The notes under the pieces were generated by a model. That model was not told where the DNA came from and searched no databases. It saw nothing but the letters and a program-made list of their open reading frames with translations. Positions 1-64,000 of a stretch of DNA of 64,000 bases are shown piece by piece. Positions within the stretch are counted from its first letter, which is position 1. Every line of letters starts with the position of its first letter. Source of the DNA: an uncultured Gammaproteobacteria bacterium. Its GTDB lineage: Bacteria > Patescibacteriota > Microgenomatia > Daviesbacterales > UBA10151. Location of the stretch: contig CAZYPW010000001.1 of assembly GCA_964649615.1 (NCBI GenBank), positions 33,557 to 97,556 on the forward strand. Direction: 5' to 3'. A program made the position numbers and the translations under genes.

Positions 1-708
1 TAGGGAAAGTGGTTAAAGCCAGTTGTGTTTGTTTAGGTTTTTCCGGAACAATCACCTTGACAGAAGCTTTAGTTATCGCTGGGGGAGGAGCAATAGACGC
101 ATCTACTGTTTCCAGTTTTTGTTTGATGCCTGAGGCTTGAGTGACTAAACCCTGCAAATCAGATAAAGCCTTATTAACCTCTTGGCTATAATTAGGAGAC
201 AGGGTATGAGGGTTTTGAGCAGCTTGTTTGATTTGGGACAGTTGCCTTTCTGTCTGGATAATTCTCATCTGTAAATTCTGGGCTTGTTTGGCTAAATCAA
301 CAGTTTGTTTTAGTTCTTGATGGGAAGGCAGATCAGCAGGAGCAGCTGGCTGGATGGGTTTGGCAGTCTGCTGGATCGGTTGAGGAGCTGAAGGGCTGAC
401 ACTCGGAACCCTGGACATCCCCGACATGTACGTTAAATACCTGCTTTTAAAAAGTGGCTCATCTTGATAGGTTTTATCCCCTTTTTCCCAAATCCTCTTA
501 GTGGGAGAATAAACAGCCTTAAAAAAAGCAATCACCCATTGGTCTAGCGGACGGGCCTGAATAGGCAAAAAAGCAAAAGCTGCACCTAAAGATGCAGAAA
601 TTATTATTAAGGGCCAGCTGATTAAAGGATATCTGCTGGAAGCAAAGACAAAGAGCAGATAGGCAATGCTTGAGCCAGTAGCAAGATAAATAAACTGTTT
701 GAGGGTCA
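1..708 (-). CDS. 5'-partial at the window edge (N-terminus at 708): membrane protein with two N-terminal TM helices and a Q/A-rich coiled-coil tail. Possibly part of the pilus/T4SS-like locus.
   Basis: An open frame on the minus strand starts at ATG (706-708) and runs off the window start. It is missing from the ORF track because it has no stop inside the window. Its translation begins MTLKQFIYLATGSSIAYLLFVFASS..., with a second hydrophobic helix and then a coiled-coil region. Confidence 0.4.
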
Positions 709-861
709 TATCCCCTACCAGCTTAAATTGGAAGGTAGTTACATTTTGGGGCACAGGATGTTGTTCCATAGTATTTAATATATACATCGTGAAAAAAATG
801 ATGGCAAGCAGCACAAAACAGATCATTATAGGTCAAATATTTGCCACTTGAAAATTAAAGA

Positions 862-881
862 TTTTCAGGATATCCTGAAAA
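862..881. promoter_or_regulatory. Perfect 20-bp palindrome TTTTCAGGATATCCTGAAAA in the divergent intergenic region; candidate operator.
   Basis: Read directly from the sequence. It is its own reverse complement and lies between the minus-strand gene (start 708) and the plus-strand gene at 1075. Confidence 0.35.
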
Positions 882-1074
882 TGTGGTGTTCCATCCCACC
901 TAGCTTTTAGGCAAAGTGGGGAAGGAACAAGGGAACTTGGTGTAAATCCAAGACTGTGCCGCAACTGTAATCGAGAAGCTATAGCTCTGAGCGAGCAAAG
1001 CGAGTCGAAGAGTCAGGAGACCGACCACATTATAACCCTGAGCAAAGTCGAAGGGATCCCGTAGCAGGAAAAAT

Positions 1075-2538
1075 ATGCCAGAACAAGAAACGCTCAAACG
1101 TCCAGAAATTTCACCTCTTATTCAACCTCAAATTGACCCAGGAGGAAAACTGCAGCCTATTTCCTGGCTTAACGATACAAGAATTATACTTAGACCGGAT
1201 GACCGAATTTCCCACCTTGTAGAACCTCAAAGGACTCAAGAAATACCGGTTGCACCTGGATTAGGGAGAAACTCTATTCTTGAAAAAACAGACTGGAATT
1301 CTGAGTTAGAAATAACCACCCTTTTTAAAAACTACAACAGATATACGAAAGAAGGAAAAGCTCCGCAGGAGGCTCTGCAGTTTTCTTTGGAGGAAGTTGA
1401 AGCAAACATCAGAACCTTCACTTTGGAATTTATCCAGGCCAGGCTGGTGATTCCTTTTTTAGTCAGCCTAGATTCCTCATCTGAATATAGCATTCTGTCT
1501 AAATACGATAGCCGTCCTATTGTTTATAAAACCAGTGAACAAGAAAGATTAGGGGGGAATAAGGAAGCAATGATAAAAGTAGATGCTTTTATGAGAGATG
1601 CACCAGTTGGTTCAGTGGCTATTACAAATAGTTCTCCGGGGGAAACCGGCTGGTTTGATAGCCAGGGCAAAAAGATTATTTATGATGATAACCAGATGAC
1701 TTTTTACGTAAAAGATGAGAACAGTTTTTATGCTTTCACCATAGTTTCAGATTTAAATTATGACCAATCAAGAAGTTATTCCATTGGATTTGGTATTGAT
1801 GAAGTAAGGCTGAATGGTAGTACAGAGATGGAAAGAGTTTCTAACTTGGTGAGAAATCCAATTCTACTTTCCCGTCCCCAATCAGGGCAATCTCCAGTTG
1901 ATGATGCGATAAATAGAATCCTGGCCATCAGGGGAACAGGCATGATTAGAATCAAGAAAAAAGATGGTATACCTGAATATAAACCTGTTTCAGAGTTAGT
2001 GGAAGGTATTAAAAATAGAGAAAATATGCTTAATTTTTGTGAGGAAGCAGAGCAGGTAATCAGCCAGCTAAGAGTTTTTGTTTTTTCTCAAATAGATCAG
2101 TTAGGAGATTTTAGTATTCAAGAAACCATTTCTGAGGTGGTTGATAAAGCAATACTTGAAATTACGCGTATAAATCGTCCTAAAAGTTCCAAAACAGAGA
2201 TCAGAAAAGTTAGTCCCAGCAGCGCTGTTTATTTTAATAAACCCACTATAGCTTCATACACCCCAGATGTAGCAGAATGGATGCAAAGAGATTATAGAGG
2301 AGAAATTGCTTATTTAGAAAATCAAAAAGGATGTGCAGGAGGAAGTAGGATGGGGACATTTAGTATTGGTTCTTCTGCAGTAGTATCTTTTGGGGGAGTA
2401 TCTTCATCTGGAAGTAGGATTTTTAGCTTCGGATCTACCTCTTTGGAATCAAGTAAAAAAGGCAAAACCTGTGTTGGCTGTGGCGAGGTAAACTACTGTA
2501 CTAAAGATTGTTATAAATGCGGAGGGATGTTAATTTAA
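1075..2538 (+). CDS. Hypothetical protein with a Gly/Ser-rich, Cys-rich C-terminus (CVGCGEVNYCTKDCYKCGG).
   Basis: Long ORF from the track with no recognisable domain. The C-terminal CxxC...CxxC cluster is consistent with a Zn-ribbon-like tail. Confidence 0.5.
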   Translation: MPEQETLKRPEISPLIQPQIDPGGKLQPISWLNDTRIILRPDDRISHLVEPQRTQEIPVAPGLGRNSILEKTDWNSELEITTLFKNYNRYTKEGKAPQEALQFSLEEVEANIRTFTLEFIQARLVIPFLVSLDSSSEYSILSKYDSRPIVYKTSEQERLGGNKEAMIKVDAFMRDAPVGSVAITNSSPGETGWFDSQGKKIIYDDNQMTFYVKDENSFYAFTIVSDLNYDQSRSYSIGFGIDEVRLNGSTEMERVSNLVRNPILLSRPQSGQSPVDDAINRILAIRGTGMIRIKKKDGIPEYKPVSELVEGIKNRENMLNFCEEAEQVISQLRVFVFSQIDQLGDFSIQETISEVVDKAILEITRINRPKSSKTEIRKVSPSSAVYFNKPTIASYTPDVAEWMQRDYRGEIAYLENQKGCAGGSRMGTFSIGSSAVVSFGGVSSSGSRIFSFGSTSLESSKKGKTCVGCGEVNYCTKDCYKCGGMLI

Positions 2539-2653
2539 ACATTGACAAGGTTAGCTAAGTTAGACAATATAAAATCATGCAAACAGTTAGCCTTACTCAA
2601 ACAAAGATAAATTTTTACTAAGCAGGGAAAACCAGTGGTAAAGCTAGAAACTT

Positions 2654-3025
2654 ATGGCAGAAGTAACGAATTTGACAAATCGTAAGGTTTGTTATAATAT
2701 TAGAGATATGTTAAACACAAACATTGTTTCTATAGATGAACTTCGTTCTAACCTGGCTGATATTATCAACCGCGTAACATATGCTAATGATAAGGTAGTG
2801 GTTAAAAAGTACAACCGGGAAGCAGCTGTTCTTATCAGTTTGGATGAATACGAAAAGCTTTTGGATCCTAGGAAGAGGTTAAGCAAGACTGCATGGGAAA
2901 AAAGTTTCAAAAAACTTGATAAAATACGAGCTAGAATCCCTAAAATGGACCCAGTAGAATTAGATAAAATTATTGATGAGGAGGTGGAAGTGGTTAGGGC
3001 AGAGAAAAGGGCTAGAGGTGAATGA
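2654..3025 (+). CDS. Phd/YefM-family antitoxin.
   Basis: N-terminal IVSIDELRSNLADIINRV...VVVKKYNREAAVLISLDEYEKLL matches the Phd/YefM fold. It overlaps the downstream PIN gene by 4 nt (ATGA). Confidence 0.65.
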   Translation: MAEVTNLTNRKVCYNIRDMLNTNIVSIDELRSNLADIINRVTYANDKVVVKKYNREAAVLISLDEYEKLLDPRKRLSKTAWEKSFKKLDKIRARIPKMDPVELDKIIDEEVEVVRAEKRARGE

Positions 3026-3450
3026 TTCGAACAGTATTAGACACGAATACTTTAGTTAGCGCTGTTATCAACATTGGATCGTCTGTAGCTGCTGAGATTT
3101 ATCAAAATTGCAAAGATAATCACTTTGTACTGGTAATTTCTCCACAAATTTTGTCAGAGCTTGATGAAGTTTTGCATCGAGAAAAAGTGATAAAAGCCCA
3201 CAAAAGATCTGATAAAGAGTTACAGGAGATAATGAACGGATTATCCAGAGTCAGTTTATCTGTCACCGGTAATTTTAGAATAGAAGTAGTAAGAGATCCA
3301 TCAGATGATAAAATTCTTTCAGCAGCGCTTGAAGGGAAAGCTGATTATATTGTCAGTAGAGATAGAGATTTACTTGACCTTAATCAATACCAAGGGATTA
3401 AAATTATCACCCCCGAAGAATTTATGGGAATTCTTAGAGCAAATAAATAA
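3022..3450 (+). CDS. PIN-domain toxin (VapC-like).
   Basis: VLDTNTLVSAVIN...DDKILSAALEGKADYIVSRDRDLL carries PIN acidic-residue motifs. It is translationally coupled to the upstream antitoxin. Confidence 0.7.
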   Translation: MIRTVLDTNTLVSAVINIGSSVAAEIYQNCKDNHFVLVISPQILSELDEVLHREKVIKAHKRSDKELQEIMNGLSRVSLSVTGNFRIEVVRDPSDDKILSAALEGKADYIVSRDRDLLDLNQYQGIKIITPEEFMGILRANK

Positions 3451-3603
3451 TCCAAGCTCAATCCCGTCAGGATTATGTTAGTTTTTAATCAAGCTACTTT
3501 ATAACTTTTTTAGTAAGATAGACTCGTCAAGTAAGTTGACACAAAGTTTGGGAAATTCTATGCTGGATAAAGGCCATAGAATTTTTCCAAGAAAGGAAAA
3601 TAT

Positions 3604-6600
3604 ATGGCAGAAAGAATTATGGCAGATGCAGGGATACCAACAGAAGGAGCTTCACCAACAGAGCCAGCAACTGGTCCATCTCCAGAAGCAGGTGTTCAAC
3701 AGTCTGTCAAATCAGTTGGTTTTTTGGAAGAATACGACCCAAGTAAAAATTATACTTTTAGGCAAGAAGGCATTTACTCTGTTGCTGTTGATCCGCAAAC
3801 AGGTAAAGAAGTAGCCAGAGTACCAAGAATAGAAGGAGGAGCTTTACCTAATTGGCTTAAACCGTTCAGCCCTACTTTTAATAGTTTTTTTCAAGATTAC
3901 ACTAGAGTTTCAAAAGAATTTGCAGAAATAGAAGCTGTTCCTCGCCAGCATGTTCCGCGTCCCCACCGCTTTGAGTTTCATGCAATGTATGATCAACGGT
4001 TTAGGGAGTTTCATAGAGTTAAAACAGGCGTTGACCAATTTGTTGATAGTGCTTTGCAAAGAGGGCTTCTACATTTTGTTATTAATGATTTAAAAGCTTT
4101 GCATGTGCGTGCAACTCAACGTGTTAGCCGCTCAGAATTTGGATCTGAATCAGCTTCAGACTGGCAAGCTGAGCTGCGCAATTTTGCAGAAGGAGGCTAT
4201 AAGGAAACATTCTGGAATTATGGAGACGATGTTTTAAGAGCAGTATTTGGCAATATTCCCATAACAGTATTGCGTGAACAGTATGAAGGTGTAGGAGCTT
4301 TTGTAGCCTCCAAAATAGCAATTGCTTTAGAAAAAGACCTCAAAGGAATTGCTTTATCACCAGGCGAACTAGGCGATAGAATTTTTAGAGAGATAAAGGA
4401 AGATCGAAATCGGGCAGAAGAAAGAAGAAGAGAAAGAGCTACTGCTGATGAGATGTTGACATATAGTGATTGGAGAGAACGCTTTGATTTTAACTGGGCG
4501 CAAACCCCTGAAGAGCTGGAACTTTCCGTTTTTGCCTGGCTGGAGAAATTTGTGGCCCATTTGCCAGAAGCCACAATAGAAGAACTTAACAATGAATCAC
4601 TTACCTGGAAACGCAATGCTGTCAGTGCTCTGGAAAAAGCAGCTAACAGGTTGCGTATTTCAGAAAAAGACCCTTTTTATAAAGAACTAAAAGGTACAAT
4701 TGAGGGATATGTTGAGGTGCTCCGGGGAGTAAAGTTTTTGGAAACAGATGGTGGAGCCGAAGCCCACACGGTTGCCCTGGAAGAATTTGCCCATAATTTT
4801 AATGAAAAGCATGATGCTATTTATTTAGGCAATGCCAAATCTGCCATTATTCAAGCCTTTCTTGCCAAGCATAAGAATATTGCGATGGGAGATGATGGAA
4901 ATATTGAGAAGCCTCAATTCGGTGATATAGAAGATTTCAGGGGGAATATAGAAGAGCAGGCCAAAAGATATGCAGCAACCCATGAATTATATATCAGACC
5001 AGAAGATTTTGAGGAGAGAAGGATACAAAATAACGAGGGTTACGGGTGGGATGATGTAGTTGAGGAATTATTGCTTGTAGATAGTAGAGGTATGGCTCAA
5101 GCAGCTGTTTTAACAGATCCTATTGCTCAGGCAGAAGCTATAGTAAAAGTAGCTACCAGGACAGGTGTATTCAAAAACATAAAAGAAAGGTTAGACAAAG
5201 AAGAAGGATTTGACAGCTTGACTGTAGATCAAAGAAGGGATGTTATCAGAGACAGGATAAAAGCCAAGATTAGCCTGGCAGGTAATCAGCAGTTGCTCAG
5301 TGAAATTAATGCCATGAATCAAACAGAAGCTGACCAGGCATTATGGAAATACGTAAGAGATTTTAACCGAAAAATGGAAAGCCAGGGCCATAGGCTCTGG
5401 TTCCCCAGTAACTGGGATACAGTTAGATTAAGCATTAATAGGTCAACTAAGTTAGTAGACAGGGTTTTATCTGAAGAAGAACTGGAGGCCATGATAGAAG
5501 AAGTCAGCCCTTTTGTTATAGGTGGTAAACCAATTATGATTGATAAATTAACCCCTGAACAGATTGAGGCAGAAATAGCAAAAATAGCCGGGTTAAGTAC
5601 TACACAGAAGAGAGAACTACTGGAAGATGCTTTATTTGATAAACAACAAAGAGAAACTGAGGCAGAGAGGGCCTTTAATATCAATAGAGCTTATCAAAAA
5701 TTCTTAGGAGTGGATGCTAGGTGGGGCGGTATGGCTGTCAGAGTAGTTAATGATGATGGAGAGGTAGTACTAAGAAACGTCTGGGATATAGCACAAGAGA
5801 TATTGAAAGCCAAGATTGATGCAGAAGAGGCAGTTATCGAAGCCCAAGTGATTACCCACGAGGCAGCATTAAGAGCAAGAGGCGGATTAACAGCTGCTGA
5901 AATAGAGAAAGCAGTAACTGAAAGAAGAAGAATGTTAAGGCGGGATTCCACATTTGGCGCTACCTTAGCCTTAAGAGAAATAGGCATTGCTAACGATTTG
6001 CCAATCTGGAATTACTATTATTACAATGATCCTCAACGCATTCAAACTTTTGCCCCACTTGTAGGATATACCCATAATGATAAGACAGAAATAATAGAAC
6101 TTTTAGATAGGGGCAGAAGAGAAATGAGGGCGGTTTGGGATTATCTGGCAGATACTTATATGGATGGTAAAATCTTAATGGTAAAAGATGAACCAAATGT
6201 AACAGTAGATGCAAGCGGCCAGCCAGCAAATTTCCATCAAGAGAGAATGGATCGGGCAAGGGTCATTAATGAGGCTGGTGTATCAGTTTTAAGAGAAGTA
6301 TTTGAAGCCAGGTTTCAGCTTTCAACCAGTGGTGGAGTAGAAGTAGTTGACCTAATTTCCAGGGTAGGAGATTTAGGAATATATGATTTGCTTTGGGAAA
6401 TGGGGTGTAAGGATTTTAGGGAGTTTCAGGGATTTATTAAAAGAAGAGATGAAGTGGAGCTAAGAAAACAAAGTTTTTGGAATATCAGACAGTGGAGGGA
6501 CCCAATTACTTATGCAAAAAGGTTACGAGGGGCACATGCTGCCAGGCCATACCTGACAGGAGGAGATGTCAAAGGACAACGCAAACCTGGCTTGCTTCAG

Positions 6601-7377
6601 GAACCAATGATGGGTGCTTATAAATTTAGAGATGCGTTTGTTGATAGAAATAGCTGGGGAGGTAGTGGAAGCAGTGAAATAAAAAATAAAATAGATCAGA
6701 CTAACAGCGAGTTTAAGAAAGTACTCCAAGAGATTCTTGAGAATGATGGGAATTTTGCGAAATTAACTGTGCAAGAGCAAGATAAAGTGGTCGAAACAGG
6801 AGCTGGCATCTTAAGCACCCTGATAGAATATATGGAGGCTCTAAGGTATAAGATGAACAGAGCCGGGCTGGCTCCCAAAAATTGGAAATTGGACAATGAA
6901 TTAATATTTAGGCATTATGCCATAGAATTGTTAAAGAGGGCTCCATTACCAGGCAAAGCAGAAATCTTGGGAGGGGGTGAAAAGTTAGGAGATCAGGATT
7001 TAGGTTATGCTGTACAAGGCAGAAGTAAGTTGGCTATTAAGATATATGAAAATATTTTAAGAACCAGTTCTTACCATATTCTAGTGGGAAAAGACCGTCA
7101 AGTTTTTGATGATAAAGGTGTGGAGATTAAAGCAAGGATGGATACTGAACGAGCAAGGATACAGGCACAACCGTTAACTCCTGAACAACAGAACAGAGTT
7201 AATGCAAGAAGGACTTATCTAGCCTCTCTTAATACCACACCAGATATGCTAAATGAGGAGATTGCTAGATTAGAAAAACACTACAGGGAAGAAAGGCTCC
7301 ATAAAGAATTTGTGGGAGAGTGGCCAGCTAAATTAGCAGAAGCTGCCGAGCAATTACTACCGTTAAAACTTGGGTAA
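3604..7377 (+). CDS. Very large (1257 aa) soluble protein of unknown function; charged and coiled-coil rich.
   Basis: Uninterrupted ORF with no TM segments and no motif I recognise. It lies immediately upstream of the pilus/T4SS-like locus. Confidence 0.6.
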   Translation: MAERIMADAGIPTEGASPTEPATGPSPEAGVQQSVKSVGFLEEYDPSKNYTFRQEGIYSVAVDPQTGKEVARVPRIEGGALPNWLKPFSPTFNSFFQDYTRVSKEFAEIEAVPRQHVPRPHRFEFHAMYDQRFREFHRVKTGVDQFVDSALQRGLLHFVINDLKALHVRATQRVSRSEFGSESASDWQAELRNFAEGGYKETFWNYGDDVLRAVFGNIPITVLREQYEGVGAFVASKIAIALEKDLKGIALSPGELGDRIFREIKEDRNRAEERRRERATADEMLTYSDWRERFDFNWAQTPEELELSVFAWLEKFVAHLPEATIEELNNESLTWKRNAVSALEKAANRLRISEKDPFYKELKGTIEGYVEVLRGVKFLETDGGAEAHTVALEEFAHNFNEKHDAIYLGNAKSAIIQAFLAKHKNIAMGDDGNIEKPQFGDIEDFRGNIEEQAKRYAATHELYIRPEDFEERRIQNNEGYGWDDVVEELLLVDSRGMAQAAVLTDPIAQAEAIVKVATRTGVFKNIKERLDKEEGFDSLTVDQRRDVIRDRIKAKISLAGNQQLLSEINAMNQTEADQALWKYVRDFNRKMESQGHRLWFPSNWDTVRLSINRSTKLVDRVLSEEELEAMIEEVSPFVIGGKPIMIDKLTPEQIEAEIAKIAGLSTTQKRELLEDALFDKQQRETEAERAFNINRAYQKFLGVDARWGGMAVRVVNDDGEVVLRNVWDIAQEILKAKIDAEEAVIEAQVITHEAALRARGGLTAAEIEKAVTERRRMLRRDSTFGATLALREIGIANDLPIWNYYYYNDPQRIQTFAPLVGYTHNDKTEIIELLDRGRREMRAVWDYLADTYMDGKILMVKDEPNVTVDASGQPANFHQERMDRARVINEAGVSVLREVFEARFQLSTSGGVEVVDLISRVGDLGIYDLLWEMGCKDFREFQGFIKRRDEVELRKQSFWNIRQWRDPITYAKRLRGAHAARPYLTGGDVKGQRKPGLLQEPMMGAYKFRDAFVDRNSWGGSGSSEIKNKIDQTNSEFKKVLQEILENDGNFAKLTVQEQDKVVETGAGILSTLIEYMEALRYKMNRAGLAPKNWKLDNELIFRHYAIELLKRAPLPGKAEILGGGEKLGDQDLGYAVQGRSKLAIKIYENILRTSSYHILVGKDRQVFDDKGVEIKARMDTERARIQAQPLTPEQQNRVNARRTYLASLNTTPDMLNEEIARLEKHYREERLHKEFVGEWPAKLAEAAEQLLPLKLG

Positions 7378-7392
7378 TGTAAACTCTTTGTA

Positions 7393-9174
7393 TTAAGGCG
7401 ATTTTCTTTTCCACTTAAGAGGATTCCAGGGTGAAGCACTTCGATCTATGAATGTTCCTATACCGGGTTTCGTAGGACCATATTCGAATCCTCCAGTGCC
7501 AGGGTTAAGATAGTATCCCTTCTCTCCAAAAATATTCTGTTTAAACATTCCCCCTTGGCCACGAATAGCACCTGCTCCTTGTTCATAGTATCCTCTACCA
7601 CCCCTGATACCTCCTGATACTTCCTGTCCAATTAATTGTCCTGCCTGGCCCATTTTACCAATAGCGCTGACAATTATATCCGGAATTTTAGGCAATGCCA
7701 TTAAAGCTCCAAAAGCCAGTAAAATCTTAATAAATCCTAAATCTAAACCTCCAAACAAAGGGAAAGCAGTACCCTCTACAATATTAATTTTATCTGCGGC
7801 ATATACCGCTGGGACAAAGCTACTTTCTTCCATCTGGTTTGATTGAGTTACTTTAAGGGGGCCACCATAATCCTGACCCATTAAAAAGGCTACGAAATAA
7901 AATACAGCTAAAACAGCAGGAAATACTAAGATATTAGCAAGCAGCTTCAGCATCCAGCCGGTAGCAATGCTCTGCCTGCCTGGTAAAGCAGCTGCTAAAA
8001 AATGAAAAGGGGCACTAATTGTTAGGAAAATAATTGTTAAATAACTAGCGAGTAAACGCAAAAGCAGTTTTAACATCTGATATATTAGGGCAAAGGTGGC
8101 GATAAAACTTAACATCAATCCTACCCATGTGGTAGGAAAAGTAGCCACTGTTACCCCAGCAACTAGATTTATTAAAGGACTGGCAATCAGCCCATAAGGA
8201 GGAGGGATAGCTCCTGACAAGGGACTGATAAGTTGAGCACTAATAAAACCTGCCAGCAGCCTGATATAAAATTGAGTTTCACCGTTCATTTTCTCTAGGA
8301 TAGCGCCTAAGGCTTTAGAGGCATCATCCCAGGTAATGATATTTAGGAAGGGGCTAAAAATACTCAACATACTCTCAACAGAGATATGTTGTACTAGGTT
8401 TGTTCTTTGGGGATCATCTAGCTCATTTTGAGCAGCAGCAAAGAAATAACCCACAGCATTTGTGCCTATAAAAGCCGTATCTGAGATAGCTGCTGCCATA
8501 AAGTAACTGAATGTGATAAGGATCAGACCAAGTACTAATCCTGGTAATGCAGCCTGTGCTGTGATTACAGTTTGAGGATTAATTCTATTTCTAAACATTA
8601 CCATTAACCCAATAACTACAAAGATAATCACCATAATTAAGTAAGCTATATTTCTTGACACTTCCCAAAGTCTCAATACTGGATCTAAAACCCTAGCTGC
8701 TGATCCTACTACTTGAGCATTAACGGGTTTTACTATGCCAAATCCCTTTCCCACATAAGCTATATAATTGACTGTTCTAACAGGAGGATTGGTATACAAA
8801 GCAGTAATTAAGGAAGTTGTTGAACCTAATACCCCTCCTGATAAATCAACTTGGGATAAAACCGGTACCCCGGAAACATAAGTTAAACAAGGCTGGCCAA
8901 TTACAGATTGGCCAATCCCTAAACAAGAAAAAGTATGAAACATATTATGGATTAAAAGATCAGTGTAGATGGGAGAGGTGGGGGAGATGGTAGATGGTAG
9001 ATGGTAGTTGGTAGTTGGTAGTGGAGAAGCAGAAGGGGTAGATGTCTGAGCATGGATAGGAGTAGCATAAAGCGTAAAAGTTAAAAGGCAAAAGGTAAAA
9101 GTCAAAAATGCAAGTAAAAAGTAAAAAGTTTTTAGAAATTTTGAATTTTGAATTGTAATTTTGACATTTGACAT
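7393..9174 (-). CDS. Polytopic membrane protein; VirB6/TrbL/CedA-like candidate channel component.
   Basis: N-terminal signal peptide, then a ~130-aa exported segment, at least 6 TM helices, and a Gly-rich C-terminal tail. It sits directly adjacent to the tandem pilin-like genes. Confidence 0.4.
   Translation of the reverse strand: MSNVKITIQNSKFLKTFYFLLAFLTFTFCLLTFTLYATPIHAQTSTPSASPLPTTNYHLPSTISPTSPIYTDLLIHNMFHTFSCLGIGQSVIGQPCLTYVSGVPVLSQVDLSGGVLGSTTSLITALYTNPPVRTVNYIAYVGKGFGIVKPVNAQVVGSAARVLDPVLRLWEVSRNIAYLIMVIIFVVIGLMVMFRNRINPQTVITAQAALPGLVLGLILITFSYFMAAAISDTAFIGTNAVGYFFAAAQNELDDPQRTNLVQHISVESMLSIFSPFLNIITWDDASKALGAILEKMNGETQFYIRLLAGFISAQLISPLSGAIPPPYGLIASPLINLVAGVTVATFPTTWVGLMLSFIATFALIYQMLKLLLRLLASYLTIIFLTISAPFHFLAAALPGRQSIATGWMLKLLANILVFPAVLAVFYFVAFLMGQDYGGPLKVTQSNQMEESSFVPAVYAADKINIVEGTAFPLFGGLDLGFIKILLAFGALMALPKIPDIIVSAIGKMGQAGQLIGQEVSGGIRGGRGYYEQGAGAIRGQGGMFKQNIFGEKGYYLNPGTGGFEYGPTKPGIGTFIDRSASPWNPLKWKRKSP
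9089..9163. repeat. Left arm of a ~75-nt inverted repeat; encodes KITIQNSKFLKTFYFLLAFLTF in the 593-aa membrane protein.
   Basis: Its reverse complement is nearly identical to 13915-13990. Confidence 0.85.
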
Positions 9175-9229
9175 TTGAATTTTGACCTTTCTTCCTAAGA
9201 TTAAACCAAAACTTAAATACTTTCAAGTT

Positions 9230-9538
9230 TTAAGGTTTGCACCAATCAGTGCCACCAAAGTTACATAAAATTCCAATATTAAAAGAAGTTACCTCAACTC
9301 CTGTGGCTATTTGTATGAGCTGTAGTATCAGCCACCCTACTGCCATAAAAACTATGCCTAAGAGTGCCCAGGTAATGGTCATTTTGGCAGCTTCCAAGTT
9401 TTTAGGGTCTCCACCTGACCTTAAATATTTATATCCTGCAAAAGTAATCATCACAAACATAGTAATAATCCCCAAGCCTACAATTGAGGAAATGATGCTA
9501 TTTAAAATATCTTGTATTTGTTGTAATCCAGCAGGCAT
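9230..9538 (-). CDS. VirB2/TrbC-like (T4SS-type) pilin paralog.
   Basis: Small two-TM protein with the conserved loop AGYKYLRSGGDPKNLEAAKMTITWALLG, which is shared with its neighbours. Confidence 0.5.
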   Translation of the reverse strand: MPAGLQQIQDILNSIISSIVGLGIITMFVMITFAGYKYLRSGGDPKNLEAAKMTITWALLGIVFMAVGWLILQLIQIATGVEVTSFNIGILCNFGGTDWCKP

Positions 9539-9589
9539 ATATCTAAAGTAACACTATATCAAATACGATGGTATATATAAATTAATTAA

Positions 9590-9964
9590 TTACGGAGCGG
9601 TAGGTATGGTAATCTTTGTTAGGCCACCGCTAAATCCTAAGAATTCAGCTGCCACATTTGCCAAAGCAAAAGCCACTGCCAAAACTGCCAGCCCAATTAG
9701 GGCATTAACTATTTTACTTCTGGCTTTGCCAACAGCTTCTTTATCTCCGCCAGAAGTAATCCAATCAAATGCTCCCCATACCAGATAGATTAATACTAAA
9801 AGTAAGGCCACAGCAAAAGCCAGTTGTATAACATTACCTATAAATACCCCTATATCTTTATAGCCTTGGGTAGGGGCTTGAATATTAAGATCAAAAACAG
9901 CATAAGCACTGGCTGCTGCAATAAAATAAGTTACAGCAGAAGAAACAATGGCTAATTTTTTCAT
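9590..9964 (-). CDS. VirB2/TrbC-like pilin paralog.
   Basis: Signal peptide, then TM, then the motif LVWGAFDWITSGGDKEAVGKARSKIVNALIGL, then a second TM. Confidence 0.55.
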   Translation of the reverse strand: MKKLAIVSSAVTYFIAAASAYAVFDLNIQAPTQGYKDIGVFIGNVIQLAFAVALLLVLIYLVWGAFDWITSGGDKEAVGKARSKIVNALIGLAVLAVAFALANVAAEFLGFSGGLTKITIPTAP

Positions 9965-10017
9965 TACTTATTTAAGTATATCTCTATTAAAAATATCTTG
10001 TCAAGTCCCGGTTAATT

Positions 10018-10455
10018 CTATCTGCAATCTGCTGCTTCTTCACCAGGGAAACAAATTCGTTTACAACTTTTAGAAGATGAATCATATGAGTATCCAGGTG
10101 AACAAGAGTTTGTGGAGAAGAAGCTAAAGCCTGTAAATTTCCCAAAAACTGCAATTATGGCAAAAGCTGCTGCAAATAAAAGTATGCCGATCATGGCATG
10201 GATGATCTTTTGTTGGGCTTGTTGGACTTTTTCCTTTTGCCCTTCAGAAGTAATCCAATCAAATGCTCCCCAAAGGATCATAAAAAGAAAAAATACTGCT
10301 GCTACAGCATAGATCAGCCCTATCAAATTACTGAAAAATTTGCTTATTCCTGTTGCCCCACTTAGATTTCCTTGTGTGAAAGGATCTAATTCTGGTGGCG
10401 GTTTTATGGCACCAAATATATCTTTAAAATCTGCAGCCAGTTTCATATTAGCCAA
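10018..10455 (-). CDS. VirB2/TrbC-like pilin paralog with a Cys-rich C-terminal tail.
   Basis: Carries the motif ILWGAFDWITSEGQKEKVQQAQQKIIHAMIGIL. The C-terminus is ...CSPGYSYDSSSKSCKRICFPGEEAADCR. Confidence 0.55.
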   Translation of the reverse strand: MANMKLAADFKDIFGAIKPPPELDPFTQGNLSGATGISKFFSNLIGLIYAVAAVFFLFMILWGAFDWITSEGQKEKVQQAQQKIIHAMIGILLFAAAFAIIAVFGKFTGFSFFSTNSCSPGYSYDSSSKSCKRICFPGEEAADCR

Positions 10456-10843
10456 TTAATCTTAACCCAGTTATACCAAACAATCTAGCAAGTAAAAATT
10501 GTAAAATCAAAAATGAGAGCATTAACAATATAAAGCCAATTAAAGAATGGATAATCATTTGTTTGGCGCTTTCAATATCTTCTTTATTTGCCCCAGCCTT
10601 CATGTATTTAAAAGCTGCTATTAGAAAATAAATCACCACCAATACTGTAGCTATTGAGAAGATAGCAGGAACCAGCCTTGTTGTCCCCTCGCCTAAAGTG
10701 GTAATATCCCTAAAACCAAAATCTTTACCCAAATCTATTGGATCTGGAGCTTGTGCAGAAGCATAAGGAGTGTAAAGTGTAAAAGTTAAAGTGTAAAGTG
10801 CTATTATAGTTTTTACTTTTAAGTTTTTACTTTTAAGTTTCAT
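10448..10843 (-). CDS. VirB2/TrbC-like pilin paralog.
   Basis: Signal peptide followed by ...LIAAFKYMKAGANKEDIESAKQMIIHSLIGF, with the same two-TM architecture. Confidence 0.5.
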   Translation of the reverse strand: MKLKSKNLKVKTIIALYTLTFTLYTPYASAQAPDPIDLGKDFGFRDITTLGEGTTRLVPAIFSIATVLVVIYFLIAAFKYMKAGANKEDIESAKQMIIHSLIGFILLMLSFLILQFLLARLFGITGLRLIG

Positions 10844-11179
10844 TTAAAATGGTGTTTGCCCCCCTGTTTTGACAAAAATCTCTGTGGCAAACCTGGTGAT
10901 AAAATAAGCCAAAAAGATCACCATTAAGCCTACCAAAGCCCAGGTAATTCTGGACCTGGCTTTGGCTAAATCTTCTTTTTTGCCTCCTGCTAAGATATAT
11001 TGGTATGCTCCCCAGACCAGGTAGAAAAAAGTTAGAAAAAGCATGATATAAATGGTGATATTAACTAAAACAGATACAAAACTGCTAAGATTGATAAATT
11101 CTGGTTTTAAACCAGAAGGAGTAGGGATAGGCTGGGTTTGTCCTGGTAAGGTTAGTGCTAATAAAGATTTAAGATTCAT
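10844..11179 (-). CDS. VirB2/TrbC-like pilin paralog.
   Basis: Carries ...YLVWGAYQYILAGGKKEDLAKARSRITWALVGL. Confidence 0.5.
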   Translation of the reverse strand: MNLKSLLALTLPGQTQPIPTPSGLKPEFINLSSFVSVLVNITIYIMLFLTFFYLVWGAYQYILAGGKKEDLAKARSRITWALVGLMVIFLAYFITRFATEIFVKTGGQTPF

Positions 11180-11234
11180 GATTCAATTATAGCTTAAAGC
11201 TTAGAACGTAAAGTGTAAAGTTACAGTTTAAAAC

Positions 11235-11603
11235 TTAAAGTTTCCTTTTCCCTTTTAAAGTAAGTAAGCTTGCTCCTAAAATATTTGCAAGTTCTTTCGT
11301 TTCTGTTAGTAAAATATTAACTTCGTTTTTATCAGTATTGGTTCCATCTCGTAATATTCCAAGCCAGTACTTAGTTTCATTAGCACTCTTAAGGGCAATA
11401 GCATAAAAATTAATGAAATCTTTCTTGCTTGATGCAGCTTGTGCCTCAATAATATTGGCTCCTATAGAGGTAGCAGCTCTTAATAGCTGATCAGATATTA
11501 CCCAGAAAATTCTTTCATTAGGTAACTTAGTCACAAATTGCACTATCCTAATGGAAAAAGTATATGCCCGGTACTTTAGTTGTTCCTTGTTATTGTTATT
11601 CAC
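11235..11603 (-). CDS. Four-helix-bundle protein (23S rRNA intervening-sequence protein family).
   Basis: YRAYTFSIRIVQFVTKLP...ISDQLLRAATSIGANIIEAQAASSKKDFINFYAIALKSANETKYWL is the characteristic sequence of this family. Confidence 0.7.
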   Translation of the reverse strand: MNNNNKEQLKYRAYTFSIRIVQFVTKLPNERIFWVISDQLLRAATSIGANIIEAQAASSKKDFINFYAIALKSANETKYWLGILRDGTNTDKNEVNILLTETKELANILGASLLTLKGKRKL

Positions 11604-11666
11604 AGATTTAACTTTTTAGTTGTAGTTTTGCGCTTTAAGTTTTACGTTTTACACTTAAATCCCTAT

Positions 11667-12815
11667 TTATTTACAGCTATCAAATCCTGGTATGCACAGT
11701 ATATCAACCCCAATAATTTTTAAAAGTAAGGTAGCAAAGATTACAAACAAAAGCCCAATGATAGCTGAGGTAAACCTATCCCTGCCACCCTCCAATCTCT
11801 CTGGGTTACCAGCAGATGAGATCATCTGAAATGCACCTACAAGCATCAGTAAAAAGGCAAATCCACCAGAGATAGCTACCAGAAATGTTAAAAGATCTTT
11901 GATAAAACTAATCGGGTTGGTGTGGATACAACCAATAGCTGTGGCAATTGCTGGATCTTCATCAGTTCCACACGGTTTTGCTCCTGCTAGGGTACATTTA
12001 CTGGGGTCGGTACAGTGAGGGGTTATAGGTGCGCCAGGAACCACAGGAGCAATAGAGGCAGAAGGGTTTGGTGTAGACGGAGTTGTGGCTGTGGCACTAA
12101 TTTGGATTGGCCAAAAACACTGATGAAGCGGAGCAAGCTTATAAATTCGCAGATTATATTTATACCCAATCTCTCTTGATAAAGTTAAGTTTGTAAAAGC
12201 ACCCTGACCTGTGCTGCCGGTCTCAGTAGAAGCCAAATCAGGATCTCTTCGGCTACTTACATTAAAATCTTGAATTTTATATTCAGTGTTAGCCAATCCT
12301 AAGAATTTGATATCAAACGGAGTATTTGGTTGAATTGTACTTGGGGGTGGAGGAGATAAACCTATTGTACATCCTCCGGTAGCCCCTATCTGGTAGGAAA
12401 TTTGCGAGCAGAAATCTTGATAGTCACCACTTGCATTAGGTTGCCAATACAATTCTCCTGTGAATTTTCCAGCTTCAATAAGAGAGTTTGTTCTAAAACC
12501 CAATTCACTCCCCCTAATAGTTAAAGAAAATTTATTACCTGAAACAGTTACAGATTGTGTATCATAATCTCCAAGATGAGCGTACCACGCACTGAAGTGT
12601 AAACTAACTGATTTACCATTTAAGAGTGCTAACGTAGCTGGATCATTGATTGTAAAATTAAAAGTTAAATCAGTTGTACCTTCTGGAAAATATTTAGGAT
12701 CATAAGTAATGTTAACAGTGGGTGCAGCGCAACTATCTGAAGCTTGCACAACTGGTATGAATGTGTTGAAGAGAGTCAAAAGACCAATAATTCCAAAGAT
12801 AAAAAGTCTGGACAT
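11667..12815 (-). CDS. Secreted 382-aa protein with a large N-terminal extracellular domain and a C-terminal pilin-like two-TM domain; candidate tip or adhesin pilin.
   Basis: Signal peptide. The C-terminal 70 aa (LLMLVGAFQMISSAGNPERLEGGRDRFTSAIIGLLFV) is homologous to the small pilin paralogs. Confidence 0.5.
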   Translation of the reverse strand: MSRLFIFGIIGLLTLFNTFIPVVQASDSCAAPTVNITYDPKYFPEGTTDLTFNFTINDPATLALLNGKSVSLHFSAWYAHLGDYDTQSVTVSGNKFSLTIRGSELGFRTNSLIEAGKFTGELYWQPNASGDYQDFCSQISYQIGATGGCTIGLSPPPPSTIQPNTPFDIKFLGLANTEYKIQDFNVSSRRDPDLASTETGSTGQGAFTNLTLSREIGYKYNLRIYKLAPLHQCFWPIQISATATTPSTPNPSASIAPVVPGAPITPHCTDPSKCTLAGAKPCGTDEDPAIATAIGCIHTNPISFIKDLLTFLVAISGGFAFLLMLVGAFQMISSAGNPERLEGGRDRFTSAIIGLLFVIFATLLLKIIGVDILCIPGFDSCK

Positions 12816-12848
12816 TATCCAAAGCTTAGCATAAGTAGGGCTAAAATG
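12810..12848. repeat. 39-nt direct repeat, copy 1 (GGACATTATCCAAAGCTTAGCATAAGTAGGGCTAAAATG). It overlaps the start codon and 5' region of the 382-aa pilin-domain gene.
   Basis: Matches 13858-13896 with 38 of 39 nt identical. Confidence 0.8.
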
Positions 12849-12897
12849 ATATCCTTCGGCAGGCTCAGGACAGGCAATTTTGAGCTAGGTTTTGGGA

Positions 12898-13587
12898 TTA
12901 GGATTTAGTTTTATGGTTAGGCTTGATTTTTAATAACAGATTGCGCGAAAGATTCTGATAAAATTGTATGAAAGCTTTTTTATCAAAAGCAGCTTTCATT
13001 TTTGGCAGGGTTTGCATTTTATCTGCATCTGCAATTACATTTGCGAAATAAAATTCCGATAAACCAGTATCTTTTTGCTTTGCCAATTGAAAGATTTTAT
13101 TAAATGATAATTCTGTTTGTATACAAATCATATAAAGATCAATATAATCCTTAGGCTCCAGCCGTCCGAAGACTGCAAGTACCTTATTTGTCGCAATATT
13201 AATAAGTGAATCAATCCTGATGCTGTCAATGGTTTGTATCTTGCCAAAATGTTTAGGTTGTTCTTGAACAATGTCGATTTTTTGCATCCAGCCCTCTTTT
13301 TTATTCTCCAGAAAGATCTCATTATATGTTTGAGAACGGATATGAATTGTTAGTTTAGAATTTGTTTGGCTGGCAATTTCCTGCATAGTAGTACGGAGAG
13401 TAAGGGTATCAAACGGCTCCAGGCTAAAAAAATCTAAATCCTGGCTTTCACGGTGAGCGAGATAAAAAGCCGAAAGAGCAGTACCACCTGTCAGGAAAAA
13501 AGGTCTGGCAAATGGTGAGGAAAAGAATTTTAACAAAAGCGTTGTTTGATGTGGGTATAGGATCTGGTTGTTTTGTAACCTATACAT
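12898..13587 (-). CDS. AbiEii-type nucleotidyltransferase toxin (DUF1814).
   Basis: Motif FFLTGGTALSAFYLAHRESQDLDFF. The start is assigned to the MYRLQ ATG at 13587 so that it does not overlap the upstream small gene. Confidence 0.65.
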   Translation of the reverse strand: MYRLQNNQILYPHQTTLLLKFFSSPFARPFFLTGGTALSAFYLAHRESQDLDFFSLEPFDTLTLRTTMQEIASQTNSKLTIHIRSQTYNEIFLENKKEGWMQKIDIVQEQPKHFGKIQTIDSIRIDSLINIATNKVLAVFGRLEPKDYIDLYMICIQTELSFNKIFQLAKQKDTGLSEFYFANVIADADKMQTLPKMKAAFDKKAFIQFYQNLSRNLLLKIKPNHKTKS

Positions 13588-13870
13588 GGTAGCCCCAAAC
13601 ATTAAGCGCCCGTTGCCATGCCCGTTTAATATTGATTGGTAAACGTAATTTTGGGAAGATTTTAACAATATCATTTACTGTAAGATATCTCCATATATCT
13701 TTAAATTGCGCATGGGTTAATATCCGTGCTACCAGCCAGGATTTTTCCGTAGTATTCTTGCTATGTAAAATATTTCGTACTTGTTTTTTATTAAGATCAT
13801 AATCCCAAAGAAAATATAGTTTATTCATGGTTAAATAATACCACAATTTGTCATTTTGGACATTATCCAA
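13580..13870 (-). CDS. Small protein encoded immediately upstream of AbiEii; candidate cognate antitoxin or partner.
   Basis: Operon-like tandem arrangement: its stop is 5 nt upstream of the AbiEii start. No domain recognised. Confidence 0.35.
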   Translation of the reverse strand: MDNVQNDKLWYYLTMNKLYFLWDYDLNKKQVRNILHSKNTTEKSWLVARILTHAQFKDIWRYLTVNDIVKIFPKLRLPINIKRAWQRALNVWGYHV

Positions 13871-13896
13871 AGCTTAGCATGAGTAGGGCTAAAATG
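13858..13896. repeat. 39-nt direct repeat, copy 2.
   Basis: See copy 1. It lies in the divergent region between the 96-aa gene and the SpoIID-like gene. Confidence 0.8.
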
Positions 13897-13903
13897 GTAC
13901 AAT

Positions 13904-15658
13904 TTGGAGACCATGTTTCACTGCAAAATTACAATTCAAAATTCAAAATTTCTAAAAACTTTTTACTTTTTACTTGCATTTTTGACTTTTATTTTTTGCC
14001 TTTTAACTTTGCCTGTCTATGCTGATGAGCTTGAAGATATTAAAAACCAAATTAATGAGCTAAATCATGCCAGGGAATTATCTGTTTCTGCCACCAAGCC
14101 CTTGGAAGGGCAACTGGAGGGCTTACAAAGGCAGCTAGCCCAAATTCAAGCCAGTTTAGACCATATAGCTTTAACTATTGCCCAAAAGCAAAAAGAGCTG
14201 GATTTAAGGGAAGATAAACTAGCCCTGCAGCAAGCCCTTTTAGAAAAAAGAGTTAAAGCCTACTATATCCGCTCATATCTCTCAGATCCACTGGTGGTGA
14301 TTTTATCCTCATTCCAATCAGGAGATTTATTTAGGGAATTGTCTTACCGCCAGACTGTGGCCAGGGAAGATAAACAAGTCATCTCCTCCATTACCAGCCA
14401 GGTGGTGGATTTATTAAATCAAAAAGAAAAATTAGAACAAGATAAAGCTAAACTGGCTTCTTTGCAAGCAGAGGTAGACAAAAATGCGAAGTTTTTGGGA
14501 GGGGAGGTTAAAAAGGCCAAGACTTATCAGGAAGAGCTTTCCTCTAAAATTGCCCAACTTTCTGCCCGCCAGCAACAAATTATCTCTCAAAGGCAAGCCT
14601 CCTTAAACTTGCCTACCTCTTTGGGAGCAGGACCACTCTTTTGTACTGATGATAGAAAGCTGGACCCGGGATTTTCTCCAGCTTTTGCTTTTTTTACTTT
14701 TGGCATTCCTCATCGGGTGGGGATGAATCAATATGGAGCTTTGGGTAGGTCTCAAGCAGGCCAATCTGCAGAGCAGATTTTGCAGGCCTATTTCCAAGAC
14801 TTTTCCTTTGAGCAAAGGCCAAATATCAATATTTCTGTCCAAGGTTTTGGTTCTATGCCTTTGGAAACTTATTTATTAGGCATTTATGAGATGCCAGATT
14901 CCTGGCCAATAGAGGCTTTAAAAGCTCAAGCTATTGCTGCCCGCTCCTATGCCCTTTCCTACACTAACAATGGTTCTAAAGAAATTTGTACTACTCAAGC
15001 CTGCCAGGTTTATAAAGGAGGCAATAAGGGAGGGAATTGGGAAAATGCAGTCAAACAAACTGAGGGTAAAACCATGGTTTCAGGAGGTTCTGCTGTTTCT
15101 GCCTGGTATTCTTCAACTGATGGAGGATATACCTATTCATCTTCAGACGTGGGTTGGAGTTCCCGCTCTTTTACTAAAAGGGTCAGAGATACCAGTGGAG
15201 ATATATCCTCATTTGAGGATCTTTTTAGCAAAAGTTATGATAAAGATTCACCTTGTTTTTATGCAGCCCAAGGTTTTAGGCCTCAATATGCCAAGAGTGC
15301 TTGGTTGAAGAGTGAAGAAGTTTCAGATATTGCTAATGTAATCATGCTTTCCAAAAGAGATAGTTCTGTTTCATCCCATATCTATCAAACAGATAAACCA
15401 AATCCAGAGGGGACTGAGACTTGGAATGAAGATAAAGCCAAACAAGAATTAAGGAATAAAGGGGGTTCACCATTTAACAGTGTTTCAGCAGTTTCTGTGG
15501 GGGTAGATTTTTCCTCAGGACAGGTAACTTCTGTAACTGTGTCTGGAGATAGAGGGCCAGAGACCTTTAACGCTACAGAATTTAGAAACTTTTTTAACCT
15601 TAGGGCTCCAGCTAATATTCAAATTGTAGGACCGTTGTTTAATATAGAAAAAAAATAA
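13904..15658 (+). CDS. Secreted coiled-coil protein with a C-terminal SpoIID/LytB domain (a peptidoglycan lytic-transglycosylase-type hydrolase).
   Basis: Signal peptide, then ~200 aa of heptad-rich sequence. The C-terminal domain reads IEALKAQAIAARSYALSY...CTTQACQVYKGG...AWYSSTDGGYT (SpoIID/LytB signature). Confidence 0.7.
   Translation: METMFHCKITIQNSKFLKTFYFLLAFLTFIFCLLTLPVYADELEDIKNQINELNHARELSVSATKPLEGQLEGLQRQLAQIQASLDHIALTIAQKQKELDLREDKLALQQALLEKRVKAYYIRSYLSDPLVVILSSFQSGDLFRELSYRQTVAREDKQVISSITSQVVDLLNQKEKLEQDKAKLASLQAEVDKNAKFLGGEVKKAKTYQEELSSKIAQLSARQQQIISQRQASLNLPTSLGAGPLFCTDDRKLDPGFSPAFAFFTFGIPHRVGMNQYGALGRSQAGQSAEQILQAYFQDFSFEQRPNINISVQGFGSMPLETYLLGIYEMPDSWPIEALKAQAIAARSYALSYTNNGSKEICTTQACQVYKGGNKGGNWENAVKQTEGKTMVSGGSAVSAWYSSTDGGYTYSSSDVGWSSRSFTKRVRDTSGDISSFEDLFSKSYDKDSPCFYAAQGFRPQYAKSAWLKSEEVSDIANVIMLSKRDSSVSSHIYQTDKPNPEGTETWNEDKAKQELRNKGGSPFNSVSAVSVGVDFSSGQVTSVTVSGDRGPETFNATEFRNFFNLRAPANIQIVGPLFNIEKK
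13915..13990. repeat. Right arm of the inverted repeat; encodes the same signal-peptide residues in the SpoIID-like protein.
   Basis: See the left arm. Confidence 0.85.
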
Positions 15659-15694
15659 AGTTAAAAGTCAAAAGTTAAAACTCAAAAGTGTGGT

Positions 15695-15722
15695 AGTTCT
15701 GCCCTGCAGAACTTTTTAATTT
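15695..15722 (+). terminator. Rho-independent terminator (AGTTCTGC-CCT-GCAGAACT stem followed by TTTTTAATTTT).
   Basis: Perfect 8-bp stem followed by a T-tract, directly after the stop at 15658. Confidence 0.6.
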
Positions 15723-15748
15723 TAAATTGTAATTTTGAGTTTTGCATT

Positions 15749-16339
15749 TTGAGTTTTGAAATCAAAAAGAGTATACTCCTTTTTGCCATGTTTCCTTCTT
15801 ATGTAGAAAATCCAGAGAATTGCTCATTTGAAGGCCAGGATCCCCAAGAAAAAATACTGCTTCTTTTAAGGGCTCATCCAATAACTAATTTAAGCTGGAT
15901 TATTCCCGCGATATTACTCTTTTTCCTGCCTTTTGTGATAGGTTTAGCTTTGAGCTTTTTTTCTATTCCCCCAAATATTATTCCAGAGCCTTTTGGGCTG
16001 GTTTTTTTGCTATTTAATTTTTTACTAATCATGTCCATTGTTTTTGAAGGTTTTTTATATTGGTATTTTAATGTGTATATAGTAACTAATAAAAATATTA
16101 TTGATATAGATTTTCACTCCATTCTTTACAAAAACATTGATGTTGCCCCTCTGCGCAACATAGAAGATACCCAATCCTCTATGATAGGGATACTGCATTC
16201 TATTTTTCACTATGGCCATGTTTATATCCAAACTGCAGGAGCAGCCAGAAATATAGATTTAGTTGATGTGCCCAGACCCCATCATGTGGCTGATTTTATC
16301 TTGGATGAATCACATAAAATTTATGGAAATATCCAGTAG
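15749..16339 (+). CDS. Membrane-anchored bacterial PH-domain protein (bPH_2/DUF304-like).
   Basis: Two TM helices, then a segment matching the YdbS/YdbT-type PH domain pattern (...YIVTNKNIIDIDFHSILYKNID...IQTAGAARNIDLVDV). Confidence 0.5.
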   Translation: MSFEIKKSILLFAMFPSYVENPENCSFEGQDPQEKILLLLRAHPITNLSWIIPAILLFFLPFVIGLALSFFSIPPNIIPEPFGLVFLLFNFLLIMSIVFEGFLYWYFNVYIVTNKNIIDIDFHSILYKNIDVAPLRNIEDTQSSMIGILHSIFHYGHVYIQTAGAARNIDLVDVPRPHHVADFILDESHKIYGNIQ

Positions 16340-16358
16340 TTTTAATTTTTTAAATTCG

Positions 16359-16559
16359 ATGGCCTTTTTAATTGTTTTAAAGGCGTCAACTTTGCTTATT
16401 CTTGTGATATATATTATATTTGCCCTAATGATTGTCAGGCAGGTTAGTTTAATGAGCCAAACTTTAATTACCCCAGTTTCCAAAGTTGTGAAGTTAGTAG
16501 CCATATTCCATGCCTTTTTTGCAGTAAGCTTACTAGGTTTGGCATGGGCCATATTATAA
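16359..16559 (+). CDS. Small two-TM membrane protein (hypothetical).
   Basis: MAFLIVLKASTLLILVIYIIFALMIV...VAIFHAFFAVSLLGLAWAIL. I chose the in-frame ATG at 16359 over the longer track ORF. Confidence 0.3.
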   Translation: MAFLIVLKASTLLILVIYIIFALMIVRQVSLMSQTLITPVSKVVKLVAIFHAFFAVSLLGLAWAIL

Positions 16560-16630
16560 AGAGTTAAGAGTTATTAGTTCGGAGTTCGTAGAAAAATATC
16601 TACCTACTACGAATTAAAACGAAGCGTATT

Positions 16631-18496
16631 ATGCAATTAAAAGTAGCTCAGGTGGTAGGTTTAAATACAGATCAAAAAGCTGCCCAAGTTTTATCTATTA
16701 TTTCAGATAAGGATAATGCTTTCTTTGCCCTCTTAACCTTAGAGTGTGATGATGCTTTTACCAGGGGCAGGCAGACTTTATCTGAGCTTTCTGATTTATA
16801 TTTTGAGGGTAATTCTTCCCAAAAATTATCTGAAGTGCTAAAGGCCTTGCAGGAGAAGTTAAAAGATGTTTCAAACTTTGATTTTATATTAGCTTCTTTA
16901 TCAGGAAAAGTGCTTTACCTTTTGGGCAAAGGCAATGTAGAGGTTTATTTAAAAAGGGATGGGAAAACCTCACAGCTTTTATCAGTAGGTCCCCCCACAG
17001 ATTTGATTTCCGGTTTACTGCAGCCAGAGGACAGGGTTTTATTTGCCACTAAAAATTTAACTGCCTTTTTAGCAGATGATTTGTTATCTGCTTTAGTTCT
17101 GCCACTGGAAAGCTTTGAGGAAGAGATTTCTAATAGAATTTTGGGTGGAAGTTTTGAAGAGAATGGATTATCTGGTTTATTAATTGAAGTTAAGCAAGAT
17201 CAGGATAAAGTTAATATCCCCCAGCTCTCTGAAGAGGCTTCAGAGGCTCAAATTACTTCAGAAAGTGCCAGTAATTTACCTAAAAAAGTTAATTTGGAAA
17301 AGATTGTTCAAAATTCTAAGGGTGGGATCATCTGGGCAGTTGTTCATATTAAAAAATTTATCCCTAAAACCAATAAAGGCAGATTAATCTTAGCAGTTAT
17401 ACTAATAATAATTATTTTTGCAGGGGCCTTTTTACAATTTCAATCAAGCCAGAATAAACAAAAAGAGGAGCAGTTTAACCAGTTGTTGCAGTCAGCTAAA
17501 TCCGATTTTGAGGCAGCTAAAGGTTTGGCTTCCCTAAACCCTTCCGAGGCCAAAACAAAGCTAGATTCTGCCAAAGATAATATTAATAAAGCCTTATCTA
17601 TAAAGCCCAAAGATAGCCAAGCTTTAGAATTTAAAAATCAATTGGAGGGAGAGTCCTCCTCAATACTGCAGCAATTTACAGCCACTGGCTTTCCCTTATT
17701 CTTGGATTTAGATTTGATTAAGAAAGGCTTTAGCGCCCAAAGCATGAGTTTATCTGGAAAACAGTTATTGCTGTTAGATGCCAGCAGTAAAACTTTAGTT
17801 GCCCTAGATTTAGATAAAAAAAGCAACCAGGTTTTAGCAGGGGAAAGCCAACTGGGCCAGGCCGAAATTGCATCTTTGAATGGAAGCTTAGGTTTTGTTT
17901 ATTCTGAGGATAAGGGCATTGTCAGAATTGATTTAACCAATCAAAAAGAAGCCACTGTGGCCAAAGCAGATGAAGAGTGGGGGAAAATTGTGGATATTTC
18001 AGGTTTTGCCAGCAATGTTTATTTGCTGGATACTCTCAAAGGACAGATTTGGAAATATTTGCCTGTCCGCAATGCTTCGCAAAGCGATGCAGGCGGGTCA
18101 ACTCAGGATGGGTATTCTGATAAAAGAGAGTATTTAACTGCTCCATTTGATTTAGCAAATTCCATCAGAATGCAGATTGAATCCTCTATTTATGTCTTAC
18201 AAAGAGATGGAGCAATGTTAAGGTTTACCAGGGGGGCAAAGGACCATTTTTCCTATGGAGGTTTAGACAAAGGAGTTTTAAACCCTAAGAGTTTTTTTGT
18301 CTCCTCTGATACAGATAATTTGTATCTGCTAGATTCTGGAAATTCCAGGCTTTTAATTTTAACCAAAACTGGAGAGTATAAAGGCCAAATTAACGGGGAT
18401 AAGTTTGCTCAAGTTTCAGATTTAGTGGTAGATGAAAAAGAAAAAAAAGTCTATCTTTTGGAAGGATCAAAGATTTATACTGTGGATCTAAGGTGA
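16631..18496 (+). CDS. Single-pass membrane protein with an N-terminal cytoplasmic domain, one TM, and a C-terminal extracellular beta-propeller-like repeat domain.
   Basis: TM helix around aa 240-262. The C-terminus has repeated YLLDSGNSRLLIL, VYLLDTLKGQIWKY and VYLLEGSKIYTV motifs typical of NHL/YVTN-type blades. Confidence 0.45.
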   Translation: MQLKVAQVVGLNTDQKAAQVLSIISDKDNAFFALLTLECDDAFTRGRQTLSELSDLYFEGNSSQKLSEVLKALQEKLKDVSNFDFILASLSGKVLYLLGKGNVEVYLKRDGKTSQLLSVGPPTDLISGLLQPEDRVLFATKNLTAFLADDLLSALVLPLESFEEEISNRILGGSFEENGLSGLLIEVKQDQDKVNIPQLSEEASEAQITSESASNLPKKVNLEKIVQNSKGGIIWAVVHIKKFIPKTNKGRLILAVILIIIIFAGAFLQFQSSQNKQKEEQFNQLLQSAKSDFEAAKGLASLNPSEAKTKLDSAKDNINKALSIKPKDSQALEFKNQLEGESSSILQQFTATGFPLFLDLDLIKKGFSAQSMSLSGKQLLLLDASSKTLVALDLDKKSNQVLAGESQLGQAEIASLNGSLGFVYSEDKGIVRIDLTNQKEATVAKADEEWGKIVDISGFASNVYLLDTLKGQIWKYLPVRNASQSDAGGSTQDGYSDKREYLTAPFDLANSIRMQIESSIYVLQRDGAMLRFTRGAKDHFSYGGLDKGVLNPKSFFVSSDTDNLYLLDSGNSRLLILTKTGEYKGQINGDKFAQVSDLVVDEKEKKVYLLEGSKIYTVDLR

Positions 18497-18933
18497 AAAT
18501 AGTCAACAAAAAGGCCCTACATAATTATCACATTTTAGAATCTTTGGAGGCAGGCATAGTGCTTTCTGGTTCAGAAGTCAAATCCATTAGGGCAGGCAGG
18601 ATAGATTTATCCCAGGCCCATGCCAGAATTTTAAATGGGGAAGCATTTTTACTGAATGCCAATATTGCCAGGTTTGCCCAAAGCAGTGAGCAAACCTATG
18701 ACGGCACAAAATCCAGAAAATTATTAATTCACAGAAGTCAGATTGACCAATTAGTAGGTAAAACCTCCGGTAAGAATGCTACCTTAATACCAATTTCTAT
18801 TTATGAAAAAAATAATAAGTTTAAAGTACAAATTGGCCTAGCTAAGCCTAAAAAAGAGTTTGATAAGCGCAGAGTAGTAAAGGAACGTGATCATAATCGT
18901 AGAATACAGCAAGAGCTTAGAGGAAAAGAATGA
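18493..18933 (+). CDS. smpB: SsrA-binding protein SmpB.
   Basis: HNYHILESLEAGIVLSGSEVKSIRAG...LLIHRSQIDQL...KERDHNRR is a canonical SmpB sequence. Confidence 0.95.
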   Translation: MKIVNKKALHNYHILESLEAGIVLSGSEVKSIRAGRIDLSQAHARILNGEAFLLNANIARFAQSSEQTYDGTKSRKLLIHRSQIDQLVGKTSGKNATLIPISIYEKNNKFKVQIGLAKPKKEFDKRRVVKERDHNRRIQQELRGKE

Positions 18934-18937
18934 ATAT

Positions 18938-18969
18938 TTGCTTTTAGGCTCAGAATATGGTAATATAAT
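18938..18969 (+). promoter_or_regulatory. Sigma70-like promoter for ssrA: TTGCTT, 17-nt spacer, TAATAT(AAT).
   Basis: Read from the sequence. The -10 element ends about 8 nt before the tmRNA 5' GGGG. Confidence 0.4.
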
Positions 18970-18974
18970 GCAAT

Positions 18975-19382
18975 GGGGATGTATAGTCTCGACAGGTTAG
19001 CACTTTAAAAACTGCAAGTCGTTAAGGCAAAATTAAACGTTAAATATTTTTGCAAAACACAAACGGCAAGAATATTGCTCGTTCCCTCGCAGGTCAAGTG
19101 CAGGGCCTAATGGCTTTGCGCGGCCAAGGCAGCTTTGCTGCTTTAGCAGCCTAACAGGGTACTTTAGAATATATTCTCTTTCTGGCGGGATACTAAGGTA
19201 AGTACAAAGCCAGGATGCTGTTAATACAATTTTGATCGATCAGTATTAACAAAAGAAAGTTTGGTCATTCAGTAGTTTTCCTGCTAATTGGTTACAACTG
19301 CTGAATAAAAATTAATTAGCTAAACTTGTAGAAGTTTTTAAATTAATAGCTTGCACTCGGCTCACAGCCGACATCTCCACCA
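18975..19382 (+). ncRNA. ssrA: tmRNA (SsrA).
   Basis: 5' GGGGATG pairs with 3' CATCTCC-ACCA to give a 7-bp acceptor stem with the G3:U70 wobble. A TCGAC box follows. An internal ORF ends ...FAALAA-TAA. It lies directly downstream of smpB and is followed by a terminator. Confidence 0.8.
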
Positions 19383-19383
19383 T

Positions 19384-19410
19384 AAAAAGCCCACTGAAGT
19401 GGGCTTTTTG
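19384..19410 (+). terminator. Rho-independent terminator (AAAAAGCCCAC-TGAAG-TGGGCTTTTT).
   Basis: Perfect hairpin plus a T-tract. Confidence 0.7.
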
Positions 19411-19411
19411 C

Positions 19412-20146
19412 GTGATTAGTTGCTTTACTATAAACTATGAACTACCAATTATGAACTATCTTCTGGATATTTTATTTCCTAAAAAATGCGTGGGGTGTAA
19501 GAGAACTGGAAGCTATTTTTGCCAGAGTTGCATCAGGAATATTAAACAAGGTGATTTAGTTTGCCCAAGATGTGAGAAATTGTCAGTAGGAGGACAGACT
19601 CATCCGATTTGTAGAAGAAGATATGGTTTAGATGGGCTGTGGAGTTTAGGGATTTACCAGGATTCCTTAAGAGAGGCAATTAAAACCTTAAAGTATAAAG
19701 GAGTAAGAGAATTAGCAGAAAATTTAGTAAATATTACTTTGGAATATTGGGTAAAATATCAACCATTTATCTTAGACCAGATCAAAAAAGATAGAGGAGA
19801 AGGGTGGGTAGTAACTGCAGTTCCTTTGCATTGGTATAGGCAAAATGATAGAGGTTTTAACCAATCTTCTTTAATTTCTCAGATGTTTGCCCAAAAATTA
19901 GGATTAAATTATGCTAAGGCCTTAAAAAGGATTCGTTTTACTAAGTCCCAGGTAAAACTTAAAGGTAAACAAAGAAAAGATAATATTTCCGGTGCGTTTG
20001 CATTATCTACAAACTACCCACTACAAACTACCAACTGCTTACTTATTGATGATGTTTGGACCACAGGTTCTACTATCAAAGAGTGTTGTTATATTTTAAA
20101 AAGAAACGGAGCCAAAAAGGTCTGGGGAATAACTTTGGCTAGATAA
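19412..20146 (+). CDS. comFC: ComF-family competence protein (double zinc ribbon plus phosphoribosyltransferase domain). The true start is probably the MNYLL... ATG at 19451.
   Basis: CVGCKRTGSYFCQSC...CPRCEKL zinc ribbons, and a C-terminal LLIDDVWTTGSTI PRTase motif. Confidence 0.8.
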   Translation: MISCFTINYELPIMNYLLDILFPKKCVGCKRTGSYFCQSCIRNIKQGDLVCPRCEKLSVGGQTHPICRRRYGLDGLWSLGIYQDSLREAIKTLKYKGVRELAENLVNITLEYWVKYQPFILDQIKKDRGEGWVVTAVPLHWYRQNDRGFNQSSLISQMFAQKLGLNYAKALKRIRFTKSQVKLKGKQRKDNISGAFALSTNYPLQTTNCLLIDDVWTTGSTIKECCYILKRNGAKKVWGITLAR

Positions 20147-20180
20147 CCAATATTCATTCTGGTAAAATTAAGCTCAACGA

Positions 20181-20267
20181 GGTGGGTTGTCCGAGTGGTT
20201 TAAGGAGACGGTTCGCTAAACCGTTGGCAGAAATGTCACACAGGTTCGAATCCTGTACCCACCGCCA
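20181..20267 (+). tRNA. tRNA-Ser (anticodon GCU); class II with a long variable arm; CCA encoded.
   Basis: Manual fold: acceptor GGTGGGT/ACCCACC, anticodon loop TCGCTAA (position 33 is C rather than the usual U), T-arm ACAGG-TTCGAAT-CCTGT. Confidence 0.7.
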
Positions 20268-20268
20268 A

Positions 20269-20356
20269 GGAGGGGTCGCCTAGCGGTTTTATGGCGGAAG
20301 TCTTGAAAACTTCTAGGAGCTGACGCTCCTCGTGGGTTCGAATCCCACCCCCTCCG
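20269..20356 (+). tRNA. tRNA-Ser (anticodon UGA).
   Basis: Acceptor GGAGGGG/CCCCTCC, anticodon stem GAAGT/ACTTC with loop CTTGAAA, long variable arm, T-loop TTCGAAT. Confidence 0.75.
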
Positions 20357-20395
20357 CACTTTACATAAGCAGTTTAAAAGCTTAAACTAAAAAGT

Positions 20396-20989
20396 ATGCC
20401 AGAAGCAAAAGCTAAAGGGAAAAAACAACAGGCTAAAAATATTAAAAGGGCTGTAATTGATCCTCATGCTTTCATCCCTAAAACATCAGAGACAGGGGAA
20501 GTTAAAACCTTGCTTGAATGGGAAGCAGTCTCCCGCCCTTTTAGGAAAAAAGACAGGTCTTACTATACTACCTCTGCAGTCATAGTAATTTTACTTTGTT
20601 TAATTCTGCTTTTAGCCAGTGAATTTTTGCTGATTGCAGTAGTTTTAGCCCTCACTTTTGTAGCTTATGTACTGGCTTTTGTTCCACCGCATCCAATCAA
20701 ATATAGAATCTCAACCCAAGGCATTACTATTGGTGAGGATTTTTATTTCTGGCATTTTTTAGATGCTTTTTGGTTTAAAGAAAAAGAAAAACATAAAATC
20801 TTGATTATTCAAACCAGCATTAGATTTCCAGGGCAATTAATGCTGGTCTTAGGAGACCAAAATGAGGAAAAAGTTAAAAAAATTGTGGCTAGATTCTTGC
20901 CCTATATTGAGGTGCCTTATAAATCCTGGATGGAAAAATGGTCAGAAGGACTGCAAAAACATTTCCCCCTGGAAAACGTGCATCGGTAG
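20396..20989 (+). CDS. Hypothetical membrane protein (two TM helices, basic N-terminus).
   Basis: ORF with hydrophobic segments AVIVILLCLILLLASEFLLIAVVLALTFVAYVLAFV. Confidence 0.45.
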   Translation: MPEAKAKGKKQQAKNIKRAVIDPHAFIPKTSETGEVKTLLEWEAVSRPFRKKDRSYYTTSAVIVILLCLILLLASEFLLIAVVLALTFVAYVLAFVPPHPIKYRISTQGITIGEDFYFWHFLDAFWFKEKEKHKILIIQTSIRFPGQLMLVLGDQNEEKVKKIVARFLPYIEVPYKSWMEKWSEGLQKHFPLENVHR

Positions 20990-21055
20990 ATAGACACCTC
21001 GAAGGAGTCAAAGCCCACCTTCGAGGTGAGAAAAAAATGTTAAAATACCCATGTT

Positions 21056-21131
21056 GTCCCTGTAGTTCAATGGATAGAATGCATGGTTGCGGTCCATGTG
21101 GTTGTGGGTTCGACTCCCGCCAGGGACGCCA
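21056..21131 (+). tRNA. tRNA with anticodon GCG (Arg by the standard code); CCA encoded.
   Basis: Acceptor GTCCCTG/CAGGGAC, anticodon stem CATGG/CCATG with loop TTGCGGT, T-arm GTGGG-TTCGACT-CCCGC. A GCG anticodon for Arg is uncommon in bacteria. Confidence 0.6.
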
Positions 21132-21218
21132 GGTGGGATGCGAGAGCGGCTTATTCGGATGGTCTCGAAAACCAATCGAGGCGAAAGTCTCACGCAGGTT
21201 CGAATCCTGCTCCCACCG
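21132..21218 (+). tRNA. tRNA-Ser (anticodon CGA), class II. It starts immediately after the CCA of the preceding tRNA.
   Basis: Acceptor GGTGGGA/TCCCACC, T-arm GCAGG-TTCGAAT-CCTGC, anticodon loop CTCGAAA on an imperfect stem (A27/A43 mismatch). Confidence 0.55.
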
Positions 21219-21267
21219 CAGATTTAACTCTTGACAACCTGTAAGGATTCTGTAATAATTATTACAT

Positions 21268-21549
21268 ATGGCACAACTAATTTCTAGTGAAGATTTTACT
21301 AGCATTCAAAAAGCCCAGGCAGGTTTAACTAAAGTTTTCAAAAAAGCAGAAAAAGATAATAAATTTGTCAGGGTTATGCGTAATAATGAGCCGGTAGGAT
21401 TTTTAGTTCCTGTCAATGTTTGGGAGACTCTAATAGAGGATTTAGAGGCTATGTCCTCTGAAAATTATTTAAAAAGGATTGCCAAATCAAGAGCAGATAG
21501 AGTCCGCTATTCTTCAGCCCAAGTTAAAAAAATACTTGGAATAGACTAA
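21268..21549 (+). CDS. Phd/YefM-RelB-type antitoxin.
   Basis: ...KFVRVMRNNEPVGFLVPVNVWETLIEDLEAM... Confidence 0.55.
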   Translation: MAQLISSEDFTSIQKAQAGLTKVFKKAEKDNKFVRVMRNNEPVGFLVPVNVWETLIEDLEAMSSENYLKRIAKSRADRVRYSSAQVKKILGID

Positions 21550-21648
21550 ATGTTTGATTATCAATTTACCAAAACTTCTCTTAAAAGATTTAAAAAGTTA
21601 TCAAAAGACATACAAAATGTTAACAATAGAAAGGATATTTATAGGTGA
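21550..21648 (+). pseudogene. Truncated RelE/ParE-family toxin remnant (32 codons: MFDYQFTKTSLKRFKKLSKDIQNVNNRKDIYR).
   Basis: It begins like a RelE/ParE toxin (FTKTSLKRFKKL) directly after the antitoxin stop, then terminates early. Confidence 0.35.
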
Positions 21649-22043
21649 AACGTGAATTTTCTGCTGGAGGGATTGTATTTAATAAGGGAAAAGTGCTTTT
21701 AACCAAGCACTCACAAAACAAACACTGGAGTTTTCCCAAGGGTTTAACTGACGGGCAAACATTAGAGGAAGCTGCTTTAAGAGAAGTTAAGGAAGAAGGA
21801 GGGGTGGAGGCAGAAATAGTGGGTAAAGTAGGTTATAACAAGTATGTCTACATCTTAAATGGAGAAAAAGTATTTAAAGTAGTAACTTATTTTTTAATGA
21901 AATATCTATCCGGTGATCCCAAGGATCATGATTGGGAGGTTGAAGAATCTGGATGGTTTACTCCGGAGGATGCCTTAAAACAACTTACATTTTCCCAAGA
22001 CAAACAATTACTCAAAAAAGCTTTGGAAATATATGGCAAGTAA
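21645..22043 (+). CDS. NUDIX hydrolase.
   Basis: Nudix box GLTDGQTLEEAALREVKEEGGV. Confidence 0.85.
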   Translation: MKREFSAGGIVFNKGKVLLTKHSQNKHWSFPKGLTDGQTLEEAALREVKEEGGVEAEIVGKVGYNKYVYILNGEKVFKVVTYFLMKYLSGDPKDHDWEVEESGWFTPEDALKQLTFSQDKQLLKKALEIYGK

Positions 22044-22659
22044 TTTATTTGTCTCCAGAGGTGGAGAAAAACTTCAAAAAGCGATTGACGATTTCCGATT
22101 AACGATAAACGATAAAACGATTTTGGATGTTGGTTCCTCAACAGGCGGATTTGTAGATTGTTTGTTGCAAAATGGAGCTAAAAAAGTTTATGCAGTTGAT
22201 ACTGCATATGGAGAGCTGGCTTGGAAATTAAGAAATGATCCAAGAGTTGTGGTAATGGAGAGAACCAATATTCTTCATTTGGAAAGCCTTCCTGAAGCTA
22301 AAAACACCTCCGAGGTGGGCTCTGACTCCTCGGAGGTGAAGAAAGTGGATCTAATAACTATAGATGCTGGTTGGACCAAGTTGGAGTTGATCTTACCTAT
22401 TGTTAAAAAGTTTTTAAAACCGGATGGTTTTATCATTGCTTTATTAAAACCCCATTATGAAGCAGATAAAAAGCTTTTAGTCAAAGGAGTTTTGCCTGTA
22501 GAAAAAGCTGAAATAATAAAAAATAAAGTGGTTAAAACGATTAACGATTTACTCGCTTCGCAGCGAGGCGAGCGATTAACGATAAACGATGTAATTGACT
22601 CACCAATTTTGGGTGGAGCAGGTAACAAAGAATACCTACTGTTTATAAGCAGAGCTTGA
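22033..22659 (+). CDS. tlyA: TlyA-family RNA 2'-O-methyltransferase (FtsJ-like, without the S4 domain). It carries two short in-frame repeat insertions.
   Basis: VSRGGEKLQKAIDDF...LDVGSSTGGFVDCLLQNGAKKVYAVDTAYGELAWKLRNDPRVVVMERTN. Confidence 0.8.
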   Translation: MASNLFVSRGGEKLQKAIDDFRLTINDKTILDVGSSTGGFVDCLLQNGAKKVYAVDTAYGELAWKLRNDPRVVVMERTNILHLESLPEAKNTSEVGSDSSEVKKVDLITIDAGWTKLELILPIVKKFLKPDGFIIALLKPHYEADKKLLVKGVLPVEKAEIIKNKVVKTINDLLASQRGERLTINDVIDSPILGGAGNKEYLLFISRA

Positions 22660-22683
22660 AAACTTCATTTAAAAGCGATGCTT

Positions 22684-22935
22684 TCAAACTTGTTTATTAA
22701 ACTTTGATTTAAAAAAATGTTGGAAATCCTTCAAAATCCCATCCAGTTGTTTAGTCCTCCAAAGATAGAAGATAGATATCAACCCAAAAAAATTAACTAC
22801 AAATATGGCCACAAACCAAAGTTTATCGCCCGCTTTGGCAGCTTTCCAAAGGCCAATCAATTTCCAAAAAACCTCCCAGACAATTAGTAAAATCAGGCCA
22901 CTTCCTGCAAAGTTCTCCAAGTTCCAGTTAAACAT
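22684..22935 (-). CDS. Small two-TM membrane protein (hypothetical).
   Basis: ORF with two hydrophobic helices. Confidence 0.4.
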   Translation of the reverse strand: MFNWNLENFAGSGLILLIVWEVFWKLIGLWKAAKAGDKLWFVAIFVVNFFGLISIFYLWRTKQLDGILKDFQHFFKSKFNKQV

Positions 22936-23029
22936 AGATTTATTATACTTTAAACTTGAGCGGTCTCTTTATGAAAAAATTCATAGTGTCCTTACCCCAC
23001 CCGCCCGTGCGCTGTTTATAGGTTATTTA

Positions 23030-24796
23030 TTATTTTCCAGAGCTCGTTTGTGGAGTAGCTTGGGGAGTATTTTGTTGAGGTTTTTCAGGAATAAAAAAGC
23101 CCATCTTTCGTTTTTCCTCTCTAATAACGCCTAACTTTTTCGCAGTTGCCAACATTTCCTCAGTACTTACGGGTGCCCACTCTAAACCTTCCAATTCGGC
23201 CATAGTTTTTTCTTCGAGGGTTAAATTGACAAGATTAGCAAGGTCAGCCCCACTCATTCCTTCTGTTGCTTGACCAATTTGTGCAAAATCAATTCCTTCC
23301 GAGAACAGCTCACCAGATGCGGTAGCTGCTTTCTTCGCTTTCTCCATGTGAACTTTGAGGATAGCCTGCCTGCCTTCAGTATTAGGTAATCCCACTTGAA
23401 TTAGTTTATCAATTCTTCCAGGTCGTTTAAGTGCAGGATCAATATCTTGTGGTCTATTGGTTGCAGCGATTATAGTGACATTGGGATTTGCTCTCATGCC
23501 ATCCATATTTTGCAGAAGGGTAGCAACGACTTTTCGTGTTGTTTCGTGAGCATCTTCACGAGATGGAGCAAGGGAATCCAATTCATCAAAAAATAAAACT
23601 ACCCTACCCCCTTTTTTAACTGCATCATTGGCTAAGTCGAATACTTTTTGCATCAATCTTTCTGATTCACCATACCATTTTGTTCCAATGTCCGCAGCCG
23701 ATATTTCCAAAAATGCTGCATTGGCTTCTGCTGCCACAGCTTTCGCAATTAAAGTTTTTCCGGTTCCAGGTGGACCGTAAAACAAAATACCCTTTGGCCT
23801 TTTAACACCCCTCTTTTCAAACATTTCCGGGTGGTTGATTGCTAAAACCAGCCTTTTTGCTTCAGCAACTGCTGCATCTTGTCCGGCAATTTCATCAAAC
23901 GATGATGATTCTCGAACCACTTGGGCTTCAACTAAATGTATCGGGCTCTCTGTTTCCGTGCTTGCTACTTGCGTAAGAGCATCCTGATTAAGAATAGGTG
24001 GTCTGAATGTTATAGTTCTATCTTTTGGAGGCTCAACACCTGCTTCGTCATAAATGATTCCAGTAACTTCTTCATAAACTCTTGCATACTGCCGAAGATA
24101 GGAGATGAATTCTTGCTCTTTATCATAAGCAGCAGATGCACCTGTTTCATCACCGAGAGCTAACCTTCGAGGAGCAGCACGTAATGAAATTAGCTCTTCT
24201 GTTAAACCTCTTTCTAATTTAGGTAAGTCATACTTTTCCGCATAACCTGGTTCTGCGGGGTTTCTTTGACGATCTGCTTCCATTTGTTTTCGAATATGTG
24301 CCTCTTCTGCTTCACGACTGCCAAAACTCAAACCTAGCTCATATTGTTGCCCTTCACGAGAGAAAACCAATGAATGAATTGGTACACCTGAAATTGAGGG
24401 TTTTTGCTCCTGTCGAGTTGTGAACCCCTTCATTTCAAGCATTTTTTGAAGTGTCGTAATTCTCTCTGGCCCGTAGTATCCATAATCTGGTCTTTGACCA
24501 ACATCTGCCGCAAAGTGATACCAACTCTCAAAACTGTACTCATTTCCCTCTTGAGCACCCCAACTCCATAAGTCTGAATTGGTCGTTTCAATCAAAGTGT
24601 CCCCGATGTTATTATTATGAAGCTGCGCAAGATTTCTTGACCCTTTGCCTAGATAAACAGCCAACTTATGAATAATATCTGGTTGATAAACCTCAACTTT
24701 TATTCCTTTTGGCCTGCCTTCTGGACTTGGTGGAGTAAATTCTGGTGGTTTAACACCATCTGGCACTGCACCTGGTATCGGTTCTCCTGGATTCAT
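23030..24796 (-). CDS. AAA+ ATPase (classical AAA, CDC48/FtsH-like) with a ~300-aa N-terminal domain of unknown function. Its GC content is higher than its surroundings.
   Basis: Walker A GPPGTGKT, Walker B VLFFDELD, second region of homology TIIAATNRPQDIDPALKRPGRID. Confidence 0.8.
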   Translation of the reverse strand: MNPGEPIPGAVPDGVKPPEFTPPSPEGRPKGIKVEVYQPDIIHKLAVYLGKGSRNLAQLHNNNIGDTLIETTNSDLWSWGAQEGNEYSFESWYHFAADVGQRPDYGYYGPERITTLQKMLEMKGFTTRQEQKPSISGVPIHSLVFSREGQQYELGLSFGSREAEEAHIRKQMEADRQRNPAEPGYAEKYDLPKLERGLTEELISLRAAPRRLALGDETGASAAYDKEQEFISYLRQYARVYEEVTGIIYDEAGVEPPKDRTITFRPPILNQDALTQVASTETESPIHLVEAQVVRESSSFDEIAGQDAAVAEAKRLVLAINHPEMFEKRGVKRPKGILFYGPPGTGKTLIAKAVAAEANAAFLEISAADIGTKWYGESERLMQKVFDLANDAVKKGGRVVLFFDELDSLAPSREDAHETTRKVVATLLQNMDGMRANPNVTIIAATNRPQDIDPALKRPGRIDKLIQVGLPNTEGRQAILKVHMEKAKKAATASGELFSEGIDFAQIGQATEGMSGADLANLVNLTLEEKTMAELEGLEWAPVSTEEMLATAKKLGVIREEKRKMGFFIPEKPQQNTPQATPQTSSGK

Positions 24797-24892
24797 ACAT
24801 CTATAATCTCAAATTTTCTCACAAGATTCAATGACGTTTCTAAACCTTCAAATTTCCAGTCCCACATAAATTTATTATACATGAAATTTAAG

Positions 24893-24977
24893 CGGAGAGG
24901 GAGGGATTTGAACCCTCGATACCTTGCGGTATACGCGCTTTCCAAGCGCGCGCACTAGGCCACTATGCGACCTCTCC
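24893..24977 (-). tRNA. tRNA-Ser (anticodon GGA).
   Basis: Minus-strand fold: acceptor GGAGAGG/CCTCTCC, anticodon stem CGCGC/GCGCG with loop TTGGAAA, long variable arm, T-loop TTCAAAT. Confidence 0.7.
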
Positions 24978-25117
24978 AGTAATGTGTATTTTAACTTGTA
25001 ACTTGTAACTTGTCATCAATTATTCTCCGTTGATTTCGGGTCAGTTTTGGAATATAATTTGCCCAACAATCTCTAATGGTCTTCCTGATGGGTACGATTG
25101 GATGAATTGTTGAACAA

Positions 25118-26893
25118 ATGGATGAGAAAGAGCTAATTAAAGAAAAGTTAAATATTGTAGATTTGATCCAGGAATATCTTCCTTTAAAAAAGTCTGGTAT
25201 AAATTTTAAAGCCCCATGCCCTTTTCATAATGAGAAAACCCCCTCCTTTGTAGTTTCACCTGAAAGACAAATCTTTAAGTGTTTTGGTTGCTTAAAAGGC
25301 GGAGATATTTTTACCTTTTTGATGGAAAAAGAGGGAATGGAATTTAAAGAGGCTTTAGAAACTTTAGCCAAAAGAGCAGGAGTTCCTCTAAAACAAACAG
25401 CAGATAAAAAAGATGCTAGAGAAAAGCTTTATGAAGTTAACTTAAAAGCCCAAGAATTTTTCCACCATATTTTAACCAAGCACCCCTTAGGCAAAGAAGC
25501 CTTAGCTTATTTAAAAAGTAGAGGCCTTAAAGATTCATCCATTTTAGAATTTGGTTTAGGTTATGCTCCTAATTCTTGGGAATCTTTAGCTAAATTTTTG
25601 CTCAAGCGGGGATTTAATAATCAGGAAATTATAGCCTCAGGCCTGGGAGTCCCTTCTAAAAGAGGTTGTTATGATCGATTTAGAGGTAGAATTACCTTTC
25701 CTTTAATTGATGGCAAAGACAACCTTAGAGGTTTTTCAGGTAGGGTTTTGATAGCTTCTGAACCAAAATATATCAATACTCCCCAAACTGCCCTGTTTGA
25801 TAAAGGTAATTTTTTGTATGGATTAAATTTAGCTAAAGCTGAGGTTAGGAACAAAAAAGAAGCAATTTTAGTAGAAGGAGAAATGGATGTTATTTTATCC
25901 CATCAAGCTGGTTTTAAAAATGTAGTGGCTACCAAAGGCACAGCTTTAACTGAAGGCCAAATTGAACTTATTAAAAAATATACTGATAATTTATCTTTGT
26001 GTTTTGATATGGATTTAGCAGGGGATAGTGCTTCAAGAAGAGGCATTGAAATGGCAGATAAGCTTGGATTAAACATTAAGGTAATCCAAATTGAGGGAGG
26101 AAAAGATGCAGCAGAGGCTGTTTTAGATGATCCAAAATTGTGGCAAAAAGCAATTGAGGAGGCAGTCCCAATTTATGATTACTATATAGCCTCCATTGCT
26201 AAAAGATATGATTTAAAAAAGCCTGTAGATTTAAAACAAATAGGCATAGAGTTAATTCCTGTTTGGGCCAAAATCACTGATGATTTAGTTAGAGAACATT
26301 ATATCCAAAGGCTAGCCTCATATCTTAAAACAGATGAGGCAATTTTAAGGTCTGCTGTTAATAAAGCCAGATCAGCAGGGAAAAAAAGTTATAGTGAAGT
26401 ATTCAAAGCAGATAAAAAAGAAGATGATATAGTTTCTTCAAGGTCAAGGCGCGAGCTTTTGGAAGAATACTTAATTGTTTTATTTCTACACCCGCCAGCG
26501 GATTTAACTTTTGCCAGGTTTCCCATTGAAACTTTATTTTTAGAAGAAAGGTGGAGACAAATTTATGTTCTTCTGGTATTATACCTTGATTCAATTTCCT
26601 TTAAGGGAAAAGCTTTTTCTATCAATGAGTTTGTCCAAGGATTGCCAAAAGAAGTTTTAGAAGAGATAGACAGGCTATATTTAGTGCAGTTAGATGAAAA
26701 ACTGCTCCAGGATAAAACCTGGAATAAAGAAGTTGATGGGGTGGTTTCAGAACTGAAGAAAGCTTTAATTAAAGCCTCCTTGCAAAGGCTATCTTTAGAA
26801 ATCAGGCAAGCCCAGGAATTTGGTAAGATAGAATTGCTAGAAACTTTAAGTAAGAGATTTCGGGATTTATCAGTAAAATTAAAAAATCTATAG
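25118..26893 (+). CDS. dnaG: DNA primase DnaG.
   Basis: CHC2 zinc finger CPFHNEKTPSF...CFGC, TOPRIM EGEMDV...DMDLAGD. Confidence 0.9.
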   Translation: MDEKELIKEKLNIVDLIQEYLPLKKSGINFKAPCPFHNEKTPSFVVSPERQIFKCFGCLKGGDIFTFLMEKEGMEFKEALETLAKRAGVPLKQTADKKDAREKLYEVNLKAQEFFHHILTKHPLGKEALAYLKSRGLKDSSILEFGLGYAPNSWESLAKFLLKRGFNNQEIIASGLGVPSKRGCYDRFRGRITFPLIDGKDNLRGFSGRVLIASEPKYINTPQTALFDKGNFLYGLNLAKAEVRNKKEAILVEGEMDVILSHQAGFKNVVATKGTALTEGQIELIKKYTDNLSLCFDMDLAGDSASRRGIEMADKLGLNIKVIQIEGGKDAAEAVLDDPKLWQKAIEEAVPIYDYYIASIAKRYDLKKPVDLKQIGIELIPVWAKITDDLVREHYIQRLASYLKTDEAILRSAVNKARSAGKKSYSEVFKADKKEDDIVSSRSRRELLEEYLIVLFLHPPADLTFARFPIETLFLEERWRQIYVLLVLYLDSISFKGKAFSINEFVQGLPKEVLEEIDRLYLVQLDEKLLQDKTWNKEVDGVVSELKKALIKASLQRLSLEIRQAQEFGKIELLETLSKRFRDLSVKLKNL

Positions 26894-26896
26894 ACT

Positions 26897-27985
26897 ATGG
26901 CTAGAAAAAAAGAAGTACAATTAGATGCTAAAAAACTGATTAAGCTTGGTAAAGATCGGGGTTTTGTGACCCAAGAAGAAATTTTGCAAGTATACCCTAA
27001 ACCTGAAGAAGATATTGAGGGTTTAGATGAGTTGTATATAAAACTAATCGGTGAAGGGATTGATGTTTTTGAAACAACAGCTGAAGAGCTTGAATCAGAA
27101 ACCAAAAGCGCTACAGAATTGGAAAAAGAGTTAGAGCTTCTATCAACCCTTGAGGAAGGTTCTGTTACAGATCCTGTCAGGCAATATTTGCGGGATATTG
27201 GTAAAATTTCCCTTTTAACTGCCCAAGATGAGATAGATTTGGCCAAAAGAGCAGAAAAAGGTGAAAAAAGAGCCCGGGATAAAATCATTTCTGCTAATTT
27301 AAGGTTGGTGGTCTCCATTGCCAAAAAGTATGTAGGCAGGGGTATGAGTTTATTGGATCTAATAGAGGAAGGAAATATTGGTTTGATGAGAGCTGTTGAT
27401 AAATATGATTGGAGAAGAGGTTATAAGTTTTCAACTTATGCCACTTGGTGGATTAGGCAAGCTATTACTCGGGCTATTGCAGACCAGGCCAGAACTATCA
27501 GGATTCCAGTCCATATGGTAGAAACTATTAATAGGTTTAATAGAACTCAAAGAAAGTTAATGCAAGAGCTGGGCAGAGAACCTACCCCTGAGGAAGTAGC
27601 AAAAGCCTTAGGTATTGATGAAACCAAGGCCCGGGAAATAATTAAAGTATCACAAGAACCCACCTCTTTGGAAACTCCAGTTGGTGATGAGGAAGATTCT
27701 CATTTGGGAGATTTTATTGCAGACCAGGGTTTGCAGCCGGATGAACAAGCCACACGTGAGCTTTTAAAAATTCACTTAGATGAAGTGTTGGATTCACTTT
27801 CACCCAGAGAAAAAAGGGTGCTGCAATTAAGATTTGGGTTAGAAGATGGCAAACAGCGAACTTTAGAAGAGGTAGGCAAAGAATTTGGGGTAACCAGAGA
27901 AAGAATTAGGCAAATTGAAGCTAAAGCAATTAGGAAACTTAAACACCCAACCAGAGCCAAAAAATTAAGGGATTATTTAGAGTAA
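26897..27985 (+). CDS. rpoD: RNA polymerase sigma factor RpoD (sigma-70).
   Basis: Regions 2-4: [41 protein letters not shown]...[24 protein letters not shown]. Confidence 0.95.
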
Positions 27986-28027
27986 TCTTAGACTCTCTAC
28001 TTAAAGTATCAATTTGAATCTATCTTC

Positions 28028-28354
28028 CTAATCTAAAACTACTTCTTTCTCCCCTTTTATATATTGACGAATTAGTAAACTAATCAAGGTTTGGTAAGGG
28101 ACATTGTTTCTGTATGCTTTTGCTTTTAGTCTTATTAAATCTTTCTTTTTAACCCTTAGGGTGATGCTCCGGCTTTCTTCAAGCTCAGGATAATTCTTTA
28201 CAGCTTCATCAAGCATCTTATTAATTTCTCCAGCATTTTTTGCAGGAACATATTCATCTCTCTCAAGAGCTTCTTCAATCTCCTGCTCGTACTTATCTAA
28301 TACGAGATTTTTAAATGGGTCAAATTTTTTAGTTTTGTTCATATTTGTTTTCAT
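28028..28354 (-). CDS. BrnA-type (CopG-like) antitoxin.
   Basis: ITLRVKKKDLIRLKAKAYRNNVPYQTLISLLIRQY. Confidence 0.6.
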   Translation of the reverse strand: MKTNMNKTKKFDPFKNLVLDKYEQEIEEALERDEYVPAKNAGEINKMLDEAVKNYPELEESRSITLRVKKKDLIRLKAKAYRNNVPYQTLISLLIRQYIKGEKEVVLD

Positions 28355-28623
28355 AAATACTTTCTTGTTAATTTTCTACTCGGATAAACTGTTTTCAAAA
28401 AAACTCTTTTTCTTTTTTTATCTATAATGTACGGTGCAACAAAAGCATATCCTCCGATATTTACAACTAAAAGTCTTTGGCCCCTGCGCCCTTTGCTTTT
28501 ATTTTCAAGATCAGTAAGTTTTTTTCCTTTTTTATAAGCCTGGATTACGTCTTGAAAGCTAACACTTCTGGTTTCTTTAAGAATTAAATCTTTTTCTTTA
28601 GAGAAATCAAATTTATGCTTCAC
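28351..28623 (-). CDS. BrnT-type (DUF497) ribonuclease toxin.
   Basis: FDFSKEKDLILKETRSVSFQDV...RLLVVNIGGYAFVAPYIIDKKRKRVFLKTVYPSRK. It overlaps BrnA by 4 nt. Confidence 0.6.
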   Translation of the reverse strand: MKHKFDFSKEKDLILKETRSVSFQDVIQAYKKGKKLTDLENKSKGRRGQRLLVVNIGGYAFVAPYIIDKKRKRVFLKTVYPSRKLTRKYL

Positions 28624-28662
28624 CTATATATTATACTCTTTGTACATACTTTGTCAATACAT

Positions 28663-28740
28663 AAAATGAAGCTAAGTTCGAATAAGCAAATCTTGCGATC
28701 CTTCGGATCTAAAGAACTATCTGGCTCCCCTGAGTTGGAG
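28663..28740. repeat. attL-like direct repeat: a partial copy of the tRNA-Asn 3' end (GGGGAGCCA) plus ~45 nt of its downstream flank, with a 27-nt hairpin insertion.
   Basis: AAAATGAAGCTAAGTTCGAATAAG...AACTATCTGGCTCCC matches 39003-39042. Confidence 0.7.
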
Positions 28741-28834
28741 CGCTTAGGACTAGCACTATTAGAATCAGAGGATGAATTCGAGCCTATCTTTATTTAATGT
28801 ATATTAACCTGGCTAGTACTTTTTATTTATAGGC

Positions 28835-30319
28835 ATGTTATTGTATTATTTGACAAACATGACAACCCAACTCCCTTTAATAGGCCAAAATTATGAGTCT
28901 GAAAATATTGAGAACAAAACTGTCGCTGAAGGTGAGGTACCACAGGATTTATGGGAACCAATATCTGCATTCAGTAATGCTGATGGTGGCCACATACGGC
29001 TAGGGGTTGATGGTAGTGGAAATAGGATTGGCGTTCCTCAGGAAAAAATCGAAAAACTACAAACGGATGTTATTACCTTATGTAGTTCAGGATTTAATCA
29101 TAGATTATACCCGGATTTAACTGTAGATCAGGATAATGTAATAAATGTGTACATTCCTCCCGCACCTGCTTCACTAAGACCAATATATTCAACTAGTCGA
29201 GGCGTTCCAAGAGGTGGTCGGGTTCGTGTTGGCCCTTCAAATGTTCAACTGGATGATGAATGGTTACGTCGTTTTGCTATTCAGGCTAGTGGTGGAGCAG
29301 AGTTACTAGTGTTCCCTGGAGACTATGAACAACATTTGGACACAAGTGCAATAAACAGATATTTAGAAGCTGTGAGAAAAAAGCGAGGGAACGTATATGT
29401 AAACTTATCTATTCAGGAAATTCTTTTAAAACTTAGGGCTATTACACCCGAAGGCATGGTTACTTTATTTGGCTTACTAGCTTTTAGCACACCGACCGCC
29501 TTACAAGAATTAACAGCCCCAACTGTCAATGTTGCAGTTACACAATATGCGGGCACAAATAAAGTAAATCCTAATGATATTGCGGAGGTTAGCTTAGATG
29601 ATAAAGAGTTTTCTGGAAATGTAGTTTCTCAATTTGAGAACGCTTTAAAATTTATATCATCTAAATTACCTACAAGAAGCAGGATAGATCCAGAAGGAAA
29701 AAGACAAGATTACCTTGCTATTCCCACATTAGCTCTTCGTGAAACTCTAGCTAATGCTCTTGTTCACAGAGATTATACTTCTACTGGAGGCAGGGTTCAG
29801 ATCGATTTATATACAGATCGTATTGAGTTTGCTAATCCGGGGAGAAGCTTAATACCCCTTGAGTTACTTGAGACGGCACATCCCCAGACACGTAATCCCC
29901 TCCTTATGAGCTATCTAAGAGATTTAGATATCACTGAACACAGAGGAAGAGGCATTAGAACCATTAAAACCTCGCTTAAATCAGCAGGGCTTGCAGAGCC
30001 AACATTTATCCATAAGCATGATTGGTTTGTGGCAACAATTTTCAGCTCCGCTTTCATTAAAGACGCTGATCAAATATGGTTACAACAATTCCAAGATCAG
30101 AAGTTAAGCGAACATCAATTAAATGCCCTCGTTCATGTTAAACATAACCCAAGTGGAATCAGCAATTCTGAATACAGAAACCTAAACAATATGACAAACG
30201 TCAGAGACGACATCAGGGCTAAAAAGGAATTAGCTAAGTTAACAAAACTTGGGTTATTCAACAAGGTAGGAGAAAATCGTTATCGTCGATACATACTAAA
30301 CCCAGAATTAACAGAATAA
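28835..30319 (+). CDS. Schlafen/AlbA_2 domain plus HATPase_c_4 (RecG-C-terminal-like) putative DNA-binding regulator.
   Basis: N-terminal WEPISAFSNADGGHIRLGV (AlbA_2). C-terminal ETLANALVHRDYTSTGGRVQIDLYTDRIEFANPG (HATPase_c_4-like). Confidence 0.55.
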   Translation: MLLYYLTNMTTQLPLIGQNYESENIENKTVAEGEVPQDLWEPISAFSNADGGHIRLGVDGSGNRIGVPQEKIEKLQTDVITLCSSGFNHRLYPDLTVDQDNVINVYIPPAPASLRPIYSTSRGVPRGGRVRVGPSNVQLDDEWLRRFAIQASGGAELLVFPGDYEQHLDTSAINRYLEAVRKKRGNVYVNLSIQEILLKLRAITPEGMVTLFGLLAFSTPTALQELTAPTVNVAVTQYAGTNKVNPNDIAEVSLDDKEFSGNVVSQFENALKFISSKLPTRSRIDPEGKRQDYLAIPTLALRETLANALVHRDYTSTGGRVQIDLYTDRIEFANPGRSLIPLELLETAHPQTRNPLLMSYLRDLDITEHRGRGIRTIKTSLKSAGLAEPTFIHKHDWFVATIFSSAFIKDADQIWLQQFQDQKLSEHQLNALVHVKHNPSGISNSEYRNLNNMTNVRDDIRAKKELAKLTKLGLFNKVGENRYRRYILNPELTE

Positions 30320-30425
30320 TTCTATCGACCTTTCTATCGACCCCCTCCTTATATGTGAAGAGCCGCCAAATGCGCTACAACGCCTTTTAGCCTTCTATCG
30401 ACCTTTCTATCGACTTTCTATCGAC
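30320..30425. repeat. Five copies of the 10-mer TTCTATCGAC in direct orientation (iteron-like).
   Basis: Copies at 30320, 30332, 30393, 30405 and 30416. Confidence 0.8.
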
Positions 30426-30555
30426 CATATTAACGAAGTTTAAGTGGTTACGGTTCATTACTCATTGCACACCCCAGAGTGTGGTAGGTAGACACCCTCT
30501 TTACAGCAAAAAGTGTTGTAAAAGTTTAATTTTAAGAGTAATATGATAAAAATCA

Positions 30556-30810
30556 ATGAAAAAATTACTTATTAACTTACTTCTTGGAATCTTTGTTTTC
30601 TCTATCCTTACCCCAATCAGCGTGGAGGCTGCTTCCAGAGTTAAAGGTTATACCAAGAAAAACGGCGCTTATGTTGCGCCCCACTACAGAAGCTCCCCTA
30701 ATAAATCAAAATTTGATAACTTCAGTACCAAAGGTAACTATAATCCATATACTGGTAAAAAGGGTACAGTAAATCCTTATAAATTCACACCCAAAAAATA
30801 CAAACGGTAG
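30556..30810 (+). CDS. Small secreted protein (signal peptide; Lys/Tyr/Pro-rich).
   Basis: MKKLLINLLLGIFVFSILTPISVEAAS signal peptide. Confidence 0.4.
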   Translation: MKKLLINLLLGIFVFSILTPISVEAASRVKGYTKKNGAYVAPHYRSSPNKSKFDNFSTKGNYNPYTGKKGTVNPYKFTPKKYKR

Positions 30811-30884
30811 TTGCTCCCCCGCGTGGATAATACACCCTCTGCTTCGCAGAGCCGAACAGCTAGCTTCTTACGAAGCGGCGCAGA

Positions 30885-32456
30885 TCAAACCACAGTTGAG
30901 GAAAAATTTTGACTTTTTGACGCAAGATCAAACGTCAAAATTTGCTCCCTTTGTAGGGAATTACCCGAATGAATAACAGGCTCATTTTTGGAAGGTTTCT
31001 TCAATATATCTTTCACTTCTGGTGATAGAATGGCATTTACAATCTTGCCTTTTTTAACTAAGAATCTTTCCCAGAATAAACCAAGGTAAAATCTTTTAAG
31101 CACTGGTTCTGCGTCCTCATAAGCCTGTCCTATATCTTGAGCTAGAGCTAATAGGCGTTGCACCACCTTTAATGACCTTTCATGGTTAGCTGTAACTTGA
31201 TTGAGTTGGTTTTTAATGCCTTTCAGATCAGCTTCATAACGAGGGTATATTCTTTGAAAACCTTCTGCGCTTAGAGTTTTGTGAATTAACCAGTTGTCCT
31301 CTGCTTCCCTCATAGCTGCCTCAATCTTTGACTGGCGGTTAATAAGAGTTTGAGATTCATTATCACTATTTTGTCTAAAATCTTCCAGGATATGCTTAGC
31401 TCTTTCTACCAGATCCTTAGCATAAGACTCACTAATTTGGATAGCATGAAACCAATCCTGTACTTCCTTCTCAAGGTCAGCTACTGTAACATAACTGCCC
31501 TTGCTACAGGTCTTACAATAATAATGTTCAAATATAAGACCATTCTTTTTAACATGCTTATCAGCCCAAAGCCTCCTATTACAAATAGCACAAAAGACAA
31601 AACCTCTTAAAAGGTAATTATGAACCCTTTGTCTGGAAGCATTTTGATTATGGGCAGTCATTACCTCTTGGCATAAATTAAAGGTTGCTTCATCTATTAG
31701 TGGGACATGCTCACCTCTATAAATTACCCCCTTCCAAGGCACTTTTCCAATATAAAGTGGGTCTCTAAGACAATACGCTAAAAGGCTGACTCCAACCTGA
31801 CCTCCTGTAGTTGATCTTAGCCCTAGTTCATAAAGGTGGTTTGACAATGCTTGTACAGAAAAGTTGCCAGTAGAATAGAGTTTGAAGGCTTGAGTCAAAT
31901 AAGTTCCTTTATCTGGGTCTACGCCAATAATCCTTTGGTCAAACTTGCTGATAGGTTTTTCGTTGAATACATTGATATAACCAATTTTGGGTTTACCAGG
32001 ATAGTAACCAGCCTTAGCTTTTTCCTCCATCACCTTTGATACTTTTCTGCCTGTAATTTGAGATTGGAAAGCATTAACGCCTGCAAGAATCGTATCAATC
32101 AAATTACCTTCTGCACTATCATCAATCATCAATTGGTTTATTGAGATAAGTTGAGTATTAGCCTTTTTCAAAAGAGCCTTAATAGTAAGATGATCTAGGG
32201 TATCACGGGCTAATCTATCCGTATCTAAAACCAAAATATAGTCTACATCGCCATCCTGAACCCTCCCTAGCATGTCTTTTAGACCAGCTCTGTTCATATT
32301 AGTGGCTGACTTACCTTCATCTTTATAAACCCCTATGATGGTCGTATCGTTATCTTCCGCCCATCTTCTGCATCTGTTTATTTGGGTATCAATAGAAAGA
32401 CCCTCTTCGGCCTGCTCATCAGTGGATACTCGTGAGTAAATTAAGGCTTTTTTCAT
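30885..32456 (-). CDS. Large serine recombinase (resolvase catalytic domain, recombinase domain, zinc ribbon).
   Basis: ALIYSRVSTDEQ...YILVLDTDRLARD catalytic domain. C-terminal CAICNRRLW...HYYCKTC. Confidence 0.85.
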   Translation of the reverse strand: MKKALIYSRVSTDEQAEEGLSIDTQINRCRRWAEDNDTTIIGVYKDEGKSATNMNRAGLKDMLGRVQDGDVDYILVLDTDRLARDTLDHLTIKALLKKANTQLISINQLMIDDSAEGNLIDTILAGVNAFQSQITGRKVSKVMEEKAKAGYYPGKPKIGYINVFNEKPISKFDQRIIGVDPDKGTYLTQAFKLYSTGNFSVQALSNHLYELGLRSTTGGQVGVSLLAYCLRDPLYIGKVPWKGVIYRGEHVPLIDEATFNLCQEVMTAHNQNASRQRVHNYLLRGFVFCAICNRRLWADKHVKKNGLIFEHYYCKTCSKGSYVTVADLEKEVQDWFHAIQISESYAKDLVERAKHILEDFRQNSDNESQTLINRQSKIEAAMREAEDNWLIHKTLSAEGFQRIYPRYEADLKGIKNQLNQVTANHERSLKVVQRLLALAQDIGQAYEDAEPVLKRFYLGLFWERFLVKKGKIVNAILSPEVKDILKKPSKNEPVIHSGNSLQREQILTFDLASKSQNFSSTVV

Positions 32457-32632
32457 ATCCCACCTTTCTTTATAAGATCAAGTAGCTGGTTCTCCTCGTA
32501 TCTGCGGTGCTTTCCGCTGCCGATTCTTATTGCTTTCAATCTACCACTTTTGTCCCAACGCCTAAGGGTTAGAGGTGTTACTCCAAGTAGTTGAGCTGCC
32601 TGTTTAATGTTTAAAAGTTTATAATCAGTCAT
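32453..32632 (-). CDS. Small MerR/excisionase-type HTH protein (59 aa), translationally coupled to the recombinase (ATGA overlap). Not in the ORF track.
   Basis: MTDYKLLNIKQAAQLLGVTPLTLRRWDKSGRLKAIRIGSGKHRRY. Confidence 0.55.
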   Translation of the reverse strand: MTDYKLLNIKQAAQLLGVTPLTLRRWDKSGRLKAIRIGSGKHRRYEENQLLDLIKKGGI

Positions 32633-32891
32633 CTTAATCTACCTTAATCAATATTTATCATTGGTGTCAAGATACCAAAGTATCTAACATCAGAGTATTT
32701 AATGTGTTCAAAATGTGTAGTTTGATTCGTCTCATATTTATTCTTATATATTGTCATTTAAATCTTTAACACCAAGGGCGGATGGCGGTAATAATTTACT
32801 TTGTACAAGTAAGATAGTTGCTAATCTTTTAGCAAAAAGGTCTTTCCTACCATGGTCTGGTGTTTTACCAGAAGTTGCAGCAGGAATCCTC

Positions 32892-34085
32892 TTACTTTTC
32901 ATCTTCGGCAACCCCTTCCGCTTTGTCCTCTACTTCCTGATCTATAAGTATATAGAGCTTTTTATTGCCTTGAACTACATAATCTATCTTCCTTAATTCT
33001 AGAAGCTCTCTTGCGGCGTTTTTGACTGTCGTAGACCCATACTTACCAGTTGGTGTTAATTTTTGGATTATTTCTGTTTGGCTCTGAATACCTGATTCTA
33101 AAAGAGATAAGATATCCTCTTTAGCCTGATCAACTTTTTCTACCTCAGACTCAAGGAAATCTAAAAACTTGAAGCCTGTATCGCCATCTGTAAAAGTGGG
33201 AAATTTAACCAAAAAGGATTCTATCGGCTTATCTGATCTTAAAGCGGCCTGGGTGATTTTGAGTGTTAGATCATCTTTTCTTTCAACGATTAAAAGGCAA
33301 TCTAGCATGGCCAAGATGTCACTTGAGCCTCTTAACTTATCTCCAGCTTCCCTCTTAAAAAATCCTTCCTTTCCATGGTGATGAATGAATATTATGCTGA
33401 CACCCAACTCAAGCAATATCTTAAATCTATATTGAACTTCGGCAATTACCTGTGAGCTATTCTCTTCCCCCTTAAAAATGCGTCTAAAACTGTCAACGAT
33501 GATTACCTTTATATTTTTATCTTGAATAATTTTGATAACTTCATTCATAAATCTATCTGTGTCTAGAAATAATTTGGTATCCGTACAGAAATAAATGGGT
33601 AATGTTTGATTATCAGTAAGTAGTTTAATCCTCTCTTGAATCAGTTTTTGAGGGTCTTCTTTACTGATAAACAAAACTGCGCTTTGTTGAGTTTCAAATT
33701 CATCCAAAAACTTTGCTCCTAATGCTAAACAGATCGCCAAATAGAGTGCCCAGAAACTCTTACCAACTTTTGGTTTTCCAGATATACAGGTAATTCCGTT
33801 GTCTGGTACTAAACGATCAACGATCCATTTATTGGGAGGGAAATCTTTTTGCCTAAGTTCCTCTAGAGAAACTACATCCAGGGTGGGAGTATTATTGGTC
33901 AATGGGTCATTACTATATATACTCTGACTTGTTGACTGGGACGGATCAGCTTCAACAGGTAGCTGGGCAGAACCATTTGTTGAATTAGATGTAGGTTGGT
34001 CTTCTTTCTCCTGCTCTGATAAATAGTGACTTAGTTCGTCAATTTCTTTATTACTAAGTTGTTCCTCATCCATATCAGCCTCCAT
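32892..34085 (-). CDS. AAA_25/RecA-like (RepA/DnaB-like) replication ATPase with an acidic N-terminal region.
   Basis: ISGKPKVGKSFWALYLAICLALG...VIIVDSF...SIIFIHHHGKEG. Confidence 0.6.
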   Translation of the reverse strand: MEADMDEEQLSNKEIDELSHYLSEQEKEDQPTSNSTNGSAQLPVEADPSQSTSQSIYSNDPLTNNTPTLDVVSLEELRQKDFPPNKWIVDRLVPDNGITCISGKPKVGKSFWALYLAICLALGAKFLDEFETQQSAVLFISKEDPQKLIQERIKLLTDNQTLPIYFCTDTKLFLDTDRFMNEVIKIIQDKNIKVIIVDSFRRIFKGEENSSQVIAEVQYRFKILLELGVSIIFIHHHGKEGFFKREAGDKLRGSSDILAMLDCLLIVERKDDLTLKITQAALRSDKPIESFLVKFPTFTDGDTGFKFLDFLESEVEKVDQAKEDILSLLESGIQSQTEIIQKLTPTGKYGSTTVKNAARELLELRKIDYVVQGNKKLYILIDQEVEDKAEGVAEDEK

Positions 34086-34317
34086 ATATCCTGCTTTTTA
34101 GAAATCTTTGAGCTTCCCAAAATGAATTAGGTTCAACCTTTAAAGTCCGTTGCCAAAACAGCTCTATAATTTGTTGGAGTTCTTTTGTTTGAGGGAATAT
34201 AAAAATGGATTTACCCTCTGGAGTTTTCTCAATAGAATCAAGTGAAATACCTAAACTAATTAAAGTAGCTGCGACAGGTAACGAAACAGTTTCATAGTAA
34301 GTCTCATTTTTATTCAT
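34075..34317 (-). CDS. Hypothetical small protein.
   Basis: ORF only; overlaps the RepA-like gene start by 11 nt. Confidence 0.3.
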   Translation of the reverse strand: MNKNETYYETVSLPVAATLISLGISLDSIEKTPEGKSIFIFPQTKELQQIIELFWQRTLKVEPNSFWEAQRFLKSRIYGG

Positions 34318-34419
34318 GATCTAATTTTCGATCTTTTAGAGGGGGATGAATATGGAATAATTTTAGATTTTGAGGCTAATTTATAAGCAAAAAGGGGATA
34401 TTAGGGGAAAAGATAATTC

Positions 34420-35253
34420 CTATGTCCTAGTGACTTCACAATCTAACATATAACCACTAGGGGTAGTAGTTATGCTCTCACTCCCAAGTTTACGCTTTAT
34501 TGCCTTAATTGCATCCTTAACTCTATCTTTGGGTGATGAGCTGTCAGCATGTTGTCTTAATGTTTTAAGACAAGCAACAAGCTCTCCTGAAAGATATGGG
34601 GTTTTAGGATTAGCAGCTAGGTGCGTTATTAAATTATATTCAGTTGTATCTCTACGAAATTGGGCTGTTGTCTCTTTGCCCTCCTTTGAAGTAAATCTAA
34701 ACTCCCCTGTACGCAAGTTTATTGTCAATTTGGGAAAATTATTAGATGATGCTTCATTAAACTTTTTAGCTTGTACCCCAGTCTCCTTTATAAATTTTTG
34801 ATCTTCATTCTTAATGGTTAGTCTATAATCTTCACATGCTTCCAAGGCTTTTTTTAAAATGATTACCTCTTGACTTGATAAAGAAACCTTTGGTTCTCCA
34901 TTTTTGATATAAATTTCTTCTACTTGTGAGGCAAATTTCACCACCCTAGGTCTAATATCTTGTTCCCAAACATCACCACTTTCCTCACTAATTGAGCCTT
35001 CTAGGTTCTCTACAGGTCTTAAGTAATCATTAACAAGTTTTATTAATTCAGAATCTTTTGAGAACTCATTCTTTATATACCCTAGTAAGTCCTCTATTAA
35101 AATACATAGGTGTAAATAGCTTTTGTTCAGTATGGGTGAAGCTACAACAATAAACTCTCCTGATTCAAATTGGGTTTTTAGAAGGTAGATCAGTATCTGA
35201 TAGTATTCTTTGAGCCGATATAGAGCATCATCTTTATTCATTTTTATTTTCAT
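34420..35253 (-). CDS. Protein with a C-terminal OmpR/PhoB-type winged-helix DNA-binding domain (no receiver domain).
   Basis: C-terminal ...TEYNLITHLAANPKTPYLSGELV...RVKDAIKAIKRKLG...TTTPSGYMLD. Confidence 0.45.
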   Translation of the reverse strand: MKIKMNKDDALYRLKEYYQILIYLLKTQFESGEFIVVASPILNKSYLHLCILIEDLLGYIKNEFSKDSELIKLVNDYLRPVENLEGSISEESGDVWEQDIRPRVVKFASQVEEIYIKNGEPKVSLSSQEVIILKKALEACEDYRLTIKNEDQKFIKETGVQAKKFNEASSNNFPKLTINLRTGEFRFTSKEGKETTAQFRRDTTEYNLITHLAANPKTPYLSGELVACLKTLRQHADSSSPKDRVKDAIKAIKRKLGSESITTTPSGYMLDCEVTRT

Positions 35254-35529
35254 TCTTATATTTAGGCCTAATTCTACAATAGAATAAAAAATTAGGTTGT
35301 GTAAGCAGAAGTTCTACTATTTTGGCTTATAAATAAGAAAAAAAATAACATTTATATAATAGTTTAGCTATAAATATATGTTTTATTGATACTAAAAATA
35401 TGTACACTTAACATCTTTGATAAGCTCAAAGATATACTTACTTTGTAAACTATTTATGAAAATTCTCACAGTGTAGCAAAGAGTGTTATGGCAACTATTT
35501 CAAGGGTGAATTTCCATCTGTACCACCCC

Positions 35530-35994
35530 CTAAAAGGCGAATCCCAATTGTTCTGATGCCCAAAGAAACCCTAAAATTCCGCCAAAAATTAAAAAGGATA
35601 AAGCCATCTTATCATTACTTCGCAAACCTTCTTTCCCAAAAAATAGTTCCACCACAAATACGGGAACAAGCATTGTAACAACTCCAAACCAAAAAAATAC
35701 AAAAGACAAGACAAAAGCAGCAATATTTCCTATCGGAAAGGTGCTATTAATCAAAGACCTCTCTTCTCGAAAAATGTACCAATTTATTATTATTCCACCC
35801 ACTAAGGCCATAATTAAAGATGCTTTAAAAAGTATTTTTGTAGAATTAAGTTGTTGCTCCTTAATTTTAACTTCTGTCGCTTCACCCACATTATGAGTAT
35901 GCTTAGTAAAATTATCAGTTGTAATTATCCTATTTGCTTTATATCTAAAAGAAGGATTAATGATTCGTTTATTCATATAGATATGTCGTAGCAA
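35530..35994 (-). CDS. Hypothetical membrane protein (3-4 TM helices).
   Basis: Hydrophobic ORF. Confidence 0.4.
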   Translation of the reverse strand: MLRHIYMNKRIINPSFRYKANRIITTDNFTKHTHNVGEATEVKIKEQQLNSTKILFKASLIMALVGGIIINWYIFREERSLINSTFPIGNIAAFVLSFVFFWFGVVTMLVPVFVVELFFGKEGLRSNDKMALSFLIFGGILGFLWASEQLGFAF

Positions 35995-36114
35995 CTACCT
36001 GCCAGTTTATTCTCTGCTAGATTATCTTGATAATATACTCTAAGTCATTCAAAAAGCAAGATATATCTAGTAAAGATTTCTCTAGCAATCTACTAAGTTA
36101 GTAGGTGGATTGCT

Positions 36115-36327
36115 ATGAACTATAATTTTCTTTATAAAAATCTTGCTGGAAATATAGAAAAACTAAGAAAAGAGAAGGGAATGACGCAAGAGAAATTGGC
36201 GGAAAAGGCTGGATTGCATAGAGCCTACTTTTGGGATATTGAAAATGGCAGGAATATATCAATCAAAACTGCTTATAAAATCGCCCATGCTCTCGGAGTA
36301 AAGCTATCAGAGCTGTTTAATTTTTAA
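36115..36327 (+). CDS. XRE-family HTH transcriptional regulator.
   Basis: LRKEKGMTQEKLAEKAGLHRAYFWDIENGRNISIKTAYKIAHALGVKLSELF. Confidence 0.8.
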   Translation: MNYNFLYKNLAGNIEKLRKEKGMTQEKLAEKAGLHRAYFWDIENGRNISIKTAYKIAHALGVKLSELFNF

Positions 36328-36379
36328 CCTTCACCCCCTGCTGGATCGGTAATTTTCTCTCTGTTATACTCGCAGTAAT

Positions 36380-37501
36380 ATGATTAGGAATTTTAAACCT
36401 AATAAAAATCCTCCTCTTTCTGGATTGGATCGTATTAGGGCATATAACCAAAATCAAAAAATTTGGGAATATCTCAAGCGGTATCAAAGTAATAGTTTTG
36501 TTCAGAAAAAGTTGAGGAGAGAGATAACTAGAAATAGAGGACAAATAAATTTAAAAGCAGCCCAAATATCCTCTTTAATGGTTCAGAGCGAAAAATACTA
36601 TGAAGCAGCTGTTAATGCACCTTTAGAAATTAAGCCCCTTATTCTGTATTACGGAATGGTGGGATTGTCCAAATCTCTTATTCTTTCTGGAGATAATACC
36701 TACACTCTATCAGCACTAGCACCTGATAATAGAGATCATTCAACTCATGGATTAAAGTTTGGTACTCAAAACCCCAATGATATATCTATTAGAGATGGAA
36801 AAAGAATATCAAATGAGTTTTGTTATGCAGCAACTTCACCAACAAGAATCGGATTATACAATTTATTAAGAGCTTGTTACTCAAATACTCCTATACCAAA
36901 TGATACTCGTGTTGCTATACAGGACTTACTTTCCCTCGTACCTGAAATTTATAAAGAATATCGTGCTTACTTTAAGCAAAAACCTCGCTCTTGGGGAGCT
37001 GATGCTCATTTTGGGGTAAATAATATTAACGATACAATACAGTTGATAGTATTTGAGGATTGGTACTACCATACTCAACAAATTAACAGAAGAGAAAGAT
37101 ACCCAAATAGTATTCTAAGAAATTTCCCAGAGCTTAGTACGCTTTATACAAGAGAACCAAACTCAGATGATAAGTTCAGACTTAATAATAATGCGGTAAG
37201 CATTGATGACTATATTTATGTTAGTCAGCTTATGACTTTAGAATCTTTTGCACTTAAAAGATTAAATGGTTTTAGTGTGTCAGACATAGATATACACTTT
37301 ATTTTAATGTATATCCTAAGTAATTTAGTACGTTATAGACAAGACAAGTGGTCAAGGCTTATCAGAAGATTAGATAATGATGAAATGTTTTTAATTGAAA
37401 GTTTTATTGAAATATCTTCCGTTAAATTTCCTTATGTAATTTTAAGAGAACTAGATAATATTGATTATGTTTTTACAGGACAGGTTGCTACCTGGAGCTG
37501 A
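36380..37501 (+). CDS. YaaC-like protein (function unknown).
   Basis: The region YYEAAVNAPLEIKPLILYYGMVGLSKSLIL resembles the conserved core of B. subtilis YaaC as I recall it. Confidence 0.5.
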   Translation: MIRNFKPNKNPPLSGLDRIRAYNQNQKIWEYLKRYQSNSFVQKKLRREITRNRGQINLKAAQISSLMVQSEKYYEAAVNAPLEIKPLILYYGMVGLSKSLILSGDNTYTLSALAPDNRDHSTHGLKFGTQNPNDISIRDGKRISNEFCYAATSPTRIGLYNLLRACYSNTPIPNDTRVAIQDLLSLVPEIYKEYRAYFKQKPRSWGADAHFGVNNINDTIQLIVFEDWYYHTQQINRRERYPNSILRNFPELSTLYTREPNSDDKFRLNNNAVSIDDYIYVSQLMTLESFALKRLNGFSVSDIDIHFILMYILSNLVRYRQDKWSRLIRRLDNDEMFLIESFIEISSVKFPYVILRELDNIDYVFTGQVATWS

Positions 37502-37505
37502 TCCG

Positions 37506-38174
37506 ATGAAGGATGAAAATATACTTAGAATTAAATTTAATGGTAGAAGTTTAATTAAGCTGATAAGGTCAGCCAAAGGAAGGGACTTTTTATTATCCAC
37601 ACCTACTATCAAAAATAAGGGGTATTTTGTGAGTAACCATTTTACATTACATACACCAAATAGTAGATTAACCTGGAAAATTACTAAAGTTAAGGAAGGC
37701 GATCAAGACGCTTTAAAATCAATGCTTTATTTAGTAAAAGATCACCCAGTTTATAAAAAGAAGGTAACATACCACGCAGATGGAGTAACTCCAAAAGACT
37801 TAGATATGTATGAGGGAAAAATATTGGACTTGAGTAATCCATCAGAATTTCAATTTGGAACAACTGTAGCTTTAAATATGGAGAATACTTCAATTGATGA
37901 ATACTTTGATCCAGCAAAGACGAAGGATAGAGAGTTTAAGTGGCTCAAAGACATTGTCATACCAAAAGTTTTCAAAGACAAAGTCACAATCAGATGGTTC
38001 ATATCTAAAAACTTTCAAGGGAGGATCACAGAGTTTGTAAAGGGGTATAAAGAACCAATAGATGATTATTTTTTGATTCGGGAACTAAACAGCACAGGGG
38101 AAGAATATACCTTCTTATTTATCATTATCTATGGTTTTCCTGAATTAAAGGATAAGGATAAAAAAACCTATTAG
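37506..38174 (+). CDS. Hypothetical protein, operonic with the YaaC-like gene (4-nt gap).
   Basis: ORF only. The start is assigned to the ATG at 37506 rather than the overlapping upstream start. Confidence 0.4.
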   Translation: MKDENILRIKFNGRSLIKLIRSAKGRDFLLSTPTIKNKGYFVSNHFTLHTPNSRLTWKITKVKEGDQDALKSMLYLVKDHPVYKKKVTYHADGVTPKDLDMYEGKILDLSNPSEFQFGTTVALNMENTSIDEYFDPAKTKDREFKWLKDIVIPKVFKDKVTIRWFISKNFQGRITEFVKGYKEPIDDYFLIRELNSTGEEYTFLFIIIYGFPELKDKDKKTY

Positions 38175-38195
38175 AAAACTTTAACTTGTAAATCT

Positions 38196-38897
38196 TTAGA
38201 CTTTTGTTTTTAGAGAGTTATTGCCTCTGTTATACTTACCCCTCAATACTTGAGCTTTCTCTGGCAAGATATAAGCATTTCGGAGGGTAGTTTCAATAAT
38301 ATCCAGTCCAGTGTTCAGCTCTTCTTCAAGCGGTTCTTGTAATTCATGAGCAGAAGCATTTCCCATATATCTATTAAGATGGAGTAACTCTGCTTCTTGA
38401 TCAGTCATCAAACCCATCTTGGCTAATCCGTCAATTTTTTTCTCAAGGTCACCAGTAATTATACCTTTATCTTTACATATTGCTTCGATAACGGCTCGCA
38501 TACCAATACTTGTAAGTATTGGTAATTTTTTATTAAAGGCCGTGACACACTCTTTGTATATTCTTGCAACAATTTTAGGTATATAGTGATGATCTTCTAT
38601 TGGGGTTTTTGTTTCGTGAGGGGATGGATAAATTGTTGTAACTACATCAAACTCTCCAGTTTGAGGATTATAATCTTCACTAAATACGTATTCTTCTAAA
38701 AGGCAAACCGCCTCACAGCCTTGACATTGGAGCGTATAGAAGGTAGAGACTGTCCACATCCCATCCTCGTTGTCCCAACTATCCTTTTTTTGAACTTTAA
38801 ATAAAATTTTGTGATTGGTGGCTTGCTTGCATATCCTGCAAAAAATCTTTCTCGTTTCTTCTATATTCTTTTTTCGAGTTTTGCTTAGTGGACTCAT
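38196..38897 (-). CDS. DUF4145-domain protein with an N-terminal CxxC...CxxC zinc ribbon.
   Basis: N-terminal CRICKQ...CQGCEA. C-terminal helical domain ending ...NRYMGNASAHEL (DUF4145-like). Confidence 0.5.
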   Translation of the reverse strand: MSPLSKTRKKNIEETRKIFCRICKQATNHKILFKVQKKDSWDNEDGMWTVSTFYTLQCQGCEAVCLLEEYVFSEDYNPQTGEFDVVTTIYPSPHETKTPIEDHHYIPKIVARIYKECVTAFNKKLPILTSIGMRAVIEAICKDKGIITGDLEKKIDGLAKMGLMTDQEAELLHLNRYMGNASAHELQEPLEEELNTGLDIIETTLRNAYILPEKAQVLRGKYNRGNNSLKTKV

Positions 38898-39002
38898 TCA
38901 GCAGATGTTACCACATTTTTAGATTCTAACTTCTTACAAACCCAGCAGGGTCTAAGGTAGAAAGTTTATTATAAAGACTTACTACAACTTGTTCATTTAT
39001 CA

Positions 39003-39042
39003 AAAATGAAGCTAAGTTCGAGTAAGAACTATCTGGCTCCCC
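39003..39042. repeat. attR-like direct repeat overlapping the 3' end of tRNA-Asn.
   Basis: See 28663-28740. Confidence 0.7.
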
Positions 39043-39304
39043 CGCGTGGATTCGAACCACGAACCTTGATCTTACAAGTGCTCCTAATTTACATCAGGAC
39101 TTGGACTATCTCATAACCTTAGCTTTCTTTAGGTTCCGGGCGTATAGTCTCTGAACCTTCCCCGATTTCATCGGGGCTTGGCTGCGGATTATCCTTCGAT
39201 TACACTCAGGACTTCCCGACAATTAACCCAGTTTTTCAACTCCGATTTCTCGGAGAAGCTGCAATATTTTACAGGATCCCGCTCTACCATTGAGCTACAG
39301 GGGA
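39034..39304 (-). tRNA. tRNA-Asn (GUU) interrupted by a 196-nt group I intron in the anticodon loop. Exon 1 is 39271-39304 and exon 2 (with CCA) is 39034-39074.
   Basis: Joined exons: TCCCCTGTAGCTCAATGGTAGAGCGGGATCCTGT|TAAGATCAAGGTTCGTGGTTCGAATCCACGCGGGGGAGCCA. This closely resembles E. coli tRNA-Asn, with anticodon loop CTGTTAA. Confidence 0.75.
39075..39270 (-). other. Group I intron (196 nt, no ORF).
   Basis: The 5' exon ends in U and pairs with the internal guide GCAG, giving a U-G wobble at the splice site. A P2 hairpin CTCCGA-GAAA-TCGGAG is present. Conserved R element GTTCAGAGACTATA and S element GAGATAGTCC form P7. The intron ends in G. Confidence 0.75.
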
Positions 39305-39557
39305 ATATATTAAATTTTTAATGAACCTTTTCCCATGTAGCAACAACCCGCTCTTCCTGGGTGAACTTGAAATTATATTTCTGCTTCGCAGATAAAATGT
39401 TGTTCACCCGCTTAAATGTCATTTAGACATTTAAGCCCATTTCGCTACAGGGGATTGTTAATGTACCTTTGGAATTTTACCATTTTAAAGACTCTAAATC
39501 TATATTTCTGAACCTATATATTCAAACCTGGGTTTTTTAATTCCCAGAACTTCCACT

Positions 39558-40829
39558 TCAGGCTATATTATATAATTTATTCAGGAAATAAATCATTGGT
39601 AATAGTGAGACAAAAAATAAAGCAAAACTTACTAGGATTAATTTCTTTCTAATTAATCCCATTTTAGGCATTAATTCAGAAGTTGTTTTTGAGATAATTT
39701 TAGCTAACCACCACAAATTAAAACTCCACAACATCACATTAGCTAAAAAGTAAAGATAAATATGTTTTGTTTGATAGGGAGGGGTACTATAAAGCTTACC
39801 CAATAAAATATCTGGGGCAAAAAATAAATAAAAGCTAATCAAAACTATTGCTCCTAAAATAGCATAAATAAAAATTCTTTTGTCCCTTTCTAAAATAGCT
39901 AAGGGAATTATCCAAACTAAATACTGGGAAGCAATACCAAAATAAGCAGTTAAAAATAAAAGATAAATAATCAGGCAAGCTTTAGCTAAATGTTTCCAGC
40001 CTGCTAAAAGCATTATCAAAGCAGTAGCTGAGTAGAGAAAAATAAATTTGCTGGCAGATAAAAAATCAGCAGCTAAAGGTAGGGTAGTTTGAGCATTATG
40101 TTGATACCAAAGCCCCCTTAAAATAGCTGCATAAGAAATATCTCCTATGCCAGAATAAGTTAAGGTACGGGTTAAAATCTGCACAGGGTTTTGCACTATA
40201 AAAGGAATAAAGCTGATCATTAATGGAGATAAAATTAATCCTAGATAAGTAATTTTTTGTTTAAAAGTGCTATTTTTGTACAGTATAAAAAGAGGAATCA
40301 GCATAGCTGGATTGGGTTTAATGGCCAAAGCTATTCCTAAACTTAAAGCACTGAAATAAGTATGGGTTTTTTTGGAGCTAAAAGTTATAAGATAAATTGC
40401 TAAAACTGTGAGCATAGAGGTGATGGAGTCAAGCTGGCCATGGGCAGAAGAAATTAAGATAGAGATAGGATTTAAAAGATAAAAAACACTCCATAAAGCA
40501 GCCTGAGGGGGTTTAACTTTAATTTTAACTAAAAACTTATAAATCAGGAAGCTGCAGATAAAATCTGCTAAATTAGGCCATAGTTTAAAAACTGCCACAA
40601 AAGACATCTGCCAGACTGCAGAGATCTTCATGGATAGGCCTTCCAAAAAAATGGCTAAAGGAGGATAATTATTAAAATCCAAAACTAAATAGGGATTTCT
40701 GCCTTCTAAAAAAGCTGCTCCCATGTTATACATTAGATAAATATCTGCAGTATGCACACTTTGGGAGATAAAAAAGACTCTAATAATTAAGGATGTTAAG
40801 ATACCAAAAATAAAAATAATTTTTACCAT
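39558..40829 (-). CDS. Polytopic membrane protein (>10 TM helices); possibly a GT-C/DUF2029-type glycosyltransferase.
   Basis: Hydrophobicity pattern only. Confidence 0.35.
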   Translation of the reverse strand: MVKIIFIFGILTSLIIRVFFISQSVHTADIYLMYNMGAAFLEGRNPYLVLDFNNYPPLAIFLEGLSMKISAVWQMSFVAVFKLWPNLADFICSFLIYKFLVKIKVKPPQAALWSVFYLLNPISILISSAHGQLDSITSMLTVLAIYLITFSSKKTHTYFSALSLGIALAIKPNPAMLIPLFILYKNSTFKQKITYLGLILSPLMISFIPFIVQNPVQILTRTLTYSGIGDISYAAILRGLWYQHNAQTTLPLAADFLSASKFIFLYSATALIMLLAGWKHLAKACLIIYLLFLTAYFGIASQYLVWIIPLAILERDKRIFIYAILGAIVLISFYLFFAPDILLGKLYSTPPYQTKHIYLYFLANVMLWSFNLWWLAKIISKTTSELMPKMGLIRKKLILVSFALFFVSLLPMIYFLNKLYNIA

Positions 40830-40830
40830 A

Positions 40831-41316
40831 CTAAATTAAGCTTTTTGTTGTATCTACAGTTTGTTGAATTTTTTCCCAATTAGGAGAATTAGCAGGATAA
40901 ATATCACGCAGCCTTTCTAACATTTTAAGATAATTTTTGATTTTTAATTTATCATTTGCATCTGGTGGATAATTTAATTTAGTTTTACCTACAAAAGTAT
41001 TGTAACGGTCAGCAGCATAAGGGATAAACCCTTCTTTTTTAAAATTGATAATAAAAGTAAGCTCTTTAAGCCTTTTTTCCAGCAGTTGGTAGGCGTATTC
41101 TTTTTTCAGATTATTTGGTATAAAAGTTAGCTTAATTTGCTCATAACCTCTTTTTAAAGGATAGATTAAAAGATTAGGGTTAATTTGTTCGTAACTTATA
41201 AATCCAAAGGATTTAAGTTCATCCTCAGTTAAAAAAGTTTTTTCTTTAGCAAAAGCAGTAGAGGAAAGGAAAAATAGTAAGCAAATTAATAAACTTAAAA
41301 TTTTATATTTGGTCAT
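40831..41316 (-). CDS. Secreted hypothetical protein (signal peptide).
   Basis: MTKYKILSLLICLLFFLSSTAFA signal peptide. Confidence 0.4.
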   Translation of the reverse strand: MTKYKILSLLICLLFFLSSTAFAKEKTFLTEDELKSFGFISYEQINPNLLIYPLKRGYEQIKLTFIPNNLKKEYAYQLLEKRLKELTFIINFKKEGFIPYAADRYNTFVGKTKLNYPPDANDKLKIKNYLKMLERLRDIYPANSPNWEKIQQTVDTTKSLI

Positions 41317-41337
41317 TTTATATATAATAGCCTGTAT

Positions 41338-41808
41338 ATGAAATCTATTCTAGAGATTAGCCAGTTATCCTGGCTTTCTCAAAAACTAAAAAGGGAACAT
41401 AAAAAGATAGTATTGGTAGGCGGCTGTTTTGATGTGATACATCCTGGCCATATTATCTTTTTAGAAAAAGCTAAAAGAGCGGGAGACATTTTAATTGTTC
41501 TTTTAGAAAGTGACCAAAAAATCAAGCTGTTAAAAGGTATTAATAGGCCTTTTTTTACTCAACTAGATAGGGTAGAAGTGTTATCTTCCATTAAATTTGT
41601 TGATTTTGTGGTGCTTTTGCCTTTTATAAGCAAAGACAAAGAGTATGATCAATTAATTTTAAAGATTAAACCAGACATCATAGCTGCTACCAAAAATTCC
41701 TCAGGAAACAAACATCCAATAAGAGCAGCCAAACTGGTGGGAGCACAACTAAAATATGTTACTAAAATAGTAGGAAACTATTCCACCAGTAGAATTCTGA
41801 ATAAATAA
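41338..41808 (+). CDS. HIGH-motif cytidylyl/adenylyltransferase-family protein (RfaE-domain-II/TagD-like).
   Basis: VLVGGCFDVIHPGHIIFLEKAK. Confidence 0.6.
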   Translation: MKSILEISQLSWLSQKLKREHKKIVLVGGCFDVIHPGHIIFLEKAKRAGDILIVLLESDQKIKLLKGINRPFFTQLDRVEVLSSIKFVDFVVLLPFISKDKEYDQLILKIKPDIIAATKNSSGNKHPIRAAKLVGAQLKYVTKIVGNYSTSRILNK

Positions 41809-41826
41809 TTTGTAATATAATAGTTT

Positions 41827-42495
41827 GTGAGAACTTCTTTATTCGCCCTTTTTTTAATAACTCTCTTGGGATTTGTGGCCTTTTCCTATACTGTGGCCAA
41901 AGAAAGCTGGCAAAGAATAGATTTTGATACCACTGTCAAAATACAAGACCGTATCCCTAAGCAGTTTGATGATAAATTTTCTTATTTTTCACTTTTGGGT
42001 AGTGCAGAAGCAACTGTGGGTTTTTGTTTAATTATGGCACTGCTGGCTTTAATCAGGCTTAAATTATTTTCTCTTTTAGGATGGTTAATGATAATTCCAG
42101 CTTCAGCAGTTGAGGTTTTTGGAAAATTAGTGCTTTATCATCCAGGCCCGCCTAGGTTTTTCCAGCGGACTACTTTAGCCACCCACCTGCCCTCATTTTA
42201 TGTCCATACTGAATTTTCTTACCCTTCAGGGCATATGACCAGGACTATTTTTATCATCACCACTTTAATTTGCCTTACTTTTACTTCAAAAATTAACTCT
42301 TTAGTTAAATACTTTTTAATATTCAGCCTACTAGGTTTGGGATTTTTAATGGCTTTAACCCGAGTTTCTTTAGGGGAACATTGGTTGTCAGATGTTTTAG
42401 GAGGCAGTTTACTGGGAGTCTCTATGGGGTTTTTGGCAGCCATGTTGCTTTTATCGCGAAGAGAGAAACTTGCTTCATTGCCTAAGAGGGTGTAA
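41827..42495 (+). CDS. PAP2-family membrane phosphatase.
   Basis: YPSGHMTRT and SLGEHWLSDVLGG motifs. Confidence 0.7.
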   Translation: MRTSLFALFLITLLGFVAFSYTVAKESWQRIDFDTTVKIQDRIPKQFDDKFSYFSLLGSAEATVGFCLIMALLALIRLKLFSLLGWLMIIPASAVEVFGKLVLYHPGPPRFFQRTTLATHLPSFYVHTEFSYPSGHMTRTIFIITTLICLTFTSKINSLVKYFLIFSLLGLGFLMALTRVSLGEHWLSDVLGGSLLGVSMGFLAAMLLLSRREKLASLPKRV

Positions 42496-42519
42496 GATTA
42501 CTCCAAGCTGCCTAGGGAG

Positions 42520-42768
42520 GTGATGTTTTTGAATAGAAACGTAACGATTGTAGTAATCATCCTAGTGCTGGTAGTAATTGCGGGATATCTGGTATGGCTT
42601 AGAAGTAAATATCAGCCAACTGTTTCACCAAAAGTTCAGACTGAGGAGAATATGGTGGAGGAAACACCTGCTGCTACTTCATCAGCTCAAAGCGCTACTT
42701 CATCTGCTCAAGAGGCAACTGGATCAGTGAAGGAGAAAAGTTCCACCCCCAGTTCTACTAATAATTAG
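42520..42768 (+). CDS. Small membrane protein with a Ser/Thr-rich tail.
   Basis: ORF with one TM. Confidence 0.3.
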   Translation: MMFLNRNVTIVVIILVLVVIAGYLVWLRSKYQPTVSPKVQTEENMVEETPAATSSAQSATSSAQEATGSVKEKSSTPSSTNN

Positions 42769-42792
42769 TATCAGGTATAATACTTATTACTC

Positions 42793-43731
42793 ATGGATAA
42801 TTCTCAGGTAGAGAAACTCATTATCATAGGTTCTGGTCCTGCTGGCTTAACAGCCAGCATTTATGCTGCTAGGGGAGCTTTAAGCCCTCTGGTAATAGCA
42901 GGTAGGGAAGCAGGAGGGCAGTTGATGCTGACCACAGATGTGGATGATTACCCTGGATTTGAAGAAGGCATCCAGGGACCAGATTTAATGGCTAAATTTA
43001 GAAAACAAGCAAAGAGATTTGAGACTAGATTTATTAATGAGGATGTTTTATCAGTTGATTTAAAATCCAAGCCGTTTGTAATTAAAACTGAAACCTACAA
43101 CCTACAAACTATAACCTTAATTATTGCCACTGGCGCATCTGCTATGTGGTTGGGGTTAGAATCTGAAACTAGATTAAGAGGCAAAGGAGTCTCTTCTTGT
43201 GCAGTATGTGATGGATTTTTCTTTAAGGGTAAAAATGTGATGGTGGTTGGAGGGGGGGATACGGCCATGAGAGAGGCACAGTATCTGTCTAAAATCTGTA
43301 AAACAGTCACTGTAGTACACAGAAGAGATACATTGAGGGCCCAACCTGTGCTTGTTGAGTTAGTCAAATCAAAACCTAATGTAAAATTTATCTGGAATAC
43401 CACAGTAGAAGAGTTTATAGGACGAGACAAAGTGGAGAAAGTGAGGTTAAAAAATACTCAGGATCAAACTACCTCTGAAGTGGTCATAGATGGGGTGTTT
43501 GTCGCAATTGGACATAAACCAAATACTGATTTTTTAAAAGGACAAGTTGACTTGGATAAAAAAGGGTATGTAGTAGTTCATGATGAAACGCTAACTTCTG
43601 TGGAAGGAGTATTTGTGGCAGGAGATGTGGCAGATTATACTTACAGGCAGGCTGTTACAGCAGCCGGAGCAGGCTGCAAAGCAGCGCTGGATGTAGAGGA
43701 ATACCTGGAAAATTTAAAAATTGGTGCTTAA
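42793..43731 (+). CDS. trxB: Thioredoxin-disulfide reductase.
   Basis: GSGPAGLTASIYAARG, redox-active CAVCDG, and a second nucleotide-binding site VVGGGDTAMREAQYL. Confidence 0.9.
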   Translation: MDNSQVEKLIIIGSGPAGLTASIYAARGALSPLVIAGREAGGQLMLTTDVDDYPGFEEGIQGPDLMAKFRKQAKRFETRFINEDVLSVDLKSKPFVIKTETYNLQTITLIIATGASAMWLGLESETRLRGKGVSSCAVCDGFFFKGKNVMVVGGGDTAMREAQYLSKICKTVTVVHRRDTLRAQPVLVELVKSKPNVKFIWNTTVEEFIGRDKVEKVRLKNTQDQTTSEVVIDGVFVAIGHKPNTDFLKGQVDLDKKGYVVVHDETLTSVEGVFVAGDVADYTYRQAVTAAGAGCKAALDVEEYLENLKIGA

Positions 43732-44147
43732 GGTAAAGTAGAGATACCAACTTTTTTAAAATCTGAATCTAAAGAGATTACTGACTCAATATCGAATTTT
43801 CTAACTAAAGCAATAGTTGTAGCATCAGTTAAAGATAATCTATGTTCTGAGTATTTTTGAACCAGTTCAAAGGCCTCTGATTGAATTTCTTCATCAACCC
43901 AAAGCTGGGTAATTCCACCTAAATAAAGGTTTTCAGAGAAGTTTTTAATAAACTTAGCGACAACCTTTGGATTCGTTCTTTGAATAAGTCGAGTAACGGT
44001 TTCATCGATTATATCGTTTGAGGTAAAAATGCTTGTATGTGTTTTAACGAATCCTTTCAGAAGATTCTTAATCCTAATATGGCCTGATTCATCCGATAGA
44101 TAATAAGCAATCCATCCTGAAGTATCGATGAAAATTTTTCTATACAT
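43728..44147 (-). CDS. PIN-domain toxin (VapC-like).
   Basis: IFIDTSGWIAYY...TSNDIIDET...SLTDATTIALV...ISLDSDF. Confidence 0.7.
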   Translation of the reverse strand: MYRKIFIDTSGWIAYYLSDESGHIRIKNLLKGFVKTHTSIFTSNDIIDETVTRLIQRTNPKVVAKFIKNFSENLYLGGITQLWVDEEIQSEAFELVQKYSEHRLSLTDATTIALVRKFDIESVISLDSDFKKVGISTLP

Positions 44148-44151
44148 TACA

Positions 44152-44406
44152 TTAATCTATTAAGTAGATTTCATCAATATTTTTTGAGATATTTTTTGAG
44201 CCGCCCTTGGCCATACCAGCCATTTTTAAAAGAGGATTATTTTTGATCCTTCTTTTTTCTGCGGCTGCAATTAATTTTTCATATTCACGAGCCATTTTAT
44301 CAATAATGTCTCTGATGATTTGAGAACGTGATAGATCGGTCAGCTTAGATAATCGATCCAAAGTATTTACAGAATTAGGATTTAAATATATTTGATATCT
44401 ATTCAT
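44152..44406 (-). CDS. Ribbon-helix-helix (CopG/VapB-like) antitoxin. The start is taken at the internal Met.
   Basis: MNRYQIYLNPNSVNTLDRLSKLTDLSRSQIIRDIIDKMA. It ends 5 nt before the PIN gene start. Confidence 0.55.
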   Translation of the reverse strand: MNRYQIYLNPNSVNTLDRLSKLTDLSRSQIIRDIIDKMAREYEKLIAAAEKRRIKNNPLLKMAGMAKGGSKNISKNIDEIYLID

Positions 44407-44545
44407 ATATACACCGTAACATATATGGTGTATATAGTCAAATATATTGAAATTAGGTACAAACTTTGATGCCCGTCTCGCCAAAGGCGGACGAGGCGAG
44501 CAGAAGAGTACTTGGAAAATTTAAAATAAGTGTTAATATATATAA

Positions 44546-44974
44546 ATGAAGCTTCTAAATTATTTAATAAAACTTCTTCCGACTAAACCTATTTATGCCC
44601 ATTGTGATATCCCCTGCGGCATTTATGATCCGCATAATGCTCAACTGGCCTCACAAACTGTTTTAAAGATGGTCCAAAAAATAAATGAACTTCCTAAAGA
44701 AAACCCAACTATTGTAGATAGAAATAACTTCGTCAGAATGGTAAAGGTGAAGGAGGAGCATGCAGAACTTTGTAAGAAAGAAGTATTGATTTTATGGACA
44801 GATTATTTTAAAGAAGAACACTTAGAAAAATTTCCAAATCTTCATGATCTGGTTTGGAAAACCACCAAACTTTGTTCAGATAACAAAAGAGCTGTAGATG
44901 AGGTTAAAGCTCAAGAATTAATAGAATCTGTGGATAAGGTTGCAGATATATTTGCTCAAACAAAAAAAGCGTGA
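44546..44974 (+). CDS. sodN: Nickel superoxide dismutase (NiSOD) precursor.
   Basis: Ni-hook HCDIPCGIYDPHNAQ follows a short leader (cleavage after ...IYA). The rest of the protein is similar to Streptomyces SodN. Confidence 0.85.
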   Translation: MKLLNYLIKLLPTKPIYAHCDIPCGIYDPHNAQLASQTVLKMVQKINELPKENPTIVDRNNFVRMVKVKEEHAELCKKEVLILWTDYFKEEHLEKFPNLHDLVWKTTKLCSDNKRAVDEVKAQELIESVDKVADIFAQTKKA

Positions 44975-45255
44975 GCTTCCCTCTTAAAAGATTTACAGTT
45001 TCTGGAAATTCCATGCTGCCAACTCTCAAACCAGGCCAGGATGTTTTGGTTTGGTGTTGGTTTAATAAATATAAAGTGGGGGATATTGTAGCTTTCAAAA
45101 AAAACGGCAAAGAAATGATTAAACGTATTCATTTATATCACGGCCGTAGCATAAGTGTATTAGGGGATAATGAAAAAGAGAGCACTGATAGTAGAAATTT
45201 TGGGTCAATAGAGAAATCTCAAATAATTGGTAAAGTGGTTTGGTTTCAAAGGTAG
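44971..45255 (+). CDS. sodX: S26-family signal-peptidase-like NiSOD maturation protease (SodX).
   Basis: SGNSMLPTLKPGQDVLV...GDIVAF. It overlaps sodN by 4 nt. Confidence 0.8.
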   Translation: MSFPLKRFTVSGNSMLPTLKPGQDVLVWCWFNKYKVGDIVAFKKNGKEMIKRIHLYHGRSISVLGDNEKESTDSRNFGSIEKSQIIGKVVWFQR

Positions 45256-45929
45256 CCATCAAAGCGATCATATCTGATATTTATTTCTTCTATTCCTGAT
45301 TCAATTAACATTAAAGCCACAGCATTTACAAAACTATGTGATCCAGCCAGATAATAAATAGTATTAGGTATTAAGTATTTAGTATTAAGGGAATTTAAGC
45401 GGCCGTTTTGGCTGGAATTGTAATAGATAATAGTTAAGTTTGGTAGATTACTTTTCCATCCCTCTAGCTCTTCTTTAAAAAGAAAGTTATTATCTGAATT
45501 AGAATAAATTAGAGTTATGGAAGTTTGTAACTCATTATCAGCTACATACTTAATAATTGATCTGAAAGGAGTAATGCCCACTCCTCCTGCTATAAATACT
45601 GCATTCTCTGTTTCATCTAAAATAAATGTTCCAGCAGGATGCGAAGATTCTATTTTATCTCCTACCTGTAATTTTTCTACAAATTTTTTAAAAGGGCTGA
45701 TTCCTTTTTTGGGAGTAACCATCAAAAAATCCTCAGTTGGGGAGGAAGAGATAGTGAAAGCTCTGGTATCTCCACTAGGATCTTTTACTGGCAGTTTTAT
45801 ATCTAAATATTGCCCAGCATAAAAATGGAAACCCTGCCTGCCGGCAGGCAGATCTTGAGGTCTTTCCAAAATTAAACAAAGATACTTATCAAAGTATTTT
45901 TTAATATCTTTAATTTTTAAGAGCATCAT
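45246..45929 (-). CDS. FNR-family FAD/NAD(P)-binding oxidoreductase.
   Basis: RAFTISSSP (RxYS-type FAD motif) and AGGVGITPFRS. Confidence 0.7.
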   Translation of the reverse strand: MMLLKIKDIKKYFDKYLCLILERPQDLPAGRQGFHFYAGQYLDIKLPVKDPSGDTRAFTISSSPTEDFLMVTPKKGISPFKKFVEKLQVGDKIESSHPAGTFILDETENAVFIAGGVGITPFRSIIKYVADNELQTSITLIYSNSDNNFLFKEELEGWKSNLPNLTIIYYNSSQNGRLNSLNTKYLIPNTIYYLAGSHSFVNAVALMLIESGIEEINIRYDRFDGYL

Positions 45930-45990
45930 GCTTGGAGTATATTACCAATCCACTTCTCAGGACAAGTCTGTGTGTGAGATAATACTTAAT

Positions 45991-46302
45991 ATGAGTGGCC
46001 CTGTCCCAAAAGAAATTGGTATTGTTACTGAGGTTGATCAACAAGAAGAAGATGTTCATCGAAAGCTTGAAGAACCTTTAGGTCAGTTAGGCCATAAGAA
46101 TGTTTCTACTAAACCAGTCGGCCAGGGACTAATCAGAATAGAAGGCTTAAAAGATGTAGCAAGCTATGCAGGTACTAGTTGGGAGGAAGCCACAGAAGGA
46201 TCAAATATGTCAACAGGTGATAGAGCAACAGATAACAGTAATCCAATTAGTTTAGCACAAGAAAGATTTAAAAGAATGAGACCTAAAAAGGAAGCAGCTT
46301 AG
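45991..46302 (+). CDS. Hypothetical hydrophilic protein; it ends 3 nt before the ATPase gene.
   Basis: ORF only. The start is taken at the internal Met to avoid overlap with the divergent gene. Confidence 0.3.
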   Translation: MSGPVPKEIGIVTEVDQQEEDVHRKLEEPLGQLGHKNVSTKPVGQGLIRIEGLKDVASYAGTSWEEATEGSNMSTGDRATDNSNPISLAQERFKRMRPKKEAA

Positions 46303-46305
46303 TTT

Positions 46306-48651
46306 ATGGAAGTAACTTTACAAACCAGTAGCCCAAATTATTTAAGTTTAATTGTAGCAGTGATAGGAGCTCTAGCGCTATTGATGGTTTTAGTGGGATT
46401 TTGGTTTTATGTTAAAAAATATGTGATTGGTTGGATTAAATATAGGGACAGGGAAAAATCCTCCTTACAGTTTGTAGTTTTACAAATTAAAGTACCCAGG
46501 GGCAATGAAGTAAAAATTGATGCTGCAGAACAGCTTTTTGGCACCTTTGCTTCTTTAAGAAAGTCTGGAGGGATGTTTTCTTCTTTGCAAGCCCAGCCTC
46601 ATTTATCTTTTGAAATAGTTGCTACCCATGAATCAATTAAATTTTTTGTCTCCTGCCATAAATCTCATAGGGATTTGTTAGAAAAACAAATCCATGGAGC
46701 ATATCCTGATGCAGAGATCAAAGAAGTGCCTGAGTACAATATATTTTCAGAAACTGGCAAGACTGCTTATGCTCAACTTAAGCTCAAAAATGCAGACTAT
46801 TTTCCTATTAAAACCTTTAGGGATTTGCCAACAGACCCTTTGTCTTCTTTAACCTCTGGCTTAGCTAAGATGCAGCTGGGAGAAGGGGCAGCAGTCCAGT
46901 TGATTATTTCTCCAGCTGGCAATAGTTGGAAAGATAAAGGCAAAGCTTTTGCTAAAAAGGAAAAAGAACCAGGTACAGAAAAAAGCCCTAAAGCCCCTCC
47001 TGATGCCAAACAGCTGGAAGCAGTGGAAGGAAAGATTACCAGGGCTGGTTTTAATACTGTTGTCAGGATTGTCACTTCCTCAACATCTGAGGAATCTGCT
47101 AAAGCCCATTTAACTAATATTAAGTCTGCTTTTGAGCAGTTCTCTGGCCCATATAATGGTTTCTCAGGAGCCAAGGTTTATTCTGAGAAAGGTTTTTTGA
47201 CTGATTTTATTTACAGGTATTTGCCTAAGTTTTCTCCCACCCCAGTTTTAACAGCAGATGAGCTGTCATCTATTTTTCATTTTCCTAATAAATCTATAGA
47301 AACTCCTTATATCAACTGGCTTTCTTCTAAAAGGGCCCCAGCACCAGAAAAAGTGCCTACAGAAGGGTTGTATTTGGGAAGGTCTATCTTTAGGGGAGTG
47401 GAGAGGCCAGTCTTTCTGTCTGAGGATGATAGGAGAAGGCATATGTATGTAATTGGAAGGACTGGAACTGGCAAGACTGAATTTTTGAAAACCATGATGT
47501 TGCAAGATATTGTAGCGGGAAAGGGTTTATGTTTTATTGATCCTCATGGTGATGCAGCAGAAGAGCTGTTGCAATTAATACCACCTTCCCGGGCAGAAGA
47601 TGTGATTTATTTTGATCCCTCAGATATGGAAAGGCCTTTTGGTTTAAACATGCTGGAGGCTTATACTGAGGAACAAAAACACTTTGTGGTAGCCTCCATT
47701 ATTGGTTTGATGTATAAATTGTTTGATCCTAATAAAACTGGAATTATTGGGCCCAGGTTTGAGCATGGAGTTAGAAATGCTATGTTAACTGCCATGAGCA
47801 AGCCTGGTACCACTTTTGTGGAAGTGGTTAGAATCATGACAGATGCTGCCTTTGTGCAAGAGTTATTGCCCTTAGTCCAAGATCCTGTGGTTAGAAGGTA
47901 CTGGACAGACCAGATTGCCCAAACGTCAGACTTTCATAAATCAGAAGTGTTGGATTATACAGTTTCCAAGTTTGGCAGGTTTGTGACTAATAAAATGATG
48001 AGAAATATTATTGGCCAATCCCAATCCTCTTTTGATCTAAGAAAAGTGATGGATGAGGGAAAAATATTAATCATTAATTTATCTAAAGGTAAGATTGGTG
48101 AGGAAAATTCTAACTTTTTAGGATTAATACTGGTGCCAAAGATTTTGGCTGCTGCTATGAGCAGGTCTAATATCCCGGAGGACCAAAGGAAAGATTTTTA
48201 TTTGTATGTTGATGAGTTTCAAAATTTTGCCACAGATACTTTTGCCGATATCTTATCTGAAGCCCGAAAATACAAACTTAATTTGATTGTTGCCAATCAA
48301 TTTATTGGCCAAATTGGGGAGGATTTAAAAAATGCTGTTTTTGGAAATGTTGGTACATTAGTAGGATTTAGGGTTGGGGTAACTGATGCTAATTATTTGC
48401 AGCATGAATTTTCACCTATTTTTTCAGAAGCAGATTTAGTGAATGTAGAATCTCCTCATGCTTATATTAAAACTATAGTTAAAGGTGAACCTGTGCCCCC
48501 ATTTTCGCTAGATACCACCAAAGATATGGTCAAATGGAGATCGATGTTAAATCCTCAAGTGGGCCAGGCTATCAGAGAATTATCCAGATTAAAATTTGGC
48601 AGGGATGTGGCTCAAGTTGAAGCAGCAGTGGCTTCCAGAGCCAAGCTGTAA
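46306..48651 (+). CDS. T4SS-type P-loop ATPase of the VirB4/VirD4/HerA (FtsK-HerA) clade, with an N-terminal TM anchor.
   Basis: N-terminal TM LSLIVAVIGALALLMVLVGFWFYV. Walker A VIGRTGTGKTEF, then CFIDPHGD, Walker B LYVDEFQNF, and ARKYKLNLIVANQFIGQI. Confidence 0.6.
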   Translation: MEVTLQTSSPNYLSLIVAVIGALALLMVLVGFWFYVKKYVIGWIKYRDREKSSLQFVVLQIKVPRGNEVKIDAAEQLFGTFASLRKSGGMFSSLQAQPHLSFEIVATHESIKFFVSCHKSHRDLLEKQIHGAYPDAEIKEVPEYNIFSETGKTAYAQLKLKNADYFPIKTFRDLPTDPLSSLTSGLAKMQLGEGAAVQLIISPAGNSWKDKGKAFAKKEKEPGTEKSPKAPPDAKQLEAVEGKITRAGFNTVVRIVTSSTSEESAKAHLTNIKSAFEQFSGPYNGFSGAKVYSEKGFLTDFIYRYLPKFSPTPVLTADELSSIFHFPNKSIETPYINWLSSKRAPAPEKVPTEGLYLGRSIFRGVERPVFLSEDDRRRHMYVIGRTGTGKTEFLKTMMLQDIVAGKGLCFIDPHGDAAEELLQLIPPSRAEDVIYFDPSDMERPFGLNMLEAYTEEQKHFVVASIIGLMYKLFDPNKTGIIGPRFEHGVRNAMLTAMSKPGTTFVEVVRIMTDAAFVQELLPLVQDPVVRRYWTDQIAQTSDFHKSEVLDYTVSKFGRFVTNKMMRNIIGQSQSSFDLRKVMDEGKILIINLSKGKIGEENSNFLGLILVPKILAAAMSRSNIPEDQRKDFYLYVDEFQNFATDTFADILSEARKYKLNLIVANQFIGQIGEDLKNAVFGNVGTLVGFRVGVTDANYLQHEFSPIFSEADLVNVESPHAYIKTIVKGEPVPPFSLDTTKDMVKWRSMLNPQVGQAIRELSRLKFGRDVAQVEAAVASRAKL

Positions 48652-48658
48652 TCCTTTT

Positions 48659-48976
48659 ATGTCATTCCGAGTGAAACGAGGAATCTCTAGATTAAGAAGC
48701 TACTTTGTATATATCTTAGCCAGTAAAACAGGCACATTGTATATTGGTGTAACTAATAATTTAGAAAAAAGAGTTTATGAACACAAAAATAAATTAATTC
48801 CAGGATTTACAGCAAAGTATAATATTGATCGTTTAATGTATTATCAGGAATTTAATGATATAGAAGAGGCAATAGAGATGGAAAAGAAAATAAAGGGTTG
48901 GAGTAGAGAAAAGAAGATAAATCTTATTAAGACTATAAATCCTCACACTAAAGATTTAGCTGATAATTTAACCTAA
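48659..48976 (+). CDS. GIY-YIG nuclease-family protein (UPF0213-like), copy 1.
   Basis: YFVYILASKTGTLYIGVTNNLEKRVYEHKN...GWSREKK. Confidence 0.7.
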   Translation: MSFRVKRGISRLRSYFVYILASKTGTLYIGVTNNLEKRVYEHKNKLIPGFTAKYNIDRLMYYQEFNDIEEAIEMEKKIKGWSREKKINLIKTINPHTKDLADNLT

Positions 48977-49006
48977 AGATGTTTCGCTAATCGCTCAACA
49001 TGACAA

Positions 49007-49090
49007 ACTACTTTTTGTCATTCTGAGGGCAAAGCCCGAAGAATCTCAAGATTAATCTAGAGATTCTTCACTTCGTTCAGGATGACATTG
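49007..49090. repeat. Long imperfect palindrome (~80 nt): GTCATTCTGAGGGCAAAGCCCGAAGAATCTCAAGATTAATCTAGAGATTCTTCACTTCGTTCAGGATGAC. One arm resembles the 5' leader of the adjacent GIY-YIG gene.
   Basis: Read from the sequence. Confidence 0.7.
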
Positions 49091-49118
49091 ATAGATAAGC
49101 TTTGGTATAATTCCTACC

Positions 49119-49189
49119 AGGCCCGTCGTATAATGGTAATACCTGATTCTTATACAATCAAGACGAGGGTTCAATTCCTTCCGGGCCTA
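49119..49189 (+). tRNA. tRNA-Ile (anticodon UAU).
   Basis: Acceptor AGGCCCG/CGGGCCT, D-arm GTAT-AATGGTA-ATAC, anticodon stem TGATT/AATCA with loop CTTATAC, T-loop TTCAATT. Confidence 0.65.
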
Positions 49190-49208
49190 CATAATTCTGG
49201 TCCGCCCA

Positions 49209-49574
49209 CTAGATTGCAAGAAATTCTCTCAGTTCCCCAGATCTGGAGGGGTGTCTTAATCTTCTTAATTCTCTGGCAATGATTAGTCTAGGTCCTCCTA
49301 TTGAAGTGTAACCACATCTATCGCCAATTTCTCTTAAGGTATGCATTGTCCCATCTTCCTTTCCAAAACGTAATCCAACAAGAACCTGTCTTCTTGGGAT
49401 AAGTCCTCGTAACATTTGATCTGTAACACGTATTAGTGTTGTACTTCTTTGCGTATCTTCAAGAAAGTCTTCAGGCTTAATAATAAGGCGTGCTATGCCG
49501 CTGTAATGTCCTCGCCATGTCCAACCACCGTGCAAAAAACGGGCAATCTGCTCATTATATTGGCCACCCCCCAT
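49209..49574 (-). CDS. Sigma-70 region-4-like HTH domain protein.
   Basis: C-terminal LVGLRFGKEDGTMHTLREIGDRCGYTSIGGPRLIIARELRRLRHP resembles sigma region 4. Confidence 0.4.
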   Translation of the reverse strand: MGGGQYNEQIARFLHGGWTWRGHYSGIARLIIKPEDFLEDTQRSTTLIRVTDQMLRGLIPRRQVLVGLRFGKEDGTMHTLREIGDRCGYTSIGGPRLIIARELRRLRHPSRSGELREFLAI

Positions 49575-49641
49575 AACTTCATTAGCCAGTATGATTGATG
49601 CTTCAAGCGGACTTACTTTTAATCTTTCAGCCATATTAGTA

Positions 49642-50505
49642 TTAAAGCTCTTCCAGTTTAACTTTTCCTTCAGAAGGTTGGTTTTGGACAAATTGGAGAT
49701 AGCGTTCTGTGGTGGATAATCTTTTATGTCCGGCCAGCTTGGAGACCATGGTCATAGGGACTCCTGATTGCAATTGATGTGCTACCCAGGTATGCCTTAA
49801 ATCATTTACTTTGGCTTCTTTAATGCCTGCTAACCTAAAGTATCTATCAATAGCTGTCCTAATATTTCTTATTAAAAGCGGCCTGCCTGTTTTAGTGATA
49901 AATAAAGAATGGGATGGGCTTTTTGGCCTGATCCCCAAATACTTAGCTATTGCATCTGCAGCTGGTTTATTTAAAGGAATATCCCTTTCTCTGGTGTCTT
50001 CAAATGGGGGAACATGAAGTGAACCCATCTCTAAATTAACATCCTCAACTCTAAGTCTTGCCAACTCACCAATCCTAATTCCTGTTTGAAGTAAAAGCTC
50101 AATTACTGCAATCATCCTTAAATCTGCTTTAGCTGCATCTCTTAAGGCCCTATATTCCAGTTTAGTTAAGATCCTAGGAGGCTTATTTTCAAATTTAGGA
50201 TGGGAAAGTTTACTGGCAGGATCATCTGAGATTAAACTAGATGCTTTTAAGAATTTAAAGAAAGTTTTAGTAGAGTTAGTTTTTCTGGAAATAGATTTTG
50301 GGGTATAATTTTGTTTGGCTAATCCATCCATGAAAGCCTGCAGATCTTCTGTTTGGGTCTCTTTAGGATCTGTTTTTGATAAGCCTTCCAGGTAAAATAC
50401 CAGTTGATCAATATCTTTGCTATAAGCTAAGATAGTAGCAGAGGCTCGAGATCTGCCTTTTAAATGTCCTATAAATTGTTGATGGGCATCACGTAAAGTA
50501 ACCAT
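49642..50505 (-). CDS. Tyrosine site-specific recombinase (XerC/XerD-like).
   Basis: C-terminal RHTWVAHQLQSGVPMTMVSKLAGHKRLSTTERYLQ with the catalytic R...H..R...Y residues. Confidence 0.85.
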   Translation of the reverse strand: MVTLRDAHQQFIGHLKGRSRASATILAYSKDIDQLVFYLEGLSKTDPKETQTEDLQAFMDGLAKQNYTPKSISRKTNSTKTFFKFLKASSLISDDPASKLSHPKFENKPPRILTKLEYRALRDAAKADLRMIAVIELLLQTGIRIGELARLRVEDVNLEMGSLHVPPFEDTRERDIPLNKPAADAIAKYLGIRPKSPSHSLFITKTGRPLLIRNIRTAIDRYFRLAGIKEAKVNDLRHTWVAHQLQSGVPMTMVSKLAGHKRLSTTERYLQFVQNQPSEGKVKLEEL

Positions 50506-50557
50506 TATGCTATATTTTAATCTTAAAAAGCCCCTTTGTCAATAGTTATAGGATAAT

Positions 50558-50911
50558 ATGATTAAGAAAGCTACCATACTAATATTTATTTTAATAATTT
50601 TGAGCCTATCTTATAATCTTTTTAGGCAATTATCCCTAACAGTTGGCTCCTCAGATAAACTTAACCAAATTTTAGAAGATGTACAAGATTTAGAAATTAA
50701 AAACAAAACTTTAAAGCACAAATTAGAACAGATTAAATCTGCTGAGTTTATTGAAGAACAAGCCAGAAATAAGTTAGGTTTAGGCAAACAAGGAGAAACA
50801 GTAATAATTATTTCTGAAGATAAGATTAACCAAATTTTAGGGGCCAGCCAATCTGCTCAGGGAAAAAGGCTGCCTAATTGGCAAGGCTGGTGGAAGCTAT
50901 TTTTTAACTAA
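50558..50911 (+). CDS. ftsB: FtsB/DivIC-type septum-formation initiator.
   Basis: N-terminal TM, coiled coil, LEQIKSAEFIEEQARNKLGLGKQGETVI. Confidence 0.6.
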   Translation: MIKKATILIFILIILSLSYNLFRQLSLTVGSSDKLNQILEDVQDLEIKNKTLKHKLEQIKSAEFIEEQARNKLGLGKQGETVIIISEDKINQILGASQSAQGKRLPNWQGWWKLFFN

Positions 50912-50920
50912 ACTTCCTTT

Positions 50921-51562
50921 TTAGGGGGCGATTCTGTTAAGAATCCTGCCAAGTAATGATTGTTCAGTCTTTATGACCTGCCCATTTTCAGCTGAAACAA
51001 AAGCTTTGACTTTGGATTTTAGGGGAATAAATCCTAAAAACTTATATTCTCTGACTCCATCTATTTCATAGGCTAACAGGCCGTCTTTTTCCACCAGTGT
51101 AACCAATTTTGCAGTACTGGCCAACTCCCCTTCAGCTGGAGCTGATGTGACAAAACTCATCACTTTTGATGCCAGCATATTTTTAATGGCTGCATCAGGT
51201 AAAACTGTGACTATTTTCTCTTCGCTGGGAGTGGTAACCAAAAGAGTGTTAGTAGCCTTATCTATCTTCAGAGGAAAAGCGGATATAGCGCCTTCTGTAT
51301 TACTAATAACGCCCATTTTGCCTCCATCTGTGGCAATCTTGGGATTGCCTTTGGAAGCATCCATCCCCAAAACATTATTTGTTCCATCAAAATGATTTCT
51401 GGAGATTGGTATATTGGCAGTAATTAAAAGTCCCCCGATTAGTACTGTTACCAAAAGCAGCAAATTTTTGGGCATCAACTTGATAATATGGGAAAGGACC
51501 CCTTTTGTCAAATGTATATGTTTCATACCATAAGGTACAAGATCATGCACCATTCGGTGCAT
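50921..51562 (-). CDS. Hypothetical secreted or membrane-anchored protein.
   Basis: ORF with an N-terminal hydrophobic segment. Confidence 0.4.
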   Translation of the reverse strand: MHRMVHDLVPYGMKHIHLTKGVLSHIIKLMPKNLLLLVTVLIGGLLITANIPISRNHFDGTNNVLGMDASKGNPKIATDGGKMGVISNTEGAISAFPLKIDKATNTLLVTTPSEEKIVTVLPDAAIKNMLASKVMSFVTSAPAEGELASTAKLVTLVEKDGLLAYEIDGVREYKFLGFIPLKSKVKAFVSAENGQVIKTEQSLLGRILNRIAP

Positions 51563-51590
51563 GGTTGCGGAGGTAATAGGCTGTTAGAAC

Positions 51591-51863
51591 TTACCTTTTT
51601 CTGTAAACTTCATCGTGTGTACCTATATCAAAGAAGTAGGCCTCATCACCGCTTTGTAGATAGGTCATTCTGGCACCCTTGGTAATAGAAATGCTCCATA
51701 TATTTTCAAGCTCTCCAGATAATTTATGCACACGTAGTGATTTGTGTCTAGGGTTTAAAGCAAAAAGGGTTAATTGTTTCTTAATTCTATTAGAAAACTT
51801 GGGGTCTTTTTTGTTGATTTCTTCCAGTTCTCTTCGCAGCTTGTCATCAAGTCTAATCTGCAT
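51591..51863 (-). CDS. RelE/ParE-superfamily toxin.
   Basis: ...IKKQLTLFALNPRHKSLRVHKLSGELENIWSISI...FDIGTHDEVY. Confidence 0.6.
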   Translation of the reverse strand: MQIRLDDKLRRELEEINKKDPKFSNRIKKQLTLFALNPRHKSLRVHKLSGELENIWSISITKGARMTYLQSGDEAYFFDIGTHDEVYRKR

Positions 51864-52117
51864 TATAGATTTTTGAAAAATTTATCAACATCTTTTACTA
51901 AAATTGCTTTATCTTTATTTTTTAAAGCCTCTTTAGCCTTTCTAATTGTTCTATCTGATGCCTCAAAAGTAGGGTATTCCATATCAGCTACATCTTTGAG
52001 TATTAAGTGTTTAATATACCCTGCCAAAGGCATGCCAAACTTACTGGCCTTACTTTCCAGGAAATCTTTTAGAGCCAAAGGTAAATTTAGTTTCACTTGT
52101 GTCTGTGGAGTGATCAT
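51863..52117 (-). CDS. Cognate antitoxin (RelB/DinJ-like).
   Basis: A small gene that overlaps the toxin start by 1 nt. Confidence 0.5.
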   Translation of the reverse strand: MITPQTQVKLNLPLALKDFLESKASKFGMPLAGYIKHLILKDVADMEYPTFEASDRTIRKAKEALKNKDKAILVKDVDKFFKNL

Positions 52118-52280
52118 GAGGCTATTATATCACCAATTTAAGGACTTTTCAAGGACTAAAATAAGTGATATGATTCAGCAATGAAAATACAATGTCCATC
52201 ATGTAAAAAATTTAAAGATTCTAACTATACCATCCAGGTGGTTAAAATTTGAGACTAAAGCCCTTCGATTACACTCAGGG

Positions 52281-52640
52281 TTATAATGTTTTAAGTTTTT
52301 CTAAGTCTCTTTTTATTAATGCTTCTTTCTTAGCTCTAGTCCAACCTTTAAGTTGTTTTTCTCTTTTCATAGCCTCAAGCAAGATAGGATAGTTTTCTGA
52401 ATAAATTAGTTTAAATTCTCCATTTTCTTTTGAAAATTTAGAAGCTCTTGTAGCTTTGTTTTTATGATCTGTTAATCTTTGTGCAAGATTATTTGTTTGG
52501 CCAATATATAAACTGTTGTTTAAAAATCGGAGTATGTAGACAGTATAGGGCATGGACGCTATATCCCTTCGACTCGATGACTCGCTCAGGCCTTCGGCTC
52601 TGAGGCTCAGGCTCGAAGAGGCGATTCGACTTCTGAACAT
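52281..52640 (-). CDS. GIY-YIG nuclease-family protein, copy 2. It has a repeat-derived N-terminal extension, and the core probably starts at the MPYTVYIL Met (~52520).
   Basis: MPYTVYILRFLNNSLYIGQTNNLAQRLTDHKN...GWTRAKK. Confidence 0.7.
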   Translation of the reverse strand: MFRSRIASSSLSLRAEGLSESSSRRDIASMPYTVYILRFLNNSLYIGQTNNLAQRLTDHKNKATRASKFSKENGEFKLIYSENYPILLEAMKREKQLKGWTRAKKEALIKRDLEKLKTL

Positions 52641-52711
52641 GAATCTTTTATGTTAAATTAAGTCGGTTATAACCGTGAGCGAGTCCGCCAAAGGCGGACG
52701 AGTCGAATCGG

Positions 52712-52783
52712 TTGCGGAGGTAGGAATCGAACCTACTGCCTGGAGATTATGAGCCTCCCGTGCAACCGTTACACTTCCCCGCT
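52712..52783 (-). tRNA. tRNA with anticodon CAU (Met). The A1/A72 mismatch at the end of the acceptor stem suggests the initiator tRNA.
   Basis: Minus-strand fold: anticodon stem GGAGG/TCTCC with loop CTCATAA, T-arm GTAGG-TTCGATT-CCTAC. Confidence 0.55.
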
Positions 52784-52810
52784 TGCATATTGTAACATAG
52801 AATATAAATT

Positions 52811-53056
52811 ATGTGGTTTGTTTATATACTCCAATGTGTTGATGGAAGCCTTTACACAGGATCAACTAATAATCTTAAAAAAAGATTTTTGGATCATCAA
52901 AATGGCAAAGGGGGGAGATATACCAGATCCCATAAAGTAGTTAAAATAGTATATTCAGAAGAGCTTAATACAAAATCAAAAGCCCTAAAAAGAGAAAGGC
53001 AAATCAAAAGCTATGATAAAAAGAAAAAAATTAAACTCTGGCTTGACCCAACTTAA
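52811..53056 (+). CDS. GIY-YIG nuclease-family protein, copy 3.
   Basis: MWFVYILQCVDGSLYTGSTNNLKKRFLDHQNG... Confidence 0.7.
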   Translation: MWFVYILQCVDGSLYTGSTNNLKKRFLDHQNGKGGRYTRSHKVVKIVYSEELNTKSKALKRERQIKSYDKKKKIKLWLDPT

Positions 53057-53077
53057 CTGCTGAGCTACTGTTAAATT

Positions 53078-54448
53078 ATGAGTGAGAAAATATTTAAAAG
53101 GGTAGTGGAAGCGCCTGCTGTAGTTTTGGGCCAAAGTTTAGATACCTCCAAAAAGCTTGCCAGATTTATCTATAGGCACAAAGATATTAAAAAAGCCAGG
53201 GAATACTGGCATACTTTAGGACCTGGTTTAACCACAGGTGCTGCTGATGATGACCCATCAGGCATTGCTACTTATTCTCAAGCAGGAGCAGGATATGGAT
53301 TTAACTTTTTGTGGACTGCTGGTCTTAGCTTTCCTTTAATGGCTGTGGTACAAGAAATGTGTGCCAGAATTGGTTTAGTGACAGGCAGGGGATTGGCTGG
53401 AAATATCAGAATATTTTTCCCAAAGTGGGTACTTTTGACCTGTACCTTTTTACTTTTTGCAGCTAATTCTTTAAACATTGGAGCTGACCTGGGAGCCATG
53501 GCTCAAGCAGTCCAACTTTTGTATCCTGAGGTTAATTTTGAGTTTTTGGTGTTAGCCTTTGCTATTTTTTCTTTATCTTTGCAAATATTTACTACCTATG
53601 ATAAATATGCCAAATATTTAAAGTGGTTAGCACTAGTGCTTTTGGCCTATGTTTTTTCAGCCCTTTCTGCCAATTTAGATTGGGAGCAGATTGCTATTAA
53701 TGCAGTTTTACCCAGTATTAGTTTTGATAGAGATCAAATATTTATTATCACAGCTATTTTAGGTACCACTATCTCACCTTATTTATTTTTCTGGCAAACC
53801 TCACAAGAGATTGAGGAGCAGATTTTAGGAGGCAGAACTACTTTAAAATTAAGGCAGGTAGAAACAACCAATAAGGAGATTAAAGATATGAGGTTAGATG
53901 TCTGGTCAGGGATGTTTTTATCTAATTTAGTCATGTTTTTTATTATTGCAGCTTGTGGAGCCATTCTTTTCCCTGCTGGGATTACTAATATCAGCTCAGC
54001 AGCAGAGGCTGCAGAAGCCCTGCGGCCGATTGCCGGAGATGGCACATACCTGCTTTTTGCCTTAGGCATTATTGGCACAGGCCTTTTGGCAATTCCAGTT
54101 CTGGCAGGATCTGCTTCCTATGCTATTTCTGAGAGTTTTGGCTGGAAATTCGGGCTTTATAGAAGGCTTAAGGAAGCAAATGCCTTTTATGGAGTGATAA
54201 TTCTTTCAACCTTAATTGGTTTGGTGATTAATTTTATGGGTTTTGATCCTATTAAAATCTTAATCTATACAGCGGTGGCTAATGGTTTGATTGCGCCTGT
54301 TATTTTAGCCACTATTGTTTTACTCAGCAGTAATAAACGGGTGATGGGAGAGAGGATTAATAGTCCGTTAACCGCTGCTTTAGGCTGGTTTATTACCTTA
54401 GTGATGATTGTTGCAGGTGTGGCTACTATATATTCCTTCTTTGTTTAA
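53078..54448 (+). CDS. mntH: NRAMP-family divalent metal (Mn/Fe) transporter.
   Basis: GPGLTTGAADDDPSGIATYSQAGA consensus motif and ~11 TM helices. Confidence 0.85.
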   Translation: MSEKIFKRVVEAPAVVLGQSLDTSKKLARFIYRHKDIKKAREYWHTLGPGLTTGAADDDPSGIATYSQAGAGYGFNFLWTAGLSFPLMAVVQEMCARIGLVTGRGLAGNIRIFFPKWVLLTCTFLLFAANSLNIGADLGAMAQAVQLLYPEVNFEFLVLAFAIFSLSLQIFTTYDKYAKYLKWLALVLLAYVFSALSANLDWEQIAINAVLPSISFDRDQIFIITAILGTTISPYLFFWQTSQEIEEQILGGRTTLKLRQVETTNKEIKDMRLDVWSGMFLSNLVMFFIIAACGAILFPAGITNISSAAEAAEALRPIAGDGTYLLFALGIIGTGLLAIPVLAGSASYAISESFGWKFGLYRRLKEANAFYGVIILSTLIGLVINFMGFDPIKILIYTAVANGLIAPVILATIVLLSSNKRVMGERINSPLTAALGWFITLVMIVAGVATIYSFFV

Positions 54449-54477
54449 ATCTATCTTTTTTGATAAAATCTAGCAAC

Positions 54478-54553
54478 GGCAGCGTAGCTCAGCGGTAGTA
54501 GCAATCGTTTCATAAGCGATAGGTCGTTGGTTCGAATCCAACCGCTGCCACCA
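54478..54553 (+). tRNA. tRNA with anticodon CAU (elongator Met or Ile-lysidine); CCA encoded.
   Basis: Acceptor GGCAGCG/CGCTGCC, anticodon stem ATCGT/GCGAT with loop TTCATAA, T-arm GTTGG-TTCGAAT-CCAAC. Confidence 0.7.
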
Positions 54554-54572
54554 GGAATGGTATAGTTAAATT

Positions 54573-55886
54573 ATGAAAATAATTGTTTTAGCAGGTGGGG
54601 AAGGTAAAAGGATGTGGCCTATCCAAACAGACAAATGTCTGATCCCTTTTTTGGGTCAACCCCTTTTGTCCCATAACTTAAAAAAAATCAAAGATGTAGT
54701 AGATGGGGAATTTGTCATAATTTCTTCGCCTTCCAGTAAGGATGGGATAGGAAAAGTAGCTTCAGAGTTGAAATTACATTACAAAATAGCTGTTCAAAAT
54801 GAACCTAAAGGTATGGCTGATGCCCTACTCTCTGCAAAAGAATATCTGGAAGGAGAAGTTTTAGTGGTTAATGCTGAAGATATTTTGGACCCTGGGGCAT
54901 TTGAGATTAATAGGGAAGTAGATGTGAGCCTTGTTGGATTAAAAGTAGACAAATATTTTCCAGGAGGATATTTAAGGGTAGAAGGGGAAAGCCCTTCGAC
55001 TTCGCTCAGGGTTGGTAAGGTACAGGGAATAGTAGAAAAGCCAGGAGAGGGAAATGAACCATCAGATATGGTGAAGTTGGTAGTAGATTATTTTAAAGAC
55101 GGGAAAAAGTTAGTGGAATATTTAGAAAATGCTAAATCAGAGGTAGATGATGTTTATGAAAAGGCTTTAGATCAGATGATTTCTGATGGACTAGAAGTAA
55201 AGTTTAAAGAATATAGTGGAGTATGGATTCCATTAAAATATCCATGGCAGATTTTAGATATGCTGGCTTACTTTTTGGACAATATTGAACAACAGATTTC
55301 CCCGGGTGCAAATGTGTCTGAAAAGGCCATTATTGATGGAAAAGTAGTGATTGAAGAGGGAGTCAGAGTGTTTGAAGGAGCTGTAATTAAAGGTCCCTGC
55401 TATATAGGTAAAAATGTCATTGTGGGAAATAATTCCATGATCCGGGAATCTGAGCTGGAAGAGGGTTGCGTGACAGGCTTTAATTCTGATATTACCAGAA
55501 GTTACATTGGAGCAAATTCCTGGTTTCATACCAATTATATTGGGGATTCTGTGATAGAGGGAGATTTTGGGATGGGTAGTGGAGCAGTTTTGGCAAATTT
55601 AAGGCTGGATGATCATACAATCAGAGTACATGTGAATGGAGAATTAATTGATTCAGGAAGGCACAAGCTAGGGCTGATTGTGGGGAAGGGCTCAAGAGTG
55701 GGAGTGAATGCTTCAACCATGCCAGGGGTTAAGGTTGGTTCAAATTCATTTGTAGGGCCTGGAGTGACTTTATATGATGATGTAGAGGATAATAAGAAGG
55801 TTTTGGTAAAACAGGAGTTGGAAGTAACTGAACATACTCCAGCATTAACCAGCTATGATCAGTTTAGAGATAAGTTAGAGAAATAG
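54573..55886 (+). CDS. Sugar-phosphate nucleotidyltransferase with a C-terminal left-handed beta-helix (hexapeptide-repeat) domain.
   Basis: N-terminal IIVLAGGEGKRMWP, C-terminal hexapeptide repeats. Confidence 0.75.
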   Translation: MKIIVLAGGEGKRMWPIQTDKCLIPFLGQPLLSHNLKKIKDVVDGEFVIISSPSSKDGIGKVASELKLHYKIAVQNEPKGMADALLSAKEYLEGEVLVVNAEDILDPGAFEINREVDVSLVGLKVDKYFPGGYLRVEGESPSTSLRVGKVQGIVEKPGEGNEPSDMVKLVVDYFKDGKKLVEYLENAKSEVDDVYEKALDQMISDGLEVKFKEYSGVWIPLKYPWQILDMLAYFLDNIEQQISPGANVSEKAIIDGKVVIEEGVRVFEGAVIKGPCYIGKNVIVGNNSMIRESELEEGCVTGFNSDITRSYIGANSWFHTNYIGDSVIEGDFGMGSGAVLANLRLDDHTIRVHVNGELIDSGRHKLGLIVGKGSRVGVNASTMPGVKVGSNSFVGPGVTLYDDVEDNKKVLVKQELEVTEHTPALTSYDQFRDKLEK

Positions 55887-55908
55887 AGATATTTAACAAT
55901 CGAAAATT

Positions 55909-56169
55909 ATGTTTAAAAAATATAAAGTTTTACTGATAATTCTTATTCTTTTTATACCAACCATTATTAGTCTTCTTCCTTCAATGCAATCAAGAGGAAT
56001 AGATGCATGCTTTTGGATAGTAGGAGAACCTGTCAAACAACAGCAGTGTCAATTCTGGGAAGAAATTAAAACAAACGTTTATATTTTTAGTCATTTTACT
56101 CTTATCATAGGATTAATCCTTAGTATTTTTCAATTTTTTAAATTCCTCAAGGAAAAACTATTCAGTTGA
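55909..56169 (+). CDS. Small two-TM membrane protein (hypothetical).
   Basis: ORF only. Confidence 0.3.
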   Translation: MFKKYKVLLIILILFIPTIISLLPSMQSRGIDACFWIVGEPVKQQQCQFWEEIKTNVYIFSHFTLIIGLILSIFQFFKFLKEKLFS

Positions 56170-56334
56170 GAATTAATCATTTACCTTGTTAACTGCAAAA
56201 TATATAAAAGTTATATACTATGTATATAGGAAAGACGGATCGTCAGAGATTACTTTTTCTGGCATTTACGATTAGGGAGAATAAAATTCGTGTAGTTTCA
56301 GCCAGAAATCAGAATAGAAAAGAAAGGAGGAAAT

Positions 56335-56616
56335 ATGAAGAAACTAAAACCAATACCTAAATTTGCTACGGAGGATGAAGAAGATAAATTTTGGTCTACC
56401 CATGATTCAACTGAATATGTTGATTGGAATAGGGCAGTAGTTAATCCAAGCTTTCCAAACTTAAAGCTTTCTACAAAAACTATTACTATCAGAGTGTCTG
56501 AATCTTTACTGAATTCGCTCAAGATGTTAGCCAATAAAAAGGATGTGCCTTACCAGTCACTTCTGAAAATATTTTTGGATGAAAAAATACGTGAAGAGAT
56601 AAAAATAACAAATTAA
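56335..56616 (+). CDS. Orphan BrnA/CopG-like antitoxin.
   Basis: ITIRVSESLLNSLKMLANKKDVPYQSLLKIFLDEKI. Confidence 0.5.
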   Translation: MKKLKPIPKFATEDEEDKFWSTHDSTEYVDWNRAVVNPSFPNLKLSTKTITIRVSESLLNSLKMLANKKDVPYQSLLKIFLDEKIREEIKITN

Positions 56617-56619
56617 GGT

Positions 56620-56789
56620 TTTCTATTGTTAGAGCAAGAATTGGGTCTAATTCATTAGTTGGTCCTGGAGTTGTTTTATATGGAGATATAAAAGAAAATA
56701 AAAAAGTTTTGGTTAAACAGGAACTGGAGATAACTGAACATGCACCAGCTTTAACAAGTTATGATCAATTTAGAAAAAAGATTCAATAA
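56620..56789 (+). pseudogene. 3' fragment of a paralog of the 54573-55886 nucleotidyltransferase.
   Basis: ...IGSNSLVGPGVVLYGDIKENKKVLVKQELEITEHAPALTSYDQFRKKIQ* aligns with the last ~50 aa of the upstream gene. Confidence 0.6.
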
Positions 56790-56792
56790 TAA

Positions 56793-59549
56793 TTACTGTT
56801 GAATTTTTCTGCAAGCATCCATGATGCAGAAGTTACTAACAAGTGTCAGGCCAAAATCTTGAGCAAATTCTTCTGCTTTTTGGCTACTGACACCATCCTG
56901 CAGCCATACTGATTTGATCCCCCCTCGTTCAATTACTTCCTGCATGTGGGGAATAACCTCATTCGGCCGCCTAAAAATATCCACGATATCAATTTTTACT
57001 TTTTTAGGAATAGACATTAAATTTGGATAGGATTTTTCTCCCAAAGTTTGAGAAATATTTGGATTAACTGGAATAATTTTAAAACCACGTGATTTTAGAT
57101 ACTGGGCTACTCTGTAACTTGTTCGTTGTGGTTTATCTGATAATCCGACTATCGCAATAGTTCTGGATTTCTTCAAAAGATCAATTTTTTCTACCTCTTC
57201 TGTGTCAAGATTGGGAAGCAAAGATGCTTGCCACTGCCAACTCTCAATATCTTCCGGATCCTTACCCTGCATTTTTACAAATGCTTGATGTTCTGTTAAG
57301 GCCCTAGTGTATTTATTAGTAAATTTCTGATACACTCCTTCTTCGATTACCCCTAACTCATATGCCTTTTGTAAAACCTCTAAAGCCAAATGAAATCTGC
57401 TAGCACTGTTTCTTGCTAACATATCAAAAGGAGTGGTAGTGCCTCCTCTTTCCTGATATCCATGAACAGAAAAACGGTGAGGATTTTTAAGGTCAAATAA
57501 AATAGCTTTCATCACTTCCGGATAACCATGAAAATTAACTATCACCGGTTTATCGGTTGTAAAATACTGATCTGAATTAGGAATGGTTGGATGGTAAGCA
57601 CTCTTACAAGTACATTTGGCAGTCAGTCTTAAAATATTGACAAACCTCAATTTAAGGTAGGGAATATCTTTTTTTAAGATATCGATTGCTGCCAAACACT
57701 CTTTAGACACATAATCTCCAATACCCACCAGCACTACATCCGGATCAGGATCTGATGCAAAATCCCAAGTCAGTAAACCATCTTTTATAGACTTTTGAGC
57801 TTGAGCCAGACTTAGCCAGCGCAGTTCAGGAGTTTTTCCAGAAACTATGGTATTTATGGCATTTTGAGAATTCATAACCTCATCTAAAGTAATCAGCATA
57901 CTGTTTTCATCAACCGGAAAGTAAACTTTGACAAAATCATGATTTTTCTCAAGTAACCCGCTAATAAAACTGGGATTTTGATGAGAATAACCATTATGCT
58001 CCTGTCTCCAGGCAGAGGAGGAGAGAATATAATTCATGGAGGAAATATTTTCCCGCCAATTAGTTTCTCTGGTTGCTTTTAAAAATTTGACATATTGGTG
58101 AGCCATACTGGAAACAATCTGGGCAAAGGCTTCGTAGGTTGCAAAAACCCCATGTCTGCCGGTTAAAATATAGCCTTGAGAAAGACCATGTAGGTTATGT
58201 TCTGATAACATCTCCATCACTCTGCCATCCCTTGACAGGTGATTATCATCACTTTGGTGTGGCCAGACAAAAGCACGGGATGTTTCCTCAAAGACCTCAT
58301 CCAACCTATTGGAATAAGTTTCATCAGGGGACATCAATCTAAAGTTTCGTTGCCTTTTATTAAGTTCAAAAACTTTTTTAAAGTAAGTTCCGGCCATCCT
58401 CATACTATTTGATAGATGTTTACCAGGTACATCTACATCTTTGGCAAGTTGAGAAATTTTTGGTAACTTTAATTTTTTGTAAGTTCTGCCAAAAACGCTG
58501 TCGCAATCACCAACCTTTAACCCTTTATCCGGCAACAAGGATAAAATATCCTTTGAAAAACCTTTTTTCTCATTAAAAAGCTCATCAAATTTATAAGATT
58601 TAAGCCATTTTTCTAAAGCCGAAAGCTCCAAAGCATCATTTTTGGCATTAGGAGCAACCACCTGATGAGCGGCAGTTGTGCCCTCAATTTTTATGCCTCT
58701 TAATTTTTTTATACCGGTCCAGCCTTTGGGAGTTTTTAAGATAATCATAGGATAAATTGGACTAAATACTTCACCTTTTTTGGCCTTAAGTTTTATATCC
58801 TTGATTTTTTTATATGATTTTTCCAAAGCGGAGAGCATCTTTTGATAAATTTTTCTACCGCTAACAATAAACGGTAGGTACCCATAGCCTTTAAATAAAT
58901 TATTAAGTTCACCATCACTCATTCTGGCAAAAACAGTAGGCCCGGAGATTTTATAACCATTTAAGTGTAAAATCGGTAAAACAATACCATTTGTAGCAGG
59001 ATCTAAAAGTTTATTTAAATGCCATGCAGCAGAAAGCGGTCCTGTTTCCGCTTCTCCGTCTCCAATCAAACAAACTGCTAAAAGATTAGTGTTATCCATT
59101 ACTGCCCCAAAAGAGGTGGAGAGAGAATATCCTAATTCTCCGCCTTCCAAAATTAAGCCCGGAGCTTCCGGACAGGAATGAGATGAAAAACCATATGGCC
59201 AGGAAAAACTTTTGGAAAGGAAAGTAATACCTTTTTCATCAAGGGATGCCTTGGGATAATATTTACCCAAAGTTCCTTCAATAAATAGATTTGCCTGTAA
59301 AGCCGCAAATCCGTGACCGGGACCCAGTAGAAAAATTGTTTCCTGTTTATATTTTTTAACCAGGTAATTAGTGAAAGCATAGACAAAGTTTATCCCCGGA
59401 CAAGTACCCCAATGGCCAAAAAGTTTTGGTTTAATATCATGAGTACCCAAAGGTTTTTTTAGTAAAAAATTGTCCTGCAGATAAATTTGGGTGACTGATA
59501 AATAATTGGCAGCCCGTACAAATTTTTTAATATTTTCTAGTGGGGTCAT
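56793..59549 (-). CDS. xfp: Phosphoketolase (Xfp) fused to a C-terminal CoA-binding (YccU-like) domain.
   Basis: N-terminal ...YLSVTQIYLQDNFLL...GHWGTCPGINFVY... The C-terminal ~130 aa match a CoA_binding_2 domain. Confidence 0.85.
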   Translation of the reverse strand: MTPLENIKKFVRAANYLSVTQIYLQDNFLLKKPLGTHDIKPKLFGHWGTCPGINFVYAFTNYLVKKYKQETIFLLGPGHGFAALQANLFIEGTLGKYYPKASLDEKGITFLSKSFSWPYGFSSHSCPEAPGLILEGGELGYSLSTSFGAVMDNTNLLAVCLIGDGEAETGPLSAAWHLNKLLDPATNGIVLPILHLNGYKISGPTVFARMSDGELNNLFKGYGYLPFIVSGRKIYQKMLSALEKSYKKIKDIKLKAKKGEVFSPIYPMIILKTPKGWTGIKKLRGIKIEGTTAAHQVVAPNAKNDALELSALEKWLKSYKFDELFNEKKGFSKDILSLLPDKGLKVGDCDSVFGRTYKKLKLPKISQLAKDVDVPGKHLSNSMRMAGTYFKKVFELNKRQRNFRLMSPDETYSNRLDEVFEETSRAFVWPHQSDDNHLSRDGRVMEMLSEHNLHGLSQGYILTGRHGVFATYEAFAQIVSSMAHQYVKFLKATRETNWRENISSMNYILSSSAWRQEHNGYSHQNPSFISGLLEKNHDFVKVYFPVDENSMLITLDEVMNSQNAINTIVSGKTPELRWLSLAQAQKSIKDGLLTWDFASDPDPDVVLVGIGDYVSKECLAAIDILKKDIPYLKLRFVNILRLTAKCTCKSAYHPTIPNSDQYFTTDKPVIVNFHGYPEVMKAILFDLKNPHRFSVHGYQERGGTTTPFDMLARNSASRFHLALEVLQKAYELGVIEEGVYQKFTNKYTRALTEHQAFVKMQGKDPEDIESWQWQASLLPNLDTEEVEKIDLLKKSRTIAIVGLSDKPQRTSYRVAQYLKSRGFKIIPVNPNISQTLGEKSYPNLMSIPKKVKIDIVDIFRRPNEVIPHMQEVIERGGIKSVWLQDGVSSQKAEEFAQDFGLTLVSNFCIMDACRKIQQ

Positions 59550-59552
59550 TTT

Positions 59553-61346
59553 TTAGTAATCCTCCAAAGTTGAGGTATCACCCAGTTCCAGTCCCATCTC
59601 TTTGGCTCGTAGCAGCCTTCTCATTATTTTACCGGAGCGGGTTTTAGGTAGTTTATCAACAAATTCAATCTCTCTTGGATAAGCATGTCCTGCCAGATTC
59701 TCTTTAACAAAAGCAGCTATATTTTCCTTAAGTTTATCTGATGGTTGAGCATCCATCTTTAAAACAATAAAGGCCTTAATAATCTCTCCTCTTAAGGGAT
59801 CCGGTTTGCCGATCACTCCTGCCTCAACTACCTCTGGGTGTTCCACCAAAGCACTCTCCACCTCAAATGGTCCCACTCTCTCACTTGAAGTATTAATCAC
59901 ATCATCCGCTCTCCCCACAAACCAAAAGTAGCCGTCGTTATCCTTAATAGCTCTGTCTCCTGACAGATACCAACCATTTGAGAAATATGAATCAAATTTC
60001 TCCTTTTTTTTCCAAATAGTTTTCATCAGAGAATAAACAGTATTTGGTTTTAAAGCCAGATTTCCTTCTCTTCCCGCAGGCAATTCCTTTCCCTTCTCAT
60101 CAATAACAGCGGCTTTAATTCCCGGAAAAGGTTTACCCATAGAACCAACTTTAATATCCAAAATAGGATAATTAACTATAGCCATGCTACCCGTTTCTGT
60201 TTGCCACCAGGTGTCGTGAAAGGGAAGCCCAATTTTTTTATAAGCCCACCAGATTGCTTCAGGATTTAAAGGTTCTCCCACACTGGTAATATGACGAAGA
60301 GAAGAAAGGTCAAAGTCTTCGGGTTGAACTTTACTACCCATAAGCATTCTTATGGCAGTTGGAGCGGTATACCAGACAGTAACTTTATTTTCCTCAATAA
60401 CTTTATACCAATTCTCTGCTGAAAATTTACCTTCAAAAATAACTTGTGTACCACCTACGCCCCAAATTCCCAAAATACCGTAAACAACTCCGGTTACCCA
60501 GCCACAATCTGCTGTACACCAGTAAATATCATCACCTTGTACATCAAGGACCCATTTAGTAGTAAGAATTGCAGAGAGTACATCGCTATGGGCGTGAACT
60601 ACCCCTTTTGGTTTACCAGTAGTACCGGAGGTATATAACATATAAGAAAAATCATCTTTTTTCATATGGGCAATTTCAAATTTTTCTGAAGCTTTTCTCA
60701 TCTGATTAGTGAAAGAAACGATATTTTTACCTCTAGGCAGTTTTTTAGCGGTTTGTTCTACAATAATTACTTTCTCTAAATGTGGTAAATCTTTCCAAAT
60801 AGCTTTAATTCTTGGATAAAGGTCGGAATTGGTGATTAAAATTTTTGCCTGGCTGTCTGATAATCTGTCCATAAGAGCCAGTTCCTGGAAAGCTGAAAAA
60901 AGTGCGCCCACTATGGCTCCAATCTTTAGAATTCCCAAAAAAGCAACATAACGCTCCGGGATAGTAGGCAGGAAAATAAAAACCCGATCACCTTTTTTAA
61001 CTTTTAAGTTTTTTAAGACATTAGCAAATTTATTTGACTGCCTTGCCAAAGTGGCAAAAGTATATTTTTGGTGAGCGCCACTAACAGAATGGAAGATTAA
61101 AGCAACCTTATCTTTTTGGGGGGTTTCCAGATGCTGGTCAACTGCTATATAGGCTGTATTAAGGCTTCCATCCTTAAAAAATTTAAGGTATTCTTTTTCC
61201 GCTTTTTTCCAAGAAAATTCTTTATAAGTTTTATTGTAGTTTTTAAGATTTGGAGCTTTTTTAAAATTTGCTGAAGTTTTTTTAATAATCTTGAGTTGAA
61301 CACTCATAATTTTAAAGATTCTAGCATAGGATTGGAAATCGGTCAA
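59553..61346 (-). CDS. acs: AMP-forming acetyl/acyl-CoA synthetase.
   Basis: AMP-binding motif YTSGTTGKPKGVVH and a C-terminal Acs-like domain. Confidence 0.8.
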   Translation of the reverse strand: MTDFQSYARIFKIMSVQLKIIKKTSANFKKAPNLKNYNKTYKEFSWKKAEKEYLKFFKDGSLNTAYIAVDQHLETPQKDKVALIFHSVSGAHQKYTFATLARQSNKFANVLKNLKVKKGDRVFIFLPTIPERYVAFLGILKIGAIVGALFSAFQELALMDRLSDSQAKILITNSDLYPRIKAIWKDLPHLEKVIIVEQTAKKLPRGKNIVSFTNQMRKASEKFEIAHMKKDDFSYMLYTSGTTGKPKGVVHAHSDVLSAILTTKWVLDVQGDDIYWCTADCGWVTGVVYGILGIWGVGGTQVIFEGKFSAENWYKVIEENKVTVWYTAPTAIRMLMGSKVQPEDFDLSSLRHITSVGEPLNPEAIWWAYKKIGLPFHDTWWQTETGSMAIVNYPILDIKVGSMGKPFPGIKAAVIDEKGKELPAGREGNLALKPNTVYSLMKTIWKKKEKFDSYFSNGWYLSGDRAIKDNDGYFWFVGRADDVINTSSERVGPFEVESALVEHPEVVEAGVIGKPDPLRGEIIKAFIVLKMDAQPSDKLKENIAAFVKENLAGHAYPREIEFVDKLPKTRSGKIMRRLLRAKEMGLELGDTSTLEDY

Positions 61347-61374
61347 TTTTGTATGTGTTATACTTTTTCAATCA

Positions 61375-62627
61375 TGTTGCTTTATGAGTTTGAAGGCAAG
61401 CAGTTGTTTAAAAATGTAGGTATCAGTGTGCCAGTTGGTCAGTTAATCAGCAGTTCAGAGGATCAGCAAATCAATATTTCAGCACCCCTTGTATTAAAAG
61501 CACAAACCTTATCTGGTAAAAGAGCAGAAGGAGGGGGGATTGTCAAAATTGACAATGGACAATTGACAATGGACAATTTGAAAAAATTGTTTGGGAAAAC
61601 AGTAAATGGAGAAAAAGTAGAGAGAGTGTTGGTAGAGGAGATGGTGAATATAGAGAGGGAATATTATCTTTCTTTTTCTTATTCTACAGAAACCAGGGGG
61701 ACGGTTTTGACATTTGGTGAAGGAGGAACCGGGGCTGAAGGGAAAGGGGCTAGAACATATCCAATAGATTTAACAGAAGAAGATTCCCTAGGTGCCTGCC
61801 TAATCCACCTCCCAGGTGTACTAAAAGATGCTGCTAAAAAGCTTTGGGAGGTGTTTATAAAATATGATTGTGAACTGGCAGAAATTAATCCATTAGTAGT
61901 GATAAAGGGATACCCTTCGACTCGCTCCGTGGTTCTACAAGCTCACCACTCCGCTCGCTCAGGGCAAAGCAAGAATCCGCTGCGGATTCTTGCTTTGGAC
62001 GCCAAAATAATTTTGGATGATGACGCCACTTTTAGAAGAGAAATAAAATTCCCGGAAAGAAATCTTTTTGGCAGGCCTTCAACTGAAAGAGAAATTGAAG
62101 CAAGAAAAATAGATGAAGGGGATCATCGGGGTACTGCCGGATCTGTGTACTGGGATTTAGATGGGGATATTGCTGTGATTGCTGCAGGAGGAGGGGGGAG
62201 TGTGGTTAATATGGATGCTTTACTTGCTTTTGGGGGTAAACCTGCCAACTACACTGAACACTCCGGAAATCCTCCCAGAGAAAAATTAAAAAAACTAACC
62301 AAAATTGTTTTGAGTAAACCTAATTTAAAAGGTTGTTGGTTTGTGGGAGGTACTGCTAATTTTACAGATATTTATGAAACTTTAATGGGTTTTGTAGAAG
62401 GCTTAAGGGAAGTAGATCCAAAACCAGCATATCCAATAGTTATCCGCCGTGGTGGACCAAGGGATAAAGAGGCTTTTGAAGCATTAAAAGAAATAGGCAA
62501 AAAAGAAGGTTTTGATTTTCATATTTTTGGCCGGGAAACACCAATGACTTCTACAGCTAAGATTATGGTGGATCTGGCATACGGGAATATCAAAACTCAA
62601 ATGTCAAATGTTAAATCTACAACTTAA
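61375..62627 (+). CDS. ADP-forming acyl-CoA synthetase beta-like subunit (SucC-like ATP-grasp). It carries an in-frame GC-rich repeat insertion.
   Basis: ATP-grasp N-terminus. C-terminal AAGGGGSVVNMDALLAFGGKPANYTE. Confidence 0.7.
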
Positions 62628-62702
62628 ATCTCAAATCTTTTTAAGTTTTTAGATTTGAACTGTAGTTTTGAGTTTTGCGATTTGCGTTTTGAGATAAACA
62701 TT

Positions 62703-63635
62703 ATGGCTATTTTAGTTACTGAAAAAACTCGAGTCTTAATACAAGGCATTACTGGTAAAGAAGGTTCAAAAGTGGCTTTGCAGATGAGAAATTATGGTAC
62801 TAAAGTAGTAGCCGGAGTGACTCCCGGAAAAGGCGGGCAGGAAGTACATGGGATTCCTGTTTATAATTCTGTTAAGGAAGCATTAGAGAATCACCCAGGA
62901 ATAAATACCTCTTTAATTTCTGTGCCTAATTTTGCTGCTTTTGGGGCAATGAGAGAAGCTATTGAGGCAAAGATTTCCCTAATTAATGTTTTTACAGAAC
63001 ATGTCCCAATTGCTGATACTGCTAAAGCAATAGGGTTAGCCAGAAACACCTCGGAGGTGGAAGGAAAGATAAGAATTGTGGGACCATCTTCTATGGGAAT
63101 TATATCTCCAGGAATTGGTAAGGTGGGACAAATTGGAGGGGAAGACCCAAGAGGGGTTTTTAGAAAAGGTAGCGTGGGGGTTATTTCCAAATCAGGAGGG
63201 ATGGCCTCAGAGGTTTCCTGGATTTTGACTCAAGCTGGAATGGGGCAGAGTACTGTGATAGGGATCGGAGGAGATGTCCTGGAGGGATCTAGTTTTGCAG
63301 ATTTACTTTTGGAATTTGAAAAAGATCCTCAAACAGAAAGTGTGGTAATTTTTGGAGAAATTGGCGGAACTTATGAGGAAGATGCTGCAGAATTTATAAA
63401 AAGTGGAAATCCTTCGACTCACTCCGCTCGCTCAGGACCAAGGTTTACCAAACCAGTTGTAGCATTTGTGTCTGGTTTATTTGCAGAGACTTTGCCATCT
63501 GGAACCAAATTAGGTCATGCAGGAGCCATAGTATATGGAAATAAAGGAAGTTATAAATCAAAAATAAAGAGCTTAGAGGCAGCCGGTGTCAAAATAGCCA
63601 AAACCCCAGATGAAATTCCAGAGCTGTTAAAGTAG
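62703..63635 (+). CDS. Succinyl/acyl-CoA synthetase alpha-like subunit (SucD-like). It carries two in-frame GC-rich repeat insertions.
   Basis: VLIQGITGKEGS...GPSSMGIISPG...SKSGGMASEV...GIGGD...HAGAIV. Confidence 0.8.
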   Translation: MAILVTEKTRVLIQGITGKEGSKVALQMRNYGTKVVAGVTPGKGGQEVHGIPVYNSVKEALENHPGINTSLISVPNFAAFGAMREAIEAKISLINVFTEHVPIADTAKAIGLARNTSEVEGKIRIVGPSSMGIISPGIGKVGQIGGEDPRGVFRKGSVGVISKSGGMASEVSWILTQAGMGQSTVIGIGGDVLEGSSFADLLLEFEKDPQTESVVIFGEIGGTYEEDAAEFIKSGNPSTHSARSGPRFTKPVVAFVSGLFAETLPSGTKLGHAGAIVYGNKGSYKSKIKSLEAAGVKIAKTPDEIPELLK

Positions 63636-63655
63636 CATGGTATAATATATTTGTT

Positions 63656-63904
63656 ATGAAAGCACCCCAAGATCCTAAAAAATTAGAACAACTTTATGAG
63701 AAACTATATAAAAGATATGGTAAACGTTTGGAGAGAGATCACAAAGGGGAATATTTAGCCATTTCTCAAAAAGGTCAAACAATTTTGGGGCAAAATCTTT
63801 ACGAAGTTGCTAAAAAGGCTTCAGACGCCTTTGGTTCAGGCAATTTTGTTTATAGAATAGGGGAAAAAGCTGTTGGTAGATGGTTGAAAATATGGACATT
63901 GTGA
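63656..63904 (+). CDS. Hypothetical small protein, coupled (4-nt overlap) to the downstream aspartic-protease-like ORF.
   Basis: ORF only. Confidence 0.3.
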   Translation: MKAPQDPKKLEQLYEKLYKRYGKRLERDHKGEYLAISQKGQTILGQNLYEVAKKASDAFGSGNFVYRIGEKAVGRWLKIWTL

Positions 63905-64000
63905 GCTCCCGTTTTCCTTATCTTAGAATCACTTTAATGGTTTTGAGTAGAACTTTGAAGATAGAGGCTTTAATTGATACAGGGTTTGACGGAGATGTTG
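63901..64000 (+). CDS. 3'-partial ORF with a retropepsin-like aspartic protease motif (LIDTGFDGD).
   Basis: VSSRFPYLRITLMVLSRTLKIEALIDTGFDGDV; it runs off the window end. Confidence 0.35.
   Translation, partial: MSSRFPYLRITLMVLSRTLKIEALIDTGFDGDV

Follow-up and report, generated by a model that had tools for sequence, protein, structure and literature searches.

RESULTS

The DNA analyzed was a 64-kb window from a Candidatus Daviesbacteria (CPR) genome obtained as a MAG, and it contains at least 12 copies of a small GC-rich repeat. The basic unit is about 20–24 nt long, and longer forms span 28–52 nt. The repeat has an asymmetric conserved core of 12–14 nt, TCGAC-N2-3-GCTC. A T-A or C-G pair closes the core, and three to four more base pairs follow; the stem measures 3–5 bp. 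The stem sequence varies from copy to copy with its complementarity kept, and in the longer forms a second copy of the repeat or a different small hairpin lies inside the core. The local GC content at the copies is ~58% versus 37% for the genome, and identical strings of 20–24 nt turn up in genes that are not related and also outside coding DNA. The copies listed in the initial annotation were all real, although the boundaries of some are shifted by 1–2 nt.

Several copies are located in RNA structures or in intergenic DNA. On the minus strand, a long-form copy at 985–1012, CTC[TTCGACTCGCTTTGCTCGCTCA]GAG (covariance model E = 1.6), lies within the variable P6-extension hairpin of a cobalamin riboswitch aptamer (867–1043), and a short-form copy at 1036–1055, CCCTTCGACTTTGCTCAGGG or CCC[TTCGACTTTGCTCA]GGG (E = 3e-6), directly follows riboswitch helix P1 on its 3′ side and precedes the ATG at 1075 by ~20 nt. 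A plus-strand short-form copy at 39192–39211, TCC[TTCGATTACACTCA]GGA (E = 4e-6), constitutes the P5-like hairpin of a group I intron (39082–39280, minus strand), and its loop agrees at 14/14 positions with that of the copy at 52261–52280. The intergenic plus-strand copy at 12852–12870, TCC[TTCGGCAGGCTCA]GGA, which had been missed before, is a degenerate one of the "AG" type; AA and AG are also the favored core spacers in copies across phyla and viral contigs.

Another group of copies surrounds a gene for a 90-aa GIY-YIG nuclease of the UPF0213 type (52281–52553, minus strand), which adjoins a tRNA and is bracketed by motif copies. Its stop codon is abutted by a plus-strand short-form copy, CCC[TTCGATTACACTCA]GGG (52261–52280; E = 5e-6). 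The long-form copy CCC[TTCGACTCGATGACTCGCTCA]GG (52565–52591), followed by the hairpin GCCTTCGGCTCTGAGGCTCAGGCTCGAAGAGGC (together 52565–52622, plus strand), is antisense to the gene and lies 11 nt upstream of its start codon; the annotated 119-aa ORF extends into this upstream repeat. Another long-form copy, missed earlier, begins at the 3′ end of tRNA-Met (52710–52783, minus strand) and consists of CCGA[TTCGACTCG-TCCGCCTTTGGCGGA-CTCGCTCA]CGG and the palindrome CGGTTATAACCG (52664–52711, minus strand). A related degenerate hairpin, ATTCC[GAGTGAAACGA]GGAAT (48664–48684, minus strand), also new to this analysis, is found just upstream of a second UPF0213 paralog (48701–48931, plus strand). A third paralog, whose position is kept across relatives, has no hairpin.

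This association extends beyond the window. Among 72 non-redundant loci, 22 have an antisense copy in the 130 nt that precede the GIY-YIG start codon, against a background of 0.03 per kb; in many CPR loci a copy occupies a fixed position between the tRNA and the start codon, and in several loci copies abut the stop codon. The mis-called N-termini of these proteins read LSE(R)SESKG. Upstream of the cassette there is a tRNA-Gln or tRNA-Met gene; 8 of 33 loci carry a duplicated tRNA 3′ end, which suggests site-specific acquisition. Many of the homologs come from short contigs, as is typical of repeats. The ~2 Mb of loci surveyed in other phyla and viruses have neither a GIY-YIG gene nor any other recurrent gene near the copies.

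In protein-coding genes the copies are inserted in frame. A plus-strand short-form copy at 54990–55013 (54992–55011 by narrower bounds), AGCCC[TTCGACTTCGCTCA]GGGTT (E = 1e-6), encodes (E)SPSTSLRV in a GlmU-like sugar-1-phosphate nucleotidyltransferase, a gain of about 8–10 aa by comparison with orthologs. Of the four orthologs examined, two have the insert (the window and L326, with stems CCC/GGG and TCC/GGA, respectively) and two, L003 and L004, do not. The string AxCCCTTCGACTTCGCTCAGGGTT is common to this gene and to the SucC gene of L001.

The SucC-like ATP-grasp subunit carries a plus-strand long-form copy (61913–61964), within which a nested copy not recognized before, TGG[TTCTACAAGCTCA]CCA (61930–61948), has the direct repeat CTCCG on both sides (61925–61929 and 61949–61953). 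It is directly followed by a perfect plus-strand hairpin with 16-nt arms, CAAAGCAAGAATCCGC/GCGGATTCTTGCTTTG (61965–61997), encoding QSKNPLRILA. The net gain is 23 aa; part of the 28-aa string previously proposed as the insertion stands in place of the ancestral DKxGKVW. Any insert at this site was found in 28 of 120 orthologs, and one from this repeat family in 13, leaving 92 with none; L003 and L004 have the empty allele GAT AAA ACA GGT AAA GTT. In the SucD-like subunit, the long-form copy TCC[TTCGACTCACTCCGCTCGCTCA]GGA (63410–63437, plus strand; E = 0.2) encodes NPSTHSARSG and adds 11 aa at site 2, where a PST-type insert is present in 8 of 120 orthologs.

The second palindrome described in the initial annotation, NTSEV, is a genuine inserted repeat family. 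Its copy in a TlyA-family methyltransferase, CACCTCCGAGGTG-GGCTCTGACT-CCTCGGAGGTG (22305–22338, plus strand), encodes NTSEVGSDSSEV in frame, a gain of about 16 aa that is absent from most TlyA homologs. The minimal member CACCTCGGAGGTG (63047–63059, plus strand) adds the 5 aa NTSEV in frame at site 1 of the SucD-like subunit, and an intergenic palindrome, CACCTTCGAGGTG (21014–21026), lies upstream of tRNA-Arg. The SucD-like segments are lacking from 89 and 100 of 120 orthologs at the two sites.

Judged from these alignments, all coding copies are insertions that keep the frame and are restricted to particular lineages, and the SucC-like, SucD-like and nucleotidyltransferase sites are polymorphic, one and the same codon position being filled in some orthologs and empty in others. 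The same protein loops were hit repeatedly by several hairpin families, and ~1/4 of Daviesbacteria orthologs carry a hairpin insert of one kind or another there; the phenomenon, first considered uncommon, is not rare within the lineage. As the frames are intact, the inserts are presumably translated, always in the frame reading (N)PST..(S)LR/RSG, and the short Pro/Ser/Thr/Arg/Gly-rich loops that they would encode are probably disordered; the SucC insert (residues 183–200) has pLDDT below 50. Because the segments are absent from most orthologs and the motif recurs widely, in intergenic DNA, riboswitch, intron, related genomes and other phyla, their original description as dispersed GC-rich mini-repeats inserted in frame is correct.

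The motif is enriched at least 15-fold over shuffles. The window contains 7 occurrences of CCTTCGAYT versus 0.42 expected (0/100 shuffles reach 7), 4 of CGCTCAGG versus 0.33, and 7 of CCTCGGAGGTG with at most one mismatch versus 0.26. The stems covary: 44% of 169 CPR copies have fully Watson–Crick 3-nt flanks, a share that never exceeds 2.4% once the partner is slid. In a 53-sequence alignment 79.9% of cells were paired, versus 60.8 ± 1.7 after shuffling (0/500 reach this value) and 27–39% with the partner slid. The closing pair was T-A or C-G in 59 of 64 copies. A further 275 copies from other phyla and viral contigs, with 26 distinct stems, were 57–68% Watson–Crick, versus 17–39% when slid. 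No bias between G-T and A-C mismatches was found in the stems. Strong hairpin folding is limited to 61965–61997 (z −4.3) and 22305–22338 (z −6.2); the basic 20-nt unit, at −1.7 kcal/mol and z about 0, is not thermodynamically stable as a hairpin.

More than 120 genome stretches contain the core, and almost every bacterial phylum is represented among them; viral stretches with the core likewise number more than 120. The core is present in cultured isolates, e.g., Treponema saccharophilum DSM 2985 and Microbacterium mangrovi. No Rfam family matches the repeat, and no matching description was found in the literature. Copies nest inside one another, with CGAAG on both sides of the nested copies in L137, L149 and L195; in L325 a copy sits inside another hairpin family, and inverted doublets occur in L326 and upstream of GIY-YIG genes. 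Of 64 solo copies, 57 have no target-site duplication; duplications appear solely around nested copies, where the host core is itself internally repetitive. No transposase, other recombinase or mobilizing enzyme is tied to the copies. The carriers of inserts are dispersed over a tree of poor resolution, which may reflect independent insertions as well as inheritance with recombination.

DISCUSSION

These data are probably best explained by a dispersed repeat family of minute, GC-rich hairpins, apparently mobile, whose copies last only where the site tolerates them. We infer its selfish and mobile character from distribution, nesting and insertion polymorphism. New copies would arise by DNA insertion into many kinds of sites, preferentially into or beside existing hairpins. 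The lack of a G-T/A-C bias, together with the very weak isolated hairpin, makes recognition at the DNA level likely, in which a trans-acting protein would bind the unit as a hairpin or cruciform with a sequence-specific loop. The instability of the basic hairpin on its own counts against this explanation, as do the failure to tie a recombinase to the copies, the missing target-site duplications of most solo copies, the want of a recurrent neighboring gene in other phyla and viruses, and the scatter of insert carriers on the tree.

The link to the UPF0213 GIY-YIG nuclease tentatively marks it as the only linked mobilization candidate in the lineage, and its identification as the mobilizing enzyme is doubtful. 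The link could equally mean that a nuclease cassette targets the hairpins. In an alternative reading, the copies would be footprints or targets of the cassette rather than independent elements, spread by homing and not by transposition: the nuclease would cut hairpin-like sites, and repair from a cassette-bearing donor, or imprecise cassette loss, would leave solo hairpins. The bracketing of the gene, its tRNA-side placement with duplicated tRNA 3′ ends, the short contigs and the hairpin upstream of the second paralog fit this proposal. Nevertheless, it is unlikely, because the protein is a bare 90-aa catalytic domain without a DNA-binding domain, the position-conserved third paralog has no hairpin, no GIY-YIG gene lies close to the solo copies of other phyla and viruses, and no coding-region copy contains any remnant of the gene.

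Host-selected function, with spread by selection and not by selfish mobility, could involve a binding or processing site of a conserved protein, a DNA-uptake-type signal, or an RNA element such as a 5′-UTR or tRNA-processing hairpin. The conservation of the core across phyla, the covarying stems, which imply selection on structure, the fixed placement between tRNA and GIY-YIG start in many CPR loci, and the copies in the riboswitch expression platform and the intron hairpin are consistent with such a role. This is rather improbable, however, as the copies lengthen the enzymes and do not overwrite codons already present, most orthologs have none, copies are nested in one another, no G-U versus A-C bias marks one transcribed strand, Rfam has no match, and uptake signals are lineage-specific, which the core is not. 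That the segments are ordinary hypervariable low-complexity loops, alike by coincidence or shared codon usage, agrees with the differing loop lengths among SucC-like, SucD-like and TlyA homologs, but is hardly credible given the identical strings in unrelated genes and non-coding DNA, the enrichment over shuffles and the local GC content. Chimeric joins or misbinning, conceivable in a MAG whose repeats break assemblies, as the short GIY-YIG contigs illustrate, have a negligible chance of explaining the data, as the same kinds of inserts occur in intact ORFs of independent NCBI, ENA, JGI and Logan assemblies, and the core in cultured isolates.

The resemblance to Rickettsia palindromic elements noted initially holds in effect. 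Both are dispersed repeats of reduced AT-rich genomes that insert in frame into protein genes at structurally permissive positions, and also into RNA genes and intergenic DNA, with no known associated transposase. The resemblance does not extend to size, structure and distribution: the Rickettsia palindromes are about 100–150 bp, more closely about 105–146 bp, and confined to Rickettsia (Ogata et al. 2000, as listed in PMC3184786), whereas the unit in the CPR host is 20–24 nt (up to ~50 nt when nested), with a conserved asymmetric loop, a short covarying stem and a core common to many phyla and viral contigs. REP/REPIN sequences with their RAYT (Y1) transposases are similar as GC-rich multicopy hairpins of the 20–40-nt class (PMC3116915, PMC3337134), with inverted doublets, a small nuclease gene flanked by copies and no regular target-site duplication. 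However, REPs are by definition extragenic, species-specific and conserved in their stems (PMC3116915, PMC3337134), in contrast to the conserved loop and freely varying stem seen here, and their partner is an HUH/Y1 enzyme, none of which was seen here, the flanked gene being a GIY-YIG nuclease. The GC clusters and hairpin elements of yeast, fungal and sponge mitochondria are likewise short GC-rich hairpins that invade very AT-rich genomes (PMC2800124, PMC8811140), including coding and rRNA sequences, with insertion polymorphism between strains, but these belong to organelles, have unrelated sequences, are as a rule true palindromes and are not common to distant lineages. Pneumococcal BOX, RUP, SPRITE and other small repeats are also non-autonomous and occasionally fused in frame to genes (PMC3184786), but they are at least 100 bp, give mostly terminal fusions or disruptions, and lack the repeated insertion into particular internal loops of housekeeping enzymes. 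The free-standing homing endonuclease SegB of T4 is a GIY-YIG gene beside tRNA genes (PMC2330249); unlike the bare UPF0213 domain, SegB enzymes have a DNA-binding domain, and they have no hairpin repeats.

For the mobile hairpin repeat favored here, only harmless copies would persist in a gene-dense AT-rich genome. Tolerated sites would be the tips of RNA hairpins, such as the riboswitch P6 extension and the intron P5, and positions beside tRNAs and gene ends; genic copies would be tolerated where the frame is kept and the insert lands in a surface loop. Inserts concentrate in one or two loops of each protein, a pattern that could be due to strict structural tolerance and not to targeting of the DNA, and this counts against the favored reading.

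Copies of the mini-repeat in the window

The GC-rich words of the repeat family were found dispersed over the window, which has a GC content of 37%. CCTTCGAYT occurred seven times versus 0.42 expected, and CGCTCAGG four times versus 0.33 expected, counts that were reached in no shuffle, and the palindrome CCTCGGAGGTG of a second, separate family was found seven times with at most one mismatch, versus 0.26 expected. Wherever the initial annotation had placed a copy of the motif, one was present to within a base. A covariance model trained on 53 copies of the short form matched the long forms at 63408-63439, 52563-52593 and 983-1014 with E values of 0.2 to 1.6, while the matches to four short window copies (E of about 1e-6) are by construction, because all four were in the training set of the model. 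The same model located two copies that had been missed, at 12850-12872 and at 48663-48685, the latter directly upstream of a second GIY-YIG paralog; another missed copy, at 52664-52711, begins at the 3′ end of tRNA-Met. Genes contain three copies of the motif family and two of the second.

In-frame insertions in conserved enzymes

The host genes encode a GlmU-like sugar-1-phosphate nucleotidyltransferase/acetyltransferase (54573-55886), a SucC-like ATP-grasp subunit with an ATP-citrate-lyase-type citrate-binding domain (61296-62627), a SucD-like subunit (62703-63635) and a TlyA-family methyltransferase (22033-22659), in agreement with the identities proposed in the initial annotation. The nearest named relatives of the SucC-like, SucD-like and GIY-YIG proteins of the window belong to Candidatus Daviesbacteria (Microgenomates, CPR/Patescibacteria). 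The ortholog alignments supported the earlier proposal that dispersed mini-repeats are inserted in-frame into these genes, as the segments were missing from most orthologs of the SucC-like, SucD-like and TlyA-like proteins, and the inserted peptides were not conserved parts of the proteins throughout the lineage. The copies add 5-23 residues to their host proteins (insert peptides NPSTHSARSGPR, ESPSTSLRVG and NTSEVGSDSSEV), and every coding copy of the TCGAC..GCTC family has the same orientation and the same reading frame (PST..).

In the SucC-like protein the insertion site is the hairpin EINPLVV-DKxG-KVWALDAK, present in its short ancestral form in 92 of 120 orthologs and carrying an insert in the other 28. 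Among the related Daviesbacteria loci, the site is empty in the DNA of L003 and L004, the L001 insert is exactly CCCTTCGACTTCGCTCAGGG, which is a 20-mer of the nucleotidyltransferase gene of the window, and the L002 insert is CCCTTCGACTCGCTCCGCTCGCTCAGGG; the window insert consists of the L002 form with a nested 19-nt copy (CTCCG flanks) and a hairpin with 16-nt arms. In the AlphaFold model the insert (residues 183-200) has pLDDT < 50, and the flanking strands are confident. A neighbor-joining tree of the SucC-like proteins, calculated for counting independent insertions, was star-like and uninformative.

Similar observations were made for the other enzymes. Of the 120 SucD-like orthologs, 100 have nothing at site 2 (NPSTHSARSGPR) and 8 have an insert of the PST type. 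The nucleotidyltransferase insert is absent from L003 and L004 and present in a further locus, L326, where the stem is TCC/GGA and not CCC/GGG, and L001 has a different hairpin at this site. The second palindrome, which had been described as an NTSEV-encoding insert in the TlyA-like and SucD-like genes, indeed behaves as an insertion in both: site 1 of the SucD-like protein is empty in 89 of 120 orthologs, and the TlyA-like insert is missing from most of the 80 aligned representative homologs. The TlyA proteins of close relatives carry the same GSDS(S/F)EV element, which is also found in SucD site 1 of another Daviesbacterium (protein P0273). The TlyA-like gene contains in addition a GC-rich hairpin, CTCGCTTCGCAGCGAGGCGAG, at 22552-22573, which encodes LASQRGE in a segment missing from homologs; a 12-nt direct repeat, ACGATTAACGAT / ACGATAAACGAT (TIND..TIND), lies on both sides of it.

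About a quarter of the orthologs in this lineage have some hairpin insert in identical loops, and in each protein several hairpin families have made repeated use of the same one or two loops. VIPAKAGI..SGMT..GNDK, HSRESGNP..WIPDQVGDDK and STVIL..AQNDK inserts, carried in the SucC-like and SucD-like loops of proteins P0006, P0007, P0013, P0017, P0021, P0026, P0269, P0270, P0317 and others, are further hairpin families common to the same hot spots. A perfect 18-nt palindrome, CTGCCTGCCGGCAGGCAG (45834-45851), encodes LPAGRQ in an NAD-binding oxidoreductase gene (45246-45929, minus strand), and the same peptide, as SLPAGRQV, is an insert in the SucC-like and SucD-like loops of other Daviesbacteria; this palindrome is a third in-frame hairpin family.

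Two features of the surrounding gene cluster were also observed. The phosphoketolase of the window (56793-59549, minus strand; XFP_N, XFP, XFP_C) bears a C-terminal CoA_binding_2 domain, which is an unusual fusion, and neighbors an AMP-binding acyl-CoA synthetase and the SucCD-like/citrate-synthase-like cluster. In relatives, small 23S_rRNA_IVP / bAvd-like four-helix-bundle genes are inserted at variable positions of the syntenic region (L001 11176-11571, 2256-2621 and 18638-19000; L002 12082-12438). One of them lies between the SucC-like and SucD-like genes of L001, and the window has none at these positions.

A conserved loop within a covarying stem

The conserved part of the repeat is the asymmetric core TCGAC-N2-3-GCTC, and its flanks vary in sequence but stay complementary (CCC/GGG, TCC/GGA, CTC/GAG, CCG/CGG, TGG/CCA and others). 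The unit is 20-28 nt long, or up to 52 nt when nested, with a stem of 3-5 bp and a loop of 12-14 nt. The window, 80 metagenome loci and four loci of related Daviesbacteria together gave 169 distinct copies; of these, 44% have flanks in which all three pairs are Watson-Crick, versus 0-2.4% when the 3′ partner was slid. Of the 64 short copies, 59 are closed by a T-A or C-G pair. In the 53-sequence alignment 79.9% of cells were paired, versus 60.8 ± 1.7 in shuffles, none of 500 of which reached the observed value, and 27-39% after sliding, and double changes occurred in all five stem pairs.

The data did not support an RNA-level structure on one strand, because there was no wobble bias (12 G-T versus 12 A-C mismatches). 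The hairpin folding raised in the initial annotation was likewise not borne out thermodynamically for the basic unit, which in isolation has −1.7 kcal/mol and is no more stable than shuffles (z ~0). The covariation lacking a bias between G-T and A-C, taken together with the barely stable isolated unit, suggests a constraint at the level of DNA, with a protein holding the hairpin or cruciform, rather than on one RNA strand.

Copies in structured RNAs

A cobalamin riboswitch has the copy at 985-1012 in its variable P6-extension hairpin, and the copy at 1036-1055 follows right after its helix P1. The region 985-1056 was considered as a gene-deleted MITE derived from the GIY-YIG cassette described below, but what had been taken for a spacer, TCAGGAGACCGACC, proved to be the riboswitch's conserved 3′ core, and hence these are two separate copies. 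The riboswitch (67.5 bits) is followed, within 867-2538, by a 487-aa ORF (1075-2538) with no Pfam match. Within a group I intron, another copy, at 39192-39211, forms the P5-like hairpin, and its 14-nt loop is identical to the loop of the copy at 52261-52280. No family corresponding to the motif was found in the window with Rfam 15 at the gathering score, where the motif overlapped only the host riboswitch and group I intron, and no match overlapped the motif in 20 GIY-YIG loci and 18 cross-phylum loci.

The 199-nt intron (Rfam RF00028, 92 bits) lies in a tRNA gene at 39040-39320 (minus strand), for which ARAGORN gave no call. The 3′ end of this gene is the direct repeat GCTCCCCCGCGTGGAT (30813-30828 and 39036-39051), which bounds an 8.2-kb stretch of lower GC content (0.33-0.35) at 30813-39047. 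A large serine recombinase gene (30885-32456, minus strand) adjoins the left repeat and is followed by those for an AAA_25 ATPase, a YaaC-like protein and a DUF4145 protein; the stretch looks like an integrated mobile island.

Nesting of hairpins

Each long form consists of a short form with further sequence in its core. Copies within copies were found at 61930-61948 and in the metagenome loci L137, L149, L195 and L183, flanked by 5-nt direct repeats. A regular target-site duplication was rejected, as 57 of 64 solo copies have none and duplication was seen around nested copies only. The tRNA-adjacent copy holds a different small hairpin in its core (GTCCGCCTTTGGCGGAC, 52684-52700), and in locus L325 (1250-1420) a pair of GTCATTCC..GGAATGAC hairpins of the VIPAKAGI family has a nested TCGAC..GCTC-type core. 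The hairpin G(T/A)C(C/T)CGCC-AAA/TTT-GGCGGAC is present in two copies, at 52684-52700 and at 44470-44500; a ribbon-helix-helix ORF (44152-44484, minus strand) has the latter copy at its 5′ end.

Association with a GIY-YIG gene

Three motif copies bracket a 90-aa UPF0213-type GIY-YIG gene at 52281-52553. Its product matches PF01541 (E = 4.5e-17) and the UPF0213 structures 1zg2 and 1ywl, and consists of the catalytic domain only, with no separate DNA-binding domain; it is a predicted nuclease. Three such paralogs, with mutual identities of 37-43%, are located within 5 kb, at 48701-48931 (plus strand), 52281-52553 (minus strand) and 52813-53014 (plus strand). A hairpin copy lies just upstream of the first two, while the third alone is syntenic with L001, L003 and L004, which lack the bracketed cassette and keep a different paralog at the syntenic position.

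Relatives of the bracketed subfamily in CPR bacteria number more than 1000, many of them on short contigs, and mis-called N-terminal extensions of these proteins spell out the antisense motif as LSE(R)SESKG. In 80 metagenome loci (L125-L204) the usual order is the tRNA 3′ end (..CAGCCA), a sense copy whose stem uses the CCA of the tRNA, the palindrome GGCTATAGCC, a spacer, an antisense copy, about 10 nt and the ATG. By a strict definition, an antisense copy is located within 130 nt of the GIY-YIG start in 22 of 72 non-redundant loci, against a background of 0.03 per kb. A tRNA-Gln gene (CTG or TTG) lies within 400 nt upstream of the cassette on the same strand in 19 loci and further upstream in about 14 more, and 8 of 33 loci have a second copy of the tRNA 3′ end further downstream. 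The fragment GGTTCTAGACCGGCCTGCTCAGCC, which recurs beside many of these cassettes, gave no Rfam or ARAGORN match as a tRNA; it looks like a decayed tRNA-Gln 3′ end.

A general partnership between the GIY-YIG protein and the motif was not supported outside the CPR cassette: tblastn and HMM searches of about 2 Mb of loci from other phyla and viruses gave no match close to the copies, and no other recurrent neighboring gene family was seen there either. The cassette is the only linked candidate for a mobilizing enzyme, but it may also be an element in its own right with the hairpins as its targets; REPs likewise serve as IS targets (PMC3184786, PMC12288879).

Distribution in other phyla and viruses

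The pattern CCCTTCGAC-N2-3-GCTCAGGG was found in at least 120 stretches of the species-representative genome collection and in at least 120 stretches of IMG/VR viral contigs. The genome matches listed include isolates of Bacteroidota, Actinomycetota, Spirochaetota and Acidobacteriota, and MAGs of many further phyla. Among the matches listed, AA or AG accounted for the free spacer in 81 of the 133 from genomes and in 92 of the roughly 137 from viruses, and the 3′ flanks CGAACGG, TGAC, CAGGC and ACCG recurred; the matches are therefore not due to chance. The same stem covariation, with 26 different stems, was seen in 275 extra copies from these loci that were outside the selection by the scan pattern. 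The core is common to most bacterial phyla and to viral contigs. Its peptides in other phyla (..PFDKLRANG.., ..LRQAQGER.., ..LSLSKG..) are familiar from spurious "hypothetical proteins". A literature search for the DNA words, the encoded peptides and in-frame repeats in CPR bacteria found nothing relevant.

Relation to known repeat classes

The REP/REPIN sequences are closest in size and in the formation of doublets, as the motif is also a short imperfect palindrome that occurs as inverted doublets (in L326 and upstream of the GIY-YIG gene), but it is not extragenic and has a conserved loop where REP has a conserved stem. A Pfam scan of 32 window ORFs found no RAYT (Y1/HUH) transposase domain, and the flanked gene encodes a GIY-YIG nuclease. 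The resemblance to Rickettsia palindromic elements (RPE) noted in the initial annotation holds for the effect, namely in-frame insertion into conserved protein genes at positions that tolerate it, as judged from the ortholog alignments and the low pLDDT of the insert. It does not extend to size and structure, because the RPE unit is a long palindrome of about 100-150 bp, while the motif is 20-28 nt long (up to 52 nt when nested) with a short stem. RPE-1 to RPE-8 are restricted to Rickettsia, whereas the host here is Candidatus Daviesbacteria and the core is found in many phyla. A GIY-YIG homing endonuclease would share the catalytic domain of the flanked 90-aa protein, which however has no separate DNA-binding domain. 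Nor is the motif a MITE, a class with IS terminal inverted repeats, a fixed-length duplication and a size of 50-500 bp, as the units are too short, solo copies mostly have no duplication and no parent IS was seen. DNA uptake sequences (DUS/USS) are lineage-specific and add no residues, unlike these copies. The motif is filed among the small, dispersed repeats of hairpin type that are capable of in-frame fusion, its cross-phylum core and loop-plus-structure architecture being unusual.

Possible mechanism and implications

For a repeat that is dispersed, polymorphic in its insertion, nested and built as a covarying stem around a conserved loop, we infer that a trans-acting protein copies the unit into new sites by reading both the loop sequence and the stem structure. 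Existing hairpins would be the preferred targets, so that a first insert could become a landing pad for others, and purifying selection would spare the frame-preserving copies in loops and the copies in tolerant RNA or intergenic positions. The full reading, that of a pan-bacterial, horizontally spreading mini-hairpin mobile element recognized by loop and stem, preferring its own copies and other hairpins, with a machinery linked to no repeat class yet and UPF0213 GIY-YIG proteins as candidates, is offered tentatively, and we consider it rather unlikely to hold as a whole.

The repeat is a likely cause of the mis-called N-terminal extensions in small ORFs such as the GIY-YIG gene and its homologs, and it may add to contig breaks in metagenome assemblies, as these homologs are often on short contigs. 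It also provides a lead on the function of the uncharacterized UPF0213 GIY-YIG nucleases. Repeats colonizing housekeeping genes in-frame are a textbook curiosity, known mainly from Rickettsia, while here such colonization is common in a CPR lineage and offers a concrete, testable case of selfish DNA making new protein loops. If the full reading were true, the repeat would be, at about 20 nt, the smallest known mobile element, and an overlooked, widespread source of new surface loops in conserved proteins.

Follow-up and report, generated by a model that had tools for sequence, protein, structure and literature searches.

In the 64,000-nt stretch of DNA analysed here (the window), the genes for a 487-aa and a 1257-aa protein lie within a T4SS cluster, between the genes for PrgI and a VirB6-like protein. 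The pair very probably represents a dedicated module of that cluster, and the two genes would be lineage-specific accessory genes of the chromosomal MPF-FATA-like T4SS of Daviesbacteria (Patescibacteria/CPR). The initial annotation had placed the pair immediately upstream of the T4SS locus and had taken the partial gene at the start of the window to point the same way. That gene (1-787) is on the minus strand, with its start at ATG 787 or 769, and diverges from the 487-aa gene. As it codes for a PrgI/VirB3-like protein, the pair is inside the cluster rather than upstream of it. Both proteins had also been called very large, which does not apply to one of 487 residues. The features discussed below are collected in Table 1.

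Table 1. Positions of the genes, protein regions and DNA elements of the window
Feature	Positions	Strand	Basis or remarks
PrgI/VirB3-family T4SS gene, 5' part	1-787	minus	PF12666 PrgI, E 1e-8; runs off the window start
487-aa soluble acidic protein	1075-2538	plus	no Pfam model for the family
Invariant Gly-Cys (residues 419-420), then Gly/Ser/Phe-rich linker (421-462), predicted to be disordered	2329-2460	plus	alignments; pLDDT <50 at 418-462
C4 zinc-ribbon-like C-terminal tail (CxxC...CxxC)	2461-2535	plus	conserved Cys; swappable cassette
Promoter-like intergenic element with TTAGCTAA palindrome	2542-2574	plus	directly after the 487-aa stop codon
Phd/YefM antitoxin	2654-3025	plus	PF02604, E 2.7e-11
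PIN_3 toxin	3022-3450	plus	E 6e-21 (Pfam/NCBIfam)
1257-aa (143.6 kDa) acidic, almost all-alpha soluble protein	3604-7377	plus	group 1 of the large proteins of the slot
Core with the highest conservation in the 1257-aa family, residues ~800-1000 (e.g. LPIWNYYYYNDP, STSGGVEVVDLIS, GFIKRRDE)	6001-6603	plus	conservation profile, invariant columns
Polytopic 593-aa membrane protein, VirB6-like in position and topology	7393-9174	minus	~8-10 hydrophobic segments
Five VirB2-like T4SS_pilin genes and 382-aa pilin-domain fusion	9230-12815	minus	PF18895 matches
23S_rRNA_IVP gene interrupting the pilin array	11235-11603		
781-aa VirD4/TrwB-like coupling-protein candidate	46306-48651	plus	PF10412 TrwB_AAD_bind, E 3e-5; DUF87, E 3e-5; weak

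The same gene order was found in 12 distinct loci: genes for VirB4, a TraC-like protein and PrgI on the minus strand, those for the 487-family and large proteins on the plus strand, and those for the VirB6-like protein and the VirB2-like pilins on the minus strand again. The full order is present in the window, L003/L007, L004/L005, L006, L008, L009, L010, L015 and L018, with partial versions in L001, L002 and L016. All relatives of the 1257-aa gene with sufficient flanking DNA are preceded by a 487-family gene and followed by a VirB6-like gene and a T4SS_pilin array, which makes the link to a secretion or pilus locus stronger than first proposed. Thus, co-occurrence with pilin arrays was looked for and found, and the 1257-aa protein showed no housekeeping homology. 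A contig scan with patterns of the 1257-aa family recovered only two Daviesbacteria loci, the back-translated patterns being narrow. Next to the PrgI orthologues of L003, L004, L006, L010, L015 and L018 are TraC-like and then VirB4 genes, the former matching PF26593. VirB4 is encoded two genes past PrgI in all syntenic loci (P-loop_TraG/AAA_10/DUF87/CagE_TrbE_VirB matches), outside the window, which cuts the cluster at PrgI. The combination of VirB4, PrgI/VirB3-like and TrsD/TraC-like proteins with a PF18895 pilin array identifies the locus as a Patescibacteria MPF-FATA-like T4SS. In two relatives, L003 and L015, the cluster adjoins dnaA/dnaN, a location previously described for Patescibacteria T4SS (PMC12102498). 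Neither a relaxase nor a coupling protein is encoded in the cluster; the sole T4CP-like gene is located ~39 kb away.

The downstream VirB6-like/pilin locus proposed in the initial annotation is present, with the 593-aa polytopic protein, five PF18895 pilin genes and a pilin-domain fusion. The 593-aa protein has no Pfam match, including VirB6/TrbL/PrgH, and its assignment follows from its conserved position and hydrophobic segments; according to the literature, VirB6 is seldom recognisable in Microgenomatia. Its orthologues, 47-62% identical, occupy the same position in all loci, and in the window 15 bp separate the stop codons of the convergent 1257-aa and VirB6-like genes. The pilins have one-to-one orthologues in L003, L004 and L015 (42-67% identity). 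A full orthologue of the 382-aa fusion (w11667) was found only in L004 (51%), its best matches in L003 and L015 being paralogous pilins (34-39%).

The 487-aa ORF does encode a protein with a Cys-rich tail, ending in KTCVGCGEVNYCTKDCYKCGGMLI. Its pI is 5.4, its maximal 19-residue Kyte-Doolittle score is 1.45 and its single His is not conserved. The family comprises at least 364 cluster representatives at 50% identity. The T4SS-linked subfamily, with members of ~450-520 residues, was found in Daviesbacteria-like genomes. More distant members (E 1e-21 to 1e-37) occur in housekeeping contexts devoid of T4SS genes (L013/L014, L017, L019, L020), and thus the 487 fold is not intrinsically a T4SS part. 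The broad family alignments were too divergent for use in pattern scanning. Intein- or Hedgehog-type autoprocessing at the invariant Gly-Cys was considered and discarded, the ~65 residues after the site being too few for a Hint domain.

Four Cys residues of the tail (C466, C469, C479 and C482), conserved in 95-99% of 139 members, form the two CxxC pairs of a C4 zinc ribbon, and the tail may bind zinc. In a PDB sequence-profile search it resembled the zinc ribbons of eL43, Fpg and eL37 weakly and non-significantly (E 0.006-0.05). At the DNA level, the tail segment alone is replaced between the window (~72 nt) and L001 (~106 nt); the two 487-type proteins are 67-70% identical, and the DNA flanking the swapped ribbon segment is ~85% identical. 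The family harbours several tail types, and a type A tail, ~85% identical among its carriers, is found on bodies that are only 24-39% identical. The zinc-ribbon tail is thus a swappable cassette. The intergenic element that follows the stop codon is near-identical in the window and L001, despite the unrelated tail cassettes next to it. A promoter/terminator scan was uninformative, with promoter counts near shuffled expectation.

The slot between the 487-family and large genes contains different cassettes in L001, L002, L004, L006 and L018 and is empty in L003, L015, L009 and L010. Comparison of these sequences points to the Phd/PIN_3 pair as an accessory insertion between ancestrally adjacent genes. 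The Phd/PIN pair of the initial annotation is present (2654-3450), but as a variable insertion between the two genes it does not mark a boundary of the locus.

As initially described, the 1257-aa protein is highly charged (30.6% of residues; D+E 16.4%, K+R 14.2%) and soluble, with a pI of 5.5 and no TM segment (maximal 19-residue Kyte-Doolittle score 1.03). In DNA of ~40% GC, with about 6% stop codons, an ORF of 1257 codons has a chance probability of ~e^-80. There is an alternative ATG at 3619, and the annotated start may be five codons too early. With its variable spacing, the 'ER..MAE' that recurs at the N-terminus looks more like a translated Shine-Dalgarno sequence than a functional peptide. 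We collected 17 homologues with 37-70% identity and more than 100 invariant columns, all from Daviesbacteria-like genomes. A further word-indexed search by family profile gave the same 17 proteins; such searches miss true members, e.g. the L004 protein at 47% identity, and 17 is thus an underestimate of the family size. The C-terminus, ...LHKEFVGEWxARFA, is conserved as well, and the confidence of the structural model is lower in the conserved core (pLDDT 50-78). The large gene of L004 is broken up, by a stop or a stretch of unknown residues, into segments of 1204 and 133 aa.

The large proteins of the slot fall into at least three groups (G1, G2 and G3) with no detectable mutual similarity. 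They have in common a length of 1200-1600 residues, D+E contents of 15-18%, K+R contents of 13-17%, 0-4 Cys residues and, at the N-terminus, a 'MAE' with a disordered, Pro/Glu-rich stretch after it. Attempts to link the groups by BLAST, HMM and hhalign gave weak co-linear matches (hhalign probability at most 16%, E 1.6e-3) that we did not accept as homology. The slot could thus hold unrelated large proteins.

Consistent with the initial view that the pair has no recognisable domains, neither protein has a match in Pfam, NCBIfam, PHROGs or PADLOC, and scans of 17 large-family and 75 small-family members returned zinc-ribbon matches in the tails only. PDB sequences contained no matches to the 1257-aa family; those to the 487-aa tail were zinc ribbons at a non-significant noise level. 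AlphaFold models were obtained for the 487-aa (pLDDT 64) and 1257-aa (pLDDT 73) proteins, but the PDB searches brought up no solved fold like theirs. With Foldseek, the large model gave importin-beta/HUWE1 matches at TM scores of 0.07-0.10 and E values of at least 1.8e-3; a HEAT/ARM alpha-solenoid was rejected based on these scores and on a self profile-profile comparison that detected no repeats. Plasmid, phage and IMG/VR collections contained no relatives of either protein, which, together with the PADLOC and PHROGs results, speaks against anti-phage defence and phage or plasmid origins. Both proteins are devoid of signal peptides, TM segments and LPxTG motifs and are thus expected to be synthesized in the cytoplasm. 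A coupling protein (VirD4/TcpA) was dismissed since neither has a Walker A motif or Pfam match, as was a conjugative relaxase (HUH/MOB), with no HxH motif and no Pfam/NCBIfam match in either. They also lack the N-terminal TM helix and NTF2-like domain of VirB8/PrgL-like proteins. A polymorphic toxin was rejected as Pfam and PADLOC revealed no toxin domain in the large protein; with the convergent virB6-like gene directly after it, no immunity ORF fits. Lastly, no recognisable T4SS translocation signal, known C-terminal signal type, toxin or enzymatic domain was found in the pair.

At the same loci, identities are 81-87% for VirB4, 57-66% for PrgI, 47-62% for the VirB6-like protein, 42-67% for orthologous pilins and 24-54% for the 487 family, and they range from 61% down to undetectable for the large proteins. 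By these comparisons, the two proteins are the fastest-evolving parts of the cluster, ahead even of the pilins. The trees of the two families are incongruent: L003 and the window share 61% identity in the large protein but only 25% in the 487-type protein, which speaks against a close co-evolution of adaptor and cargo. Even the closest DNA pairs are too saturated for dN/dS, and the rapid divergence could come from weak constraint instead of positive selection. The rates speak for a role as a substrate or in host interaction rather than as a rigid scaffold.

The cluster shares its backbone with the Patescibacteria clusters described by Quinonero-Coronel et al. (2025, PMC12102498) and with SEML1_0006-0019 of S. 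epibionticum (Wang et al. 2023, PMC10633639), namely a cell-wall hydrolase, VirB4, a TrsD/TraC-like protein, PrgI/VirB3, a polytopic VirB6-like protein and a divergent VirB2-like pilin array. These clusters are also chromosomal and dnaA/dnaN-adjacent, devoid of a relaxase, with the coupling-protein gene elsewhere. The 487-aa and 1257-aa proteins are not among the components described for them (PMC12102498, PMC10633639). The cluster of Daviesbacteria is thus a variant of the known Patescibacteria T4SS, with two undescribed protein families. In S. epibionticum, the PrgI-to-pilin interval encodes, on one strand, an NTF2-like protein and two membrane proteins of ~1000 residues that bear ARM-like domains, whereas in Daviesbacteria it contains an oppositely oriented soluble pair followed by a short VirB6-like protein. 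The Saccharibacteria proteins, SEML1_0011/0013, have large hydrophilic ARM-like domains fused to their VirB6-like parts. As in extended VirB6 (PMC12857230), a large hydrophilic helical mass is genetically tied to VirB6, but in Daviesbacteria this mass is a soluble protein of its own, encoded on the opposite strand and devoid of TM segments and of detectable homology. Before that of S. epibionticum, no T4SS had been shown to be essential to the organism that carries it; no relaxase, in-cluster coupling protein or effector has been identified for Patescibacteria T4SS, and their substrate is not known (PMC10633639, PMC12857230).

The two CxxC pairs ~10 residues apart at the extreme C-terminus are also found in C4 ribbons such as those of eL43/eL37 and the C-terminal finger of Fpg, but the 400-aa body that carries the 487-family ribbon has no known relatives. 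Secretion clusters can encode effectors together with their chaperones or adaptors, as with CagA/CagF of Helicobacter pylori and the adaptor-effector pairs of T6SS. The present pair looks similar in that a very large, fast-evolving protein of apparently novel fold without a Sec signal is encoded next to a smaller, conserved cytoplasmic protein. It resembles the CagA/CagF-type pairs neither in sequence nor in structure, however, has no translocation signal, toxin domain or immunity gene, and its secretion is something that we infer here.

For the pair, the initial annotation had put forward a scaffold, substrate or effector role, and we infer a role of this kind too. Tentatively, we favour a lineage-specific mechanism of Patescibacteria T4SS that combines an adaptor with a cargo or effector. 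The pair, very probably an ancestral two-gene unit, is transcribed divergently from prgI-traC-like-virB4 and convergently with the virB6-like gene and pilin array. The 1200-1600-aa acidic, all-alpha protein, made in the cytoplasm, would serve as a dedicated cargo or host-interaction factor (effector-like) and would diversify so fast that alleles of close relatives lose recognisable similarity. The ~450-520-aa protein might be the cytoplasmic adaptor or recruitment factor for it, substituting for the coupling protein that the cluster does not encode. The cargo would be held by the conserved N-terminal domain of this adaptor, while an exchangeable C4 zinc-ribbon module, presented on its flexible Gly/Ser linker, would dock onto the ATPase platform (VirB4/TraC-like). 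This reading draws on the synteny, the rate gradient, the shared character of G1-G3, the cytoplasmic synthesis, the modular tail and the lack of an in-cluster coupling protein or relaxase.

A single copy in a fixed position abutting virB6-like would also be expected of a machine component. The T4SS might thus use the large protein as a scaffold subunit, structural or cytoplasmic, and the 487-aa protein as an assembly factor. Together they would replace parts that Microgenomatia lack or have in unrecognisable form, namely VirB8, the coupling platform or the VirB6-fused ARM-like domains. We consider this somewhat unlikely, but several features are in line with it. The large gene is always present in one copy in the same slot, with 2-20 bp between its stop codon and that of the virB6-like gene, and the VirB6-like proteins of these loci are short (527-615 residues) relative to their S. 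epibionticum counterparts of 998 and 1088 residues, which fill the PrgI-to-pilin interval with ARM-repeat-like soluble domains (Wang 2023 Table S2). In addition, the large model is all-alpha, its weak best Foldseek neighbours are alpha-solenoids, and a VirB8 homologue is unrecognisable in most Patescibacteria (PMC12102498). Improbable, in our view, is that the two genes are passengers in a recombination hot spot of the cluster, with no role in secretion. Selfish cassettes do gather in the slot (Phd/PIN_3, Phd/PIN, MazE/PIN and HicAB, DUF5678, 23S_rRNA_IVP), the gene trees are incongruent, a tail cassette has been swapped and distant 487-family members are encoded elsewhere in the genome. Unlike the cassettes, however, both genes are found, identically ordered and oriented, in all loci examined, down to 74% VirB4 identity. 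No transposase or integrase flanks them, plasmid and viral collections contain no relatives, and for small CPR genomes the retention of over 5 kb of coding DNA is a cost.

Slightly less probable still is that the pair handles nucleic acids for the T4SS. It might, for instance, process or couple DNA/RNA in an unconventional manner during uptake or export, with nucleic acid bound by the zinc ribbon and phosphate backbones by the large protein's Arg-rich conserved core. The 1257-aa family has many invariant Arg residues, and the ribbons that the tail weakly resembles are nucleic-acid-binding, but those matches are non-significant (E at least 0.006) and both proteins are acidic (pI 5.4-5.5). Most Patescibacteria T4SS clusters have no relaxase, and 'very different relaxases' were left possible by the authors (PMC12102498); a 2026 preprint suggests host-RNA acquisition and describes pili that may be of the T4SS type. 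Nevertheless, neither protein contains an HUH/HxH, Walker A or known nuclease or helicase motif, and hypervariability like that of the large protein is atypical of nucleic-acid enzymes. Lastly, the split gene of L004 is the only hint that the ORFs might be annotation artefacts or pseudogenes. Given uninterrupted frames of 1257 and 487 codons, more than 100 amino-acid columns invariant in 17 homologues, the 364 representatives of the 487 family and a confident AF2 model of the 1257-aa protein (pTM 0.69), the probability of this is negligible.

These analyses single out two conserved, undescribed genes in the middle of the T4SS cluster of Daviesbacteria, one of them with a cassette-swapped zinc-ribbon tail, as candidates for what this T4SS recruits or delivers. 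In its boldest form, which we regard as rather doubtful, the adaptor and cargo reading makes the hypervariable 1200-1600-aa protein the long-sought Patescibacteria T4SS substrate, translocated via a VirB2-like pilus apparatus into or onto host cells, and the zinc-ribbon protein a new class of adaptor replacing the coupling protein. If this is true, exchangeable ribbon cassettes would tune the docking of a substrate adaptor, and the extreme divergence of the large protein amid more than 80% identical VirB4 would be the record of a host-symbiont arms race. For a large and uncultivated section of the bacterial tree, the pair thus offers concrete, testable candidates for a T4SS substrate and for its recruitment.

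The genes for the 487-aa and the 1257-aa ('large') protein are real: a conserved pair, dedicated and lineage-specific, that lies inside a T4SS cluster of Candidatus Daviesbacteria (CPR/Patescibacteria, Microgenomatia), the source of the window; this conclusion is firmly supported. Identical proteins are recorded in an NCBI MAG (locus tag HYS92_). Both are acidic (pI 5.4 and 5.5, respectively), and no segment of either is hydrophobic enough to form a transmembrane helix or a signal peptide. As the initial annotation had it, the 487-aa ORF ends in a Cys-rich tail, KTCVGCGEVNYCTKDCYKCGGMLI, and the large protein is highly charged (30.6% of residues) and soluble; it contains a single Cys. In-frame ATGs of the large gene are found at 3604 and 3619. 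An N-terminal 'ER(x)1-3 MAE' recurs with variable spacing across the homologues; judged from its sequence it looks like a translated Shine-Dalgarno sequence, and translation may in fact begin at the second Met.

Pfam, NCBIfam, PHROGs and PADLOC yielded no match for either protein, in agreement with the early impression that they lack recognizable domains. A scan of 17 large-family and 75 small-family members returned zinc-ribbon matches in the tails and nothing else. No PDB sequence profile matched the large family, and the 487 family (relatives of the 487-aa protein) gave only non-significant zinc-knuckle/ribbon matches to the tail. Comparison of the two families revealed no common domain. 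The AlphaFold2 model of large-protein residues 58-1257 is fairly confident (pLDDT 73.3, pTM 0.69) and nearly all alpha-helical; Foldseek searches of the PDB retrieved only generic alpha-solenoids (TM ~0.1), and self-comparison detected no internal repeats. Confidence is moderate for the 487-aa model (pLDDT 63.6), in which a structured core (~55-418) leads through a disordered Gly/Ser-rich linker to a small ribbon at the C-terminus, predicted from its sequence to be a C4 zinc ribbon. Neither protein belongs to any candidate class considered, namely T4CP, relaxase, VirB8, polymorphic toxin, defence system or HEAT/ARM solenoid. Plasmid, phage and IMG/VR collections contained no relatives of either.

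The truncated gene at the left end of the window, first taken to point the same way as the pair, shows no long frame on the plus strand; it belongs to the PrgI/VirB3 family, lies on the minus strand and is transcribed away from the 487-aa gene. On the other side, 15 bp separate the stop codons of the large gene and the converging gene for the VirB6-like protein (593 aa, polytopic, named by position and topology), followed by five PF18895 VirB2-like pilin genes and a pilin-domain fusion. The pair thus lies inside the T4SS cluster, not immediately upstream of it as initially annotated. In all loci the two converging stops are 2-20 bp apart. A terminator would not fit in this gap, and the two transcripts are therefore likely to converge or to overlap in antisense. 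The fusion has a large N-terminal domain with a signal-peptide-like start and several Cys, and is possibly a pilus-tip or adhesin-type pilin.

Features of the window
Feature	Coordinates	Strand	Remarks
PrgI/VirB3-family gene, partial	1-787	-	PF12666, E 1e-8
487-aa protein gene	1075-2538	+	ORF
Predicted zinc-ribbon tail cassette and promoter-like element	2461-2574		
Palindromic promoter-like element	2542-2574		
Cassette slot	2654-3450		
1257-aa protein gene	3604-7377	+	ORF
In-frame ATGs of large gene	3604-3621		
Gap between converging stops	7377-7393		
VirB6-like gene	7393-9174	-	no Pfam match
Cassette slot	11235-11603		
Pilin-domain fusion, 382 aa	11667-12815	-	C-terminal T4SS_pilin domain
Cassette slot	12898-13674		
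SpoIID to ComF-like neighbourhood	13904-20146		downstream of pilin array
Lower-GC stretch	~30800-45000		GC 0.32-0.35, many small ORFs
Large serine recombinase	30885-32456		within lower-GC stretch
AAA_25 RepA-like ATPase	32892-34085		within lower-GC stretch
VirD4/TrwB-like coupling-protein candidate, 781 aa	46306-48651	+	weak Pfam matches

The same gene order, i.e. a cell-wall enzyme, VirB4, TraC-like and PrgI genes (minus), 487-family and 1200-1600-aa genes (plus), then VirB6-like gene and pilin array (minus), was found in every related locus with enough DNA, which bears out the proposed co-occurrence with the pilin locus. It holds in the window, L003/L007, L004/L005, L006, L008, L009, L010, L015 and L018, and in part in L001, L002 and L016. 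The locus belongs to the Patescibacteria MPF-FATA-like T4SS described recently (PMC12102498, PMC10633639, PMC12857230). According to PMC12102498, such clusters abut dnaA/dnaN and lack relaxases and in-cluster coupling proteins; dnaA/dnaN adjoin the cluster in L003 and L015, in agreement with that description. According to the literature, T4CP genes are usually not near virB4 in Patescibacteria; the sole T4CP-like gene of the window, ~39 kb away, fits this. A Replic_Relax (PF13814) gene in the pilin array of L009 (13737-14714, minus strand) stands out, since clusters of this kind generally lack relaxase-type genes. Neither protein appears in the accessible parts of the three accounts or elsewhere in the literature searched, and S. 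epibionticum, the sole genetically studied system, has no counterpart of either.

The 17 indexed homologues of the large protein (1245-1654 aa, 37-70% identity) are, where named, all from Daviesbacteria; synteny alone led to further members in L004 (47%), L008 (43%) and L018 (30%). In L004 the gene (12107-16094) is interrupted, by a stop or by a stretch of unknown residues, and yields pieces of 1204 and 133 aa; the cause is either a gap in the assembly or a break that is turning it into a pseudogene. Large proteins form at least three groups: G1, the window family; G2, from L010 (1377 aa) and L015 (1385 aa), which share 33% identity; and G3, from L009 (1588 aa). BLAST and HMM searches found no similarity between them. 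Profile-profile comparisons gave weak co-linear matches (best probability 16%, E 1.6e-3), which hint at very distant homology without being evidence for it. The groups share size, composition, near-absence of Cys and, at the N-terminus, 'MAE' with a disordered Pro/Glu-rich stretch after it. G1 proteins vary, with many indels, over their first ~200 residues and are most conserved in a core at residues ~800-1000.

The 487 family is broader, with 364 representatives at 50% clustering in an exhaustive profile search (241 at E <= 1e-10), nearly all of 400-500 aa. Its defining residues are E118, E157-R158-x-G160, S186-P187-x-G189, T222 and an invariant G419-C420, after which come a Gly/Ser-rich linker and four Cys in a CxxC...CxxC ribbon. 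The DNA of the window and L001 is ~85% identical to about codon 460. The ribbon-coding segments (~72 and ~106 nt, respectively) are unrelated although the DNA on both sides is ~85% identical, with type A (CxxCGEVNYCTKDCYKCGGMLI) set against a 'GSLYFNCPFC...CQHC...C' type. Identity returns directly after the stop codon, within the conserved promoter-like element TTGACAAGGTTAGCTAAGTTAGACAATATAAAA (palindrome TTAGCTAA). By this comparison, the predicted zinc-ribbon tail is a discrete, replaceable cassette; tail and element together take up ~1480-1640 in L001. Type A tails are ~85% identical across bodies just 24-39% identical, and the 487-family tree disagrees with those of the large protein and VirB6; L003, for example, shares 61% identity with the window in the large protein but only 25% in the 487-type protein. 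Distant members (E 1e-21 to 1e-37) lie in non-T4SS contexts, beside L25/RuvC, ComF/SmpB, glycolysis genes or DsbA; T4SS linkage is limited to the closer subfamily. The family has at least five tail types. About 20 of 150 representatives (P0027-P0175 among them) have -AA ends (KAA, LAA, SAA...) reminiscent of ssrA-like ClpXP degrons, and many others terminate precisely at the last ribbon Cys.

A Phd/YefM antitoxin and a PIN_3 toxin (Pfam, NCBIfam) separate the two genes in the window. This slot is empty in L003, L009, L010 and L015 and elsewhere holds varied small cassettes (Phd/PIN_3, Phd/PIN, MazE/PIN plus HicAB, DUF5678, 23S_rRNA_IVP), so the Phd/PIN genes were inserted secondarily into what was ancestrally a two-gene unit. 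More generally, T4SS intergenic slots repeatedly receive small selfish or accessory cassettes, AbiEii among them, that differ between relatives (equivalents in L001, L002, L004, L006, L010, L015 and L018). A 23S_rRNA_IVP (Avd-like four-helix) gene lies within the pilin array. Farther away, the lower-GC stretch is probably an integrated mobile element. The SpoIID, bPH_2, ~600-aa unknown, SmpB and ComF-like neighbourhood recurs in L017, where ComF has a distant 487-family member as its neighbour and SpoIID a VirD4-like gene.

The most informative result came from comparing components over one set of loci. Pairwise identities are 81-87% for VirB4, 57-66% for PrgI, 47-62% for VirB6-like, 42-67% for one-to-one orthologous pilins (five short pilins, versus L003/L004/L015), 24-54% for the 487 family, and from 61% to undetectable for the large protein. 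The pair diverges to an extreme degree, beyond even the pilins. The 382-aa fusion has a full orthologue in L004 only (51%); its best matches in L003 and L015 (34-39%) are paralogous pilins.

We tentatively prefer to see the pair as a cargo or host-interaction protein with its adaptor: the large protein would be exported by the T4SS or act on a host, and the 487-aa protein would be a zinc-ribbon adaptor with its exchangeable tail as a docking-type module. This reading draws on the cytoplasmic synthesis of both proteins without export signals, the lack of a coupling protein or relaxase in the cluster, the divergence beyond even the pilins, and the exchangeable tail. The main rival, a structural or cytoplasmic scaffold, is somewhat less likely: the invariant single-copy position adjoining virB6-like speaks for it, but the rates count against it. 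As such, the pair might substitute for the ARM-like soluble domains of the S. epibionticum VirB6-like proteins (~1000 aa, as listed in Wang 2023 Table S2) or for the missing VirB8. Weaker alternatives are that the genes are passengers in a recombination hot spot or that they handle nucleic acid. The evidence, comparative throughout, makes the two proteins concrete candidates for what is recruited or transported by the essential CPR T4SS.

Follow-up and report, generated by a model that had tools for sequence, protein, structure and literature searches.

Gene content of the locus

The window, i.e., the whole stretch of 64,000 nucleotides that was analysed, belongs to the chromosome of a Candidatus Daviesbacteria (candidate phyla radiation, Microgenomatia). 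The open reading frames (ORFs) of the initial annotation were confirmed, with the same coordinates and strands. The features considered are the following:

1-769, minus strand: 5' part (256 codons) of a PrgI/VirB3-like gene, truncated by the window edge (PF12666 PrgI, E 2.7e-8, above cut-off)
867-1043, plus strand: cobalamin riboswitch (Rfam RF00174, 67.5 bits)
1075-2538, plus strand: 487-aa cytoplasmic protein with a C-terminal Cys4 motif (syntenic orthologues)
3604-7377, plus strand: giant soluble protein of 1257 aa, convergent with the 593-aa gene
7393-9174, minus strand: polytopic membrane protein of 593 aa, last gene of the pilin operon (topology, synteny, weak fold match)
9064-9163: copy of a repeat of about 90-100 nt, encoding the N-terminal signal peptide of the 593-aa protein (inverted repeat I1, 93%)
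9230-9538, minus strand: pilin paralogue 1, 102 aa (PF18895, 42.8 bits; position-specific orthologues)
9590-9964, minus strand: pilin paralogue 2, 124 aa, Sec signal peptide (PF18895, 31.5 bits)
10018-10455, minus strand: pilin paralogue 3, 142-145 aa, Cys-rich C-terminal tail (PF18895, 26.8 bits, barely over cut-off)
10448-10843, minus strand: pilin paralogue 4, 131 aa, signal peptide (PF18895, 34.5 bits)
10844-11179, minus strand: pilin paralogue 5, 111 aa (PF18895, 36.3 bits)
11235-11603, minus strand: four-helix-bundle protein, 23S rRNA IVS protein family (PF05635, E 1e-24; TIGR02436)
11667-12815, minus strand: long pilin, 382 aa, first gene of the array (PF18895, 32.4 bits, residues 304-368)
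12898-13870, minus strand: AbiEii toxin gene and small upstream ORF (PF08843)
13904-15658, plus strand: coiled-coil SpoIID/LytB-domain protein, 584 aa, secreted or anchored (PF08486, TIGR02669)
15749-16339, plus strand: bacterial-PH-domain membrane protein (bPH_2, E 0.004, below cut-off; synteny)
16263-16559, plus strand: DUF5657 small membrane protein (PF18901, E 1.7e-15), synteny-conserved neighbour
19412-20146: ComF-like gene, 3 kb from the locus
46306-48651: T4CP-like ATPase

Two unrelated genes break up the pilin cluster, i.e., the four-helix-bundle gene and the AbiEii cassette. In 15 related loci the former comes right behind the long pilin, and in others it sits elsewhere; it is probably a passenger of the array. 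The latter is bounded by 66-nt direct repeats at 12786-12851 and 13834-13899 (repeat D3, 82% identity) and separates the long pilin from the SpoIID gene as a variable insertion, found in only a few related loci. The bPH_2 membrane protein is a neighbour kept across related loci. The true start of the DUF5657 protein is probably internal, leading to a protein of about 78 aa. Among the scanned ORFs (the small ones in part), there is no relaxase, VirB8/9/10 or VirB11, in agreement with the initial annotation.

The pilin array

All six ORFs within 9230-12815 match Pfam PF18895 (T4SS_pilin) at or above its gathering score of 26.6 bits, and the same Pfam labels are found on independent public gene calls of the identical DNA. 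In public data, paralogue 3 has a length of 142 aa. Hydropathy and alignment indicate that every pilin is a hairpin, with a short charged loop joining two hydrophobic helices. The proposal of a T4SS-related cluster containing five tandem, paralogous two-TM pilin-like proteins is thus confirmed. The proposed VirB2/TrbC-like core holds as regards PF18895; as regards TrbC/VirB2 (PF04956), paralogue 4 alone has a match, and a weak one (E 0.037). The motif LVWGAFDWITSGGDKE...ALIGL quoted for this core is located in the 124-aa protein (paralogue 2). Searched against the PDB, a profile of the six pilins matches none of the solved VirB2, TraA or Ced pilins. A sigma-70-like site at 10004-9975, just upstream of paralogue 2, is the best of the region (11/12 positions), the whole scan being not above chance.

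In the long pilin, a signal peptide precedes two Ig-like beta-sandwich domains; a Pro-rich linker and a Cys knot then lead to the pilin hairpin. The AF2 model of this protein (pLDDT 80.6) has two beta-sandwich domains and, after them, a helical hairpin with helices at 301-333 and 338-372. The sixth gene is therefore, as had been proposed, an extracellular domain fused to a C-terminal pilin module.

Of the 37 complete arrays (37 species), 32 have the paralogues in the order 6-5-4-3-2-1 with the 593-aa gene next, and the identity of the pilin core is 52-66% between orthologues versus 18-39% between paralogues. The sequence comparison indicates a set of six paralogues that is old and fixed, orthologous position by position. 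Such a fixed, ancient and order-conserved set suggests division of labour rather than variation. It must be noticed that the degree of paralogy is not unusual, contrary to the initial annotation: 383 Patescibacteria assemblies have been reported with arrays of 2-11 VirB2-like genes, and Microgenomatia are particularly rich in them (PMC12102498).

The small proteins could also be membrane-embedded channel subunits or a short stalk, with no extended pilus, the Ig-bearing one being a surface anchor; they would then be likened to the small hairpin proteins of monoderm/Mycoplasma conjugation systems. The closest NCBIfam matches of the pilins are indeed to a Mycoplasma ICE «pilin-like conjugal transfer protein» family (all below cut-off), monoderm MPF_FATA systems generally lack pili (PMC12102498), and six non-redundant paralogues in conserved order suit a complex of fixed stoichiometry as well as a filament. 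On the contrary, both the Pfam family and the published structure-based annotation (PMC12857230, PMC10633639) designate VirB2-like pilins, and an N-terminal ectodomain on one paralogue suits display at the surface of a fibre. We consider the channel-subunit explanation unlikely.

The 593-aa polytopic protein

At its N-terminus the 593-aa protein carries a signal or anchor; it also has a Cys-containing ectodomain of about 140 aa and about 6-7 TM helices, at least 5 being expected of a polytopic TrbL/VirB6 protein. Its gene always follows the pilins in related loci. The family is very large (3197 clusters) and has no Pfam model. The initial annotation described a VirB6/CedA-like channel protein: the polytopic topology and the T4SS context are verified, but not any sequence match to TrbL/VirB6, PrgH or Ced. 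HMM searches give no match of the protein to TrbL/VirB6 (PF04610) at E 0.1 or better, hhalign of the family against a 25-sequence PrgH alignment gives a probability of 0.6%, and PDB profile searches with the family are empty.

These negative results are what one would expect if it were an unrelated Patescibacteria-specific membrane protein sharing the operon (e.g., a pilin insertase, a processing factor or a transporter). In the same direction, the best full-length fold match, R388 TrwI/VirB6, is weak and not significant (Foldseek E 0.25 or worse). Nevertheless, in two independent fold searches VirB6 chains come back among the top matches, aligned over a far longer stretch than any other, 2 of 46 relatives have sub-threshold TrbL matches (E 0.0084), and the protein is the sole polytopic protein of a locus that has no other VirB6. 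Moreover, a survey noted a «missing» VirB6 in Microgenomatia and suspected extreme divergence (PMC12102498). An unrelated protein is considered rather unlikely. The gene is encoded alongside VirB4/VirB3 in a T4SS cluster, and the protein is considered here as a VirB6 candidate by context and topology only.

The proposed energising module

The PrgI-TrsD-VirB4 genes form a second operon, running from window base 769 off the left edge. The VirB4 side is known from L005, an overlapping contig of another assembly, since window positions 1-2900 are 100% identical to L005:8927-11826. The full PrgI/VirB3-like gene on L005 encodes 344-363 aa. Beyond it lie a TrsD-like gene, VirB4, a 532-aa protein, two Big_5 proteins, dnaN, dnaA, rpmH and rnpA, the last four all within 10 kb. 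The TraC-like/TrsD matches of the TrsD-like gene are specific, though below the NCBIfam cut-off. VirB4 (L005:6026-7798) belongs to the Gram-positive CD1110 family (NCBIfam, 387.8 bits for a cut-off of 325). The ComF gene and the VirB4/VirD4-clade ATPase that had been pointed out are both present; the cognate VirB4, on the contrary, is not distant but only 1.1-2.9 kb left of window base 1.

The CD1110-family VirB4, the PrgI- and TrsD-like genes and the adjacency of dnaN/dnaA lead to the conclusion that the locus is a Patescibacteria T4SS. Probably, 7393-16339 is the pilin arm of such a chromosomal, origin-proximal T4SS, derived from monoderm (MPF_FATA-like) conjugation machinery. This type of locus is already known: Patescibacteria T4SS, including arrays of VirB2-like pilins, were published in 2023 and 2025.

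The initial annotation had placed the locus closer to archaeal Ced systems than to a classical T4SS, i.e., a DNA-import pilus in which pilins and a CedA-like channel would work with ComF and a HerA/VirB4-clade ATPase. Like Ced/Ted, the locus combines VirB2-like pilins, a polytopic membrane protein and a VirB4-clade ATPase with no relaxase among the scanned ORFs; ComF is near, and nucleotide acquisition by T4SS has been speculated for Saccharibacteria (PMC11665869). However, the ATPase is not CedB-like (61.7 bits for a cut-off of 700), Ced families are absent from the NCBIfam matches of the pilins and of the 593-aa protein, the partners PrgI and TrsD mark monoderm conjugation, and in S. epibionticum comEC is dispensable whereas the T4SS is essential (PMC12857230). 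The Ced-like assignment is thus not retained, and a Ced/Ted-like import pilus is very improbable.

Conservation across relatives

The same layout is found in about 49 species-level genomes, and also in a locus whose 593-aa homologue is only about 29% identical. Dozens of species have the locus flanked by smpB/tmRNA on one side and dnaN/dnaA on the other, with an unchanged order, and the GC content is uniform across the region. Three observations (fixed core-genome position, uniform GC, and neither a relaxase among the scanned ORFs nor a flanking integrase) are opposed to the locus being part of an integrated conjugative element, despite a T4CP-like ATPase, recombinases and TA modules elsewhere in the window. 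Such an origin is extremely improbable.

The SpoIID/LytB protein and the signal-peptide repeat

In the 584-aa protein, a SpoIID/LytB domain (PF08486, 72.6 bits, E 4e-20; TIGR02669, 138 bits, E 5e-40; above cut-off) is combined with a signal anchor and a coiled coil; the initial annotation had recognised the domain and the coiled coil. Its gene is divergent from the pilin operon; 28 of 30 species have it beside the array, as does the distant locus L057. From this conserved adjacency, a role as a VirB1-like wall opener is plausible, the link to the T4SS being weakened since synteny within one clade can mean shared ancestry and not shared function. The 532-aa protein adjoining VirB4 is a second candidate for a wall enzyme.

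The repeat at 9064-9163 has an inverted partner at 13924-14023 that encodes the SpoIID signal peptide (blastn, 97.7% over 87 nt), and a split third copy is present at 15657-15738. This repeat is not shared by other genomes.

The riboswitch and two large conserved proteins

The cobalamin riboswitch precedes the 487-aa gene and is oriented divergently to the PrgI-TrsD-VirB4 operon; 6 of 7 related loci have it in this position as well. The 487-aa protein has no Pfam, NCBIfam or PDB match, with syntenic orthologues in at least 13 loci. The 1257-aa protein has no TM helix and no family or PDB match; its orthologues (1135-1675 aa) occupy the same place in related loci. The conserved riboswitch and these two uncharacterised proteins inside a T4SS locus are flagged as leads.

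Comparison with known systems

The closest parallel is with other Patescibacteria, in whose T4SS the pilin arrays are essential, the genes lie near dnaA and a relaxase is absent from the vicinity (PMC10633639, PMC12102498, PMC12857230). In the only cultivated, genetically tractable Patescibacterium, Tn-seq indicates that growth on the host requires the T4SS (PMC10633639). The locus shares with Southlakia epibionticum SEML1_0006-0019 (Wang et al. 2023, PMC10633639; Quinonero-Coronel et al. 2025, PMC12102498): (i) a monoderm-type VirB4 with PrgI/VirB3 and TrsD; (ii) six sequence-divergent VirB2-like pilins in an array; (iii) adjacent dnaA/dnaN, with relaxase and coupling protein not nearby. It differs in that: (i) it is in two divergent arms, split by a riboswitch-led operon of two uncharacterised proteins; (ii) VirB6 is undetectable by sequence, a large unmodelled family being found instead; (iii) the first pilin carries Ig-like domains; (iv) SpoIID is a near-constant wall-enzyme neighbour.

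MPF_FATA systems (pCF10 Prg/Pcf; CTn2 CD1110) likewise have a CD1110-family VirB4, PrgI, a TrsD-like protein and a monoderm envelope. On the contrary, pCF10 has no PF18895 pilins, its PrgH is a recognisable TrbL member, unlike the 593-aa family, and it has a relaxase, a T4CP and the PrgB adhesin. With MPF_T (Agrobacterium VirB, R388 Trw; VirB2 pilus, VirB6 platform, VirB5 tip) the locus has in common small pilins of two helices, a polytopic protein for which TrwI/VirB6 is the best, though weak, overlap of the predicted fold, and possibly a tip or adhesin subunit. It lacks VirB5, VirB7-11 and an outer-membrane complex, the adhesin-like domain forms part of a pilin instead of a separate VirB5, and six pilin paralogues replace a single pilin. 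Several tandem VirB2-like genes in host-associated T4SS are also known in Bartonella, Anaplasma and Rickettsia; those arrays are read as antigenic or host-range variation, whereas the six genes here are ancient positional orthologues whose order is kept.

Proposed mechanism and significance

In the mechanism that we infer, including filament formation and a transported substrate, one operon would provide the long Ig-bearing pilin, the five short VirB2-like pilins and the polytopic membrane protein, and the second operon the energising module (PrgI/VirB3-like, TrsD-like, VirB4). Pilins would enter the membrane as helical hairpins; VirB4 would extract them and stack them on the polytopic protein, i.e., a VirB6-type platform. 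The SpoIID-type enzyme may open the wall, and the Ig-bearing pilin would decorate the tip or the surface and contact the host cell. The appendage would most likely serve host-cell interaction rather than plasmid conjugation. To our knowledge, no filament has ever been seen for any such system.

A more speculative scheme, considered quite improbable, is that the six paralogues build one heteromeric, ordered appendage (Ig-pilin tip, major-pilin shaft, minor pilins) nucleated on a non-VirB6, Patescibacteria-specific platform, perhaps with a pilin-like hairpin, and that the riboswitch-controlled 487-aa and 1257-aa proteins are cytoplasmic partners or cargo. If true, it would tie T4SS activity to cobalamin status during host-cell parasitism.

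As a Patescibacteria T4SS, the locus gives a view of how this machinery is built in Microgenomatia. The additions made here are modest, namely the fixed ancient paralogue set, the very large 593-aa family, the SpoIID adjacency and the conserved riboswitch; they are testable leads and not a new kind of system. Among them, the 593-aa family offers a concrete candidate for VirB6, a component that escaped sequence surveys in Microgenomatia.

The pilin genes

All the ORFs of the initial annotation were found at their coordinates, and its reading of the small proteins as T4SS pilins was correct. The six pilins score 26.8-42.8 bits with PF18895 ("Type IV secretion system pilin") in a Pfam scan (NCBIfam was also scanned), i.e., all of them reach the curated cut-off of 26.6. 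The PF18895 labels recur in public gene calls made on identical DNA. The genes are:

9230-9538, minus strand: short pilin, paralogue 1
9590-9964, minus strand: short pilin, paralogue 2
10018-10455, minus strand: short pilin, paralogue 3
10448-10843, minus strand: short pilin, paralogue 4
10844-11179, minus strand: short pilin, paralogue 5
11667-12815, minus strand: long pilin (382 aa), paralogue 6; PF18895 match at residues 304-368

Each of the six pilins is built of two hydrophobic helices with a short charged loop between them. Three have a Sec signal peptide at the N-terminus and three a short hydrophilic tail. Pairwise identity among the six domains is just 18-39%. No pilin was found when solved structures were searched with the pilin profile.

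In the AF2 model of the long pilin (mean pLDDT 80.6), a signal peptide leads into two beta-sandwich domains (~26-143 and ~150-240), both associated with conserved cysteines. Next are a Pro-rich linker, modelled at low confidence, and a small hairpin rich in Cys; a helical hairpin (301-333 and 338-372) comes last. Conservation is strong in the C-terminal pilin module, with 55-76% identity in many relatives; the ectodomain ahead of it varies in sequence. Total length ranges from 217 to 622 aa across relatives.

The best sigma-70-like site of the region (10004-9975, minus strand; TTGACA, 18-nt spacer, TATACT) is found immediately upstream of paralogue 2; the promoter scan as a whole gave 59 sites versus 53 expected, i.e., not above chance. 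This site hints at an internal promoter, and paralogue 2 would then be a possible major pilin.

Motor genes and comparison with known systems

The window is chromosomal, with smpB, tmRNA, tRNAs, dnaG and rpoD aboard. It is prolonged leftward by L005, a public contig of which positions 8927-11826 are 100% identical to window positions 1-2900; the 487-aa protein encoded at 1075-2538 is present there with identical sequence. The junction and the left flank contain:

1-769, minus strand: 5' part of a PrgI/VirB3-like gene; PF12666 scores above cut-off
L005:4413-6011, minus strand: 532-aa single-pass protein with a Cys/His-rich C-terminal domain, adjoining VirB4, ~3-4.5 kb left of window base 1

Beyond the PrgI-like gene, L005 carries a TrsD/TraC-like gene, a 590-aa VirB4, the 532-aa protein and two Big_5 proteins, followed by dnaN, dnaA, rpmH and rnpA. 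VirB4 is next to the PrgI and TrsD genes; thus the cognate ATPase is adjacent, and not distant as first proposed. It scores 387.8 bits with the NCBIfam "VirB4-like conjugal transfer ATPase, CD1110 family" (cut-off 325) versus a mere 61.7 bits with CedB (cut-off 700). The ATPase is therefore of the monoderm-conjugation type, and the Ced-like reading of the locus was wrong: Ced/Ted is a looser analogy than monoderm conjugation.

The ATPase initially pointed to is a 781-aa coupling-protein-like protein (TrwB/TraD-type matches; 46306-48651, plus strand), 37 kb off. Downstream of it are a GIY-YIG nuclease, tRNA-Ile(tat) and a tyrosine recombinase (48596-48976; 49642-50505). A serine recombinase and an AAA_25 protein are found at 30885-34085. 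The genes at 46-50 kb and the pair at 30.9-34.1 kb may have been left behind by integrated elements that have nothing to do with the T4SS locus.

The locus matches point by point the published T4SS of Patescibacteria. A phylum survey recognises a separate VirB4 clade, akin to MPF_FATA and partnered by TrsD and PrgI, and VirB2-like pilins (PF18895 and PF04956) in 441 arrays of 2-11 genes, particularly frequent in Microgenomatia and Saccharimonadia; relaxases are rare and the loci lie near dnaA/dnaN (PMC12102498). The T4SS of Southlakia epibionticum, closest to Gram-positive conjugative systems, is required for the bacterium to grow on its host, is without recognisable coupling protein or relaxase and includes an essential series of pilins (PMC10633639), six according to reviews (PMC12857230). 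Thus the pilin paralogy, initially regarded as unusual, is an already known feature of the phylum.

Conservation of the layout

Related loci were collected by scanning a single genome of each species (49 loci) and by looking up individual homologues. They share one consistent layout. It opens with a left-pointing group (smpB, a 600-aa protein, DUF5657, a bPH protein, SpoIID). This is followed, divergently, by the long pilin, often a four-helix-bundle gene, the five short pilins and the gene of the polytopic 593-aa protein; convergently, a soluble protein of 1100-1700 aa and a protein of ~450-500 aa; and, again divergently, the PrgI-like, TrsD-like and VirB4 genes.

Each pilin of a relative has a single clear best match among the six paralogues of the window, and the order 6-5-4-3-2-1 is retained in 32 of the 37 fully covered arrays. 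In the pilin core, orthologues are 52-66% identical versus 18-39% for paralogues. The pilin hexad is ancient and its order is conserved. Such a fixed set argues for a division of labour, for instance between a tip and its major and minor subunits or within a stalk of defined stoichiometry, and against variation for host range or antigenicity.

The 593-aa protein as a VirB6 candidate

7393-9174, minus strand: 593-aa polytopic protein; N-terminal signal/anchor, ectodomain of ~140 aa with conserved cysteines, ~6-7 TM helices, Gly-rich tail

This protein has no match in Pfam, NCBIfam or PDB, whether searched as a single sequence or with two profiles (A2 and A4). TrbL gives no match with it and is sub-threshold in just 2 of 46 diverse relatives. 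PrgH itself is recognisable as a TrbL member, and hhalign of the 593-aa family against the PrgH family alignment gives a probability of 0.6%. The family has a great many members: 3197 clusters at E <= 0.001, and 1352 at <= 1e-30, were retrieved when 1.84 billion cluster representatives were searched with a profile, and no Pfam domain occurs among the matches listed. Homologues belong almost exclusively to Candidatus Daviesbacteria and Microgenomates genomes.

The model has a mean pLDDT of 68 (70-93 in the membrane core). Foldseek gives R388 T4SS entries at ranks 1 and 3, the latter being the VirB5-VirB6 stalk complex; with E values of 0.25-0.5 the result is weakly positive. It must also be considered that this is the sole polytopic protein of the extended locus, and that VirB6 is "scarce" in Microgenomatia, where extreme divergence is suspected (PMC12102498). 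The 593-aa protein is therefore treated as the best candidate for a VirB6-type platform. Sequence and profile tests of VirB6 membership failed, and the protein is not a proven member of that family; the VirB6-like role proposed initially is plausible and unproven.

The first TM hairpin of the family was also compared with the pilins: TrbC matches are sub-threshold in 9 of 46 relatives, and hhalign against the six pilins gives 40%. With a 277-sequence pilin profile the probability drops to 6-9%, versus 0.5% for the reversed control; the hint of a pilin module at this place does not hold up in this more powerful comparison and is unproven.

Candidate wall enzymes

13904-15658: 584-aa protein; signal anchor, long coiled coil, SpoIID/LytB domain

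In 28 of the 30 loci with enough flank, the gene that diverges from the long pilin is SpoIID. SpoIID is found, too, in a locus whose 593-aa homologue reaches just ~29% identity. This conserved adjacency makes the VirB1-like role initially suggested plausible, and it is unproven. The 532-aa protein is a second candidate for wall opening: its C-terminus has GIDIAG and HVHVE motifs, by eye akin to those of M23 peptidases, and no HMM supports M23.

Passengers, repeats and other features

11235-11603, minus strand: four-helix-bundle protein (23S rRNA IVS protein/Avd-like family), PF05635
12898-13870: AbiEii toxin cassette, separating the long pilin from SpoIID

Both are passengers within the cluster, unrelated to it. 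Among related species, 15 have the four-helix-bundle gene directly behind the long pilin, and further loci have it at other spots; L008 and L011-L014 are among the loci with this gene. A diversity-generating retroelement is unlikely: there is no template/variable repeat pair in 3000-19000, and no reverse-transcriptase family among the ORFs scanned around this gene. The AbiEii cassette is bracketed by 66-nt direct repeats (12786-12851 and 13834-13899; 82% identity), duplicates of the long-pilin gene's 5' end together with the region upstream of it; the arrangement resembles what a mobile toxin-antitoxin insertion would leave behind.

A repeat of ~90-100 nt (copies 93-98% identical) is present at 9064-9163 and 13924-14023, with a split third copy at 15657-15738 just past SpoIID. 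Read in the right frame, the repeat codes for the N-terminal signal peptides of SpoIID and the 593-aa protein, which are nearly identical. Similar K-I-Q-N-x-K...LTF N-termini recur among relatives. A conserved targeting signal common to both proteins was rejected, the sharing being specific to this genome.

Elsewhere, a group I intron (39082-39280, minus strand; Rfam RF00028, 92 bits) lies in the gap between two ORFs without informative family; neither ARAGORN nor Rfam finds a host tRNA or rRNA gene there. A single 918-aa ORF (56793-59549, minus strand) combines phosphoketolase (XFP N, central and C domains) with a C-terminal CoA_binding_2 domain.

Riboswitch and two proteins without family match

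A cobalamin riboswitch (867-1043, plus strand) lies between the divergent PrgI-TrsD-VirB4 operon and the 487-aa gene, and 6 of 7 related loci have a cobalamin-class riboswitch at the corresponding position. No paper was found in a literature search combining cobalamin riboswitch and Candidate Phyla Radiation. Downstream of the 487-aa gene, in the same direction, is the gene of a giant, 1257-aa soluble protein (3604-7377). Neither protein has a family or PDB match, profiles included. Between the two genes is a Phd/YefM antitoxin and PIN toxin pair (2654-3450, plus strand), replaced in related genomes by an ORF of ~76 aa.

Proposed mechanism and significance

Beyond the observed family assignments and gene order, we infer a mechanism in which pilins would enter the membrane as hairpins. 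The VirB3-like protein would anchor VirB4, which would pull the pilins out and stack them on the polytopic platform. A wall enzyme, SpoIID or the 532-aa protein, would make room, and host contact would be made through the Ig-bearing pilin. A membrane-embedded, non-filamentous assembly of the pilins is a serious rival. Conjugation is unlikely, no relaxase family having turned up among the scanned ORFs.

Five points are worth keeping: a VirB6-candidate family for Microgenomatia, an ancient, order-conserved pilin hexad, an Ig-domain pilin as constant first gene, SpoIID as constant neighbour, and a cobalamin riboswitch conserved inside the locus.
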